From the NCBI GenBank assembly GCA_010015585.1, contig ML975163.1: a stretch of 64,000 nucleotides of DNA. The stretch is one strand, 5' to 3'. How positions within the stretch are numbered: the first letter of the stretch is position 1; each line of letters opens with the position of its first letter. The position numbers and the translations under genes were made by a program. Below are positions 1 to 64,000 of this stretch, piece after piece. This stretch comes from Eremomyces bilateralis CBS 781.70 (Eukaryota). Under the pieces are notes generated by a model, which made no database searches, was not told the origin of the DNA, and was given only the letters and a program-made list of their open reading frames with translations.

Positions 1-298
1 CAGCCCCAAAACGCAAGAAGAAGGTTCGGATAGATCCCAATGTTAAGTTCGCACAGATTAAAGAGATCAAAGTAGCGCAAGAGGCTGTACGGCTTCTGGA
101 GGCAAATACTATACTAGAACAGAGTATTCCCGTGGCTGAAACTATACCAGACGCTCCCCAAGATGCTGTACAATAGTCCTATGGTTTGAATTTTCAATAT
201 AATTACGTGGTGGTAGAGATGTCACGGTTTTCATGATGGTGGCTAAGATGGTGATACTGGCCAAGTAGGTGGTTGGCCAACAGGCAGGGGTTCGAACT
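1..298 (+). mobile_element. 3' end of a degenerate Fot1/pogo-like (Tc1-mariner) DNA transposon: transposase C-terminus plus right TIR
   Basis: Frame 3 reads APKRKKKVRIDPNVKFAQIKEIKVAQEA, resembling fungal pogo/Fot1 transposase C-termini, with a stop at 174 and a frameshift. The end reads AGTTCGAACCCC... on the minus strand, contains two TGGCCAA direct repeats, and is followed by TA at 299-300. Confidence 0.65.
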
Positions 299-576
299 TA
301 GTGGACCAGGCGGCTCGGCCCGGAAATCTAGCGGCGGCATTCAGACGCCAGCGAGGCAGCGATGTTGGATTTTCATCGCGACTTTTGTCCTTTAAGACTT
401 TGACCACGTTCAGGTAGGACCTAAGTGAACTTGTCATATTCATTATGCTGTGCTACTTGAATTAATCCGCCATTCCAGAGCCTCTCGCCGAATGTGATAG
501 CCTGCGTTTTGTGTTCCGAGCAGCATACTGATCACACCAACTCGCCCTGTTGCGTGTCATAAAAGGGCCCCATGAT

Positions 577-2653
577 CTATACCCGCCTTGTCCGCCTAGC
601 AGCCACTACTGCTGCCACTTCCGCTTCCGTACCCACCGTTGGAGGCTGTCTCGGTACATCAAGAAGCGTTGATGGGTTGCTCCTAAACTCCCGATCGGTC
701 GGGCTGCTCCGAGAGTCCCGTGCGGTTGGGGTTCCATCCGGGTTACCCACTGGTAACGCTCCTGCCATCTCCACGCTCTCCAGAGTTGCCCGGCTGGGTG
801 GACGCAACTCTTCATGTTCCCCATGCTCCGGAGCCTGATCCTCCTTTTCCTCGAAAGTCCAGGCACCGACAGCTTTGGGGACAGTGACCATACTCATGGC
901 AATGACTAGTTCAATAACGCTGCTTGCCACCCCGAACCACGTGCCATGCCGGAACCTTTGAGATTCAACTCTGGAAGTGGCCTCCGAGGCCATGTGGCCA
1001 AAGGCGATGAGCAAGCTCATTCCGAGGAAGTACATTGTGTGGATCAGGGCCGCAGCGAGTCCTTGCTTGCGTCTTGGGAAATTTGTCATGATGAAGACGG
1101 TCGAAACCGCGTACAGCAAGTCGAACCCGAGAGCGATACAAATCATGGGCAGGAATATGACAACCCAATAACTTGGTACATCTTTTATGTAGAGAAATGA
1201 CAAGAACGCAATAATATTTGCAAGGCTCGAGACTACGAGGAGATATTTGCCGTCGAATCGACGAATGAGCAGCCAGCCACCGACAGGAATAAGCATTCCA
1301 GCGATTGCCCTTGGCATGAACCACAGTGCTGCTATGGTTGCGTTTCTGTGTGCGTAAACCCAATAGATGCTATGTCCTTGTCAGCAGTGACCATTGAAAC
1401 CCAGATACTAGCTCTCAGGTCATTTCCTTGGGTCCTAGTACCAACCGCCAAAGACTTGTTTTAAAAATAGACTCTGTACTTACTGCTGGAAGAGATGGAA
1501 CATCAAGACCCCATACGATGCAAATCCACAAAGTAGTGCCAGTGCCAATGGTCTCATATGGGTGACTTTGAGGATGTCGAACGGAATGAGCGGTTCTGCT
1601 GCTACCTTCCACTCGACGTATGCGAAAGCAGCAAGAAGTGCAACTCCGGCAATGAAAGTCGAATATACCAGTGGCGATGCCCATTTAGCTGCCGTATGCG
1701 GACTGAGGAGGATCGCGAAGGTGGAAAGACCCAAACTGGATGCAAGGAGCAACAGCCCAAGCCAATCTTGCCCGCGGACTGTGCTCACTCTCTCCCACGG
1801 CCATATAATGTACCAGAATGATATCAAGGCCAAGGGTGTGCTTATAAGTGCCCCGATGAAGAAAAACCACGACCAACCCATGGTTTCAACCAGCATACCT
1901 CCGACTGCAGAGCCTAGGAGGTATCCAAGCCCAAAAGAAGCACCGTAAAAGACGTATGCCCAAGTCTTTCTTTCCGCCGGTCGGTACGCTTTTCCAAGGA
2001 GAGAGAGTCCGGCAGGAAGAAATGCAGCCGGTCCGAGTGCGGAGATTGCTCGTAATACGAGGAACATGGTGTAGTTGACAGAGAAACCAGTGATTAGGTT
2101 CGTGACATAGAACCAGGCGATTCCCAAATGGAACATTGCGTATTCACCGATAGCATCAATCAGATGGCCCATTGGGAGGATGAAGCACGCAACCGTGAGA
2201 GTGAATGCATTGAGGGTCCAGGCGTGGGTTGATTCAGGGAAATCAAGTGCGACATGGAGTTGGGGCATGATAACGAGGAACCCGTTGGTGAAGTATTCCT
2301 AATATTCGAAAAGATAGTGTTAGTGCGACCTCATATGAGAAGGTATAGGGATCTTGGTGATGTACCGATAGCATAGCTGACATCATTATGGTGATCAAGA
2401 AGATCATTTCTCCCGCCATAGTCATATTGCCAGGTCCACTCATTCTAGGCAATTCTAACTCCTCTAGGCTGGGCCGTGACCTTGGTGACGGGCCGCCAGG
2501 GTTCGAGGCAAGAGGGAGTAGAGCTCTAGCGGCACCGATCTCCGAAGTATTTTGCGGTAGTGTCTGGGGAGGAGAAGGTGGAGGAGGCCGGCGAGGAAGG
2601 GGGGGAGGAGGGGGGGAGGGAGCAACCTCCCTGGGTTCCTTTCCTGGTGCCAT
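577..2653 (-). CDS. MFS drug/H+ antiporter (DHA2 / aminotriazole-resistance-like), spliced
   Basis: ORFs 2243-2653, 1480-2268 and 577-1317 join into a multi-TM protein with MFS motifs (WTLNAFTLTVACFILPMGHLID, LRAISALGPAAFLP, GWSWFF). Confidence 0.85.
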
Positions 2654-3294
2654 TGGACAATATCCTATGTGATTGAAAGGACTGGAACGACTAAACCGAC
2701 TGAAACAACTGAAACAACTGAGAACAACAGGGACTCAAACATTGATCACCGAGATAGGATGATGATGGTTGGTGGTCGGATATGAATCAAGATAATCAGT
2801 GGAGCGAGATGAAAGAAGCAGGGTATCTGAAGTGAAAATTCACCAACAGCAACAGGGAGTCCGATAATCACTTCCTGGATGAAGCCGCCATTCTCCAAAT
2901 AAGTGAAACTGAATAATACAGACTCATGTATGAGGCAACAAACTGTGTTGGCGAGGTGACGAGGCGGCAACTTTCCCTTCCTTATTGCAGCGAAGACAAG
3001 TCGCACAATCGTTATCGCCAGATGTCCCATCTTCCAGTCCTGAGCTCCTAATCCATGCTGCAGATTCTGCACTGCATGTTTGGACAATAGCGTTATGCGT
3101 GCTTTGTCGAACAGGCGCACAACCAAGCCAGTTCAAGGGTGTCCCATACTGTGAAGAACCCCTGAGTATCGCTAGCAGATCCACCACAAGGATTACAGAA
3201 ACTATACTCGCAATAGACACTTCCTACCATCTCTGAACGTATCTATGGGGCCTCATATGCAGATGAAGGAAGACTTAGCCTGTAGAGCAAACCT

Positions 3295-5584
3295 CTAGCC
3301 TGCTCCGCTACCCTTTCCTTCCTTCATGGCAACCTGCATCAAACGCCCAACCCCTTCAACCCCATGCTTGCTGAGCCACTCCACAACGACCACCCTAAAT
3401 TCTCTCCAAGTCATTTCTTCCCCTGTACTCTTCGTCCACTCCTCCAGAGACCGCTGGGAAACCGGCATTTTCAACGTGGAAAAGACATCCTGCTTCCCCA
3501 TGTTTCGGCCAAACTCTTCCCACGCTTCTTTGGCCAGTGAAATAAGCGCCAAATGATTCGCCACATTTCCGAACTCCTTGAGATCTAGGCCGAATCCCTG
3601 TGTAGACCACCATCTCTTCAGAGCAGCAACATACTCGGGGCTTAATCCGAACGCATATCCGCCATGGCTAGTGTCGAAGGCGCGGTTTCGCCATAGTAAG
3701 TTCACGGAATCGAGGATATGTGAATTGAATGTTTGTGTCGTGGTTGCTGACGGTGCGTTGCGGGATGATGAACGGATGAGCATTTCAAGCGGTGGTTTAT
3801 ACGATGCAAGGACAGCGGTCCCCAGATTAAGAGAGGGAAGATGTGGAGAGGCAAGTAATGGAGACACGATGTGTGCCGGCATCAGAGGAAGCGGAAATAA
3901 AGATGGGGAAAAGAGGTCTGGAATGATCCGGTAGATATGGGGTAGAGAAGGTATGGAGAGATCTGATTGAGGATGACCGCAAGAAAGTGGGCAGGATCGG
4001 GTGATCTGCTCGACGAAAGAGTAGATGCTTTCAATTTGAAAGCGTAGCATACCAGTCCCCAAAGAAGAGTGGCTACACAATTTCTCTTCTTGAGCCCAGT
4101 TCCACAGAAGAGAAATTAGCGGCGAGCATATTAAAGAGTGAAGCTTGTCGGGAGGGATCCGAGCCCGGACAACGTTTATGCGGGAGAAGTACGCTTCATA
4201 GGGCGCTAGAAAACTTAATCAGCCACAGGCGCGATGATGGGCATGATAGTTGTACTACCTGTGAGGTCGTGAAGTGGGAGATAGGGCAAGATAGCCATCA
4301 GCGACGATAGGTTCGGATCTTCCTCCGCAACGCAGTCGTCGAGGTACTGTTTGACGAAGGTTTGAGCAAGCGGCGACAGTGGCTATCCAGTCGTTAGAAT
4401 AGGCCGACTCTGGAACCAGGCATAACTCACCTCCTTAGTTCGATAGTGAAAGTCTGCTAAGCCCGCCAACACTTCTCGCAAATGGCCATCATCTTCACCC
4501 CCTTCCCTCAAATTTCTTAGCTCGTCGTCAAAGACCTGCGCCAACCAGAACTGCAACCGCTTTCTTAAATCGTCGGACGGATGAAGGGTGAGGTAGTGCT
4601 GTAATAAGGGATCTCGCAACGCAGACGCCATCTGCGATGGCGGCTCCACCTTCTCGTAGACCTCCACAAACCGCTCGACGGAATCAATCTCCTCCAGGGT
4701 GACCGATTCCTCACTCGCGTATGCCGTCCGCACTTCCGGGACAACCCCTCTCCTCCCTCTCCTTTTCCCCCGCTGCACAGAGAACCCTCCTCCCGGCGCA
4801 TCCGCCACCAAGTCCCTCGCCCTTCCCTGAATCTCCTTCAACCGCCCTACTAACTCCCAATCGGGCCCTTTCAACCTCGTCCGCCTCCCTTGAGCTACAC
4901 CGACGCTCACAATGACCTCCGGATAAAACTCTTTGAATACCCCAAGCAGCCCGACCAGCGGCGCTGTATCACCCGCCCCGCGACACAGCTCCAGCAACAT
5001 CTGGATCCGATACGGGCGCACATGCGCGCGGCGGGTGATCCGCGCGAGCAGCGCACAGAGCGCCGGGCGCAGGGCACCGACGTCGAGGAGGGAGAAGAGC
5101 AGACCGTAGACGCGAGATAGAATCCGTGGTTCCTCGAAGGCGGACGGTACGGCGGTGAGGTTGAGGAGCCAGAGGAGGATGGAGATTTGGGTAGGGAGGG
5201 GGGGTTTGGTGGGAGAGGGACCGAGAGCGGAGAGGGCGGGGAGGATGAGAGAGGTGGGGAGGGGTGAGAGGGGAAAGAGGTTGGTGAAGAGGATATTGAT
5301 CGTGGAGTGAGGAAGACAGTTGGGTTGGGGAATAAGGAGAAGGGGAATAAGGCGCGTTAGTTGCGGGAGAGTGAGGCCGGACGAGAGGGCTTGGGCAGCG
5401 AGGGATTCAGCATATGGTTCAGACTTGAGCGTTCGGGATCGCGATGTGAGCTTGACGGCTATAGCAGTATTGTCAATATTCCTTCAACAAGACGAAAGAG
5501 CTTCTTGAGGATGAGATGCTAACCTTCTGAGAGCCGGTCGAGACAGTCTTCGATCGGGTAGTAAGGGTCTTCGGCATCAGCCAT
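3295..5584 (-). CDS. mis6: Kinetochore protein CENP-I / Mis6 family, multi-exon
   Basis: PYRIQMLLEL...LLGVFKEFYPEVIV, VTLEEIDSVERFVE, PSQMASALRDPLLQHYL and NSHILDSVNLLWRNRAF are Mis6-like. ATG at 5584 is followed by a GT..AG intron. Confidence 0.85.
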
Positions 5585-5720
5585 CTGCGTATCCCCATCT
5601 TGTGACCCCATCCTGTCATTCCTAGCTCTTGTGTTTGCACTTTTATGATATTTTGAACATCTCCTCCCGAATGGGGTGATAGCATGGAATTAATGTCTTC
5701 GTTAGAACGCGATCGGAAGG

Positions 5721-5726
5721 ACGCGT
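5721..5726. promoter_or_regulatory. Possible MCB element (ACGCGT) upstream of mis6
   Basis: ACGCGT ~140 bp upstream of the mis6 ATG, with a near-copy ACGCGA at 5707. A short motif that may be chance. Confidence 0.3.
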
Positions 5727-6398
5727 CTTGTGAGCGTGGTCACGTGCGGTGATCAATTTCAACCGCTGAAGACGATCGATATGTTGGATATTATATCGGC
5801 AAGAGCACCATCGAAAAAACTACAAGGTCTGGCTATTTGACCCTGACGATGCTTCTAGCAATTCACCCTCGTGGTCATTGCTTTGCCCGGCTAATATGGA
5901 TCCAGAATTGAGATCAAATAGTTGCAGGTCTAACCAAAGTCGGAACGATAAATCCTATCAATTGCCATCATCTGCCATAAAAGCTTTTCTAACTGCCTGG
6001 TATCTCAAATATATCGATAGATCGGTAAATAACCTCATCAACCACGGTGTCATCACCCCTGTCATCATCATTTTCCTTCTATAAACATCCTGTTCACCCT
6101 CCGTCATCGTCCCAGTGGACTATAAAACAGGATTGGGTACCTCCGTTCATACCCCAAGAAGATTCCGTACAAATACAAGCGTACCAGTACGTTAGAATGA
6201 AAAGCCAGTAAAAGCCCAAAGCCCGCTATCCGCTGTACGCCGAAGGAAAGCAAATATTAAGTCGACCTGATTCCGGGGCCGATGATATATCCGAACTCGG
6301 AAACGGAAGATTGAGAACGGAACTCCACGCACTGCAAACCGCCGTCTTAAATCAAAGATCGAGTGCCACCAAAGCGCCCCCATTATTCCTCACTCCGC

Positions 6399-7918
6399 TT
6401 ATGAATGGAACAGATCCCACGCCCGGTCACACAACCTCAAGAACTCCTCTTTCTTCCTCTGCACACTCTCCGGGCTATCCCGCCCCTCGCCAAACGCGCC
6501 CCGCTTTTCAGGCCCGCGTCCCAGCGGCGGCGTCCCCATATCCCGTTCATACTCCTCCCTCGTCCTCCGGCGCGACGTCGACCCTGTGCTGCTTGGATGC
6601 GGCATCTCGGGCCGGTCGCGCTCACGCTCGTAGTTATAGCTCGCGTGCGGGTGTGGATGCGAGTGGGCGGCGGCAGAGGGGGCGGAGAGGCCGAGGTGGG
6701 CTTTTTGCGGAATGGGAGACGGAGGGGTGGGGGGCTGGTGGCCGCCGTAGTGGACGATGCGGGGGAGGAGGTCCTCGCGGCCGCCGGACATGGATTGAAC
6801 AGCGTCCTCGGCGGAGTTGAATTCGCGACGGGTGGATTGTGGGAGTTGCGAGAGTTGTTGGTTGTGTGGCAGTTGGTGCGGGTGGGAGTTGGAGGTGGGT
6901 GGGAATCCAGGCGAGGGGAGGGGGACCTGGTGGGTGGAATGCGAGGAGGGCGAGTGGTGGAAGGTCGGGCGGGCGGTGTGCGGGGCGGCGGAGTTGAGTT
7001 CGGAAGCGAAGACGTCGGTAATGGGGGGTAGGCGGTTGTTGGTTTGAGTGGCGGGGACGTGGTGGATGTGAGAAGTGTGTGAAAGGGACGCGGGTTGGTT
7101 GGCGATGTGTCGCGTGAGGGGTTGAATGGTCTGTCGCAATCCTGTGAAAGTCTGGTTGATAGGAGCCGACTGGATCACTCGCTCGTTGGCGAACTGCTCG
7201 TGGGACGGCGGTGCGATAGAGAGTCCCGGGGGCGGCCCTTTGCGGCGAGAAGTTCCTGGAGTCTTGAGGGAGTTCTTGAGGGCGGAGGAAGGCTCCTTTT
7301 GTCCTTTTTGTCGAGCTTCGATAATTAGCCGCTGCTGCTCCCGGACGTCCATGCTGCGTTGAAGCTGTTCGCGCATCGAAGGGTCATGGGTCTGGAATCC
7401 GGGAGAGAGACAGGCCAGTCCGACGTCTTTCAGAGCCAGTCCGGCACTCTCCATGCCATTTGTGGGGAGACCTGGAGCACTGGTCATGTTCACGGAGAGG
7501 TCGAGACGACGAGGACGGTGACGCGTCGTGATTTCGGGAGAGGCGGGTTCTTTTTTCACGATCACCTTTGGCACGGCTCCATTGCGGCTTCTATATGGTC
7601 AAGTCAGCCTAGGTCACGGTACAGGCAATGCATCTGAACCTGGTCTCTTGCATTGCCAGAACGCAAGAGCCCCAAGACATCTGCACATGGCATTTCGAGA
7701 CAAGGTTGGTCTTACGTTGGTGAGTGTTTTCCATTTCCCATGCGCCTCAGTACTGTCCCTTCGCCGCCGGATACTGGACTGTTGCTGAGTTGATTTCCGC
7801 TCGCCGAGCGACTATTCGGAGTCCCCGATGTACTACCCGACGGTTGGATTGTGGCGTACGCTCGCGTTGTCGCCTCCATAGAGGTGGTAATGGGCGGGTG
7901 GGCTACTGCCGTCGACAT
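6399..7918 (-). CDS. Conserved fungal hypothetical protein, low-complexity P/S/H-rich, two exons
   Basis: Exon 1 7918-~7716, GTAAG..TAG intron, then a long ORF ending KKEEFLRLCDRAWDLFHS. Contains the conserved-looking block VGLACLSPGF...MREQLQRS. Confidence 0.8.
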
Positions 7919-10900
7919 AGCTGCTATAGTATCTGTAGGATATCTTTTAATCCTTCAACGTATATTCGAGGGGTCGATTTCCGTCGTAGAGGCCACGATC
8001 CGACCGGTGGGGCGGGTACAGGGTCGGACGAGTTTAAGGAGCGTTCGGTGCAAGTAGAGGGATCTACTCAGAGTAACGGGCGGCTGCACGAGGGGGAAGA
8101 AACCGGTGGCAGAGGAGAAAGGGAGGAACCCGAGGAAGGGATAGGTGGTGGGAGAGGGAAGATGTGAAGTAGGAGAAGGATGTAAATGAGAGACGAGACA
8201 AGTGGTGGTGCAAGAAGGAAGGGTTTGGCGATTATACTAAGTAGGTTTAGGCGTAGGGACGGGATTTCCTTAGGCCTTGCTGACTCCAGCGAGGTTAGGG
8301 GGATTCTGCGACAGGATCGCTGATCACTGATGGGAGGGACGGGAGGACGGGGATTGCTGCGATGCTGAAGCTGAAAGGAGAACGGCAACTAGCCGAGCAA
8401 CCCCTTTCTTGGGACCAGAGCAATATAGGATGGGTTGATTGGTTTTCGCCTGGCCGTCGCACTGTACCTCTCCAAATCTGATGTTCCGTCGATAGAGGGA
8501 TTGTGGGAAATGATTGGAACGGCCCAGGGAGAACGAGAAAGACCGGATGAGGAATTGACTATTGAGTATGGAGGGGGGACTGGGGAGGGATCGGGGGCAA
8601 GGGGGGCCCAGAGTTTAACAATTCAACATCCAAGGGATGCCGACAGGGCTAGAGGGCGAGCTACCAACTACCAATTGACGATTGGCGGCATTCCAAAGGT
8701 TTAAACAAGACGATGGACATGGAGTAGCCGAGCAAGTTGTAAAGGAGACATCGGACATGGGGTCGGCGTGTGGTCGTCGCAGGCTAAGCACGACGATGAA
8801 ACCGAAGCGTGGAGGCGAGAGGTGCAGAACGGCCAGGGGCTTGCAAATTTATCATTTACTCCATACACAATTATGATTTATGGCTTTTCTCATTTCTGCC
8901 GCAACGGGTTTCCTGACTGGCTTATTCTTTCCAACTCCTGGAGAGAATCTGAGAAATGACCGGGTTTACCGACTCCCATTTGCCATTTAGCGTGGTGCAT
9001 TTCCATTTGAGCTGGCATCTTTGCTTCCCGTAGTCACTGTCGTGCAGAAGCGTAAAACCAAAGTGGGGCCAACCCTTTCGGGCTCCGTACTCAAATAGGT
9101 ACTTGTCCCTCTGCTGCATGATTCTTGTGTGTGCGAGTTGTGAAAGTATCGAGAATTCCGCTTGATAATCACGATGGGGAAATTGAACCACTCCTGCAAA
9201 GGATCAGTGGAGCGAGTGGAGCGAGATGATACGAAGATCGCACGCTTTAAGCCTTCGACAGATCCCTCCTCGTGGAAGTGGAAACACGCGAGAGTTTCAA
9301 TAGGGAATGGGAGTCATCCATATTTACACACGATGCACATTATACCGGTATCTGACCATTGCCTTGTGGTCCGAGTTGTGGGTGATGCTGTCAATCATGA
9401 AGATCTCTCAAATCTCGATCCATGGAACATCATCGCTTTGCCGCAAGTCTGCCTCGTCGCACAACACCAAAGTCCGTCTCAAACATGCGGTAGTAACGTG
9501 TGCTCATCCTATCGGACCAAGATCACACAGCAGTCCTCCGGATACATACAGACTAGTCAATAGTCATATTCCCTTCTCAGTCCTCACCATCGCTGTAACA
9601 TATCCAACCCACTCCACTCTTGGGCTCCCCCGAAAACGAAACTGCGAATTGCGATGAAGGTCGCATTATTCGCACATTTGCAGCCATCGCTGTTTTAGCC
9701 GCCGCAGATGACTTCCGCACGCGCTAGGATTGGCACCCCCTGCGGCCTCTCACTGGTCGACGAACGCCTCCAGCAGCTCCAGCTACACCCTGCGGCCCAC
9801 CGTCTCCGTAGCGCAAGGGCCTTTTTCAAACGTTTCACGCGTCAGATTCGAGATGAGCCAGTGAGCCGGCAAGCCAAGACGGACCCCTTCACTTTTCCTT
9901 TTGGACGATCCAGGCCCTTTGCAAGCACTCCAGCAACCATGAACCATGATGCATTTCGATTTTCCGCGCTTTGGGCTGATCGGTTCCGCCGTCGGTTCTG
10001 GACAAGGCGTCGTCTCATCCTCACAAATATGTTTTACAGTGTAACAAGTCTAATGACTAGCGAGAGAACAAAATGAGCCAGGACGACTGGACGAGCCCTA
10101 AGTACAGGGCCAGAAGAAATTCCCCATCAACCAGATGCCTGGTTCGAGGGATCGCCGCCAGGGAAGCCCATGGCGTGGCCGCTATCCAATTCAATATTGC
10201 AATATCTTAATGTCACTCCTTGCTCCAGGTTTCTTCTCCATTGTGTATCATCATTCCCTACCAATCAAAGCCCCGGGCTGTCTTTCCTCCGTTGCATCGC
10301 CGTTGTCCGTCCTCTTCGAGCTTGTTTCTTCTCCACCCGTGCGATTGGAAGTGTGTTGGGCCGGATGGCGTGGTCTCACTTCAACATGTCATTCCGAAAC
10401 CTCCAGTTCCGAAATGTCTAGCTCCAATCGACCGAAGGGCAATTCGACATTCATTCCTGCGGTCTCATGGCTGGCATAGAAGCACCTCAAATGCAATGCA
10501 CCATTCCTTCGTTGTAGCGCCAATAGTATCTCCGCGGCATCCTCCCAAAACCGCAATCCGGCGCTTGGAGAAGTGGGAGGCTGCAACCCGACCCAACGCT
10601 CCATCTACTGGCCGTAGCGTTGCCGCCCGACACCAGTCGCTTCTGCGTGCTCGACCGTACATAAAGTTGCATCTATCTTCCCTTTCAGGCCGGATGATGC
10701 AAGTTTGACTCAAGTTCTTCTCGCTTAGGCGCGGTGGTTCTGCCGCTTCGCGGATTTGTGCGACTTCAACGGGAATGTCACATTGGACTTACTTTGGAGA
10801 GCCAGATACCCCGCAAAGGCGTGCTGCAAACTGACCCGTTGAGGGTTCCATGTTGTTCGAGCCTCGAGGAGAATGGAGGGGAATCCCCTGCCCTGTTAGC

Positions 10901-12610
10901 AAGTAGCCAGACGGCATATGTGATATGGTGGGGCAAAGATGTCTACCACATGCTAATATCGATCGAGCGGGCAATATATCGCTGAGCTTGACAGCTTTCG
11001 TCCGATGCAGCATGATAATAATAGAATTTCAAGGTTTGGGATAGATAATCCAGATCGAAGGATATATCACGACAATCGTGTTGTCGATTGGGGTCTATGA
11101 GAACCCTTGACTCCCAAATGCTTTGCGAGATAATTCCTTTCAAGTCTCAAGCCCTACATACGCTATGGGACCGACAACTGAACCGATCGTAGAACCGGGC
11201 TATATCTTGACGCAGATATACCTATGTCCATATTGAGGGCTGTTTTGAAACGTTGATCAGCACAGTTTGCGTAGAACCATAGACAGACAGTATAGCCCCA
11301 TCCAGTCAATGGCGGCCATGGCCGGTGCCCAGTCTCAACGGCTGCTACCCTCGCCCAGCAACGATGGCATTCTTGGCCTCTTATTTGACAATATGTCCGG
11401 CTGGTCGTTCATGAACATCAAACGGAAGCCCCGCCAACCTAGTCGGAATAGTCTCCTCCTCGCCAGTAACAAATGCAGCGCACCGCACGTTGTTTGTAAT
11501 ATTGCCGCACGACGGGAGGACACTTTTCGTGCCGGTATCAAATAAATTAGGCTAGGCGTGCATTTAGGACCCAGACTTTGGGTATACATGTACTGATATG
11601 TAGGCGAATAGTGCTACCGGAAGATATCCTAAGCCGAGGCAGTTGCCCGTTCGGGGTATATCAAGCCCAACTATTGCTTGACAGCTTGAGGGACTGTGAA
11701 AGTACGTTTCGCATGGTGAGGTAACAACAAGGTTTTCAAATAGAAAGAGGAAGCAGCAAATTGGATTCATCATTGACAGACGACAGAATATGCGTTGCTA
11801 GATCAACACGCTGATATTGATGGTTCCTGAAGACGTTGTCTTTTTGAGAAACATTGTCGTGCTCGCCAATAACCTACCACCGAGTCCATGTCCCCTAGGG
11901 CTGGAGCGGCATGGTTTCCATGAAGTCGTTGAATAGGACGCAGCGATTCCAACGCACGATAAATATCGTTAGATTGTCGCACAGGGAAGTATACAATACC
12001 CAGGACATCCTGAGAGATCGGCGATGGATTCTTGTAAAGCACCGGTACCCAAGCGCACAGGATCTCACTCCCGTAGATCTTCCGTTCGTCTGCTGCTCCA
12101 AAGTGCGACATTTATATTGGATCCAGCTTCTGCTCCGAGTGGAATTATCCGGCAAGCAACCGGATGACCACCCTCTCCTAGACACATACAGTCATACACC
12201 CGGGTTGTGTACTCGCGTAGCTCGCTTCTACGCCAGAGCCCTACTGCAGCCATAAAGTGGACATGTACACGGGTAGCAGCATACTGGAGCGTATGGCTAG
12301 GGCCTCTCGCGACTGTGAATGGATACCCTGATCCACCGGTATATGGCCAACACATACTGCATGGCTTGCGACGGATAGCGACAGTATGTCCTTGGGAGTA
12401 CCGAGGCAGTTTCGTCGACTGCATCGAGGTGCAGAATTCTGGAGTCGAGTAGTGAATCGCTACTGCTCGACTCCGATTCTCGAAGAAAATATATGGAGGG
12501 TCGGATGGTGAGCTCAGGCTCACGGTTGGGAGAGCGATTCTGGAGAAGAGGCCTCGGTCAGCCTCGATGTCGTCGCTGTATGGTAGCAGATCCTGATGTA
12601 AGGTCCAAAA

Positions 12611-13277
12611 TCATCCATTGGACTTGGGTGTCTCAGGCTGCATGTCCTGCGTCCGTTCAACACCCGGAGACACTTCGGAATCGTCCCCGTCTTGATCATC
12701 ATCATCATCGTGCTCGTCGAGCCCATCGCCATCCTCTTCTCCAACCGCAGCGCCCCCCTCCTGCCTGCTCTTCTCCTCCTCCAACTTCCGATACTTTCTT
12801 CTGCTCTTCTTCGCCCTGCTGCTTTTCTTCTTGCTCTGCCTATCGCGCTTGATCGCGCTCCGACTCGCCTCTCCATGCTCCCTCTCGTCCAGCGCCTCCG
12901 CCAGTCGTTTGCGCGCAATAACGCGGTTCTGCGACCGTGAGCGGGTGTCCTGGGATTTGACGACGAGTCCGGTGGGGATGTGGATAAGTTGGACGGCGGA
13001 GGTGGTTTTGTTCTAGGCCATGTCAGAATCCGGTCGCGCTGGAAGGACCAGGTGAGGAAATGAAATGCCATACAATCTTCTGCCCACCCGGCCCGGAGCC
13101 CCTCAGAAAGTTTTCGATAAGGTCATTGTCATCCACAGTAGGCTTCGGCGGAAGGGGTTTCTGTTTCGGCTTTTTTGCTGCCGCAATGGCGCTGGAGGAG
13201 AAGCGTGCCCTCTGAATTGCTGGAGCACGCCATGACTGAAGCGCTGTTGTGACCCGACGCCATTGATGGAATCGCAT
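12611..13277 (-). CDS. Mitochondrial class-I release-factor-like protein (RF-1 domain, C12orf65/mtRF-R-like)
   Basis: Basic N-terminal presequence; [42 protein letters not shown] across an intron at ~13014-13072; basic C-terminal tail; TGA at 12611. Confidence 0.9.
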
Positions 13278-13803
13278 TGGGGTTGTTTGCTACCGATTCA
13301 TCCCATCACCCAAATGATCTCAATAATCTGATGTCATTGATGGATCTGAATTCTAAGCATGGTAAAAAAAGATGAAACGCATGCACGCGTCTAGAACACC
13401 CCTTTTCTGCCCGCACACGTGTCTGCCCTGTGCCTCCTAGTGCTATTATCAGGGTATGAGTCGTTAGTGATCGGTGGAACCGCGCGAAGTCCGAACCTCA
13501 CCTCATCGGACGACTCGGCCTCTCCTAATATTTTTCTTAGATTGAAGTCTATCCCAGAATTGTCGATTTATTCAAGGCATCAAAATTTGTCAATTGGGGT
13601 ACAGAACGATCTCCGGATCCCAGATCCTAATTGTCGTGATCCTCCTATTTCCTCCACCCACCCCATCCACCACGTCGAAGATCCAGCGTTACCCGCATCG
13701 TTAATCGAAAGCACCGCAATTTCCGGCTGCCACCGCCTTCTCTTGAATCGCACGAATATCAGCCCTCGTTCTATCGCTTCCGCGGTCTTCCCGATCCGTC
13801 GCC

Positions 13804-14358
13804 ATGGCATCACTGGCAAACATCGCGCTCCCCGAGCTGAACTCCACAACCACTCTCCTTGCGATCGTTCCTGTAATCAGCATTGCACTGGGCGCTTCTC
13901 CTACTACCCGGAAATGGCTGTTGAGGAAGTATTATCAGTACGAGGTGACCATGTCTGTCTACATGATGAATAGAAATGAGACGATTGTCTTCAGTAAGTT
14001 TAAGTTTGGTCGCATCTCTGCGCTGTCAAGCTATTTGCTTCCAACTGCTTCGCACCTCTAGAAACTACATGGACATTGGCTGACATCCTCGTCCACAGAC
14101 CTCATCTTCCTCTCGATCCTCCTCCTCTTCTTCTGGGCCACCTTCTTCTACCTCCCTCGACATCTCTTCACTATCTACCCGCGTCTCATCTATTACATCT
14201 TTGGCGACGAGTCCGACAGCCTGCACGGCATGGTCAAGAACGGTATGGAGGCCTTGTGGGACGCTTCGCAGAGCGTGTTTGGGGACAGCAGTACCCTTGC
14301 GGAAACCGCCACTACGGCGGTATCGGAAGCGGTATCAGAAGCGGTTAGTCAGATCTGA
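13804..14358 (+). CDS. Serine palmitoyltransferase small-subunit-like protein (DUF3317)
   Basis: RKYYQYEVTMSVYMMNRNETIVF, an intron at ~13994-14098, then a hydrophobic segment LIFLSILLLFFWATFFYLPRHL. Confidence 0.8.
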
Positions 14359-14869
14359 GGGAAAGCGTAACTGGTGAGCGATATTTAGCATTTGATGGCA
14401 TGGGATGTGGTACGGCGTTGCGGACATTGCGGGCATAATTATTGTGTATCAAACACATCCAAGCGTGTATGCTTCCAGTGGAAGGTTTCTTGGACGTATT
14501 GACTGGCTGGATCTGACACTGAAGGTAGGATTTCGGCGCCTTAATATTTCATCATAAAAATAATCGAATGAAAGACATTTAAGTTCAAACGATCGCGCCA
14601 GATATTGACCAAAGCAGAACAATTTTCCCACCTCATGCTGCATGCTGCTAGAGCTTATTTAAAGGCAAGATATTTATGCAGGCCAGAATATGAATTCAAG
14701 ACCGAAACATCAACGACACACCCTGACATGCCAATCGACCGCCTGGTATCCTTCAGAAGCTAAATTTCATCTGCCCTCACTGCAACGCCTGTACCACATC
14801 CGCGTCGTATACGTCATAACCTGCAATGTGCCCCCTTTAAAACGTCCGCTCATTCCCGCCACGGTCGAA

Positions 14870-15466
14870 TCACATGTACCTCGACAACTCCTCGTGCCCA
14901 AAAGCCTTATACGCAATATCCTGCAGATGCTCCGGCCGACACGACGACCCACTGAGGACGGCATCGTATCCCACCCCCACCTCCCCGTCCCCGGATCCCA
15001 CCAGCGGCGTCTGAACGACTACGAGCAACGACGGCACCTCCGACCCCAGCTCGGTCGTGACCTGCTGCGCGAACTGCTTCTGCTTCTCCGAATCCGTTTT
15101 GGACGTCAGACTGCACGCAAGGACCACGATGACGGCGCCGGCCTCCGCGAGGAATTCGCGGTGGATGTCGCGCATCCCGATGGACGGCACGTAGGGTACA
15201 TGGCGCACTTTTGGGTGGAAGCCGCTTAAGGCGCGGCCGAGGGGTTCGAAGGGGTCCATGTCGGGAATTGGGCCGGGGATGGCGGGGGATAGTAGGAGCA
15301 GGATGTCGGAGGAGGATAGCGTCGAGAGGACCGAGGCGCTGGCTTCATATGGGGACTTGTACTCCGACATGTTGGCGGTATGCAGGAGATTGGTGATTTG
15401 AATGCGGAGCGAAGAGTCGAAAGTAGAGTCGCCTGGTGCAACTGCGGGTGACTTGATTCGGCCCAT
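14870..15466 (-). CDS. Hypothetical protein resembling the C-terminal domain of fungal GH3 beta-N-acetylglucosaminidases
   Basis: 198-aa ORF with biased codon usage and the motif LLLSPAIP...DPFEPLGRALSGFHPKVRHVPY. The family call is from memory of the motif. Confidence 0.5.
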   Translation of the reverse strand: MGRIKSPAVAPGDSTFDSSLRIQITNLLHTANMSEYKSPYEASASVLSTLSSSDILLLLSPAIPGPIPDMDPFEPLGRALSGFHPKVRHVPYVPSIGMRDIHREFLAEAGAVIVVLACSLTSKTDSEKQKQFAQQVTTELGSEVPSLLVVVQTPLVGSGDGEVGVGYDAVLSGSSCRPEHLQDIAYKAFGHEELSRYM

Positions 15467-17489
15467 AGTACCAAATCTTTCCTAGCTCTTATAGTATACT
15501 TCTCTTTGCCACGATGACACTTGATGGAGTGGTGATCAGACGCGGAGCAGCTGAGGCGACTGGAGAGCTATGATTGGTGAAAGAGAAGTCCGGCGACCTG
15601 CGTATTCAAGCCCGACTCAGGATTCCCTCTGAACAAGGAGAGGTCCGTATATCAGTCATGCAACAGTAATGCCGTCCGCGAGTCAGGTGCACCCTCAACA
15701 AAGATTCTCGGTCAGGAAGCGTCAAATGATAGTTCAAACGTATTGCTTTCGTCAGGACTAGCTAAAAGAAAGCAGAGGATTGAGGGGGAGCATTGAAATA
15801 TCTGTATATACCTCCCTCTGCAAGAATATCGAATCAATGCTCCCCACCCTCTGGTTGTACTGCGCAGGATTCGCAATTCCTTCACTTCACAATTGGTTCA
15901 TATCGGTGCAATGCACACCGAATGTCGTTAGACTGCTTCACAGGACAGTGGGCTGACCAGTAATGAGCAAAGATTGAACATTGGAATCACACAAAATGTC
16001 TCTGACGCATTCAAGAAAGACGGGATCAAGTTACACCATAACTGAATGGAGTGACAGAACCTGCAAATAATGGCACACAACAAGGTCTCGACTGATATCG
16101 AGACGGGTTTGCCGACGACGTATTGAGGATTCGCGGGGAGAAGGCAGGATCTGCCTTGAGTAACCCATGCGAATCGGACTCAGACATCGCCCTCGGAAGC
16201 CTGCAGAACGTGGAGGTGTCCATTGTACGGAAATCATAGTCATGGCGGGAAGCTGCAGCCTTGGTACCAAACCTACCTATCGTTTGATCGAGTCGCCATA
16301 CATCCAACGGTTCGCAGCCGCAGCGGCCCGTCATGGCCCTTTCGTTGCCGCCGTGCGCGATGGCAAAGCCAGATGATGCAGGCGGAGAGATCCCCACCGG
16401 GCGTGCAGCGGAAGCGCGTTCGAGCTGATGGGCTCAGGGTCCGGTGGTCGATCTCCATGATGCAGGCATTGGGAATGGAATTTGGCACGAAAGGATAGAA
16501 TCAGCAGATGAAGACGGACGGGATTGGATTCCAAAAGGCCGCGATGCGAGAAACATCGGCGTCGTACCACATCGAGTCCGGAACCGGTCAACAGTTGAAG
16601 TTGGACGACCTTGAGGCAGAGAGTTCCTGGATCCATAATGCAGAGTGATAGCTGCGGGACGTATGGATGTCTATTGGCCTCCTGCAACGCATATGCGCGG
16701 ACATTTCGAGATGTTGAATGCTAGTTGGGCATCCGGATGTCCTTTGGTAGGGTTGCAAGCGGTGATTTTATCGAGTACAGCAGATGTGAAACATGTGGTC
16801 TCATCCTTGTAGATACTGCTCGAGATCAGATTCAATGGATCAAGTGAGAAAATGGAGATGTATGATCTATCACATTTAGTTGGCAGTTGAAGACTTGAAG
16901 TTCGTTCATTCAGCACTATGAGGGTTGGAGACAGACTGACAGTGGAGTACGTTAGACTTATCACGTGCTTTCCCCACAGTCCCAGTACCCCCAGAGGACC
17001 CTTTGCTGTTCAGACGGAATCCCCGCATCATCGTTCCATCAGACAGCACAATGGAGATGTTTTGAATTTTGATATTGACCCGTTCATCATCCGTATGCAT
17101 CCCGTATGCATCCTGTATGCATCAAATTTTCAAATTCGCTTCCCCAGCCCTCTCGTTAATGACCAATTTTAGTTGCAGTATCTTGTCCTACCCTCCAACA
17201 AATTCATCACACTTCACACTTCACACTTCACAGCAATTGTTTGTGCACGGACCTCCCTAACTGTCCGCCGAAGACAAGGATTCGCCGTTTATCGATAAGC
17301 GTGAGATCGTTGGGCTCCTTCAGTTAGTTCAGTACGGTCTTCCAACAGCATCATCACTGTCTGTCATTGTCACTTCGTTGAATGCAAGTTTGCGATCTTA
17401 TCCCACGTAACACATCCTCACGGCCCGCTTTCCTACTAGCTTTGGCCCCGCACCGTCCTTCTCCCTAAAAATATCAGTATGGGACCAGG

Positions 17490-19888
17490 ATGATGGTTTC
17501 TCGAGAGATCGGACGGCAGTTCAAGGAGTTATCAGTAACTCCCACAAATAGGCAAACTACATCTAGTCGAGTAAGTGTTGCTGTTCCATCTTGCCAATTC
17601 CGTCATAGACATTTGTGCTTCGTTAGCTTTCCTGCTTGTTATTGAAATCATGGAGACGTGGGAAGCTTCGTTTGGTACAAATCCGGATCTTTTGGCACTT
17701 CAAAAGTTCCCGTTCCGATCCATTGGTCCCACGTGTCAACGGGAGTCTAACTGAAGCCAGTTCCCGTCAGAAGATGCTCGGAGTGATCTAAGGAAGCTGT
17801 TGCCGTGGAGATGCAATCTGACAGCCCTCGCACAATCCCATGATTACTACCTGGTCGCCTGTGCTGCAGAGGTCGAGGTATACAAACCGACCTTCCCAGC
17901 CCATGGCTTGCCCGGCCAGCTTTCTTGGGTAGTTGATCTTCCGAAGTCAAGTCCTGGAATTACCGGAACCATTGATGCACTGAGGCCGCATTCTGTCAAT
18001 TACCTGATCATCGACTATCTGGGCAACAAGGAGGTAGTCCTGGTAGCGTGCGACGATGGAGACGTCCTGGGCTACTACATCGATGATATCCATCTTCAAA
18101 TTTTGCAATCCGGCGAGAACCGGGGTGGTCGCAACCCTAACGACTACAGGGTTCGTCCGTTCTTCCATAAAAATGTTGGGATGAGCGCCTGGGGTCTTGC
18201 CATTCACTCGGTTGCTCGCATGATAGCCGTTAGCTCCAATACTCATAGGCTTGTCGTCTATTGGTTTGGGTTGGACGGCAACGATATGATCCATCGAAAA
18301 GAGAAACGGCTTGAGCTTCCTGATTCCGGCGAGAACTTGCCTACGGTGAATTTCTGCAACACCGGGGATGACCCGGACGGAGAATGGCTCCTTTCCGGAA
18401 GTATCGGGAACTGGATGATGGTCTGGAACACCCGCACCGCGACTCTCTATAAAAAAGCCCAGCTCGCATTCTGCAAGGATCGGAAGCTCGACGGCAGTTG
18501 TGCATGCGGCGGGAAGAGCGCATACCCGCATGCAATATGGGGTACATACTGGTTGGATCGGCGATCTTTCCGCAGGATCAACCCACCGTCGTTCTCCAAA
18601 GCGCTAGGGCTCCAAAAGCGAGACTTTAGTGACAAGGATTTCCCAACGGACTTTTGGGATATCAGTGCTTCCCGCAAGGAAGTCATCGATGCGAGCGAGC
18701 GGTACGACGGCAGGGCGAACTTCGCCAACGTACAAGCACCTATGTCACCCGTTGAAGATGTTTCTGACGATGACGACGACGGGGCATATTCCGATGCGGA
18801 CAGTACCCTTAGCGACGATCTTGGCACAGATATGGCAGATGACGGTTCGGCGTCTGATATTGAACCTTCCATGTCTGGTGGAGCAGGAGGTCCCGCATCG
18901 TCAGTCCAATACCATGAACACCCAATGCAGGATCACAACACCGAGCTAGTGGACCCGATGTCGGATTGGTTCACTCCCGCTCGGCCTCTGCAAAGGTCTC
19001 TAGATGGGTAAGTCCTGAGCGTTTCCTTTAGATTCATCCAGTTTTCAGCTTTTCTCCTAGATTTTGCCTCTACCTAGCCCTTTAAAGGGGCCTTATATTT
19101 CTACTCATCCTAACTGCGTTCCCACCAGGTCTATTCCATTCCTTGAGATCATCCCGCCATCACGGTCAAACGTGGAACAAATGCTATTTCCTCCGGAAGC
19201 CCCGATTCTCCACCTCTCTTCCAAAGACATTTTCATCATGCAGCCACAGGTAGCGAAGATTTCCTCGAAGCGGCCACCATTCCACAACAAGCGCCAGTCA
19301 ATGGATGCGATCTCTGAGTTCGATCACAAGAACTACTATCCAGTCGTTGGAGCGCACGACCCGCTCTTCCAGGAAATCAAATCTGCCATTGCACCCACGT
19401 TTTATTCTCACGTCTTCAGTCAAACTGACCGAATGAACCTTCACGCATTTATTCCCGACCTGGGAGTCATCTGCATTGCCAGCGGGAAAGGACGTGTGGC
19501 TGTTTGCACACTGACGCAGATGGACGTCTTTTCTTCCGGGGCGCGCCTTAAGAAGCTGCGGGAGAGCAATGCGGACGCGAAATTACAAGCCCGATATGCG
19601 GGTTGGGAGGGTACGAAAACCGTCTACGGGTTTCGGCTCGACCACATCCTTCCTTTTGCCAGTCAGGAAGAGAAGTGTGAACGCCCTGAACACATCCTGA
19701 TCGGGATTGCCGTGGGTCCCATCCCTGGAAGTGGGTGGCAGCGGGAACCAGGCCACACGCCGTCGGGCCTACATGGCAATGGTTGCAAGCGGTGGCGGCT
19801 CATCCTCACCTGGATGAACCACTCCATCCTAAGCTACGAAATTCGACGAGGGGAGGAAGATGAGGGCGTGCAGATCCTGTCTCTTTGA
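17490..19888 (+). CDS. CRT10: CRT10-family protein, multi-exon (start uncertain)
   Basis: PWRCNLTALAQ, HSVNYLIIDYLGNKEVVLVACDDGDV, VGMSAWGLAIH...RMIAVSSN, and C-terminal RMNLHAFIPDLGVICIASGKGRVA and RWRLILTW. Confidence 0.8.
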
Positions 19889-20140
19889 AATGTTTTTCTT
19901 GCGTTCGCCTCAGCGTTTGCACTGATTTGGCGTCTTGGACTTGCATGATACCAGGGGAGCGCGTATTCAACGAGGATGACTTGACGAGAAATGTAACATA
20001 CGACCTCCCGCGGTTATGAACTGCACGATACCTTCGAGGAGCAGGCTCCTACCTAGCTGTGCTGGGTAAAAATGATATGCCCCTTTGAGCAACACGTCTA
20101 TTCCAATCTCCAAGTGAATTCCAGTCCAATACGTGAGATT

Positions 20141-20920
20141 TCAACCTCGTTTGTCCTTTGACGAACCAGCCAACCAACCGGCCATGTCGAAATTTTGAAT
20201 TTGCGATGCAGTATCAGATGGTGAGCTAGCAGGCTTTTCGCGTCGCTGCTTCTGCATTGCTTCGAATTCGGCTTTCGTCTCGGGATCCACTAGGGTGCAT
20301 GTGTTAGATACCGCGGTCACCGCACCGAGATGGGGATAGTCAGGTAGACGTACTGTTGTTCATAATCCACGGGAGCCCGCCGATGACGAGAAGCGAGAAC
20401 AATGACATCAAGATCATCGGGTTCTTGAAGAATGATAACAGAGAAACTGCAGCGTCGTCAGTAATCAGCCAACTACTCCGCGGTTGGGAAATGTGCACTC
20501 ACATCCACCACGGCTCTGATAGTACTCATTCGACCCCAACGCCCTGATATCCACCGTCACATCCTTCCCCGCGCCCCTCAACTCCCCTTTGTTATCCCAC
20601 GCGTTTCCGCGGAACGTCTGCCACACCTGGACTGTCTCCTCGTCCGCTTCTCCACTCACATCCACCCTCAGCGGCTCGAACGCATAGTCGCGACAATACA
20701 CGGATAGGAGATATGACCCGGGCTCGAGGCTTCCGAATTCGAAGGTGTTGCGGCTGGTGAGCGGCGCGGTGAGCGAGGGGCCGGAGGAATGTAGGATGGC
20801 GTAGGTTGATGAGGAGAGGCTGGCGGGTTGGGGGATCTGGGCGGATGCGGGGATGGAGATGGCAAGCCGGGAGGCTACGGAGAGGGGAATTATACTCGCG
20901 AGGAGAGTGAAGAATTGCAT
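20141..20920 (-). CDS. EMC7: ER membrane protein complex subunit 7 (DUF2012)
   Basis: Signal peptide; GSYLLSVYCRDYAFEPLRVDV, VWQTFRGNAWDNKGE; later exons FFKNPMILMSLFS and DPETKAEFEAMQK...NFDMAGWLAG. Confidence 0.88.
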
Positions 20921-21145
20921 TTTGGCGGCTATGGTGGAGATGTTGAACTTAGGCTTCTTCATCTTAAACGGAGATGGAATATGAATATTGCATATATGGT
21001 TTCTAGAGCCCGCCGGATGGATCTGGTCTTTGACGTTGATATTTGGGAAAGCGAGAAAGCAGGCTGTGAAGCGTGATAATAGGCGCCTAGTAAGATCTCA
21101 CATTAATATAAGTTCTATTCGGATCGATCAAGTGATCCATATTGA

Positions 21146-22320
21146 TTATATCTCGTCTTCTTCTTCATCGAAGTCATCCTCAACACCCATGTCATAGATA
21201 ATGCGACCACCTTGTCCCACTCCCTCATCCCTTTGCGCATCAAAGTATGGGAGCACCACGCCTTCACGCTCCCTCTTCTGTCTTTCCGTGAGCCCCAAAT
21301 CAAACGTTAGCCCCTCCACGTTTTCCTCGCCGCGTGGTTCCCCATCCGGCTTGGCCACCAAATCGTGATATAGAGGCCAATCATCCAGTAGCATGATCGT
21401 TTCCTTCTGCGACCCCGGGCCTATCCGCTTCGTCTTCGCCGCCGAATCCGGCGCTTCCACCGCCGCTGGACGTGCAGAAACGGCGTAGGGTAAGAAATAC
21501 CACTCGATGATCTCGCGGCCGCTCTTTCGCCGATGCTCCACCTCGAGCACGGCGCCGCGCCGGTCATTGCTGCCCAGGCCCGCGACGACGCCCTCGACGG
21601 ACTCGGAGAGCCCGAAAGATGGCTCGGCGAGCGATCGGTTCTTTGAGGCGCGACGGGCCAGCTGCTGGGCCGGGGAGTGGACCGTGATGATGGTGGTGGC
21701 CAGGTAGGTTAGGAGGCTGAATGGAGAGGGGGCATAGGATTGGAGGAGCGATGACTGGAGACCGCTTGAGGAACGCTGGGCAGGGATATCGAGGTGATAT
21801 ATGCCCAGTAGATTGACCTGAGGCGCTATCAAGGAGCCTAAGAATCCAGAGAGCTGCTCTGAGACGGTGGCACTCAGGGCATTGAGGGAGTCGATGACTA
21901 GCAGAGTTCCTGGGCAAATTAATAAGGCGAAAAGCAACCAGAGGCGGTGCAAAGGGTCGTACTCGTAGATGGACTTGCCGATATAATTGACAATACCTCC
22001 TTTCTGATCCCATCCATGCTCTTTCCGACGCAATCGATAAATGCATCCACATTCCGCGGGCATCGCAAGGTACCGAACGCAAGAAACGCAATCCGTAGCC
22101 TCCCACTCTGAATTGCACGAGTTAGCCTGACTGGAATTATAGCGGGGGATTTAAGCCGTACTTTTGCCCTTGCGATCATCTCTTCAGCGACAGGAGCGGC
22201 CGACTGCTCAAGCGAGTCCAGCAGCAGCGTGAATGGCGAGACATTGTCGCGGCAGCTGAAGAGCCTCGAGATCAGCAGAAGGTTATGAGTCCTTCGATGT
22301 GATAGTTGGCTTATGGGCAT
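21146..22320 (-). CDS. ELP5: Elongator complex subunit Elp5/Iki1
   Basis: N-terminal HRRTHNLLLISRL...SPFTLLLDSLEQ; C-terminal TFDLGLTERQKREREGVVLPYFDAQ...GGRIIYDMGVEDDFDEEEDEI. Confidence 0.9.
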
Positions 22321-22660
22321 TTACAATTCTGGGTATGTCCCGAAGTTATCAATTTATCTGGTGTTTTGAACAATGTAGAAAACGTGAAGTATTATCTCAG
22401 CGATAGCTGGAGCTGAAGGACCAAACGTTAGGGTCGCCTTTACACCTCAGGTCCCATAAATTGGCTCGAGAATTGAACCACTGGATATCGGTACTATCTT
22501 CCACCAATGTCTAGAGATGGGATCATTAACCTCAACCAACAACATAGAGTTACGGAGTCGCGAAAATTACACCATAGGATTAGGTACACAAAGGCTACAG
22601 TGAGAATGACTCTTGTACTAGCAAACGGGCAGTGAACTACAGGCTGCAATTATGGCAGCT

Positions 22661-23655
22661 TTAGTCCATGTCCTCATACTCGTCCTCATATTCGTCCTCA
22701 TCCTCATCCTCATCCTCGTCCCCGTCCTCGTCCCCCTCGTTCTCCTTGTCTTTATTCTCCTTGTCGTCTTTTGTTTTTTTCTCCTTCTTCGCTTTAATGT
22801 TTGCCCAACCCCTCGCTGTCTCATCTGTCGGGATTACCCTAATCGTGATGATCGCCACATATTCTGTTGTGGAGCTGATTTTATCGGTTGACTTTCTGCC
22901 GGCCTCGCCCTTATTCCCCTGATTGCCCTTGCCGCCCTTCCCGCTCTGTACTGCTGCAGGTGAATCTTTTACTACCTCGCCCCCTTGTCCCTCACCCTTG
23001 TCTGGCCAATATCCGTGCCGAACTTGTCTGCCAATCTTCTCATGCTCCTGAAAAGCGGCGGTCGCTCTCACTTCCTCGCGCGTGCATAGGCGACCAATGT
23101 AGCTGGGTTGTACCGGCCGGCGTTCACCTGATCGCCCACCATTCGGCAGTCAGGCCTGAAGGAGGTATTGTATAGGGCATGTCCAGTGGGAGCTGATACC
23201 TCGTCCCACCCTTTCCCACCACCTCGTGGAACTGGAGCGAGTAGGGACGTCAGCTCAGCCTGTTGGGCGGGATTCAAAGTGGTCCATGCTAGGTTGTGTT
23301 TGAGGATGTCGTTGATACCGATACTGCTGTCTTTGGCCAGAATTCCACTGGTCCGCAGAGCCCGTATAAAGGCGGTGTGTTCCACCCACCTCTGCCCATT
23401 TTCACGTTCCAACTGCTCTTGCGAAAGCTGTCCATTGGCCCCATCCGCTGGCTTCTCGTTTCCTACTTTTTGCTTCTTAGCCGCTAGTTCGTCTTCTCTA
23501 TTATTTTCCCTCGCGTGTTTTTTATTTGAGCTCTCTTGTCCATTATTCGTATTGGACCCGTTGAGGCCTACCATGGCTTCGTCGTCTGGTACTTGCGTGG
23601 CCTCTGGGCGATTGATCGGAGCAAGGAATCCAGCCCAAACGGAACGAATTGACAT
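22661..23655 (-). pseudogene. ASX-homology (DEUBAD) domain protein with an apparent frameshift near 23070
   Basis: ILKHNLAWTTLNPAQQAELTSLL...FRPDCRMVGDQVNAGRYNP ends at a TGA, but the domain-like continuation (VRATAAFQEHEK...YWPDK) and an acidic tail lie in another frame. Confidence 0.55.
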
Positions 23656-24431
23656 GAGGTCGCTAAGATTGACTTATACTACGATTCATGCGATGTTGGG
23701 ATTGTACTTGGTAAAAGAAGGACAAAGGGCAAAAGGAGATCTCTTGTATGGTATGTTGGCTTTCTGCAAGCGAATAGAGCCCGTGGAGACAAAGGGGAAG
23801 ACATAAAGAATCAAACCAATTCTGCAATAGACTCGCCATGGGATTTGGGGAATTCAAATAAACCCGAAGGTCCAATCGTTGTACCAATTTGTCTTCCCCT
23901 ATTCGTGGTTAATAATGACGGTTGAGTTGCCTGATCCGTCCCATACTGCAGAAGGCCATTTGCAAATGGGCGGTTGAAAGCATGGGACCACCCAAAGTAG
24001 AAGACCATAATTAGTGGAAAGATTGACCAATGCCATTGTTAGAACAAAAGGTACTGTATTAGGATAGATGGTCCATTCAGTTACAGGCTCAATTTGATGA
24101 AAGGTTGAGGTAGAGTCTGAACGCTCGGTGTCAAAGTTGCACGTGGCGGTACCTGCCTGTCCGGTCGCATCTCTACCACCGACTCGCCGAGCCAGTGAGA
24201 CCACATCCAACGACTTCCAAACTCAGGTAGTTACGTATTTCGTATAACTAACTATTATTACACTTAGTAGCCTGGATTTGATGCCACATCAGTCATACCG
24301 CAGGATCCCATTTTCTATTCGTGATCCTCGTGTCTGTGTCTCACTTGTTCCACGTCCATAACTTCATCCTCCTACGAAAACCACGACTCACGGCTAACAT
24401 CAAAAGTTGCTATCGCAACAATTCGTCTACC

Positions 24432-25298
24432 ATGATCCGTTCAACACAAATCGTCCGTTTGGATGGTATGTCCTGTTCCAAATTCTATATATATATGGTC
24501 CTGTACTAACACAACATCTGTTCTAAGGCCTTATACTAGCGGCATCAGTCGACAATGAGCAGGTAGCTTGCCCTGGAAGCTCCTTGCATCCGATACAATG
24601 CTTACTATTGTCCAGTCGCAAAACGAACTCGGAGAAGTCAAGAACAACGTGAAGAAGATCCTACGGCGCCTGAACAAGAACGCGGCACCGCAGGCCACGA
24701 TCGAATGCGGGCAATACACGCTCCAGTATGTATCCGCACCGCTGGCGATCAGCGCCGTCCTCCGTTAATTCTCAACAGCTACCTCATCCACGACAACGTC
24801 ATCTACCTCTGCATATGCGAGCGATCCTACCCGCGGAAGCTCGCCTTTACCTATCTCTCCGACATCCAAGGCGAATTCACCAACACCTACCCCGCGCAGC
24901 AGTACCTCTCTGCCAACCTGCGACCGTACGCGTTCGTCGAGTTCGACACCTTCATCCAGAAGACCATCAAAACGTACCAGGACGCGCGGGCGTCGCAGAA
25001 CCTCGACAAGCTGAATAGCGAGCTGCAGGACGTGACGAAGGTGATGACGAAGAATATCGAGGATCTACTGTATCGGGGGGACAGCTTGGAGCGGATGGGG
25101 GACATGAGCTCGCGGCTGCGGGACGATAGCTTGAAGTATAAGAAGGCGGCGATGCGGATTAATTGGGAGTTGCTGTTGAAGCAGGTGCGTATGGAATCGG
25201 CAGGTTACGGGCCGGTCGGCTAACTTGGAACGCAGTATGGCCCGATAGCAGGACTGGGGCTTATCATGATCATCTTCATCTGGTGGCGCTTCTTCTGA
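24432..25298 (+). CDS. SEC22: Longin R-SNARE Sec22
   Basis: MIRSTQIVRLDG; CERSYPRKLAFTYL; RPYAFVEFDTFIQK; NLDKLNSELQDVTKVMTKNIEDLLYRGDSLERM; C-terminal TM segment; four introns. Confidence 0.95.
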
Positions 25299-25954
25299 TC
25301 GCGCACCATCCTCTCGAATGTTGGAGAGACACCCTCACCTAACCCTTCCCGACCGAGCTCTCCTGAGCAGCGCTCTATCGCGAGCCGTGGAAGCGCGACA
25401 GACACATAGGTTCGGGAGGTCGTCCTGTTGAGACGTGCATCGCACCAGATCCGAGCAGGATGCTCACCATGTATGCGGACGCTACGAGCCGAATGGTCTT
25501 TAGACGAGAGGACAGATCCCCTCCACATCCGAGAATTCTCCGACTGTATCGATAACTTGGGGAAGCGGGGCGTTGGTGTTGGGTAGTTATTGGAGGGATG
25601 CGAGGCTTGCGGTCGCCAACCACGGGGCCTGCCATGGGGCACATGATGTGTATGAATACCGTATGGTTTATAATTAAAGGAGCAACCCTAGTCTTATAGT
25701 TCGCTGTACAAATTTCTGGCTACCTTATAGATGCCAGATCTACATTGTTCGCTGTTCATTTCAGGATTAACCGTGCCTAGATCCAGGTTAAATGGTTGGC
25801 CACTATAATTGCTAAGAACTGCTTGGCATTCGAAAGTTGCTATCATGAAATCGACTTGGTCATTCTTGATTCCGCTAAACGACACTGGAATATTATCAAA
25901 GGGAGAAAGTCGCTACCCACAACCATCCAGTGGTGGAATTAACCCTTCCATCCC

Positions 25955-28309
<2,355 letters not shown>

Positions 28310-29987
28310 TTACAGGGCTTATATAGCTGGTGGGTATGAAGACTTGAAGAGGCATGCCGGTGAAATTGCCCCGCGTATCGGCAACTGCAGCCTGTGGAAT
28401 CTGTTTTCCATAAGCTTCCTACGTGATTCGTCAGCCCCGCAGTTCTAGATGTTACACTCACTTGCAAACGCGCTGGTCGTCCAGGGTCCGGTTTATCAAT
28501 GGGTGCATCGGGAAAAGGGACCGGAAAGGGTTTGGTCCCTGAATATTGGAGTCCAACGGAGAGGATTAGAGGAGCTTTTAGTCCGTATTTAGCTGTTTAC
28601 TACGTAGACATTTGCTAACTTATAGCGGTACAGAATAATGAAGGTCACAGTAATGGTATTTTGCACCATGTCATCATGCTTGAATAATTCTCTTTCCCGT
28701 GGATTCACGAGGCCAGGAAGTACTGGTAGACAGAACTCAGAAGCCTGCACTGCTTGGTTCTTCATTCCTATACAATGTTGGAGTACCGGTGATACAATGT
28801 ATTGCTTATTTGGAACCAGCTTATGCTATGAACTCTCCAGTGCCCCTCCCCCTCCTCCAGAGGGAAATCCGGATGTTACAGGGCCGAAGCACAACCTTGG
28901 TGGAAAACTAGAGTAGTTCCAGGATTAGACCCAGAGGACAAATCAGATGCGTTTGATAGGTTGCTTGATCCCTGCCAACATCATCGCGGCGATCAAAGGG
29001 TATCGCACGCGATATCACTCAATAAGATGAAAAATACCGCCTGACCACCAGCAATATAGAACAGAAGAGAATTGAGACGTCAGTTAAGTGATGCCCGAAG
29101 AAGATTCCATAGTTAACAACATGAGGTTCATGATTTGAGTGCATCATTATCTGGAGATAGACCAGTGGATATATTCTCCAGAATTGGTAAGTCAGAGCGA
29201 TGTGTGGTTAATTCCCAGTCACGTGCCGGTGTGGGGTTGTGCCAAGACTTCATTGGCTGTTCTGGTCATGTAGAATTCGAACACCCCCCCCACCCCCCCC
29301 CACCTGCAAGGCCGCTTCAACCCAACGGAAATCCTAAATCCTGCCTGATCTGAATTCTGACCTCCCGTTGTCATCTCAACGATGGTGAGGCTCTTCACTT
29401 TTAGGATATGGGTGTTCGATAGTGTGTACTCGATACCTAGGCCATGAACTAGTCTATGACGTTAAATCCTTGATGGAATTCTATTGCATGGAGAGTGCTA
29501 AGCCCGGCTCGGCTTACACCCCAGGTTCTGTCTTCTGTTTCACCTTATACTTCGCCTCCATCCTTTCCAACTCTGCTCATTTAAACTGCATCATTCTAAA
29601 CCAGAAGGATTTTCCTCTGTCTATCATTATGTAGACTTTGGTCAAGTGTCTATCATGGATTGTGGCTGTATCGCCAAGTGTCTAATTATTACTATAGTGT
29701 TATTCTAGTTACTGGTCTCCTGCTCTCAGGTCATCCCTTGATCATCACCCTGGATACCGAAGATGTCGCAGGATCGCAAGTCGCAGCGAATCCTAGGAAT
29801 TAATATGTCAGGACCGAGGGGAGTTATTTTTACCTGTAGGCAGCAGATCTTTGGAAGGTTGCTCATGATAGAAACTTGCTGTTGAGTTTTGGAACCAAGT
29901 ATATTATAACATGCGTGGACCAAGCCGCTGCAATTGTTGCTCCTTGGCCCCCTTTACGCCTCGAGAATACGGATACATATTATCAAG

Positions 29988-30842
29988 ATGTTGTTCCGCC
30001 AATTCACTCTAACCGCCACCCTCTTCAGCCCGTTGATATCCTGCACCGCAGTTCCCGATACCGATTCCCAGCTTCAGAACCGCTCTCCTCAACCATTCCC
30101 GGCCGCTCTCATCCTCCCGAAGCCTCCCAAACCCCCAACCCCGGAACCACCAACTCCCAAAATCCCGAATCCTCAGACTCCCAACCTCTCACTTCTCTCA
30201 GGCGCTGGATCCCACCGACCTAGACCTCGACCCCGTCCCGACACAAAGCGCACCAGCCTCGGCGCTATCGAGCCCGGCGACGCGAACACCGATGCCAGCG
30301 CCGCGGCGGACTACGGCCGCATGAAGGACTTCGTCGATACGTTGATGACCTTGGCCGAGGTGATCGTGAACGCGGCGGCGGGGTCACCGGCGGTGAACCA
30401 GACGCTCATCCCGATACATCGGTGGAGGGTGAGGGGTTGCTCGCCGTGTCCGGCGAATGTCGCCCTGTGTCCGAAGCCGGTGGATTCGGGGATGGGGAAC
30501 AGGACGGGCAACGGGACGGGCAACGGGACGAGCAATCAGACGAGCTGGAATACCATCAGTCGCCGATTGAACGAGAGTTGCGATGCGGGTATATTGCTGA
30601 GCGACCTAACGAAAACCACCGGCTATCCCGCGGCCGCGGAGAAATGCGCCGCGGGCCTGGAAGCGTCGTATGATGACTGGTACCATTGGACGAACCCGCT
30701 GTGCTTCATTCCAAAAAACGCGCCGTACACTCCATCCCCTGCTCCTTGGACGCCTTCTATGTCAAGAGGGAGTAGTGGTTTCTCAGCTCGACAGCAACTC
30801 CCCTGGATTTTCATGACTGTTAGTCTGATTTTTGTAATATGA
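29988..30842 (+). CDS. Secreted, possibly GPI-anchored Pro/Cys-containing protein
   Basis: Signal-like N-terminus MLFRQFTLTATLFSPLISCTA, Pro-rich tract, several NxT/S sites, hydrophobic C-terminus after a Ser/Gly-rich segment. Confidence 0.6.
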   Translation: MLFRQFTLTATLFSPLISCTAVPDTDSQLQNRSPQPFPAALILPKPPKPPTPEPPTPKIPNPQTPNLSLLSGAGSHRPRPRPRPDTKRTSLGAIEPGDANTDASAAADYGRMKDFVDTLMTLAEVIVNAAAGSPAVNQTLIPIHRWRVRGCSPCPANVALCPKPVDSGMGNRTGNGTGNGTSNQTSWNTISRRLNESCDAGILLSDLTKTTGYPAAAEKCAAGLEASYDDWYHWTNPLCFIPKNAPYTPSPAPWTPSMSRGSSGFSARQQLPWIFMTVSLIFVI

Positions 30843-31162
30843 ACAGTTTGCATGATTTGGATATATTTTACGAAACGAATAACGGAATGGTGGCGTTCCG
30901 GGAAGACCACATCGTCTTCGAGATTGGCGTTATTAGTATTGTACAGAGCACGCTGTACATAAACCGACGCTTTTAGAGAAGACGACAAGGCTGCGTGTAA
31001 GCGGCATGTAAATATGACGGACCCCACTAGTCTGACTCATCAGGGATTATTGTTCCTTGAAAGGAAATATAACAAAGCCCGACGAACGAATCTGATGAAG
31101 CACAGCGTCTGAGAAGCTTCAGTATTGAGAACCTGGTTCGCGACCTACCACCGATTTCAAAC

Positions 31163-31912
31163 ATGGCTGCACACTGGCGAGACGGCGCCATGGAGCCCAT
31201 CTGGAAGTTCGTCGAGCAATACATGTCACAATTCGACGCGTCGCACGACTTCCATCACATCAAACGCGTCGTCGCGCTAGCAACCACGATCCTCGAAGCC
31301 GAGCAAAAGGTGCAGACCGAAATTGCGTACAACAAGGACATCGTCCTCCTCGCAGCGTATGACCGCGCCCTTCCTCGTTGATTGTCATGAACTCACCTCC
31401 CCAGTCTCCTCCACGACGTCGGCGACAAGAAATACGAATCCCCGGGCTCCGCGGACGCGAACCGCATCCACGACCTCCTCGCCACGCACGGCGTGCCCTC
31501 GGACATCGCGTCAGCGGTCCAACTCGTCGCGACGACGGTCTCATATAGCTCAGAGGTCAAGAACCCGGGGGCGGTAACGGAGGTGCTCGCACGGCACCCG
31601 GAGCTCGCGATCGTGCAGGACGCGGATCGACTGGATGCGATTGGGGCGATTGGGATCGGGCGGGTGTTCACTTATGGGGGAGCCAAGGCGGGGGAGCGCG
31701 GGATGCGAGGGTGTTTGGAGCATTTGGAGGAGAAGCTGGTGCGCCTGGAGGGGATGATGAAGGTTAGTCGGATCATTCCTTGAGCTGGTATGGGCGAGGT
31801 TAACAGATGTCTGGAGACGGGGACAGGGAAGCAGCTCGCGAGGGAACGGACGCGGCGGTTGGAGGTGTTCCAGGGATGGTGGAAGGAGGAGTGGCCGGTT
31901 GATGGGGAGTGA
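31163..31912 (+). CDS. HD-domain metal-dependent phosphohydrolase
   Basis: DASHDFHHIKRV, LLHDVGDKKY, VQDADRLDAIGAIGIGRVFTYGG; two introns. Confidence 0.9.
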
Positions 31913-32150
31913 ATGGATATTTACGATCGAATGATGACGCTATGGATTGACAACGGCTACTTCCGAGAAATCGGGATGGTGTATCTCGAATACCAGCAGC
32001 ATATTAAACTAAGGAGACACTGTAGTTTGGCAGTGCGGGGGAATGCAAGCTGTCGGATTGTGTTGTGCAAGTGTTGAAGTGAGGCGGATGCAGGCGTGGA
32101 AAAGGATGGTTCTCGACCGCAGCACTAATTACAACTAGAATCTGAGGACC

Positions 32151-32208
32151 TGTGAAATTGCCGCCGAAAAGAGCGGTTTCTGACGCTGTTTTTGGCGGCA
32201 TTTCCACA
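32151..32208 (+). repeat. Palindromic site copy A (inverted arms around spacer GTTTCTGA)
   Basis: TGTGAAATTGCCGCCGAAAAGAGCG-GTTTCTGA-CGCTGTTTTTGGCGGCATTTCCACA; related copies at 41592-41643 (+) and 62794-62845 (-). Confidence 0.85.
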
Positions 32209-32591
32209 CGACCTGGTCACGAAAATCAACTCTTCTCCTCCCCAAACACCCCGTAATGCCAAGCGCATGTGACTCTGTCCATTATCAGTTTCTTGAGTTT
32301 CATGAATTTAGAAATCGGGATCCCGTTTCTGCACTCAACTCATCCCAACTTTCCAATATGCTCTGCCACCCTCTAGCCGCTACAGTCGGCAGCATCCAAA
32401 AATGATCGCATACAAAAGCCTACCATGCGCTGCCATGCCCTTCATCCTCTCATCCCATCCCTTCCTACCTGCTTCCACCTTCCCTTCTCCGGTATCCCTA
32501 CGGATTCGCTCTCTCGTATGCCGCCATACTCCCGGCTGGTCTTACCTTTCTTTCGCCTCTCTTTTCACTTTCTCTCTACCCGTGCTTCGCC

Positions 32592-35344
32592 ATGGGAAAG
32601 AGGGCGCTTCCTGCCGCCGACGCAGAGGAGCACCAGCACTGGACTCGGCCTATCCTCTGCGATGAGACCCGAGCGAGGCTCGAGCACTTTCGAAGCTTCG
32701 GACACCTTCCTCCAAACTTCAAGCCTAAAACACTTCAGGGTATCGCCGTAGTGGAGAGATATTGGCGCAGGTCGGTCACCTTTTTCGACATTGCTGGGCA
32801 GATAATGCTAACTGTCTCGATTGGGCCGGTAGGTACTGCGACCACCTAGGAGTAAACTATGTGGAACATCTCACTACAGAGGACCCCCCAGTTTATATGA
32901 GCTTCTTTGATTGGATGTACGAGTCTTCTAAGAAGAAGAAGTTACAATCATACGACGAGTATTGGAGGCGATTGAACCAGTACTTTACTCTCTTCACCCG
33001 CCATCCAATGAGTAACCACGTTCATCAACAAATACGACGGGTATGTTTGTGTACCTTCTATTCATCAAACCTCCCCTGCTGATCGAGTACCATTAGTTCC
33101 TTGAACATGTATTCCCGGCCGAACGCGAGATTTCAAGGCGTGCCAAGAGCAAGCATACTCTGACAATTGAGGAATATGGACTTTTCCAGAGGTATCTGTG
33201 GAAATATTCCTTCTATTTCCGCTGCGGCAACATGCTCGTTCAGCAATCCACAATTATGCTGTGGTCTTCAATCACGGGAACTCGACCTGGCGTGCTTCTG
33301 CCGGACAACTGTAGTCCTGACGCTTCATCTCGGAACGATGAAGACCAGCAAATCACTATTGCACCGAAACCGAAGAGACGGAAGCCGAACCAAACTTTCG
33401 TTAGCGATCTGCCGGAGTATGTCTCCATTGATCCCTCCCCAAAAACCGTTTGTTGGGAGGATATCGAACTCTTCTACCTCAGAAATCCAGAAGGCGGTAG
33501 AGACGTCCCGTGCGCAATTATTACCTTCCGGAATTTGAAGGGCAGACCAGAAGGCTCCGACGGGTATAATTCAACCTTTTCCTGGAAGTGTTTTTGCAGC
33601 AAAAAGGGTTGCTAATATATTTTTGGAACAGAACACGATTCTTCATGCATTGCGACTACCTGCTGACATATTGCCCGATCTTGCACATCGTGGCGATGGC
33701 GTTCCGCGACGGGGCCTTCGAAAACGAACGACTAACACCAGAACTTTTCTGGCGACTTCGAGTCCCGAAACGTCTACCGAGCCTGCCTCTAAGATAGAAG
33801 AAAGACAAACTGAAACTTCCAGTTCTCCGTCGCATGAAGCAAGCTCCTTACGGCTATGAAGTAGACCAGTTCCTGCCGATGAAGTACGACTCCAGTAATA
33901 GCGCACTGAAGCATATCGGAGAAGGGCTAGGGTACGAGGACCTACCAACTCATTATAACTTTCGACGCTGGGCTGCAAACGCTGTTAATCGTAAGCAATT
34001 TCGGAGAACGGTCCCTATTCTGCTTATCCTACCTTCCTTTTTGCCCGAGCCTCCATCCCTTGAACAATCGTAGAACTCGGCACTGATATCTACGCAGGTA
34101 ATTACACCGAGGCGGAGCGCATGAGGGTCCTCGGTCAATCTGGGAATCGCGTTTTTGAGAAACACTATCAAAGCGACTTCATCGGTGGTCTCCAACATGT
34201 TGTCTTGGTACGGCCGTCACAGACGGCTCTATGCAATGAAGCGCGGAAGTGTAGGAACAGAGATCCTCTAGCGCCAAAAGCACTCAGCGGCGAGCAGCTC
34301 AAAGTCGTCCGTGGGGATTCTCGGATTCTCCAACTAAGACAAGAGAGAATCGAACTAAAGAACGAGATGCGATTATTAGCGGGGACCGTAGAGGCTGCTA
34401 GAGATCTGTATCCGGAGCTTCACCAGAAACACGACCGGGTCTGCAAGAGGATGCATAGCGAAAGGAAGAGACTCCTTCGGGAAGCCAAGGAGAAGATGAG
34501 GGAGGACTACTACGATAGCATACCAATAATCGAAGTCGACAAGCAGATCGACCAACTCCTAGATAACCCAGGCGTAGACTCTTCGGATGGTGAGAACGAC
34601 GATGATGACTCGGACCCCCCGCCTCCCAAATACGTGTTTCAGGAGCGTGCACGTCTTGTGGACGCCTTCTACGGGCCGGACGCTGACACGCTTGATGGCG
34701 AACAGGACATCGGCCGACGGATCCAGGTCACAAAGGACATGATCGCACTTTGCGGGCTTTGGGAGCCGACCCGCCGAGGGAAGAGGTTCGACTGGAACAA
34801 GGATAACGAAGACATGGTTGATAACGTCATGAAGACAAAGCAGGAGCAGGACTCCAGTCCATGTCTCGACGAAACGAAATGTCCCACTGACGTTTGTATC
34901 ATATGCCCAAAATTGCATAGACGCAGGTTCCAGCGCATGGATTCGTTAAGACGTCACCTAATAAATCAACACCTGAGTCATCTGCCTGAAGGTGTTCCTC
35001 TCTCCTGCGCATAGGATACATGCGTAAGCAGATCTGCCTTCATCGAAATTAGAGCCTTCCTAAACCATATTGCCACGGTCCACGATTACGACGTTAAGAT
35101 TGGATCCCATTTCTTTGAGCGTTTCTGTCGCACGCAGCAAATAGGCGGGAATAGAAGACCTTCGACCGAGGATTCGAGTGCAGAGTCCTTAGAAGGTTTA
35201 TCGATCGACGGAATAGCCCCAAGCACGACAGTGACGGCGATGACGGATTCTGAATCAACACCGTCGTCGCCGCCGTATATAGATATTCTTGAAAGGATTG
35301 ACCCAATCATCCTGAAGGAGGGAAATGCGGAGTCGAAAGGCTAA
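32592..35344 (+). pseudogene. Starship captain, DUF3435 tyrosine recombinase with C-terminal C2H2-like fingers; two in-frame TAG codons
   Basis: Spliced ORF with SITGTRPGVLL (Arg), FRNLKG, CPILHIVAMAFRDGAF, THYNFRRWAANAVN, RMRVLGQSGNRVFEKHY (Tyr) and CIIC...SLRRHLINQH. TAG at 33795-33797 and 35012-35014. Confidence 0.85.
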
Positions 35345-36332
35345 GAAGTACGTTATGCCCCAGCATCCTGTCCATTCAGTCGAAATCTCAGCCGTCGGCC
35401 GCGATCCTGGCATTCGATAAATCCGAAATACGTGCCTTCAGCTTCAGGAAGAGGTGATGTAAAATTCGGAACGATCGAGAATAGAGCCCGGAATGGAGCT
35501 TGATGAAATGTAGTAGCTTAGATGAGGTGGATGGGGATGTACACTACAGGGAACTTATCGGGCTGCATCGCTTTCTTTGTCTCATCTACTCCTTATGGTT
35601 TTCTCTCCTTCATCCCCTTTCCCAGCACAATTTATCTAGATTTCGAAATTTTGAAAGGAATCGTCTCAGTCGTTAGCGCGTGCCATACGAGTCTATTCCT
35701 TTAGCACCCCCTCTGATCTTCGCAAGCGCTTTCGACGGAAACACTTGTCCAATATCAGGGACGGCAAGAGGATCGACTGCGGGGTTTGCAAGATGTCACT
35801 CAACTGCAAGACGCACTTGCAAAACCACGCGAAGAAAATACATGGGACAGTATCGTGAACTTCAATACTAAGTTATCGACGCTTGGCCCGAACGGGCTCC
35901 AAGCAAAGAAGCCCGTTCTGTTTCTATGCGCTTTCAGAGCCTTCCACGTTTACTTGTCACAGTATCCTTCCCGTACCATTCCGCACTTGTAACATTCTGC
36001 AGCTCGATTGATTGATTGATTGATTCATAGGCTGACCAAGCCGTTCCTTGCACGAACTGCTTCCGCTTCGGTACGATAACCCCTCTACTAATAGTCTTAC
36101 TTGCTGTTCTGTGCCTACGTACTTGTCAGGCCTTTCCTGGCCTTCCTCTGCTTCTGTTTACTAGTTATCGCTCGTCTACGCTGTGTATTTGAGTACTGTG
36201 GCTGGAACTGCCCGGAATTGCTCTAAGAGCCCAGTCCTAAGGATCATATTGGCTGCTTGTACTGCCATTGACGAGCTACAGAGAATGCGCTTGATGTCTC
36301 CTCTTCCCCGTAACATTTCGCAGCTCGTAGCA

Positions 36333-36545
36333 TGTCAGGCTGGGAGGATGCTAGTCTCGTGATACACGTGCATCCCTCTATATAAACGGTCGCAGCCATC
36401 ACAGAGTTCTTTCGTCCTCAAGGATCAGTCTGAGCCTTGATCTTAAGCCAGAAACAGCATAGATTTCATCAATCAAGCATCGCTAGTTACTCTCTTGCTA
36501 CTCGCTTACTCGTATCACGTTATTCACCCACTCTGTGTTGCGACA
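36333..36545 (+). mobile_element. Possible solo LTR
   Basis: ~210 bp starting TGTCA and ending GACA, with an internal TATATAAA. No matching TSD seen. Confidence 0.35.
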
Positions 36546-36595
36546 AAACAAACTTTACATATACCTGGAAGTGAGCGTATATCTCCACAGTCATC

Positions 36596-36890
36596 ACTCT
36601 CCCGTAACGCTCCAAAGCTCGTATCACTCCACGCCCATCTCTCCCGTAGCGCTCCAAAGCTCGTAATATTCCAGAGTTCATCTTTCCCGTGCCATTCCGC
36701 AGCTCGTAGCATTCCAAAGCTTCTGTCTCCCGTAATACTTCATAGCCCGTAGCGTTTCAAAGCTCGTATCATTCCAGGCTCATCTCTCCCGTAGCGCTCC
36801 AAAACTCGTAATATTCCAGAGTTCATATTTCCCGTGCCATTCCGCAGCTCGTAACATTCCAAAGCTTATTATTCCTGTATCGTTCCGCAG
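36596..36890. repeat. Degenerate ~40-bp minisatellite with ~145-bp higher-order duplication
   Basis: Units like CCCGTAGCGCTCCAAAGCTCGTAATATTCCAGAGTTCATCTTT recur; related units at ~35965 and ~36305. Confidence 0.8.
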
Positions 36891-37059
36891 CCTTCTAATC
36901 CCAGAAATTCTATCCCAGGAACACTATCCCAGAGCGTGCCCAGCCTCTTTGAAGAAAAGAAAAACACTGGTACTCAAATTGCGCATATGTTTACCCAAAA
37001 CAATCGCTACAACAGACAACAAAAACAAACACACGATCCCCAAAATCCCCAGGGACGGC

Positions 37060-37300
37060 ATCCCCACAAGGGATGGCATTCCACTGGGACCGACTGATAT
37101 TGGGGGCCAGAAATGGAGTGGGGATCCGCATGGATGGCGTTCCCACAAGGGATCCATAAGGACTCCCGAAAATAGATGCACTGATAAAGGGTGAGGTCAG
37201 AAACTCGAAATCCGCAGGGGTGGTATTCCCACAAGGGATGGCATTCCACTGGGACACCGCCTGATATCGGATAAGGCCAGAAATGGACTCGAAATCCGCA
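37060..37300. repeat. ~70-bp direct repeat (CCCACAAGGGATGGCATTCCACTGGGAC...GGCCAGAAATGGA...ATCCGCA)
   Basis: Copies at ~37062 and ~37227, with a partial copy at ~37141. Confidence 0.8.
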
Positions 37301-37666
37301 CAGTAGGCAATCCACCGGTCACCAGTGCCAAACTATTCGTAGCCCGAACGGGCTCCAGGCAAACAAGTCCGCTTTATTTCTATGCGCTTTCAGAGCCATA
37401 TTACGTATTAATTACCGCTGTTTTGGACAACCAAAAGTTCATAAAAGACAGGGGTGATTTGTTTCTAGGGTCCAGCATGAGCTTGATTTTGCATCGTCTG
37501 CTCAATTTAGCGATACCTTCTGTGTCGTTGTCAAGGGCTGGTTAGTTTTGGAGCTATAGGCAACTAGGAATTGTAAAATGTATAACTATGTGAAATTAAT
37601 AAAAACACGAATCGCTGCTGTTCCCTGGCGGCAAACGGTGAACCTCGTTGAATTCATCATCGAACT

Positions 37667-39128
37667 CTACTCTCTAAACAACCACTTTTCAAACTGGGCC
37701 GTATTTAGACCTTTCGGTACCATTTCCCTCATTGTCGTTCACATCATAGAACATAGTCCAAAGCTAATATGATTGGCTGGCTTCAACGCGAGTGACTTCA
37801 CCCTCTGCGTCTCGGGGCTGTCCTCACCCTCGCAGATAACCCTTGCTTCGTACGCTCTCTCCGCAAACACGCTTGCCCGAGCCTGATCTCCATGCGCGAT
37901 GCCGACTTGAAAGGCGTCGTAATAGAGCCTGGCGATGAGCGCCCCAGCATACCCGTCATATTCCTCTTGAAAGACTTGAAGCAGCGAGTGGCAGTCACTC
38001 AGACTCTCCTTCGGCCTAATCTGCATGCGGAATGGATCGCCGATGGCATTGTCGAGGTCTTGAATCAGTAAACGACGGCTGTCACTGGCTTGGAGCTCGG
38101 AAGGACGAGAGCATTCACGGCAATTGCAATCGAAACCGAAGGCTTCTTTCAGGAAGGCACGTCGTACAGTTGAAGTACCTCCGTAGTCATACGAGATTGT
38201 GACCTCCTCTCCGGTTTTGATTGGCCGGATCGCGTAGATGGTTTCGTGCTCCGCGTTGCTATCCCAGTTGTTGTGAGAGTTTGGAATACAGTTGTGATTG
38301 ATGAGGCAAATCGTAGGGTAGACTCCACCCACCACTGAGCCTGCGCCACAGGGTAGAGCATTGGTCTTAAAAGTGTTGCTAAACGGATGCTTTCCCGGGC
38401 AGTTGTTGTAAAGGGACAAAAATTGTCGTTGCGACGCTTTGGGCAATGCCCTTAGCCTGGCCGCGAGGATCAACTCCAACTCATTGGGCGGCATGGATTA
38501 AGCCGTAAGAACTGGCTTCTCACAAAGTATCCGAGTGCCGTTGGATATATTGAAACGGGCAATGAGACATTTGCCTTTTCTGGGAATGTCCTTAATTTCG
38601 AAAAGTGGGATACCAAGCTCATTGATGGGATTAGTACCGGTGAGGAGAGATGCGATGCTGGTATTGATCTCAGGCTCGTCTCGCTGTGAGTAAAGGGGTT
38701 AGATGTTGTCAAAGAGCAGGAACGAGACTCTACGAAGGCATGACTGACTTGCTCATAGGATCTGATTAACTCTGACTTCATTCCCGTCGTAATTGCCATA
38801 CTGGTCGTCACCTTCGTCCCAGTACTGGACACGGGAGCCGAAGTGAACCTTTGCAATTCTGGTAACAGTGTTGATATAGCTTGCTACTCTTGTAGCCGCT
38901 GCGATGATCCCCGAAACTTTCGAACTGAAATGCAGGAATTTGTGGCCCTTAAAAGGAAGTATAGGGTGTTCCCCAGCTTTGAATAGGATGTAATTCGGTT
39001 TTATCTCGACCTGGCTATCGTCTTTATAATGGTTCTTGATGAAGCCGACAAACCGGTTCCATTTGTGTCTATCAACGACTCCTTCAGATAGACAAGGGGA
39101 CCATATCGAAGCCAGCGTCAACTCCTAT
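37667..39128 (-). pseudogene. SET-domain (lysine methyltransferase-like) pseudogene
   Basis: TNALPCG...YPTICLINHNCIPN...GEEVTISY...FGFDCNCREC. Start appears as ATA, with frameshifts near 39100 and 38775, an in-frame TAA at ~38498 and a TGA at 37739. Confidence 0.85.
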
Positions 39129-39349
39129 AGCGGCACTTTCTAATTGAATTACGCAAGCAGTGGTACCAGGTAATGAAGGTCAAAGGAAACGAGTTTGTTG
39201 ATGCAATCATGCACTAGGAGAAAGTTGTTAAGGCGGTGAGTCGATAAGCGTCTGGGGGCTTTTGGGTTTTATTATTGTCAGAGTAGCTTTCGCCATACTT
39301 AGGGGTCTAGCTCGCTTGGCCGAAAATGGCTCTATCCTGTAGACTTGGG

Positions 39350-39490
39350 GGAGGGCGTTTGTAGGAAAGAGCGCTTGTAGGAGAGGGCGTTTGCAGGAGA
39401 GCATTTGCAGGAAGGCGTTTGTGGGTTTGCGTTTGAGGGCGTTTGTGGGTGGGTGTTTTTAGGTTTGCGTTTGTAGGTTTGTGTTTGATC
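39350..39490. repeat. Degenerate tandem GCGTTTG(T/C)AGG array
   Basis: About 8-9 copies of a GCGTTTG-like core. Confidence 0.7.
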
Positions 39491-39793
39491 ATGGGAGGAC
39501 GTTTTGTTTGATCGTAGGAGCTCATTCGTTCGTGGGGGAGGTTTCCGTACGGTGGGTTGAGATTGGGGATGGCATCAAGATCCTCCTCCTGTGAGCCCTC
39601 CTCCTGGAGGATCTTCTCCGGTAAGGAGAATGGCGTCGGTATAAGAGATCGGGGGGATACAAGAATTGAATGGATAGCACCCCTCTACTGCCGAGTAGGT
39701 CCAGCACTTACTCTTATGATAGATCCCGAATGCAGTGGTCTTATTCAGGCAAACGGATGGAGATTTCCATTTCAGGAATGATAACGTATATTG

Positions 39794-39843
39794 TGCCAAG
39801 ACACACCTGGAGCTGTATCCTAGGCTCCAGGTGTGTCTTGGCA
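39794..39843. repeat. Perfect 20-bp stem hairpin with 10-nt loop
   Basis: TGCCAAGACACACCTGGAGC-TGTATCCTAG-GCTCCAGGTGTGTCTTGGCA. Confidence 0.95.
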
Positions 39844-40703
39844 TGTCCTAGCTATGAACATGTATTTCCAATTAAAAATCCTGAAACATGACACGACGAA
39901 ATGCGCTCCACCGCACGCAACCCGTCACACGCAGCTCGGGTTCGGACGTTTCTTAGGGCACATGCTTAACAACCATACGCATTACTTCGCAGCCGAAGAT
40001 GTTGGCACGGCTTACTCTATAATCTTCTTTGCGTGTTTTTCTTACCACACGCTATTTGCTGGCAGGAATTTGGCCACATGCATACTCTCACACGCTTCCA
40101 GCCCTACATCCCCTTGCTCTGCACGACCGTTACCGTATACTTTCCGCGTTTGCAGTTTTGTTGTTGTAGGCTCCCCTAACTGGCACGCAACTCACCGCAC
40201 ACTCTTGAGCTTACGCTCAGCAGAGGGCCCTGCATGAACCGAGGGCTATTATACACTCCGCATTTTATGTATGCAGCCCAAACAACCTCCTTTAAATAGC
40301 TACGTGACCTGGTATTTCCCGAATGAGCCTCAAGCCAGGGTGTTGATCGAGCTCCGCGCTAAATATATCAACAGTCCTCTCGTGGTGGTTACTACTCGTA
40401 ACCTGTTCTGTTTCCATGCGCTTTTAGAGTGTCAGCCCTCAGTAGGGCGCAGGCCCTGTTTCTTGTAGTCGTTTCGTAGCGGTTCCTTCCTTCAACAACA
40501 GTCGAAAACAGGAAGACCGTATATGACCAGTTAACTAACCGTTCAAAAACCGTTAGAAGACTGTTCAAGAAAAATCAGGCCGTTGAAGCAAGTACTTGGC
40601 TACTTAACGGTAAAATAAACCATATCTTTCGCCCTGCTGCTGTCTTTTCACAAACTAAAAGTTCGGGAAAGACAGGGGTGATTTATTTCTAGGGTCTTAT
40701 AAG

Positions 40704-41198
40704 CTTATCTCAGTTGGGACTCAGACGGGATCTGGAAGATGGTTGTGGCGGTGCAGGCATCTTCAGATGCCGTCTGAGGACCATCTGCAGCATTTTGGTG
40801 GGCGCGTAGGTAAAAAGAGCGGATTTGGCCCCTACGGCGCACTAAACTCGACCAAAATTAGCGACAGGGGTCGCTCCAAAAGTCCAACTACACCAGCCCT
40901 TCGAAACAGCCGGTGCTAATCCTTTGTTATAGAATTATTTTGATATATTTCTTAATATACTATAAAAGAGCAGATTCTTTTACCTGTTACCTAGCCCCGC
41001 CTAAACTTTAAGCTAATTTCGAGTACTGAAAGTTGAAATGGTTGACTGAAACGACTGGGAACTCTGAAAACTTCAACTACACCATCACACAAACCTTACA
41101 AAAGGACCTCAGACGGTATCTGAAGATACCTTGGCTGCACCGCCACAGTGTAGTCACGTGCAGCATCTGAAGATACCGTCTGAGCTTGCTGAGATAAG
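40704..41198. mobile_element. Non-autonomous DNA transposon (MITE, ~495 bp) with long hairpin-containing TIRs
   Basis: Ends CTTATCTCAG/CTGAGATAAG; ~80-90-bp imperfect TIRs with CTCAGACGG and TGTGGCGGTGCAG; TATAAG(CTT) duplicated at 40698 and 41199. Confidence 0.85.
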
Positions 41199-42078
41199 TA
41201 TAAGCTTGAAGTCCACGTCTGGTACCTGTTGTTGCTGGAAAGGGGTTGTATCTGCGGCGAGCACCAAGTGCTTCATATTAAACAATGGCGAAGATGTCGT
41301 CGTACATGTGTCTTGGGGTAACGGACTGGACTCCTGGAGCAATTCCGGGTAGTCCCATCAGTGTTCAAATACACATAGCGAAGACGAGTGATTAGCGGTA
41401 TACGGAAGCAGAGGAGAGATAGGAAAGACCTGACAATTACATAGATATAGAATAGCTGTTCGAGCTAACAGTAAGGTGCAATAGCTCAGAGTAGAAGAGG
41501 AAGCAGTTCGTGCAAGGAACGGCTGGACTTCTGAAAGCGAAGGGCGGGGGCACAATATTTATAATTGTACGGAGTAACGTTGTGTGCTACCGAACTTGCC
41601 TCCAAAAACGGCGGTGTCTGATGCCGTTTTCAGAGGGCTTTCCGCTTAGGCGAAACGCTCTCGTTTCGTACCAGTGGTGCCCAAATCCCCCTGCCACAGT
41701 GCCAAGGCTTTGCACTCTCACAGACTTGCTTAAGCACTTGTAGAGGAAGGGGGCCGATTTTGAAATTCCAACTCTCAGTTTTCAGTTTTTCGAACTTCAC
41801 ATCTTCTATGTCTCCAGGTCAATTTCAGAAGCATGGCGGTGTCAAACGTCATGGCTCTGTTGCGGAGCTTCTCTTTGTTTTCGCACATAATAACCAATGT
41901 CCAGGCCCCGTCGCTCGATGGATCGCTCTGTCATTCCCGTTTCTCTGATAACTTTTTTTCTTGAGCCCTCCATGTTTTGCAGTTTCAGACCGATCTAATA
42001 TTATCTTGCTGCCTTCGGTAAATTGCCCTTTGCCCTCCTACGGGACCGCTCCATGCATCAATCGCCGAGATCATCGTA

Positions 42079-42560
42079 ATGGAAGGGGGAACAAGCCGCG
42101 CCCCTGCGGCAAAAAGGATACCACCACGAGACTCGGCGTATTATGAATCGCTCTATGCCGACGACCTAACCCCAACATTGCGCCTTATCACAGATGCGAC
42201 TGAGAGGGGAATTGGCTTTGTGTGGAAGAAGTGGACAGAATATAGGTTCAGGGCTAAAATTTACCAAGTTTCTTCACTAACGGCCTCTGATTTCCGACAC
42301 ACACCCTCAAAAAAACGCCAAGCGTTCTCTCACATTTTGCAACTGTCAGATCTTCACTTCGCCAAATCTAGCTCAAAAAAGCCCGTTCCATTTCTACTTC
42401 ACCAGCAACTCGTCAAGTCGGCTCTTTGAGTAGCTATAAGAACCGCATCAGAAGTTAGTTATGTACCCTAGAAACGGCCCTTGACGCTAGGCGAGATTTA
42501 CTAAACGTCGAAAGTGTATCTCTACAAGAATTTTGTGCGGAAACGAAAGTGGAAGAGTGA
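42079..42560 (+). pseudogene. Possible truncated, degenerate captain-like N-terminal remnant
   Basis: MEGGTSRAPAAKRIPPRDSAYYESLYADDLTPTLRLITDATERGIGFVWKKWTE resembles captain first exons ending at a W-x-x intron. It lies ~510 bp after palindrome B; downstream frames contain many stops. Confidence 0.35.
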
Positions 42561-42629
42561 TTTAAGCATCAGTATTCCGTACTGTAAACCAAGCGCATGC
42601 GTGAAATGCTTCTTTGGATCTCTTCAACC

Positions 42630-45600
42630 TTATCTAGACGCTACCTTCCAGCTGTGCGTCGAGAATTGCAGCTCTCCTGTCTCACGAGCGGCCTCTGGGT
42701 CCAGGAATAGCCTCCACCCAATTCTTCGGGATGAAATGCCAAAAACTCGGCAGAGAACATACACTTCGGGCGTGTCCGAAAGGAGGGAGCTATGCGCCCT
42801 TTGCATCTACGGGGCGCAACATGTTAGAAGTATTCCGTCAGCTTGAGTGCCAGCTTACCAGATTGTATTGCCCGCTTTTCATAAAAAAGGGTTCCGAGCA
42901 ATCTTTCGTAGTCGTCTTGACTTCAAGAAGAAACTTTGTAGACGGCTTTGACGGACAGTCATATCCCGCATTAACCAATAACTCCCTCAGCCTTCCAGAG
43001 CTGTCCTCGTATACAAGATCGGCTGTTTCAGTGCCTTTCCATGGTTCTAGAGTCGTATGGCTCGGATGCACACGTATGTATTTCCGGATGGTGCTCGGCC
43101 AGTTAAGCTTACCGAAATCTTGGAGGCGGCTGCAAAGAAATTCAAAGACCTAGACCCGCTGTCAGCGCATCAGAAGCGGATCCAAAACTTCATTCTACTT
43201 ACAAATAGCTCTCCAGCTGCTCCGATCATGTTATCACGATCCAACAAGCGGGGCCCAAAGACGGCCTCGGTGTTCAGATTGGTCCACAATGCCGTTGGGT
43301 CCGCAGGCTCAGAGAAAACTGACTCGCCGATATTGGGTAGAGCTGTTCTCGCCGCGGCCTCTACTATGTGTTTGAGGAGTTCAGTGTAAGGCGCCATTTG
43401 AGAGGTCGAGTCTCTGTCCGGTATTTCAGGAGATATGTGGATCCTATCCCTTTCAACTATTTCTTCGCTACTCGACGTACGGCTTAAGGCAGGTGCATCA
43501 TATGCATCGGAAGTAGATCTTAATCTGTCTCGGCTTGGGGATGCGGGTTGAGAAGGCGCGCTATTTGGTGCGGTATCAGAGACAGCTGGCATGAACACAC
43601 CCCCTTGAACAGAGGATGTTCGATGCTGGTTTGAGTCTGGTGAATTTTCCTCGCTGCCGTCATAGTCATCTTCGGCATCGTCATCGTCGTCGTCGTCTAC
43701 GTCGGGTTTGTCTAGGCCCTCGAGCTCGGCCACCCCGGCATTTGTAATTATTCTGTCAGCGACCGAGACGCAACTGGACTGGATAATGTCCCCGAGGACT
43801 TTCTCTGCTCTAGAGTTTCGGCAGAGGAGAAACCGAAAAATGCTGCTAGGAAGTTGCTGCTTGAAGCAAACCTCTTGATCACTTCTGCGCCTAGGGACGT
43901 AGAGGTCCAATCGCCCGTTTCTATGTTCGAGGTGGAATTTCGCGCTCGGTAGAGGGACCCGGTGTGTTATGTCGTACTGAGTCAATGTAATTGACGTTGA
44001 AATGCCGCCACTGGTATAAATTGACGTGGATCGAAAGAGGTCGTAGAGACCTGTCTCGTCGCTCCCGAACTTCGCGCTGCCAAAGTGCAGAGCACAGCTG
44101 TCGCCTATTAGCTGAGACATATAGCTGGTCTAGGCGGAGCTCACCAGGTCATAAAGTATGCCTTCTCATTGAAAGAACCTGTCAGTCGTACACTGCGACA
44201 GCCTCCCTCCGCGGTCGTGCTCTCGTCCACGCAGGCTGAGCTATACCGTCCGCTCAATCCGGCTGCATCAAGGAATGCGCCGGCCTTCTGAATTTCCGCA
44301 AGAGAAAAATCCAACTTATTCAGTCTGTCTTCAAATGCAGATATATGCTCCTTACGATCCAGAATGAAAAAACCTGCATCTTTGTCCGCAAGTCTCATTT
44401 GCTTATCTTTTGTAAGGACCGGAAATACTTGTGCTCGGCCGAATTTGTCCAGGTCATCTTTGGTAGGATCCATTAACGAAATCTGGATAATACTCCTTTT
44501 GATGTCTGCGTATCTGGATAGATCTCCGCCAAGCGCCTTCAGCGCATCAATATGCATCTGCAAATCAGGCTTTTGGACCTTTAGGATTCCTAGAAAGAAG
44601 TCTTTCAGTTCCGGATACTGTGCAGCAATAGAAACTTTGTCCGGAATCTGCAAGGTTGCGTCCGCCCAGATAGCATCGCTAGCGGACAGCCACGATCCGC
44701 TTGGACAGTTGAAGATCATCTTCTCCTTTTCAAAGGCAGCCCTAGGCGTGTCAGTTTTTTCAACAGATTTTGTCAAGGTGATCGATATGATATACTTGAT
44801 TGAAGGCGCGCCATTTGAATCATGTTCAACTTGTCGCCAAATATAATGATAGATGGCCTTGATTTCGACAACTGCTGCGACCCCCTTCCCGCAACTCCTC
44901 CATTGAAGCTCCTTCAGGGCATCTTCAAGACATATATCTCTTATTTTTAACGTCACTCGGAAAAAGTCTTGTAAGCCGGTATATTCTGGGACACTTTTGA
45001 GAACGGAGGCATAAGTCTCCCATGACGGGCCGTCCCAGATACAGGAGTCATGGGATTGCCATTTGGAAACCGATAATTTCATGTTAAAGGCCTGCCGAAA
45101 GTATATCCCTTCATTTTCCCGTAGCCACTTTCTATAATGGATGAGCCAAATATTAGCATGGAAGAGAGAGAACAGACCGAATAGATTCCAGCTCAGTAGT
45201 ACTGTTGCAGCATGAGGATAATGCTTGATATACGGTGCAAGCTGATGCAGCTGTGCCAGGACCTTCTGTCTGGGCTTTAACTTCCAGGAGGCATTGTTGA
45301 TAGAATTGTCTGGTTGAAGTGACCACTACTCCCACATGTCGCAAGAACGTCCAGTCATCTTGGTTCAACAAATCCAATTTCTGAGGAAGCTGCAGAAATG
45401 GGAAGTCGGAGATTTGCAGCTTTTCGGCGAATTCGATCATCTCCGGGGTCGGTAGATACGCCTTCCGAAGTTCGGTGAAGCCTTTCTGCGTAAGTACGTC
45501 GATCTGGCGAAGACTTTTTCGAGCGGCGAAGAACATCTTATCATCGAGTCCGCTCGCTCGCCAACTGCGCTTCAGGAACCCAACGAATTTGTCTGGCTGG

Positions 45601-48115
45601 CGTTGCCGCACATATTCTGCTTCGACAGAGAGCGACGTTCCAGTATCGTCGAGCAGCGGTATGCTCGATCTCACGCCGGCCCAAACTTGGAGCCAGGACC
45701 GGAAGGTATTTCCGTCGTTTCGCTCGTGCTCCCCCGCTGCCGAGAAGTACGCGTCATCGAGAAATTCGGCTTTCAGCTCTGTATGGTTCCTGAGACGCAC
45801 AGGCTCATCTTTGTCGTCCCGAAGCAAGCTTGAAGGGCCGTATTCATCTTGGTCTCGTGGGTTTCGAAAGTATAGGTTCGACTTTTCGGTTCCACACAAC
45901 CGTACCAGGGAGCTATTTCCAAACAGGCCAATGTCATGGTTCGCAATAGAGTCCTCCGGTGGAGATTTTTGAAAAAGATAGCCAATATGAGAAACAGCGT
46001 CGGCGAGTTCAATTTGTCTGCCGAAAGGACTCTTCAACCAATACTCTCGGTATCTATCATCAATCTTCTGGATCACCAAACTCGGAGTGCAAGGCTGGAC
46101 ACCAAGTTTTTCGAACAGCTCTTGTCGAGCTATGTTCTGAGTCATTGAGTTTGGAACCAGGCAGAGACCTAGGTCATTTGGAATTGGAACTCCGTCAGTG
46201 CGATCGAAGTAGACAGAGCTGTCAACGTCATCTGCAGCAATCCAGCGGTTGCTCGTAAGGGGTATTAGCTTAAGCTGCCTTATTTTACGCTGTATCCCTG
46301 GTGCGAATTTTTTCAGAAATTCTTTCAAGGCCACTGATGCTCTGGACTGCCATTCATCTGACGTAGTACTACTCTTCCACAGCGAATCCTGCTCTTGAAG
46401 ATCGGCCGATACTCGATCTAAAAACTCAGTAATGTTCTCGGTTTTGAGGCCGAGAACTTCATAAAGCCGGCCCAATGGATTCCCTTCATACGCCTTAGAA
46501 ATGTATATTTCAGGGAGTATATCGCGGAATAACGGGTTGCCAAATTTATCGACGCTGTCGCTTCCGGGTTTACGGAGACTCGTTGGTAGAAATAAGTCAT
46601 TGTTACTCCGCGAGAACAGTATTCTGGTAGATTTGAGGGTTTCGACAATGCGATCTTTTGCAATGGACCAGAAGTCGCTGGGAACGGCATCATAGGGAAG
46701 CCAAAGAGGCCAGCTATACCGCAAAGTCTTGTGACGGCAAAATTCAAGAACAGCGACTGCGAAAAGACTACCAATTTCAGTCAGAAGCGCCTTGTTCCTT
46801 TCGGAGTGGTCTACGTCCTCTCTGTTGATTGATGTGACAAAGTCTGATTGAATGAGGAACTGTATAAGGAAAATATTAGCGATGATCGCAGACATATTAT
46901 GATTCTTGAGAAGAGTATGGATCGCGAAGATTCCACGGCTTTCCATTTTCACAGAGACTTCGGCATGTTCAGAAGACAATATTTTGGTTTTTATTACATG
47001 CTTAAGGAAACGAGGATATGGAACCCAACTAGAATGAAACACTCACATTGAAGTTGGCTTTGCGTAGAGGGAGATAAGCGTACGTCATTTGAGGTACCAC
47101 AATCGGCTCATCTTTGGCAGTGACCGGAAACGCCAATGCCACCGGAGCAGATCTTGTTTTCCGAAGCTGGTGTTCTGGCAGACCGCTCACGTCCTTCTCG
47201 AAAACGCGAAAGTACGATATTGATATCTCTGGGTCGTCGCAATTTCGCTGAACTTGCTTTTTAATCTGCCCTCTTTCATCGTTCAGTCCCCCTTTGTTGT
47301 AAGTATAGCTGGTTGTCGTGATGCTATCGCTATCAAGATGGTCATTGACTTTGAGCTGCTTTAGCTTGTTGAAAAACAGCATCATAGTGCCCTGGAGGTC
47401 GAACAAGTCTTTTACTGACTCTTTGATGCTCGCGGGGTTCGTTAGAGTTAAAACCATCCGCGTTCGAACAGAAGGTGGTAAAGGGAGAAAGTCCTCGTCC
47501 ATGGGAGTAATCATCCCCATGGAGTCCCTGAGGTCCACGCTTGGTCGCTTGAATGAGAAGGAAAGATTGACAGATTGAATGTGGACCCTGCTAGCAACTC
47601 TAAACACGGATTTGAAGCCGATGCCCTTCTCCCCGATATAACCGCGACGTTCTTTCTGTTGCTGTCCAGCCTTTGTACTTTTGTTGATATCGCAGATGGC
47701 TCTCACGTCCTCTTCTGTGAAACCATCTTCGTTCGAATCGACGATGACATGTTTTGGGAGTATGTCGAAGGAGAGAAAAGGGGTCTCGCCCTTACTTAAA
47801 GCGACGTCGAACTTGGTGTCTTCTGCATTCTGGATGAGCTCATAGATGAAACGAGTATCCTCCGAGTTGAGGTTGTCGGTCAAGCTGCGAATCGTAGCGT
47901 CAGAATGACATTATTACAGCACCTATCCGTGCTTACCTGCTCAGAGAAGCACCCAGCTGTCCGCGGAGCCCGGAAATAATTCCCAGCAATTCAGATTCAT
48001 CGTCCTTCTCCAGTAAATGGAGTTTCTCTGTCAGCTTTTGACTCATTCCTCCATTCTTTCTGCGCATCTCTGCGACCACCTCCCTACCGCGCTCTTTCGA
48101 AATCGGTATAGTCAT
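42630..48115 (-). CDS. Sacsin/NO VEIN-like protein 1: N-terminal GHKL ATPase, C-terminal PD-(D/E)xK (DUF3883-like) nuclease; multi-exon, appears intact
   Basis: RFIYELIQNAEDT, NEDGFTEEDVRAIC, IGEKGIGFKSVF, FLIQSDFVTSINRED; C-terminal IGAAGELFV...ETADLVYED...LLEVKTTT...PFFMKSGQY. Confidence 0.85.
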
Positions 48116-50599
48116 TTTCAACGCTTAGAGGGCCGGTCACTGAGGTACCTAAAACAATGAGGCAAGAACGAAATATGGAGACGAAAGGGGATTTACGAAT
48201 CATTGTAGGTTCTAACTGGCGTCCGACTTTTTATCTAGGTGTTAGCTCTACCGTGATCCCAGAATTCGGTACCTTGCGCTGCAGAATTGCGGCACAGCAG
48301 TGCGGCAAACCTAGAATCTTCATTCGCATCTCAAACGTTGGCTGCAGCGCGAACATGTACTCCTAACAGGGGTCGGAGAAGAAATAACACAATAAAAACG
48401 GGACGCGTAGCGCTGGGAGTTGACAAGGGAAGAGACTCGAGACGATACGTCTTCGAAGGAATATCAGCAAGCAAACTTAGATACCTGTAGCTCAAGATCG
48501 GATGAATTGACATACCGGTACGTCCGGTAGTTACCTTGCCGTAAAAGACATCGCATCCATCTCCTCGGACATTAAGAGGGTTGTCACCGAAACTCAGTGA
48601 GTTTGATGAAAGAGGAAGGTCCACCTCGACTTCCCACAAAAAACACGGGAAGCTGGGACCCACACACGGGCCGTTCCCTGACAGGTACAGAGCTTAAACA
48701 GTTTTCGTCTCAGATCCACAAACAGCAATAACACCAACCAAGCACCAACATCACAACGACGGGACTGCACCTCATCGTGGTGTTTGGGTCTAGTAGCCTC
48801 TCGAAGGGTGAAGCTAAGACAGTCTCAACGATCGATCACGACATTGAAATACAGCCTATCTACACCCGGTTACCGAAATACTCTTCCCCTAAGCGAGGAC
48901 TGTTGTCCGCTCGAAAAGAACCACGAACCACGGCTATCGTAGCCCACGGACAAGCACGAAATCGATCACAAAGATATGGCTGTGGAGGAAAGGGGATACC
49001 GACCACCGACATATAGTGGCGTAACCGACAGAGACAGGGGTTTCACGGAGTATAGTTCTCGATCGTGACCTCCCCGTCGCGCCTCTATGCCTAGGGAAAC
49101 GAGCTCGTTGGATGAAAGGTTTTAGATCGTTTTTAACGCTTAGTCAGGACCTACCGCAAGTAGGAGATCTCCTAGTTAAAGTGTTTCCCCCCTGTGAGTC
49201 TCACGAGACCCAGACGGTCTGGGGCCGGCGGAATCGCCACGACGAGATGTTTTTTCAGCTCCCAAGGATGGCACGTATGGAACTCAGCTTGGTGAACGGT
49301 AGTAGGGATGTATATCGCGTAGTATATGTGCTTGTGCAACGTTTTAGTACTGTATACGAGGATAGACTGCTGCCATAGCCTCTGGCTGAGCACCCAGCAG
49401 TCGGAGCTAGTGCTCCCATCGGCCTTCGCTAAGTAGGATCTAGAATATGTATTCAGGGGAATGATACAGGAGTAACGAGGCAGAGTCTAATTCAGGGGTA
49501 ATGGGTCGGGGAATGATACAGAAGCAATCGGTTGGGGAGTTGTACGACCATAAGAGAGATAGAGAAATGATTGGAGATGTCAAATTCCATTTTATCAAGC
49601 ACCAGGAGGAGCCAAGGATTCGTAATTGACCTGGGACCGTGACACTTCATTCCAGGTCGATCGATTTTGCATCTAACGTATCGACCTGGAGAAAGTGCCG
49701 CAGAAAGCTGAGGATTGAGCCTCAGGTTTGTGAGGGTTTGGCTCTGGACAACGGAAATATTTTGATCTGTACAGGTTTCAGTAGCACTTAGTAACACTTC
49801 ACTTAATATCTCCGGAGGGAAACAAAATATTTAATCAACAAGATCTTCTAGAATCCTATTAATTGTACCAGAAAGTGAGATAACTACTTCAATAGTTAAT
49901 GTTATATTCACTTCGCAGCTTCGCAGGTGTCGTGACAATGCACGAATTCGACAGGGGGTTTATCTTGGCCCAAGTGGGCCGCAGGTGCTCCCTGGCCTAA
50001 TACTGTATGATCTCGTAATTAGCGGACAGCTCCGATGCGCTAAATCCTGTGGAATTAGCCCATCTGGTCATCAGATGCAGCGTCTCTTCTCGGCCGCAGG
50101 GCTGAACCACCGTTTTGTGAATTTTGGCTCTCTGTTAAACCAAATTTGACCTTATTATTGCGAACTGGGTCGGTGAAGGATTGCTAAGGAGGTCATGGGA
50201 GTAGGTGAAAACACTGCCAAAATGGATCTCATCGACCACATGGAGCGTATTCATTGCGCTGCCATGCTTCGGGTTGTTTCGCGGCTGGGAGCTGAGTTGC
50301 GCATGTCGTGACTGTGGAAGTTCCTGTCGAATGGTGGTTTCGTCCTCAGATACTGCTGGCATTGTCCAGCAGGCGACTGGTCTGAAACTATTTAACCAAC
50401 CTCAAGGACGACATCTCTCTTCATCTGCGCTGCACTTCCCGAGCAGCCAAACAGTTCCTAGTAGGCTAGTACGAAGATAGCCAAGCACAGGCAGACACAC
50501 TGCACCATCAAATTCAACCTCTTTTCACTATACCCATCTTCTATCTCTCGTAAATTAGACATGCCAACTACCGTCCGACTACCCAGGTGATTGGTCGGC

Positions 50600-51363
50600 G
50601 TCGATGGATTAAGAATAATTCTTCCAGGCGCAACCAGCACAAGCAGAATAGGATGATCCAGCTACACATCGACTTCAACGGCAAGAACGGTGTGCTCAAG
50701 GCACCTCGCGAGGGAATCAAACTTGTCGCTGCCGAACCAGAATTCGGCCGCATCAATCTTACCGAAGAGCCGTATCGCAGTGTTTTCAGCGATTCCACTC
50801 ATTTGGAGTCGGAAACGCTTGACGTCCAGTATACCGATCCGATTGCCGTGGAAGCAATGGGGCGCACCCGTCGATGGCGATTGCTCCACCACCTCTCCAA
50901 GACGAAGGTCAAGGTCCTCGTTCGTCCCAGGGGCACCAAGCACGGAAGGTGGACTTGGCCACATTGATGATCCTGTCCGTCGCCCTGCGAGGGTCAAGAC
51001 GAGCTGGTGGCCGAGCTCCTCGGTCTCTCCCATCTAGAGGTCCTTAATACCATGGCAAAGAAGTTCTGTAGGCTCCCATTCTTGGATTCCAGCATGATAC
51101 ACAAGCTGGCCCACGTGACGGCCCACAACATCAATATATTCCGTCGCAGAAGCACATCCATGACGCGCAAACCTGCCATGACCCGACAGGTGGTAAATAT
51201 CATTGCCTCGCTCCTAGAGCTAGCCGGCAACGATGATAAACCCAAGAAGACCGAGCGACTCCACCCTTCTCGCCGAACACAACATAAAAGACAAGGGCGT
51301 TCAAGTCGTACGATCCGTAGAGAGAAGCATTATGGAAGGAGCGAGGTGGTCATGAAGGATTGA
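50600..51363 (+). pseudogene. Frameshifted coding-like remnant, function unknown
   Basis: Overlapping ORFs in different frames with coding-like codon usage (HIDFNGKNGVLKAPREGIKLV...DPIAVEAMG). No family recognised. Confidence 0.35.
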
Positions 51364-51691
51364 GGAGAAGGAAAGAACTAGGATTGCGACTACAGTGCGG
51401 ATGAGACTGGTATGGCACAACGGCCGGACTCGGATTGATGAAAGGCTGAGAAGAAGAGGTATCAAGACTAGTCAGAGGACCAATTCAGACGAATTCGAGC
51501 AGCTCGATTCAATGCCGTTGTCATCAACTGCAACACAGGATTGAACGACCCTGTTCAAATTGATGTTGACCATATACATTACAACTTGAATGCCGGCAGA
51601 ACTAGCCAAAAGATGAATTATGATATACTACGATTGCTGAGCAACATCCTTCACAAACAAACCACGGACACGGCCTCAAATCTTCTTAAAA

Positions 51692-54600
51692 TTATGCTGC
51701 TTCCGTCACCTCATACTTATCCGATCTGAACCTCAGCCTGCCTTCACGCTCCAACCGGTTCGGGTCGAGATACAACTTCAGCCCCATATCCGACTGGCCA
51801 AGATTAAACACTCTCGCGAGGATGTATACTCTGTCCGAAGCCGATTCTATGGGTAGTGTGGTGTCTATCATGAGTTCGTACTGGTTGCGGCCAACGTAGA
51901 GTGGCGTGGTGAGGCGACATGTGGAGGCTTTCACCTCAATATGGTACTTTGGTTGCTTCCCTGCCCAGAGGTCAGACCGGAGATAGCCATTGGCGACCAG
52001 TAAGCCGGTGAATTTGCTCTTGTGGTCTTCATAAACGATGTCTGAAGTCTCAGGTAATGACCAATTCGTTAGCGCTCTATAATCACGATGTGACTAAACG
52101 AGATTTCGAATCCTAGACTGCCAACTCTCAAGGCCGAAGTTCGGTAATTGGAGACTCTTCAACCATTCGAACATCTACTCAAATTAGCAACACTCATAGG
52201 CCGAACGGCGGACTTACAAAGAGTTCTCCAGCTGCTCCAACCTTGAAGTCTCTCTGGGTACCAGCCACCGCCACATCGACCTCGAACTTTGAAAAGCAAG
52301 GCTCAAGAGATACAGCGGAAGTTTCACCAACACGCGGAAATGGCGGCCCGCGCCGAGCGCTGTCGACCGCCACCTCGAGAAGCATAGTGTAGCGAGTAGG
52401 ATCTTCTTGAGTATCTGGTGTACTGAAGACTGACGTCGGGGGAGTTAAGTTCGAACCTGGCGAAAGCCCAGAGCTCCTTTGAGAAATGAAGTGGCTGGAG
52501 CTTGTACTGGACGGGCGGAAGGCAAGTTGCGCCTGCTCCAGGAAAGTAGGTCGAGGCGGTATGACCGGCCCAATCTCTCCAGTATCATCTGGTAACTGGA
52601 ACGTTGGATCGCCGTCGTCTTCTTCCGGTTCAGACGAATCCAACTCTACATCTTCAGGCCGATTGACACAAGCCACGGAAATGACTCCAGCGTTTTCTAG
52701 AATTTCGTCAACGTCTGCAAGCCCGTGGGCTGAGAATATGCTGCCCAGTTCTCCAACATAACTGTTCGGGGCGCCGAAGTGATTGAGAATAGCTTGGGGC
52801 AGGTGAGTCAGAAGGCATCGATACCGAAGCCGGGGGTCCCTCGGGATGTATACTTTCAGGCCAGCTGAATTCTCAAGACCACCTCCTTCATTGCTTTCAA
52901 CATTGCTATCCTCGTTGTCTACGTCTTCCAGGTGGCAGTATGCCTTCCCAGAAACCATTGTGACTGGCCTGCCATCCTGGTAGGTAGTCAGTGTCTTTGA
53001 AAATTCTTCACTAATCAGGACAGTTATGTTCTGAAGCTTCTTGAAACATTCGGCTGGGTCATCGCGAGCCGTAGTGCATCTCGCATGAGCAGCGTACCTA
53101 GTTTAATCAGTATTGATCCAATGCTAGTAATAAACACTCACCGGCAAATCGCATATGCCTTTCTTCTTAACTTGGTGGTCATTGAGTGATCGATCGAGCT
53201 TCTGGATGCCGTCGTCTCAGCTGCGACTGTTCCGGAAAGGTATCGATTCCGGAGACCTAGCCCAATGAGAAAGGCCTCCATTTCGTGGACTTCCTCCTTG
53301 GAGAAATCCAACGTTTTGAGCTCTCCTCGGAAGAGAGTTTCGTATTCCTGTCGATCGACGATAGCGAAGTCCTCCTTGCCATTCATCCAAGCGAGTGTTC
53401 CATCGGGGAGGCGAACGGGGAAGCATTTGCTGTCGAAGACCATTGCTAGATCACCCGCAGTAGGACTGAACTGACAAATGTTCCTGATGAGTTGCTTTAT
53501 TGAATCGCTGCTTGGCGATTTGGATGCTTCCCGCTTTAGTGCTTGGATGTATAGAGGAAGCTTCGGCTCTTCAATCCCAAGGACCGTCAGGAAGAAAGGT
53601 TTCTGCGCGGAGTACTCCGTTGCAATAGAGAATTTCTCGGGCAGGCGCACAGTATCGTTGACCCAAACGCAAGTTGATGGACTATGCCACATCTGGTCCT
53701 GGAAGTTATAGATAAGCTTATCCGATTCGAAACGTGATCTAGCTGAATTAGCATAGGAATTAAGTGAGTAGAAGTGCGGTTAATTTACTTAATGGATTCC
53801 TTCCAAGCGTTGTCCCCTCGAATCTCCGAGTGGAGCTTATTATAGAGAAGTTTGAGGATTTGGTCTCTTCTTGCCACACGGTTTGGATTTTTCAAGTAGG
53901 AAATGTAACTCAAGTAATCGTCCACTCCCGGATCAGTCGGAACTGAAAGACCATCGACGAAGAATGTCTTAAGAGATTCGTATCCAGGTAGTCGAGCGAG
54001 GTTAGGATGATGCGTGTACCAAGTCGGAGTATTCCATCGGCAGAAACTCGGGTAGCACCATGTGTCTTCCCGAGTGAAGATATAATTCCTTTCGGAGGAA
54101 CACTCAAACAGCTCTCTAGTATTGGCCGGTAAGAAGAGGAAGCTGCATTGCATACCACCGAACATGGAGGGGCCTTCAATAGCACCGAAGATTGTTCTGT
54201 AACTGTTAGTTCTACTCCCAGACTGGGGCATTCATCAGGTACCTGAGAGTGGTTTTGTGACTTGGTGTCGAGCAGAAGCCTAGAAGTCTGGAGTATATCT
54301 CCGACATTACAATGTATCCCGGGTTTTTCTTTTCGCGAGCCTTCTTCAACAGTAGCAACCAGAAGCAAAAATCTTCTTCGTACTGCACTCCTAAGTGACG
54401 CAAGAAACTCCAGTCGGACACGCCGTCATCCTCCATTCCATCAAGCTCCTTGATGAATCCGAAACCGCTCTGAAGCTCCAGTCGATCAACGATAGCTTTC
54501 AATTTTGGGAGTGGAAGATAGGTTGAGCTCAATGGTGAGAGATCATCTGAATGGAGTATCGGAACTCGGGCGAGCTTCTGGAAATCTGCTTTCCATGGGA

Positions 54601-56948
54601 TGTCGAAGTCAACATGAGACCATTGCCGCTTGAGAACTCCGAGAACAATTGAATGAGCCTTTTGAGTTGCCAGGTATTTGAACTCTTCAGCAATCGCTGC
54701 GCCAGCTCTAATCCTGGGCTCTGGTATGGACTTGACCTGGATGAATTCTTCAAGCCACTCGATGCCAGACTTGTCATATCTTCGTTCGCAAGCTCCAAAC
54801 ACTTCATAGTAGCGTGGATGCAAAAATTGAATCTCTCCCTTTAGCTGCTTCGGAACTGGATGGCCGATGACATTGGCTGCGCTGCAAGGGTCTGTGCTGC
54901 TCGGGCTGTACCACCATCTGGTCGACAAATCAGGGACTTGTTTCAAAAGATCTTTGCTCACAACCATAAGAGAAATTCTCTGTCCCTGAGACGGTAGATC
55001 GGTATGGTTCCAGAATACAAACTTGAGATGGTCGAGAGCTGTGTCCATTGTCCAGTCATCCTTCCTGCAGGCCTGTTCTAGCAATGGAAATATTCGCTGG
55101 GGAGCACATTCCGACACTCCGAGTTCTCGAAACAGCTCTGTCCTTTCGTCGTTGATAAGCGCCCGTGAATCAACTAGACTCAGGGGAAGATCTCGCGGAA
55201 TATCGATCCCTCGGCATTTTGGGAAATAGATCGATGCATTAAATGATGGAACCCATCGCTCATCCTTGAGAAGTGGCACTAATGGCAGCTTCTTAATACC
55301 GATTGCAAGTTGTTCTGAAGTGGCCACTGCTCGAAGCAAGGACCTGGAGAGATATGTATGCCATCGTGATTCCGCTGGCGTCGTGCGCAGCCGAGAGTAG
55401 CCGTTGGGTTTCAAGTCACAACGCAAGAGCCCAATGAATTCTGCGGTGGACAACGTTTCGAGGCCGAGTTTTCGGAGGATCGGAATGTCAAGAGTGGCGT
55501 CGTACTTATCTGAGACGTAGCGACTGTGAAGGTGGGGTGTAGTACAGTCGCACTCGGACAGCAGAGGTCGGTTTTCAAAGTCTCTCAAAGAGGTCGGTAC
55601 AAGTCTCAATGATCTGGCGAGTGTGGTACCGCGGTCCCCCAATGGAATGAAACAACTGTGATCCATGAGCTGGGAGAACAGCCGACTTTGAAGGGTGCCC
55701 CAAAACTCATCGGGCACCCCATTCGTTGCCAGATAGCGGAGCCATGAATATTTCAAGGTTGGTTGATCCAAAAATCCAGAGGTAGTAGTCTCCAAGAAAA
55801 GATTGACAATTTCGTCCAGAATACGTCGGTTCCAAGGGCAATTGGAAACATCTTCACGGCTCGCCTGAGTTATGAAGTCAGATTGGATAAGAAACTAGTC
55901 AGGTCAGCGTCGGCAGTTTTTGTCAAGAGAGTCTAGAGGATACCTTGAAACCAACTTTCCGGAGAGGAAGAAAGGCGAATACATGCTGCTCCTCAACAGT
56001 TGGAACGTCGTCCTGATTGAGAGGAAAGGCCAAAAACACATCTGCTGTCGTGATACCTGTTCTTGCTTCTTCCTCGGGCATATTAGTGATTGATTTGCTC
56101 GCGATCCAGTAGTTGAGATTGACAGTGTCATGTTTGATGGTTCGAGCGATACAAGCTCTATTATTCTCGATCGACAATTCGTACACCTTGCTGACAATCT
56201 TCTCGTGTCTTTCGATGCGAATTGAAAGCTTTTTTAATTTCCGTAGAAATAGTAGAAGGGTGTCCGGAAGAGCCTCAAACTCGCGAAGCAGGGCGTCCTT
56301 ATCGACCCTATCATTCAGGTGAAGAATGATGCGGGTCCGAACACCCAACAACTCATCGGGAGGTTCCACGAGAGGTGTGACCATTCCAAGTCCAGAATCC
56401 GGTAATCCACGATTGTACTCGAATGCAAACGAATATGGTTCCGACTGAACGTGAACTTTGCAGGCAACTTTGAAGACAGATTTGAATCCAATACCTTTCT
56501 CGCCAACATAGCCTTCGATTCCCGACTTGGTGCTTTCTCCTACCCTGCAGATTGCCCGGGTATTGGCCTCGGAGAATCCATCCTCATTGGAGTCGATTAT
56601 AATACGCTTGGCTGAAACAGTGAATGAGAGATGAGGACGCTCCTTGTTTCCATTAGCGATGGAGTACTTATTGTCTTCCGCGTTCTGGATCAATTCGTAC
56701 ACGAAGCGGGTATCCTTCGAGTACAAATTACGGGACAGTCTGGGGAAGTCAGTCAAAAGCATTTAAAGAGAATAGAGTACCTACGCCTCTGTGCTTGCAC
56801 AAGCCAGCCGTCGAGCTCCGTCGACGCTTTTGATGATATGCGGGCGATTCACTCGAAGATATTCGCGATCCTCGGCTGAAAGCCAACCATTCTCGGTCGC
56901 CAGTTCCTGGATCAGAGCCTTCGCTTCTTCCCTGCTTGTGCTAGTCAT
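51692..56948 (-). pseudogene. Sacsin/NO VEIN-like protein 2 with an in-frame TAG just before the nuclease motif
   Basis: LYSKDTRFVYELIQNAEDNKY, VGEKGIGFKSVF, VGAAGELF...WQSRIRNLV*SHRDY...ETSDIVYED...YHIEVKAST; stop at 52094-52096. Confidence 0.8.
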
Positions 56949-57712
56949 AATGTCGAATGATAAGATATTGGGCTATTATTGATTAAATGTGATGGTGCTA
57001 GCGTTGAATCATTCTCTCAATGATTCCTCGCGGCATGATATAGTAGCCAGTCCTAAAGGCGTCCTCTTTAAATACCTCAGTCAATGTCTACGGCTCTATC
57101 AGCAAGGGTACTACTCGCTTCGCCTCATTCATGAAACTCGAAATGTCTGGATATCAAGCCTGCCTGAGATTCACAGCCTTACCGGTTCATGAAGACAGGC
57201 GAATCGCCTAGTTTAGCGCCACGCTTGGCTGCCCACTCCGATGGGACGAATGTAGCCATTCACTCATGTCGCCGTAACGCTGCTACAACACAATTCCTGC
57301 TCCATATCGGGAAATATTCGAATCTGAGATCATGGAAAGAGATAAGGCACTCGTGAATTGAAGAAAACGATCGCTTACTGATGACTCGAATGCATGGCGC
57401 CAAGGTTGCGGCGAGGACCGCTGCGGACCCGACTAGCTTCCTTTGGGATTCTTTGCCTGGTCGCAACCCACTTCATTTATATCGGCAGCGCTTGCCTTGA
57501 GCAGATTATCAGTCATTGGTGGCTGTACGGAAACCAGATCGAGGAGCCTAAAACGACTCCGACTCAAATGGGCTCCGGCTCAAATCGTATGCGATCTGGG
57601 AACGGGCAAGCAATAAAGAATCCATCAGCCCCTAGCGAATCGCAGCAAATCGCAGCAAATCGCAAGCGACACTCCATTTTATATCACACTAGACAACTCC
57701 ATACGTGCTATG

Positions 57713-58004
57713 TAGGGTGGGTGTAAGAAATGAAATAAATAGGAGTCTGTAAATTACCGAATTAATGCAAGAAAGTAGTTTATTTCTTTCCATTATTTTC
57801 TTACCTAATCAGAAATCTCGTAGAAGCCCCTTGGCGGTTGGTTTTCCCGACCATAAATGTTCGTGCCTTAGGCATCAACATACGATGCGCTAAACAAATT
57901 GGGTTAGCGTTTTTTGCGAAATTTACATCGTATTCTTTGTTTCTTACACAAATTTGGGGATTTCTTCGCAACAAATGTTTATTTCATAAATTTTACCCAC
58001 CCTA
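57713..58004. mobile_element. hAT-type MITE (292 bp)
   Basis: TIRs TAGGGTGGGT...ATGAAATAAA; perfect 8-bp TSD GTGCTATG at 57705-57712 and 58005-58012. Confidence 0.92.
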
Positions 58005-59269
58005 GTGCTATGACAGGAAACGTAGTATGAAACAGGGAAGACTAGCCGCACAGTATCGACTGTCTAGAAGACGCAGGGCCAAGCATGAGGTGGAAAAGGA
58101 GAGAGGGGAACCTTGCGCATTGTTGGCTGCTGTTGAATGAAAATTAATGAGATCTAAATTTGGCTAGGAATCAAAGGAGTGGGTGATAGTTTGGAGTTGC
58201 AGTCGTTCTCATACCTACCCATGGCCACGTTTGGCCAAACAGACACATAGACCCTTGGCGCGAACCGGCCCGCTTTCCCCGCAGCCTTGTCTCCTGTAGC
58301 GACGGGCGGTACAGTTGCGACCAGAATCGGTTTCCGGTTTGCACTCTGATTTGTTCTCATCGCACGATCCAACATGACAAGGGCAGCTGCGTATTTACCA
58401 CTAGTTTTCGTTACATAATCGAACCATTTCTTGGCTTGAAGCATTGCTGCCTTAGACGGTTATGAATCATGTGGTTTTAATCTTTCGAAGATCGTCAATC
58501 CGAGAACATATTATTAGCGATTAGGAAGAAGACCGTATTCCGTCCGATCCAGCATCAAGAACCGCAGAAATCTGCGGTCTTTAATTTCATCTCTGAAGAG
58601 CCAGATCAGGATCCCTTTTGAAGTGCGGATAATATTTTGGCCGGTATTCAATGTATATCTTCCTTGGTTGTTCTGGATCACTGATATCTAACTTAACCAC
58701 CTTGAATGAGTGATTTCTATATTCAGTATGCCTGACAGTGAGCTTGTTCGTCCGTGTTTTCAAGTATAAAACATTTTCTAGGTGAATTACGCTTTTAAAT
58801 TTAGCGAGCAGGATCGGGGAAAATTTATGCATGTATGTCGATTCATTCAGAGTCAGATCCGGCAGAAACTTGAGGTTCCGCCGCAGTTTCCTGAGGGGTC
58901 TGTAGGGACTCCTCAAGAGGTACTTTCGCTAAATTACGACTAACCGTAAAGTACTGGCTGTTTTCATAGCTTACCAAGCAAGGTCAAGCTCAGAATATCG
59001 TATGAGCCAGCCTGCTAAACCCTTTTTCAAGTGGCTAATACTATATGTATCGACCGTATCGATCCGGGAATTGGTGCCGCCTTCGGGTCGCCTTGCCTGT
59101 TCTTCGTATTAACATGACTACGCATCCTTGCTTTGAAACGGCGCGAGTATCGCTTATGCCGGCTTCACCGATAGGGGGTGGCGTAGCGCACTGGTGATTT
59201 GCTTGCCAGCTCGGCAGGATCTTCGGCAGAGAGCCCTAAGGCGAGAAGCGGTGGAGTGGGCGAGTTCTA

Positions 59270-59351
59270 GGTGAGCAGTGGATGAGAAGTAAGTGAGCAG
59301 TGGGTGAGCAGTGGGTGTGTAGTGGGTGAGGGCGGTGAGGCAGTGGGTGAG
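59270..59351. repeat. Short tandem GTGAGCAGTGG array
   Basis: About 6-7 degenerate 11-12-bp units. Confidence 0.7.
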
Positions 59352-59788
59352 TATCTGAGTATTGAGTACTCCGTAATCTGAGTGCTACAGAATTACCATT
59401 TGTAGTCTAGCGCCATTATATTTAGGTATAGCGCTGTTTTCCATTTTTAATCTTCACGTCCTTCAAAACATAAATAGTAATTCTGAGAGAGTAGTATATC
59501 ATGTGACCATGAGGGTGTAAATGGAGCGGCAGTGAGGGTGTGAACGGAGCACCAACGGGTGTGAAAGGAGCCTCACCCGTCCCTGGTAAGGCACCCCGGT
59601 CTTTGAGCACTACAGTCTGCAGCCATCAAGGGGAGAGATGCAACGAGGCAGACAGCTGTGCCGCATTGTATCAAGTTTAATAACCCCTCAAGCCTTCATT
59701 AAATGTGTTCCAAGTTCGTGTTTCTCTTAATCTCACCGACTCTTAACTCAGTTTTATTATCATCTGTACCTTATATCCTACTTCAACT

Positions 59789-62098
59789 ATGCCTCTCAAT
59801 CTGACTCTGGATGATGAATCTCTGCCTCTTACACGGAGTATTGCAAATGAGAACTTCCCGCAACAAGGCCAAATTGACTGGGTGTCATTATCGCGAGGCA
59901 CCATTAACTTCTCCTTTGGCGTCCTCTCCAGGCTATCTGCGGCGTCTGTGGATCCATATACCCTCTCGTTGGGTCATTTTATCGGGAGTAATTTCCAATT
60001 TTCGTGCACTGGACGGCAGAACATTGAACAAACGCTTAGAGGCCTCAAATCCTTTGGTGGTGTTGGCGATGTTCTCTGGTTCGGGTTCGGCGTCAAACAT
60101 CTTATTCGTGCCATATCGGTTACCGAACAGGGTGCAATGTTGGTTGCTCTCTGCGCAACGCTCGCAGAATGCTTTCCAGATGAGATAAGCGCGGAAGTAC
60201 TCAGCCACCTTGCGAAAGGCACCGCGGACTTGAAAGTTGTACCATCATTGAGCGAATGGCGCTCCTTAGTGCGCTGTTGCGCGGGAACTGTCGCCACAAC
60301 ACCGTTTCCGTTGCGGGCAGAGACACTCATGGGAGTTCATGTTGGGATCGCTACTGGATCATCCGTTGGAAACCCGGATCCACATGGCTTAGCAGAGACA
60401 TTGCTTGGTATAGGCAAGCTCTCGCGCGGTGTGTGGAAGTCGATCACGATTACCGGACCAAGGGAGGTAGGGTGGATTGCAGCAGTGGCTGAATGGCTGT
60501 TCGGACTCACAGTCACCATCCTCAACGAGGACGGCGACGTGAAATATTCGAGTAGTCGAATTGACCATGTCGCGAGCATCATTATTTTACCCGAAAATAC
60601 GTCTGAAACAGTGGGAAAAGCTCCCATGTTACACGTTGTGGATAAATCATTCGAACTCCGCACCGCTCTGGACCTTTTTAACCTTAATTCGAGTGTACCT
60701 TTAGGTGGCGATAATGTTACTCGCATCTGTGGTCGAGTCAAGTGGCACCAGTGTTTGCATGCGGCATTTGGTATCCACTTCGAAAAGCTGATGACGATGA
60801 AGACAACATTTTGCGAGATATTTGCAAGTGCCTCACGGGTTTTCAAGGCCATTGCGAATTGCAATAAAGACATACAAACAGGGGACTCCTCCAGAAATCG
60901 GCTCTATACTGATCGTTCCTTCGGCATTGGACTTATACAGCACTCGGCGAATTGGCTCCCTGAACTCTCGCCTGCGGCGTCCACCATTCAAAATTGTTAC
61001 GACAACACCCCAGATGCGGAAGCTAGAAGCAAGTACGAGGCGAGGCTTGCGCTGCTGGCAGTGTCTTGTAAATGCAGGTTATGCGACCCACCAAAGAGTC
61101 GTGTGCGCAAAGATGATGCTGACCTTCGGTGCCTCGTTGTGATCACCGAGACAATAATTGTGCTTTGCAGATTATTGTCGACGCTTGAACTTGTCGAATC
61201 GCCTTTTCCTCTCCTGCGAGGTATTCAGAAATTGTACGGCGTGCAAGCGACCAGACGCTGCAGATTTCGAGATCAAGAGACAGATATGGGCGCGGTAGTG
61301 CATATACTGGATGATCCGCGCGTAGAAGGCACTGCACCGCTACTTGCTGCGCTATCGCTCTTCGCTGGACGTTCAGCGCTCAACCTAGACAAGAACGTGA
61401 TATGGCCTTGTGCGGTGTCAGCTGGAGGAATCTGTGTTTATCTGAATACCCTTCATGAGCCTTCTGATGATAAGGAGGTTGTAAACCAGATCTGTGTGGT
61501 TCCAGGACAGATCGAGTGCAACGAGAAGCCATTCTACTGCGTTGAAGATTGGCCTTACTCGAATGAGAATCTCTCTCGCTGGTTGGACGGTCAGGCAGAG
61601 TGTCGAATGCGGGAACCCACAGGGGACGAGCGTTGGACCAAGATGACTAACAGCTCTTTGATGTGTAGTGTCAAGGTTGAAGTTAAGGAGACAGTTCGCT
61701 CTCTAGCCATAAGATACAACATCATGGATGATCGGAACCAGCCAACACACCTATCTTTCAGCCCGATGCTTTTGGCTCAAGGGGCTTCGCATTCGCGCGG
61801 TCTAGTCCATTGCCCAGAATCGCATCGGGTTCAACCCATGGTTGCTTCTGGAAGCCCATCTGAGGAGCTATTAAAACGTCTCGAAGAAACAGGGATCACA
61901 TTTCGTTTGTTGAAAGCTCCAGTGCTAGGGCGATGCGCGGCATTGACGAGTTTTGGTCACAATCTGATTCTTCAAGAGAATGAGTGTCTAGACTGTTGCA
62001 TCAAATCAGCTCTAAGCAGCGACAGCACTGAGATTATCGTCATTTCACAAACCGAAAGAGGAAGCGCATCTGACTCGGTGTTCAGCGAAAATAGATAG
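59789..62098 (+). CDS. Intronless 769-aa fungal protein of unknown function
   Basis: Long uninterrupted ORF with QQGQIDWVSLS, VLWFGFGVKHLIR, CKCRLC and a C-terminal ECLDCC. Confidence 0.85.
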   Translation: MPLNLTLDDESLPLTRSIANENFPQQGQIDWVSLSRGTINFSFGVLSRLSAASVDPYTLSLGHFIGSNFQFSCTGRQNIEQTLRGLKSFGGVGDVLWFGFGVKHLIRAISVTEQGAMLVALCATLAECFPDEISAEVLSHLAKGTADLKVVPSLSEWRSLVRCCAGTVATTPFPLRAETLMGVHVGIATGSSVGNPDPHGLAETLLGIGKLSRGVWKSITITGPREVGWIAAVAEWLFGLTVTILNEDGDVKYSSSRIDHVASIIILPENTSETVGKAPMLHVVDKSFELRTALDLFNLNSSVPLGGDNVTRICGRVKWHQCLHAAFGIHFEKLMTMKTTFCEIFASASRVFKAIANCNKDIQTGDSSRNRLYTDRSFGIGLIQHSANWLPELSPAASTIQNCYDNTPDAEARSKYEARLALLAVSCKCRLCDPPKSRVRKDDADLRCLVVITETIIVLCRLLSTLELVESPFPLLRGIQKLYGVQATRRCRFRDQETDMGAVVHILDDPRVEGTAPLLAALSLFAGRSALNLDKNVIWPCAVSAGGICVYLNTLHEPSDDKEVVNQICVVPGQIECNEKPFYCVEDWPYSNENLSRWLDGQAECRMREPTGDERWTKMTNSSLMCSVKVEVKETVRSLAIRYNIMDDRNQPTHLSFSPMLLAQGASHSRGLVHCPESHRVQPMVASGSPSEELLKRLEETGITFRLLKAPVLGRCAALTSFGHNLILQENECLDCCIKSALSSDSTEIIVISQTERGSASDSVFSENR

Positions 62099-63809
62099 TA
62101 GTTTACTACCACAGATATTGAATCAGACATTTCACAATCGAGAGTACTACGTTTGTCTTTTTGTTAATAATTATCATGGATGTAAGCCAGGTTTGTCAAT
62201 GACGAAAACTTGCAGAGCAATCTGAAAAGGCTATGTTGGAATGTGAGCCAATTATGTAGACTAGACCTATACTCGAAAGAAATCCTGATTTGGCTCTTCA
62301 AGATGTGGAAACAAACAGGGCAAGTTTCTGCGGTATATGATTCGGGATCGATCAAGCATGAACAGCAGGTGCTCTCTGTGCTCCTGTGTCCTCACTCCAA
62401 GCAAAGAAAAGAACAGGAACGGGCACGACGAAACGATCAATCGAGTGACGGCCCTTAACATTGGTAATTATATGCGAAGGCAGAGGGAGGCTCTACAGCG
62501 GAGCTATAGTATTTAACAGTGTCATTTTCCGAAATTAGCATAGAGATATAGCAGTTGCTGACACGGTTTGGATGCGCAAGGTCTGCGATTACCAAGTTCC
62601 ATTAATCTAAACTGAAGAGAGAGAAGGAAGAAACCTCCCAGCGTCTCTGCGCGCAAGATATAGAAGATACTTCCTTTGTTCCTATCTCCTTTGTGCCTAT
62701 CTCCTTTGTGCCATCCACTAGCCACATCCCTGTGGCGTCAGCCATACTCAAGGGCTCAGGCCACAGGCCTGGGACCATAACAGTTGCGAAAGTCGAAAAC
62801 CCTCCAAAAACGGCGTCAGAAACCTCCGTGTCTGGAGGCAATTTCTGTAGCACACAAAGTTACTCCGTAGGGAACGAAGGGTTCGCGCCCGATGGAGGAA
62901 ATCTCGCGCCGCCAACAGGAGTTCCGGTTCGCGAGATGCCCGGGGTTGTCGATAGGAGCGTGCATCTCCGATCCAAGATGGCATATGGGCGCCCGGTAAA
63001 GGATAAGGGGAATTTGAATTGTGAATTGCACGAGGACAGGGATAGTTGCCACTTAAGTATTCGGGGCCGCTGCGGTGGAAGACGCTCTGCACTCGCTATC
63101 CTATCGCCACGGCTCGACCGCTCTTCTACTTGCATGCGCAACCCCGGAATTTACCCCTGAGTTTGCCTCGCCGCTCTTGCCGCCAGTCCACGACTTGCAA
63201 GAGGATGTGCATTCTACACCCAAGGCATGGATATACCATTCTGTCCTGGTTAGCGTGCCATCAGTAATATTGTTTGGGGGGTGCGTCCAAAAATAGCGGA
63301 AGGTGAAGCGGTAACATGGATTGACATTGATGCGGTCTGCTTGATATCTTTCGTTTTCATCTCCCTTTCAGTCCACGACCAGTGACGGCCAGGTATAATA
63401 TGCGACGACGCTCTCATCCCTATGCACACGCCCAAGGTTAGAGGAGAAAATGGTCACTACAAAATTCCATCGTCGCTGGATCCGAGATCGTACACAAGCT
63501 GCTTGACTCAAAGATAAGGGGCTGCCTCTGTCTATAAGAGCGCATGGTTGCGAGAAGTGTAATAATTGGGTTGGAGGAAATCTCAATGGTCGTGCTGGGC
63601 CACTAACCTCGAGTAGCCAGGGGTATCGGTAGTCAGTGGACCGTTATCCCGCGGGTAGATCCAGCTGCTCACGTTTAGATGATCGTAGAAATTCTAGTCC
63701 ACGAGACCACATGCAATGGCAACCGAGCAATTAGATCCACGGGCTTTTAAGTTCGCATGGATGGGTTGGCGTGCAAGAGCTGGAACAGCCACACCGCAAA
63801 GCACACTCG

Positions 63810-64000
63810 TCAAGATGCCTCACCGTCATCGTCACCGTCGGTGTCACCGATTTCACCTGGTTCGGCCTCACCGGATGCTTTAAGCATTGTCAGTTGGGCT
63901 ACGACTCGAAACTCCTACGTACGAATAGCAAGCTGCAATCGAGCGAGCGTGGCACCTCCCATGCCAATGATCCAAGCCAGAGACAGATTGGGGCATTAAC
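63810..64000 (-). CDS. Possible 3' end of a gene entering from beyond the window
   Basis: GTACGT..CTGAC..AAG intron followed by an acidic tail GEAEPGEIGDTDGDDDGEAS*. Confidence 0.35.

Follow-up and report, generated by a model that had tools for sequence, protein, structure and literature searches.

The closest described relatives of the locus analysed here are two sorts of Starship. Hephaestus of Paecilomyces variotii and Nebuchadnezzar of Aspergillus fumigatus, a member of the same family, represent the first. In the published accounts, the captain of Hephaestus starts 451 bp from the element end, the joined ends cross over at their terminal TT//AC, junction reads are reported to show a circular intermediate, and the sequences at the termini reportedly affect expression of the captain. 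The second sort is represented by Tardis h1 of A. fumigatus and its relatives in other Aspergillus species, for which the literature gives a direct repeat of 9–11 bp, CTACGGAGTA, and a terminal inverted repeat (TIR), tctgcggtgacggcg; the Tardis motif is there called a subject for future work. The window, that is, the stretch of 64,000 nucleotides of Eremomyces bilateralis DNA analysed here, contains three structures that recall these ends, designated A, B and C (Table 1).

Element A begins like Hephaestus. Its first 13 nt, TTACAACTAGAAT, fit both TTACA(N5)AAT and TTAC(N7)A and match the published Hephaestus 5' edge exactly, both in the reverse complement of primer AUB319 and in the starfish S7 TIR-up of paevar1. 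The 13-nt sequence GAGGACCTGTGAA is the TIR in 11 of the 12 rows for Nebuchadnezzar h1/h2 in mBio 2025 Table S3, the 12th row carrying a question mark. The 25 nt that precede palindrome A, together with its first 3 nt, are the direct repeat and TIR published for the Hephaestus family. Published Starship 5' ends were compared over the first 34 nt only, and there, counted by eye against the Hephaestus edge, 28 of the 34 nucleotides are identical in A. The captain gene of A also conforms to the family arrangement as given in those accounts, in which a DUF3435 captain points inward from about 460 bp: it points inward and starts 463 bp inside the terminus. DUF3435 is detected by Pfam with E values of 1e-9 and 9e-34, and tblastn yields five collinear blocks (32607–32771, 32831–33040, 33097–33564, 33633–33992 and 34100–35101) separated by four intron-sized gaps. 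Element A differs from the described members of the family in that its captain contains two in-frame TAG stops (33795–33797 and 35012–35014), in that the best protein matches of this captain are only 47–49% identical over the C-terminal 316 aa, and in that no 3' end, which would consist of the TIR in inverted orientation and the direct repeat, was found in the window. Inverted GAGGACCTGTGAA with up to three mismatches gave 13 matches in the window against 19.5 expected, none of them above chance. Two candidate 3' ends of A were discarded as being at chance level: 51579–51591, which matches the direct repeat at 12 of 13 positions and has no adjoining TIR, and 50342–50351. The 3' end may lie past base 64000 or be lost. 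Alignment of the captain with genome and viral contig collections gave no confirmed locus.

Table 1. Features of the three element ends in the window (positions in the window; strand as read for each feature)
Feature	Position	Strand	Evidence or remark
Element A 5' terminus TTACAACTAGAAT, direct repeat / target-homology part	32129..32141	+	copy boundaries, published edge
Element A 13-nt terminal inverted repeat GAGGACCTGTGAA	32144..32156	+	single exact match in window
Palindrome A, 52 bp, centre GTTTCTGA	32154..32205	+	18/22 arm pairs, fold, extended arms
Captain pseudogene, DUF3435 tyrosine recombinase	32592..35344	+	Pfam, tblastn blocks, stop codons
Element B terminal module: TACGGAGTA (41568-41576), 15 nt, palindrome B (41592-41643)	41568..41643	+	
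Second block common to B/C ends, 71% over 145 nt, non-coding	41800..41944	+	partner 62415-62557 (-)
Element C 3' end: inverted terminal repeat (59397-59376), then direct repeat TACGGAGTA (59375-59367)	59367..59397	-	
769-aa ORF within element C, antisense to element, no family found	59789..62098	+	
Element C terminal module: TACGGAGTA (62869-62861), 15 nt, palindrome C (62845-62794)	62794..62869	-	

All three ends carry the same imperfect 52-bp palindrome, which an initial annotation of this DNA had likened to lox and FRT sites. Its three copies are well established: a degenerate 41-nt pattern derived from them matches the window only at 32158–32198 (+), 41596–41636 (+) and 62801–62841 (−) and matches none of 100 shuffles, while an nhmmer search with a profile covering the outermost 86 nt recovers the same three places with E values of 4e-23 to 1e-25, the remaining matches with E < 0.1 being reverse-strand self-matches of palindromes A and B only. 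No match to Rfam was obtained over the whole window at gathering thresholds. The copies are identical at 39/52 positions for A and B, as originally counted, at 40/52 for A and C (40 matches had been given, over a length of 51) and at 42/52 for B and C, and 35 of the 52 columns are invariant. A recount of arm pairing and centres also confirmed the inverted arms and the 8-bp centre between them, which has the same sequence in A and C (GTTTCTGA; GTGTCTGA in B; 32176–32183 in A, 41614–41621 in B). This centre is better conserved than any other part of the palindrome, a fact that a simple two-half-site model leaves unaccounted for. As palindromes, B and C are far weaker than A. Complementary arm pairs number 18 of 22 in A and 14 of 22 in B and in C, where 8 of the 22 are non-Watson–Crick, one of them a G–T wobble; the DNA fold of A (−18.8 kcal/mol) has a z score of −8.0 relative to shuffles, as against −3.2 for B and −3.1 for C; and in A the arms can be extended to 31 nt (32145–32175 with 32184–32214, 81%). 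In all three copies the palindrome starts exactly 24 nt inward from the terminal TAC. The distance from the end of palindrome A to the captain ATG, put at about 390 bp in the initial annotation, is 386 nt.

Elements B and C are related along an 80-nt inverted repeat (41568–41647 with 62790–62869, 84%) and a second block further inward. Both start with a Tardis-type word, TACGGAGTA(A), which is the direct repeat (CTACGGAGTA) published for Tardis; in the window TACGGAGTA occurs at 41568 (+), 62869 (−) and 59375 (−). On the other hand, the repeat is followed in neither B nor C by the TIR listed for Tardis, a captain is lacking in both, and the sequence behind the repeat resembles a Hephaestus-type end rather than Tardis. 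A tblastn search with 35 captains detected none downstream of B or C, and the ORF at 42076–42429, considered as a captain stump after B, was rejected on the grounds that it has no homologue among longer proteins and no tblastn match. Element C possesses its own 3' end, which has an exact 9-mer and, in inverted orientation, the exact 11-mer GTGCTACAGAA in common with its 5' end; TACGGAGTA stands at both ends in direct orientation. C is therefore a 3.5-kb unit running from 62869 down to 59367 on the minus strand. The long ORF within it has no Pfam match and no usable Atlas match, and its Atlas model has a pLDDT of 0.29. The palindrome is absent from the 3' end of C, the sole 3' end examined, 59367–59520 containing no inverted repeat. 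No 3' end of B was found in the window; a candidate at 42867–42831 (−) was not accepted, as its alignment score of 33 compares with a background of 26–30. The possibility that B and C are the two ends of one 21-kb element was rejected because both carry 5'-type features (palindrome and second block) and because the direct repeat of C is inverted relative to that of B.

Contigs of three public runs, X1 and X2 (both from the probable source sample) and X3 (a divergent organism, whose contigs give no cover across most of the element), were used to locate copy boundaries. Four other contigs in X1 and four others in X2 start at 32129 with unlike flanks, and so do, at 41568/41567, four contigs in X2 and four plus three in X3. 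Depth at 32129 and at 41567/41568 is about 5–7 times that of a single copy. The terminal TTAC/TAC, rather than the palindrome centres, is thus where copies begin, and among the joints listed (15 of 28, in a comparison covering A and B) none links two centres.

Comparison of the two types of end singles out the palindrome as the sole segment conserved between them. A and B/C agree at 15–17 of 22 arm positions and at 7–8 of the 8 positions of the centre, while the neighbouring segments (3/9, 5–6/15 and 5–6/24) agree at random level. The captain-less B and C retain the palindrome at the same offset from the terminus, and it is also retained in the copies of another organism (X3 pieces 41567–41667 and 41598–41708, 81–87%).

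The explanation that I favour, and consider reasonably probable as a whole, is that a terminal module of 76 bp, with the motif as its inner 52 bp, makes up the captain-proximal (5') end of each of three separate Starship-type transposons: A would be the 5' terminus of a Starship of the Hephaestus family, with two stop codons in its captain, C that of a 3.5-kb captain-less derivative and B that of a related captain-less copy. The module would be made up, in order, of a 9-bp direct repeat providing target homology, 15 bp, and the palindrome. Strand exchange is predicted to occur at the terminal T(T)AC, as in Hephaestus, and not within the 8-bp centre, which lies about 50 bp from the Hephaestus-type crossover position. 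The outer left arm would correspond to the inner part of the TIR and be common to both ends, and in the A. calidoustus element the published 27-nt TIR-up and TIR-down do reach the left-arm position at both ends. The right arm would be a second, inverted copy of the inner terminal repeat, seen only at 5' ends. Because the left arm belongs to both ends and the right arm to the 5' end only, the palindrome is read as a cis-acting accessory site. It might bind captain protomers in inverted orientation and, once bound, identify the 5' end while the ends synapse or the circle forms; captain binding and a role in synapsis, taken on their own, I propose more tentatively, from the arrangement of the arms and by analogy. 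Extra recombinase or transposase sites, such as the arm-type sites of lambda attP and the multiple end-binding sites of Mu, Tn7 and hAT elements, make the ends of those DNAs unequal. The likeness lies in an extra site inside one end, for which binding is here a candidate property; the number and spacing of the sites differ.

Several other explanations were considered. The palindrome could be a functionless inherited inverted duplication of the terminal repeat, in which matching changes arose by chance or by repair within the palindrome. The double changes themselves agree with this. Position pair 10/43 is G–C in A and T–A in B and C, and pair 19/34 is A–T in A and G–C in B and C, as the initial annotation pointed out when it took them as evidence of conserved symmetry. 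Both compensatory pairs are real, but with three sequences they are not significant: at least two such pairs were reached in 135 of 500 shuffles, placing the 12 arm differences at random yields at least two with P ~0.07, and, B and C being close relatives, only two lineages are compared. The degeneracy of B and C, with 8 of 22 pairs non-Watson–Crick, points the same way. A duplication devoid of function is nevertheless unlikely, given that A-type and B/C-type ends resemble each other in the palindrome alone, with sequence at random level on both sides, and given its 81–87% retention in X3.

It is likewise unlikely that the palindrome is a promoter element or operator, bound by a transcription factor of the host or by the captain itself, that controls captain transcription from the 463-bp upstream region. 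The palindrome does lie in that region, and the reported effect of Hephaestus terminal sequences on captain expression would fit such a function, but in B and C, which have no captain to control, the motif persists at an unchanged offset amid neighbouring sequence that has decayed to random. Less probable again is a folded single-strand or cruciform site recognised by its structure, like integron attC or CTX phage attP. Symmetry retained through two double changes and the strong fold of copy A are what such a site would display; the centre and much of the arms are, however, conserved as sequence, with two-thirds of the columns invariant, B and C fold weakly, the covariation is not significant, and it is from junction reads that the circular intermediate of Hephaestus is reported. 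I know of no single-stranded stage in the life of Starships.

The proposal of the initial annotation was that the palindromes are lox/FRT-like core sites, with the 8-bp centre as the crossover spacer cut by the captain, so that A and B would recombine to give a deletion (excision) and A and C an inversion. The resemblance to loxP, FRT and dif is genuine, in that inverted arms of at least 13–14 nt surround an 8-bp asymmetric centre that is the same in A and C, although the arms are 11–13 nt long in those sites and 22–31 nt in palindrome A. Several observations run against this function, which is very improbable. The boundaries of the copies are at the terminal TTAC/TAC instead of the centre; in the related Hephaestus, too, circle junction and integration place the crossover (TT//AC) at the terminus, some 50 bp from where the palindrome centre lies; the arms are unlike the sequence around TTAC; no centres are linked among the joints listed (15 of 28, covering A and B); and C pairs with its own 3' end (59367–59397). 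What survives of the claim is the link to a tyrosine-recombinase element and possible captain binding, supported by the fixed offset at three Starship-type 5' ends, one of which has a DUF3435 captain: the palindromes are candidate recognition sites of the recombinase and probably not places of cutting and rejoining. Finally, an unrelated MITE or host repeat lying near the captain by chance can practically be dismissed, despite ends that are multi-copy in two organisms, as A is, from its terminus up to the palindrome, the end known from published Hephaestus-family elements and the offset is fixed in 3/3 copies.

The view that no such site had been described for Starships holds for the palindrome itself, which was not found in the literature searched, and not for the repeats flanking it, which were already published. 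No mention of a palindrome behind the Hephaestus/Nebuchadnezzar TIR was encountered in the available parts of these sources, where sequences could be compared up to nucleotide 34. A full-text search for the end motifs returned only primers and the mBio paper; B/C-type terminal words had no match in the accessible starfish supplement, nor had Hephaestus- and Tardis-type end words in the MBE 2022 supplement. A metagenome scan with a pattern specifying 22 bases gave a single match, in a bacterial-looking coding region with no captain, which was attributed to chance.

Returning to the palindrome as part of a 5'-terminal module, these 52 bp are the only thing common to ends with two different target homologies and are kept in captain-less copies, and are therefore a concrete candidate for the captain recognition site. 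A wider extrapolation from these sequences, possible though doubtful, is that Starship 5' ends in general possess an accessory site immediately inward of the TIR, palindromic and conserved, missing at 3' ends and common to the Hephaestus-type TTAC and Tardis-type TACGGAGTA lineages, which would bind the captain, perhaps via its C-terminal zinc-finger-like region, and set end asymmetry and the direction of recombination. If this were true, it would be the first cis element to be defined for recognition by the captain; if the palindrome is dispensable, the finding amounts to an ordinary annotation of three Starship ends. The captain-less elements also show features of MITEs or other non-autonomous derivatives: B-type ends are multi-copy with sharp termini, and C has both ends and no captain. 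The Tardis-type TACGGAGTA motif is over-represented in Aspergillus genomes, and the many captain-less copies ending in this motif may be one reason for it.

All three ~52-bp palindromes of the window (A, B and C), each composed of an 8-bp centre between inverted 22-nt arms, are in place at the coordinates that the initial annotation had given them. A 41-nt degenerate pattern derived from A, B and C matched the window only at 32158-32198 (+), 41596-41636 (+) and 62801-62841 (-), and gave no match in 100 shuffles of the sequence. Likewise, an nhmmer profile of the terminal 86 nt recovered the three places with E-values of 4e-23 to 1e-25, the remaining matches in the window with E <0.1 being only reverse-strand self-matches of palindromes A and B. 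The palindromes are identical at 39/52 (A-B), 40/52 (A-C) and 42/52 (B-C) positions, and 18 of 22 arm pairs are complementary in A, against 14 of 22 in B and 14 of 22 in C; the inverted arms of A reach 31 nt (32145-32175 with 32184-32214, 81%). The double changes at motif positions 10/43 and 19/34, put forward earlier as a sign of conserved symmetry, are both real but carry little weight, since the three sequences represent two lineages. Two compensatory-type pairs were reached in 135 of 500 shuffles, and with the 12 arm differences placed at random two or more arise with P ~0.07.

Coordinates of features in the window
Feature	Position	Strand	Remark
Terminal TAC, element A	32130	+	
Palindrome A	32154-32205	+	
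Captain of A (DUF3435)	32592-35344	+	start at 32592
In-frame TAG codons of the captain	33795-33797 and 35012-35014	+	homologue has Trp at both
Terminal TAC, element B	41568	+	
Palindrome B	41592-41643	+	
Terminal TAC, element C	62869	-	
Palindrome C	62845-62794	-	
C 3' end, inverted terminal-repeat copy	59397-59376	-	includes exact 11-mer GTGCTACAGAA on the other strand
C 3' end, direct repeat	59375-59367	-	exact TACGGAGTA, direct orientation
Small palindrome	62729-62767		15-nt arms, 87%
~200-nt inverted repeats	36039-36237 and 41323-41524		76-97% in three segments
SET-domain ORF	37739-38497	-	
Tandem array	36593-36857		period ~42-43 nt
Tandem array	39369-39486		period 14 nt
High-copy repeat	40676-41342		
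73-nt piece	42127-42200		
Large paralogous gene	43170-47910	-	N-terminal sacsin/HATPase-like domain (Pfam SACS, E 4e-8)
Large paralogous gene	51692-56762	-	N-terminal sacsin/HATPase-like domain (Pfam SACS, E 3e-10)

Each palindrome starts 24 nt inward of the terminal TAC of a Starship-type transposon (elements A, B and C). When A is compared with B or C, identity is 3/9 over the first 9 nt and 5-6/15 over the following 15 nt, rises to 15-17/22, 7-8/8 and 15-17/22 in the left arm, centre and right arm, and is 5-6/24 just inside the palindrome. B and C are highly similar from the terminus to the final palindrome base, beyond which identity drops to 6/24. Ends of the two target homologies thus have only the palindrome in common, and the conserved terminal module extends inward no further than the palindrome. 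The outer, left arm of the palindrome overlaps the published terminal inverted repeat (TIR); the 27-nt 'TIR up' and 'TIR down' of A. calidoustus both run into left-arm position (starfish table S7), as does the 3' end of C. At this 3' end, the only one available, nothing corresponds to the right arm (no inverted repeat within 59367-59520) and the palindrome part of the terminal-86-nt profile has no match.

Element A opens at 32129 with TTACAACTAGAAT, followed by CTG and GAGGACCTGTGAA. The first 13 nt, TTACAACTAGAAT, are identical to the Hephaestus 5' edge, taken as the reverse complement of primer AUB319 (PNAS 2023 supplement) and as the P. variotii 'TIR up' (starfish table S7), and conform to the target motifs TTAC(N7)A and TTACA(N5)AAT of PNAS 2023 and mBio 2025 (Table 1), respectively. 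GAGGACCTGTGAA is the TIR of Nebuchadnezzar h1 and h2 in 11 of 12 rows of mBio 2025 Table S3, the 12th carrying '?'. With a full-length homologue as tblastn query, the captain (the Starship DUF3435 tyrosine recombinase gene) was found in five collinear blocks, with intron-sized gaps at the four boundaries, and is interrupted by the two in-frame TAG codons. The edge, the TIR and the interrupted DUF3435 gene thus identify A as the 5' end of a Starship of the Hephaestus family whose captain is inactivated, and the earlier suggestion that assays should use a repaired captain was apt. The 3' end of A was not found in the window.

Elements B and C both open with TACGGAGTA, the direct repeat of many Aspergillus Starships (28 direct-repeat rows and one TIR row, 29 in total), discussed as the Tardis motif in mBio 2025 (with Table S3). 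Common to B and C are an 80-nt inverted repeat (84%) and, further inward, a second block (71% over 145 nt). Downstream of either, tblastn detected no captain homology, and no homologue was found for the ORF after B. The 3' end that belongs to C lies 3.5 kb downstream on the minus strand, where an inverted terminal-repeat copy is followed by the direct repeat; this makes C the 5' end of a unit of 3.5 kb without a captain and with one orphan 769-aa ORF. B and C face each other, both as 5' ends, and were on that account rejected as the two ends of one element. No 3' end of B was found in the window. The small palindrome lies ~30 nt inside palindrome C and has no counterpart in B.

Copy number was assessed by aligning contigs of three sequencing runs to 24001-44000 of the window; X1 and X2 share a single sample, which is probably the source, and X3 is of a different organism. 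Against a single-copy host flank (X1 depth ~190-240), summed contig depth reaches 1280 in the bin with the A terminus and does not fall back to single-copy level before ~42676. Four contigs in X1 and four in X2 start at 32129, and four in X2 and 4+3 in X3 at 41568/41567, in both cases with unlike flanks, which indicates that A-type and B-type ends belong to multi-copy families bounded by the terminal TAC. X3 pieces over 41567-41667 and 41598-41708 show ~81-87% identity, and joints of the kind 32227 to 34558 suggest copies with internal deletions. At 33796, where the window reads TAG, the sole contig in X1 and in X2 has G (Trp codon) at a depth of ~2x single copy, so that another copy or copies are intact at that captain codon. 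Between window 32005-42676 and the other copies in X1, C>T (126) and G>A (92) exceed each transversion class (10-21), a RIP-like pattern. Alongside this C>T/G>A excess, each of the two captain stops is a TAG at a Trp position of the homologue. Within the ORF after B, the 73-nt piece, a conserved short element, occurs in three X3 contigs with loose ends on both sides.

The initial annotation had proposed that the palindromes may be lox/FRT-like captain binding or recombination sites, in excision (A x B) or inversion (A x C) geometry. Its link to a tyrosine-recombinase element stands. According to a 2026 preprint, however, reads of Hephaestus span a circle junction at TT//AC, a synthetic circle integrates at the expected target in a captain-dependent manner, and the linear form has a captain upstream region of 451 bp; PNAS 2023 reports clean excision and TTAC(N7)A targets. 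Together with the copy boundaries at the terminal TAC, these data locate strand exchange to the end of the element, ~50 bp away from the centre of the palindrome. The palindromes are therefore unlikely to be crossover sites for excision or inversion among A, B and C.

As the best remaining reading, I infer that the palindrome is a putative accessory cis-acting binding module. The 5' end would then offer two inverted TIR-like half-sites and the 3' end one, an imbalance that would make the element ends unequal. That B and C, which have no captain, keep the palindrome favours mobilisation over captain transcription as its role. A plain two-half-site model leaves the high conservation of the 8-bp centre unexplained. 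A hairpin or attC-like site, and a palindrome with no function of its own, are less probable readings. The accessory module is a testable candidate for captain recognition, on comparative evidence that is thin.

With elements A, B and C, known Starship lineages gain new members, whose direct repeats and TIR are already published. A palindrome behind the TIR is not mentioned in the PNAS 2023 passages or the 2026-preprint Results, nor in the starfish paper, whose three 'palindrom' passages concern target sites, nor among the full-text matches listed on subterminal or palindromic sites of Starships or captains. Published Starship 5' ends were compared to nt 34.

Between captain and B, the repeat-rich stretch holds the two tandem arrays and a 5.5-kb unit (36039-41524) that is bounded by the ~200-nt inverted repeats, encloses the SET-domain ORF, ends 44 bp before B and looks like another cargo-carrying inverted-repeat transposon. 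Fragments of its repeat occur in multiple copies in X1 and X2 and are found in X3 as well. The high-copy repeat just upstream of B has a summed depth of 3845 in X1, against ~200 for single copy. The sacsin/HATPase-like gene pair lies between B and C in single-copy sequence.

Follow-up and report, generated by a model that had tools for sequence, protein, structure and literature searches.

Starships excise as circles through joined 5' and 3' ends (bioRxiv 2026.09.21.753150), and nested and tandem insertions have been reported, with a smallest element of 15,020 bp in the source concerned (PMC11162782). In Macrophomina, Phoenix lies nested in Voyager and Derelict is captainless, derelicts being described there as large degraded regions (bioRxiv 2021.12.13.472469). 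Hephaestus of Paecilomyces variotii has the target TTAC(N7)A, and a captain provided in trans mobilizes an engineered miniHephaestus whose own captain is frameshifted (PMC10104507). Tardis h1 of Aspergillus fumigatus has the target TACGGAGTA, the terminal inverted repeat (TIR) tctgcggtgacggcg, and an average length of 82 kb (PMC12153272). In PMC11162782, 29 supplement rows for which no family is named mostly carry TACGGAGTAA as the upstream repeat and TACGGAGTA as the downstream repeat. The term "non-autonomous," as used in PMC12506042, refers to a Tc1/mariner passenger and not to a Starship.

Here, we analyzed a window of 64,000 nucleotides from Eremomyces bilateralis CBS 781.70 (G000:C15:171995-235994, where G000 is the 26.9-Mb assembly and C-numbers are its contigs). 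A sequence-only reading had described an ungapped inverted repeat at 41568-41642 and 62795-62869, bracketing 21.3 kb that might form either a nonautonomous giant element with long TIRs or two head-to-head 5' ends of related elements. The repeat itself was confirmed (64/75 identical, or 67/80 if extended; both arms start TACGGAGTAAC). We conclude that the block is very probably not a unit but arose as several insertions accumulated independently within a Hephaestus-type Starship of 33 kb, in which two elements, X and Y, lie in opposed orientations.

The enclosing Starship

The arms lie inside a larger element, A, which bears out the earlier suspicion of Starship nesting. A occupies 32129-65109 on the plus strand (G000:C15:204123-237103; 33.0 kb, passing the window end), with a TTACA direct repeat at both ends, a 17-bp TIR at 32139 and 65090, and the Hephaestus-type target TTAC(N7)A, which fits 4/4 of the A-family 3' ends examined. 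Its predicted captain, a DUF3435 tyrosine recombinase, is encoded at 32592..35344 on the same strand (Pfam PF11917; E values of 1e-9 and 9e-34). A paralogue at C7:212105-196268 matches window positions 32129-41576 and 64708-65109 at 93 to 97%; the flanks of the two copies differ, and both copies carry TTACA and the 17-bp TIR. By target and repeat, we therefore assign A to the Hephaestus type, as the same element at two loci (C15 and C7), its captain being recognized by the Pfam DUF3435 match. Like Hephaestus as described in PMC10104507, A has a TTAC repeat followed by an A at +7 after the repeat (4/4 A copies), a 5' captain, and a TIR; unlike it, A is 33 kb long, packed with nested insertions, and known here from its sequence.

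The two copies of A diverge in the middle. In the window copy the variable region runs from 41577 to ∼64647-64708, extending 1.8 kb beyond the right arm and not ending at 62869. The C7 copy, past the left TACGGAGTA, runs into a HET-like gene (a label given by eye) and not into 62870. Beside its 3' end lies an unexplained inverted fragment of ∼50 bp from the 5' end of the arm family, of which a third A copy, on C5, has none. A candidate third copy of the arm at 32154-32207 was rejected as a Tardis-type end; it is a related inner motif of A's own 5' terminus.

The arm family and its two facing copies

The chance expectation for such an arm pair in random sequence is ∼3e-18; this null is the wrong one, since the arm is a dispersed repeat. 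Searching G000 with window positions 41500-41800 returned 33 nonself matches, 28 of them hitting the arm and 5 the left flank, and the terminal pattern had 21 genome matches compared to 0 for the reversed control. We catalogued 25 family 5' ends in G000; family 5' ends start sharply at TACGGAGTA / TACGGAGTAAC with unrelated upstream flanks. When each arm was compared to the 24 other family ends, 7/24 matched the left arm better than the right arm did (best 71/75), and 8/24 matched the right arm better than the left arm did (best 68/75). The best matches of the left arm were on C20, C42, and C3 (69 to 71/75), and the right arm was closest to C3:1450382 (68/75, versus 64/75 for the left arm). 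Across all 300 family pairs, the median was 62/75, and 35% reached 64. The arms are thus not each other's closest copies and are no more alike than ordinary family pairs. Given 25 to 45 ends placed at random without clustering, 0.14 to 0.46 convergent pairs within 25 kb would be expected by chance. The sequences flanking the block (...ATAATTG and GGGAACG...) show no target duplication, and the TACGGAGTA cores of the two arms are inverted, not direct.

A same-strand DUF3435 gene was found downstream of 5/25 family 5' ends, at 0.6 to 1.1 kb on C5, C17, C20, and C32 and at 3 kb, with an insertion, on C3. All-against-all comparison of the fetched loci revealed a shared 3' terminus that ends ...GGAAGTTCGGTAGCACACAGAT followed by TACG(G/T)AGTA; family members are bounded by a 9-bp direct repeat, within which lies a short asymmetric TIR. 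Within the fetched DNA, 10/25 5' ends could be paired, each with a distinct family 3' end and none (0/10) with an inverted 5' end; for the remaining 15/25, no more 3' ends were found within the 10 to 30 kb fetched downstream. The direct repeat is perfect (9/9) in Y and in the copies on C20 and C6, retains 7 to 8/9 in 6 more, and is degenerate in 1. Paired copies span 2.5 to 14 kb and are mostly captainless. A DUF3435 captain in sense at the 5' end is present in the family (5 copies), reduced to exon 1 in X, and absent in Y.

These features point to a Tardis-type family, by the TACGGAGTA target and direct repeat together with the 5' captain; the formal definition is a captain in the family-3 clade, and none of the 16 captain homologues carries a family label. 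The arm family shares its TACGGAGTA target and direct repeat with Tardis-family (family 3) Starships (PMC12153272); further common features are a short TIR within the repeat and, where copies are full length, a DUF3435 gene close to the 5' end on its inner side. The upstream TACGGAGTAA and downstream TACGGAGTA of the rows in PMC11162782 are also the arm family pattern. In contrast, Tardis h1 has another TIR and averages 82 kb, compared to 2.5 to 14 kb and mostly captainless copies here. The sequence GTGCTAC/GTAGCAC is not among the Tardis h1 rows listed in that supplement (PMC12153272), the rest of which may list this TIR or small elements. The captain of A is ∼25% identical to that of the arm family and is therefore unlikely to act on TACGGAGTA ends.

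The left arm begins the 5' region of a Tardis-type element, X, which extends over 41568..42281 on the plus strand (74 to 79% to 5' ends on C32, C42, C5, and C3). The TACGGAGTA core at 41568..41576 (plus strand) is present with the same left flank in the C7 paralogue, where it is followed by unrelated sequence and no family 5' end, so that the left site is empty there. The captain remnant that had been proposed ∼510 bp inside the left end was identified as exon 1 (42079..42240, plus strand, 54 codons), 511 bp in; by tblastn it is 64 to 70% identical to DUF3435 N termini at 7 other copies and 65% to residues 23-88 of the captain-type query P0035. X is broken off in captain intron 1, as the C20, C32, C3, and C42 alignments all stop at 42281, and the terminal fragment of another repeat lies at the break (42297..42350; 94%; no strand assigned; inverted pairs on C22 and C1). 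Outside the right arm, at 62991..64257 on the plus strand (the window ends at 64000), we found a subterminal 3' segment of the arm family, 87 to 88% identical to C20, C3, and C42 and lacking the last ∼640 bp and the terminus of the family 3' end. The copies that match it best are also the left arm's best matches. The inner 5' region of X is only 76% identical to the C20 subfamily, compared to 88% for the 3' piece, so a shared origin is likely rather than proven. This segment is probably a surviving piece of X, in which case X would once have reached past the right arm.

The right arm (62790..62869, minus strand), which matches the 5' terminus of the family, forms the corresponding end of a mini-element, Y. 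On the minus strand, Y extends over 3,503 bp, from its 5' end at 62869 to 59367, where a family 3' end is located, and is bounded by perfect TACGGAGTA direct repeats. The 3' terminus occupies 59367..59476 (minus strand; direct repeat at 59367-59375) and is 75 to 80% identical to family 3' ends at 9 fetched loci. Y has a short asymmetric TIR. Its two ends agree in the variants GTGCTACAGAA and CTACAGAA, for which the left arm reads GTGCTACCGAA and CTACCGAA, respectively. A solo LTR (TG...CA; 62559-62782, or 62554..62787 with its 5-bp GTTGC target duplication; no strand assigned; many genome copies) interrupts Y and truncates the right arm; it had gone unnoticed in the sequence-only reading, as had the 3' end at 59367-59476. 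Inward of the LTR, an inner remnant of the Y 5' region resumes at 62397-62558 on the minus strand (62397..62553 as annotated; family positions ∼240 to 400; 69 to 85% to 5 other 5' regions, the 85% being C32). The apparent TIR length of 75 to 80 bp is due to a deletion and the solo LTR in Y.

Y contains one gene, the 769-amino-acid gene noted earlier (open reading frame [ORF] 59789-62098, plus strand, antisense to Y). The protein has 34 homologues, the best 49% identical over 98% of its length, which places it in a conserved fungal family on sequence comparison. With respect to function, no Pfam family was found and Atlas gave no usable match. Although its structure was modeled confidently (pLDDT 79, pTM 0.82), no fold match to the whole model was obtained in Foldseek at E <= 0.001, and the best Z in structure comparison was 4.4. 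No captain was detected in Y by tblastn with P0035 and P0037; lacking one, Y is filed as a Starship derivative rather than a member.

The flanks of Y match different loci. The right flank (62861-62975) is a 90 to 92% copy of a piece of an aspartyl-protease gene (Pfam Asp) at C5:209129-209218, and the TACGGAGTA site there carries no element. On its other side, the C5 site does not match the DNA that lies to the left of 59367, and paralogues of this left-hand DNA (on C12 and C4) have no target at the corresponding position. Neither an empty site nor a second copy of Y was found in G000. Since its flanks do not derive from one empty site, Y may have formed by deletion or as a chimera of two insertions on the same strand, rather than having jumped here whole.

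The remaining interior of the block is a mosaic of 6.1 kb in common with C31, 1.2 kb in common with C17, and short repeats, each found singly elsewhere. The two genes called NOV-like in the sequence-only reading are present, and both encode sacsin-domain proteins (Pfam SACS). Gene 1, a cargo gene of sacsin/GHKL type, spans approximately 42841..47910 on the minus strand (ORF span; Pfam SACS and HATPase_c_3). Gene 2 (ORFs 51692-56762; Pfam SACS) lies on the minus strand in a block at 51310..57417 that is 91% identical over 6.1 kb to C31, with differing flanks. The block shared with C17:12629-13797 lies at 48491..49661 (plus strand, 96%). The miniature inverted-repeat element (MITE) reported earlier was also found, at 57713-58004 (57705..58012 with its 8-bp target duplication GTGCTATG), with 3 copies at 90 to 92%; on the 8-bp duplication rule, it is presumably hAT-like.

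Explanations for the 21.3-kb block

We observed the anatomy of the block, the types of its ends, the direct repeats, and, in the paralogue, an empty left site; the course of events that we propose is as follows. A Starship family integrating at TACGGAGTA would have inserted here at least twice, in opposite orientations. X, on the plus strand from 41568, would have lost its captain after exon 1 and also its 3' terminus; Y, on the minus strand from 62869 to 59367, would have kept its two ends and a single cargo gene while lacking a captain. Since X and Y carry the same family 5' terminus in facing orientations, their ends look like TIRs. Of the two alternatives offered originally, the pair of 5' ends from related elements thus agrees with the data: both arms match one family's 5' terminus, and inward of the right arm, beyond the solo LTR, 5'-end sequence is found again. 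Tyrosine recombinases acting on cores in direct orientation bring about excision, and those acting on inverted cores bring about inversion. With excision taking place between 5' and 3' ends with direct cores, Y would therefore have the substrate for movement in trans; two inverted 5' ends would release no 21.3-kb circle and could yield at most an inversion.

The other alternative, that the 21.3 kb is a nonautonomous giant element with 75-bp TIRs mobilized in trans, or a composite using two 5' ends, is largely refuted, and we regard it as very unlikely. Its appeal lies in the conservation of the ends at 64/75 and in their positions, the left arm beginning precisely where C7 has an empty site and the right arm where C5 has one. 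However, these two empty sites are different loci, and the block lacks a flanking duplication. The right arm is paired with an end of its own at 59367, the arms are not mutual best matches, and all paired family members (10/10) end in a different 3' sequence rather than in an inverted copy of the 5' end. The interior consists of a mosaic, and both family 3' DNA and the end of the outer element lie beyond 62869. Neither a second copy of the block nor a joined empty site was found among the best matches in G000, where the matches to the left flank (C7, C56, C10, C8, and C1) and to the right flank (C5) never adjoin. Reads of another sample (X3) covered 4/30 bins of 25001-45000 at 85% likeness, leaving the flanking host genes uncovered, and represented only family termini, on unrelated contigs, so that they count neither for nor against the block; two further runs are one sample, possibly the assembly source, and so are not independent. 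A Tc1/mariner-type element with a TA target duplication (TA|CGGAGTAAC...GTTACTCCG|TA), suggested by the TA that starts both arms, is less credible still: the full 9-mer recurs as a direct repeat at family 3' ends, DUF3435 genes follow family copies, and none of the 17 ORFs tested within the block (0/17) has a transposase Pfam match. The TA duplication was accordingly rejected on the direct-repeat architecture of the paired copies.

It is conceivable, if improbable, that the inverted 5' ends recombine with each other or bracket an exchangeable cargo slot of A, the block being inverted or swapped rather than freely transposed. Variable cargo does begin exactly at the TACGGAGTA site in both A copies, and each carries, close to its 3' end, a piece of the family 5' end in inverted orientation; the piece in C7, however, is ∼50 bp long, lacks the terminus, and has no overlap with what Y retains, the third A-family copy (C5) is without such ends, and the variable region extends 1.8 kb past the right arm. 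Misassembly at repeats could also have brought the arms together, given that the assembly is in 95 contigs and that sample contigs break at repeats, none among those listed bridging 41568. This explanation would have to overcome several observations and seems to us hardly tenable. Family copies differ by 5 to 25%, so reads should place uniquely; the window contains no N, and A closes correctly with matching ends. In addition, read depth at 43010-45000 is near single copy (176 to 186, compared to 146 to 155 in flanking genes) and approximately double in the shared part of A.

Small derivatives and a MAT gene

Y is one of a set. Seven paired elements of the arm family measure 2.5 to 4.9 kb, some of these lengths being approximate due to N in some fetched loci, and only the one on C42 has a captain remnant. 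Their cargo is usually a single gene, for example encoding a nitronate monooxygenase, a YhhN protein, a MAT alpha-box protein, or a NACHT protein (the last recognized by eye). The synthetic miniHephaestus is a precedent for Y-type elements, although it kept 3.8 kb and 1.9 kb of its ends (PMC10104507), compared to ∼240 bp and 110 bp recognizable in Y. The nested and derelict Starships cited above resemble this locus in having a Starship within a Starship and in the loss of a captain with cargo kept; Y differs from derelicts in being small, with both termini and a perfect direct repeat, far under the 15,020 bp of PMC11162782. In the literature listings and passages searched, which covered a minority of subscription journals, we found no account of natural two-ended Starship derivatives of a few kilobases.

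The sole MAT alpha-box match in G000 lies inside a sister element of 4.9 kb (C9:183012-178099), in which the family sequence amounts to ∼330 bp on the 5' side and 1.3 kb on the 3' side and the repeat matches at 7/9. The MAT1-1-1-like gene looks intact, with an intron after the motif RPMNSWLAFR; this motif and intron position are typical of MAT alpha-box genes. It is flanked by aminotransferase-like and AAA-ATPase-like genes (by eye). Unlinked to it, an HMG-box gene on C15 adjoins an exo/endonuclease gene; we take the two to resemble MAT1-2-1 and APN2, respectively. No remnant common to the MAT1-1-1 region on C9 and the MAT1-2-1 locus on C15 was detected in a search of DNA and protein. The presence of both genes suggests that self-fertility may have arisen by way of a Starship derivative. 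More broadly, we tentatively propose, as a possibility rather than the likelier outcome, that natural captainless mini-Starships of 2.5 to 5 kb, mostly with a single gene (7 here, that of the right arm among them), pick up host genes and owe their movement to a Tardis-type captain acting in trans, and that the C9 element carried MAT1-1-1 into a MAT1-2 genome, making the fungus self-fertile. In a Metarhizium preprint, the same idea for an accessory MAT locus was tested and rejected (10.1101/2025.08.27.672719), and no case of a Starship-moved MAT gene changing a mating system appeared in the literature listings.

Nested Starships are already known, and the long TIRs of this block are two copies of one 5' end. 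The locus thus carries a warning for annotation, in that, within Starship hotspots, family termini lying in inverted orientation pass for TIR elements. Y itself is left as a natural derivative of 3.5 kb that has one gene and the two recombination ends. Elements of this type would show which cis ends are minimally needed for Starship movement, and annotation anchored on captains would miss them. If a sister element did move MAT1-1-1, a Starship derivative would have altered a mating system.

Nesting of the TACGGAGTA family in outer elements

The outer element A, a Hephaestus-type Starship that targets TTAC(N7)A and begins at window 32129, contains another inverted repeat, gapped and about 200 bp long (36037-36237 and 41323-41524), which flanks a 5.4-kb segment carrying a SET-domain gene (37739-38497). 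In the paralogue of A on contig C7, an inverted fragment of about 50 bp from the 5' end of the arm family, the TACGGAGTA-targeting Tardis-type Starships whose 5' ends form the window repeat arms, and a piece of the same LTR as in the window were likewise found near the 3' end (both within G000:C7:196666-196845). Elsewhere, an arm-family 5' end lies only about 270 bp inside another outer-family 5' end (L090, G000:C9:592880-593153). With this case added, the TACGGAGTA family nests repeatedly in the TTAC family. At each end, the two families carry subterminal motifs that are related (about 78-85%; in A, window 32154-32207 and about 64997-65053, the latter beyond the window), despite captains that are only about 25% identical.

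Block interior, right flank and termini

Window pieces 49654-49867 and 59075-59353 are 9.2 kb apart, while their counterparts on C12 and C4 are separated by about 200-250 bp. This spacing implies that the MITE and sacsin-type gene 2 lie in a further insertion or in a split repeat. At the right flank of Y, the captainless mini-element at 59367-62869, window 62861-62975 duplicates part of a host aspartyl-protease gene (L095:6129-6218, on C5). That the copy stops precisely at a TACGGAGTA target is a hint of flank co-transfer. At G000:C8:89364 (L126:3364-3372), an arm-family 3' end abuts a 5' end head to tail with a single TACGGAGTA between them, the junction expected from a circle or from tandem integration. 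One arm-family 5' copy has its internal hairpin loop inverted (L007, G000:C1:2389334-2389371).

Mini-elements and a mating-type gene

Five further two-ended elements of the arm family, 2.5-4.3 kb long and differing in cargo, were located at G000:C6:781295-785034, C32:32681-35209, C24:30245-34485, C3:1106911-1110969 and C42:4452-7739. Considering these together with Y and a captainless arm-family element of 4.9 kb on C9 (G000:C9:178099-183012; L089:2099-7012), the cargo gene is antisense to its element in five of the six mini-elements with a clear gene. The C9 element contains the sole MAT alpha-box (MAT1-1-1-like) gene of the genome (about L089:4775-6070). This gene is unlinked to the MAT1-2-1-like gene on C15, which neighbours an APN2-like gene (G000:C15:424491-430000). 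Homothallism by way of a Starship derivative, the C9 element carrying the MAT1-1-1-like gene, is possible.
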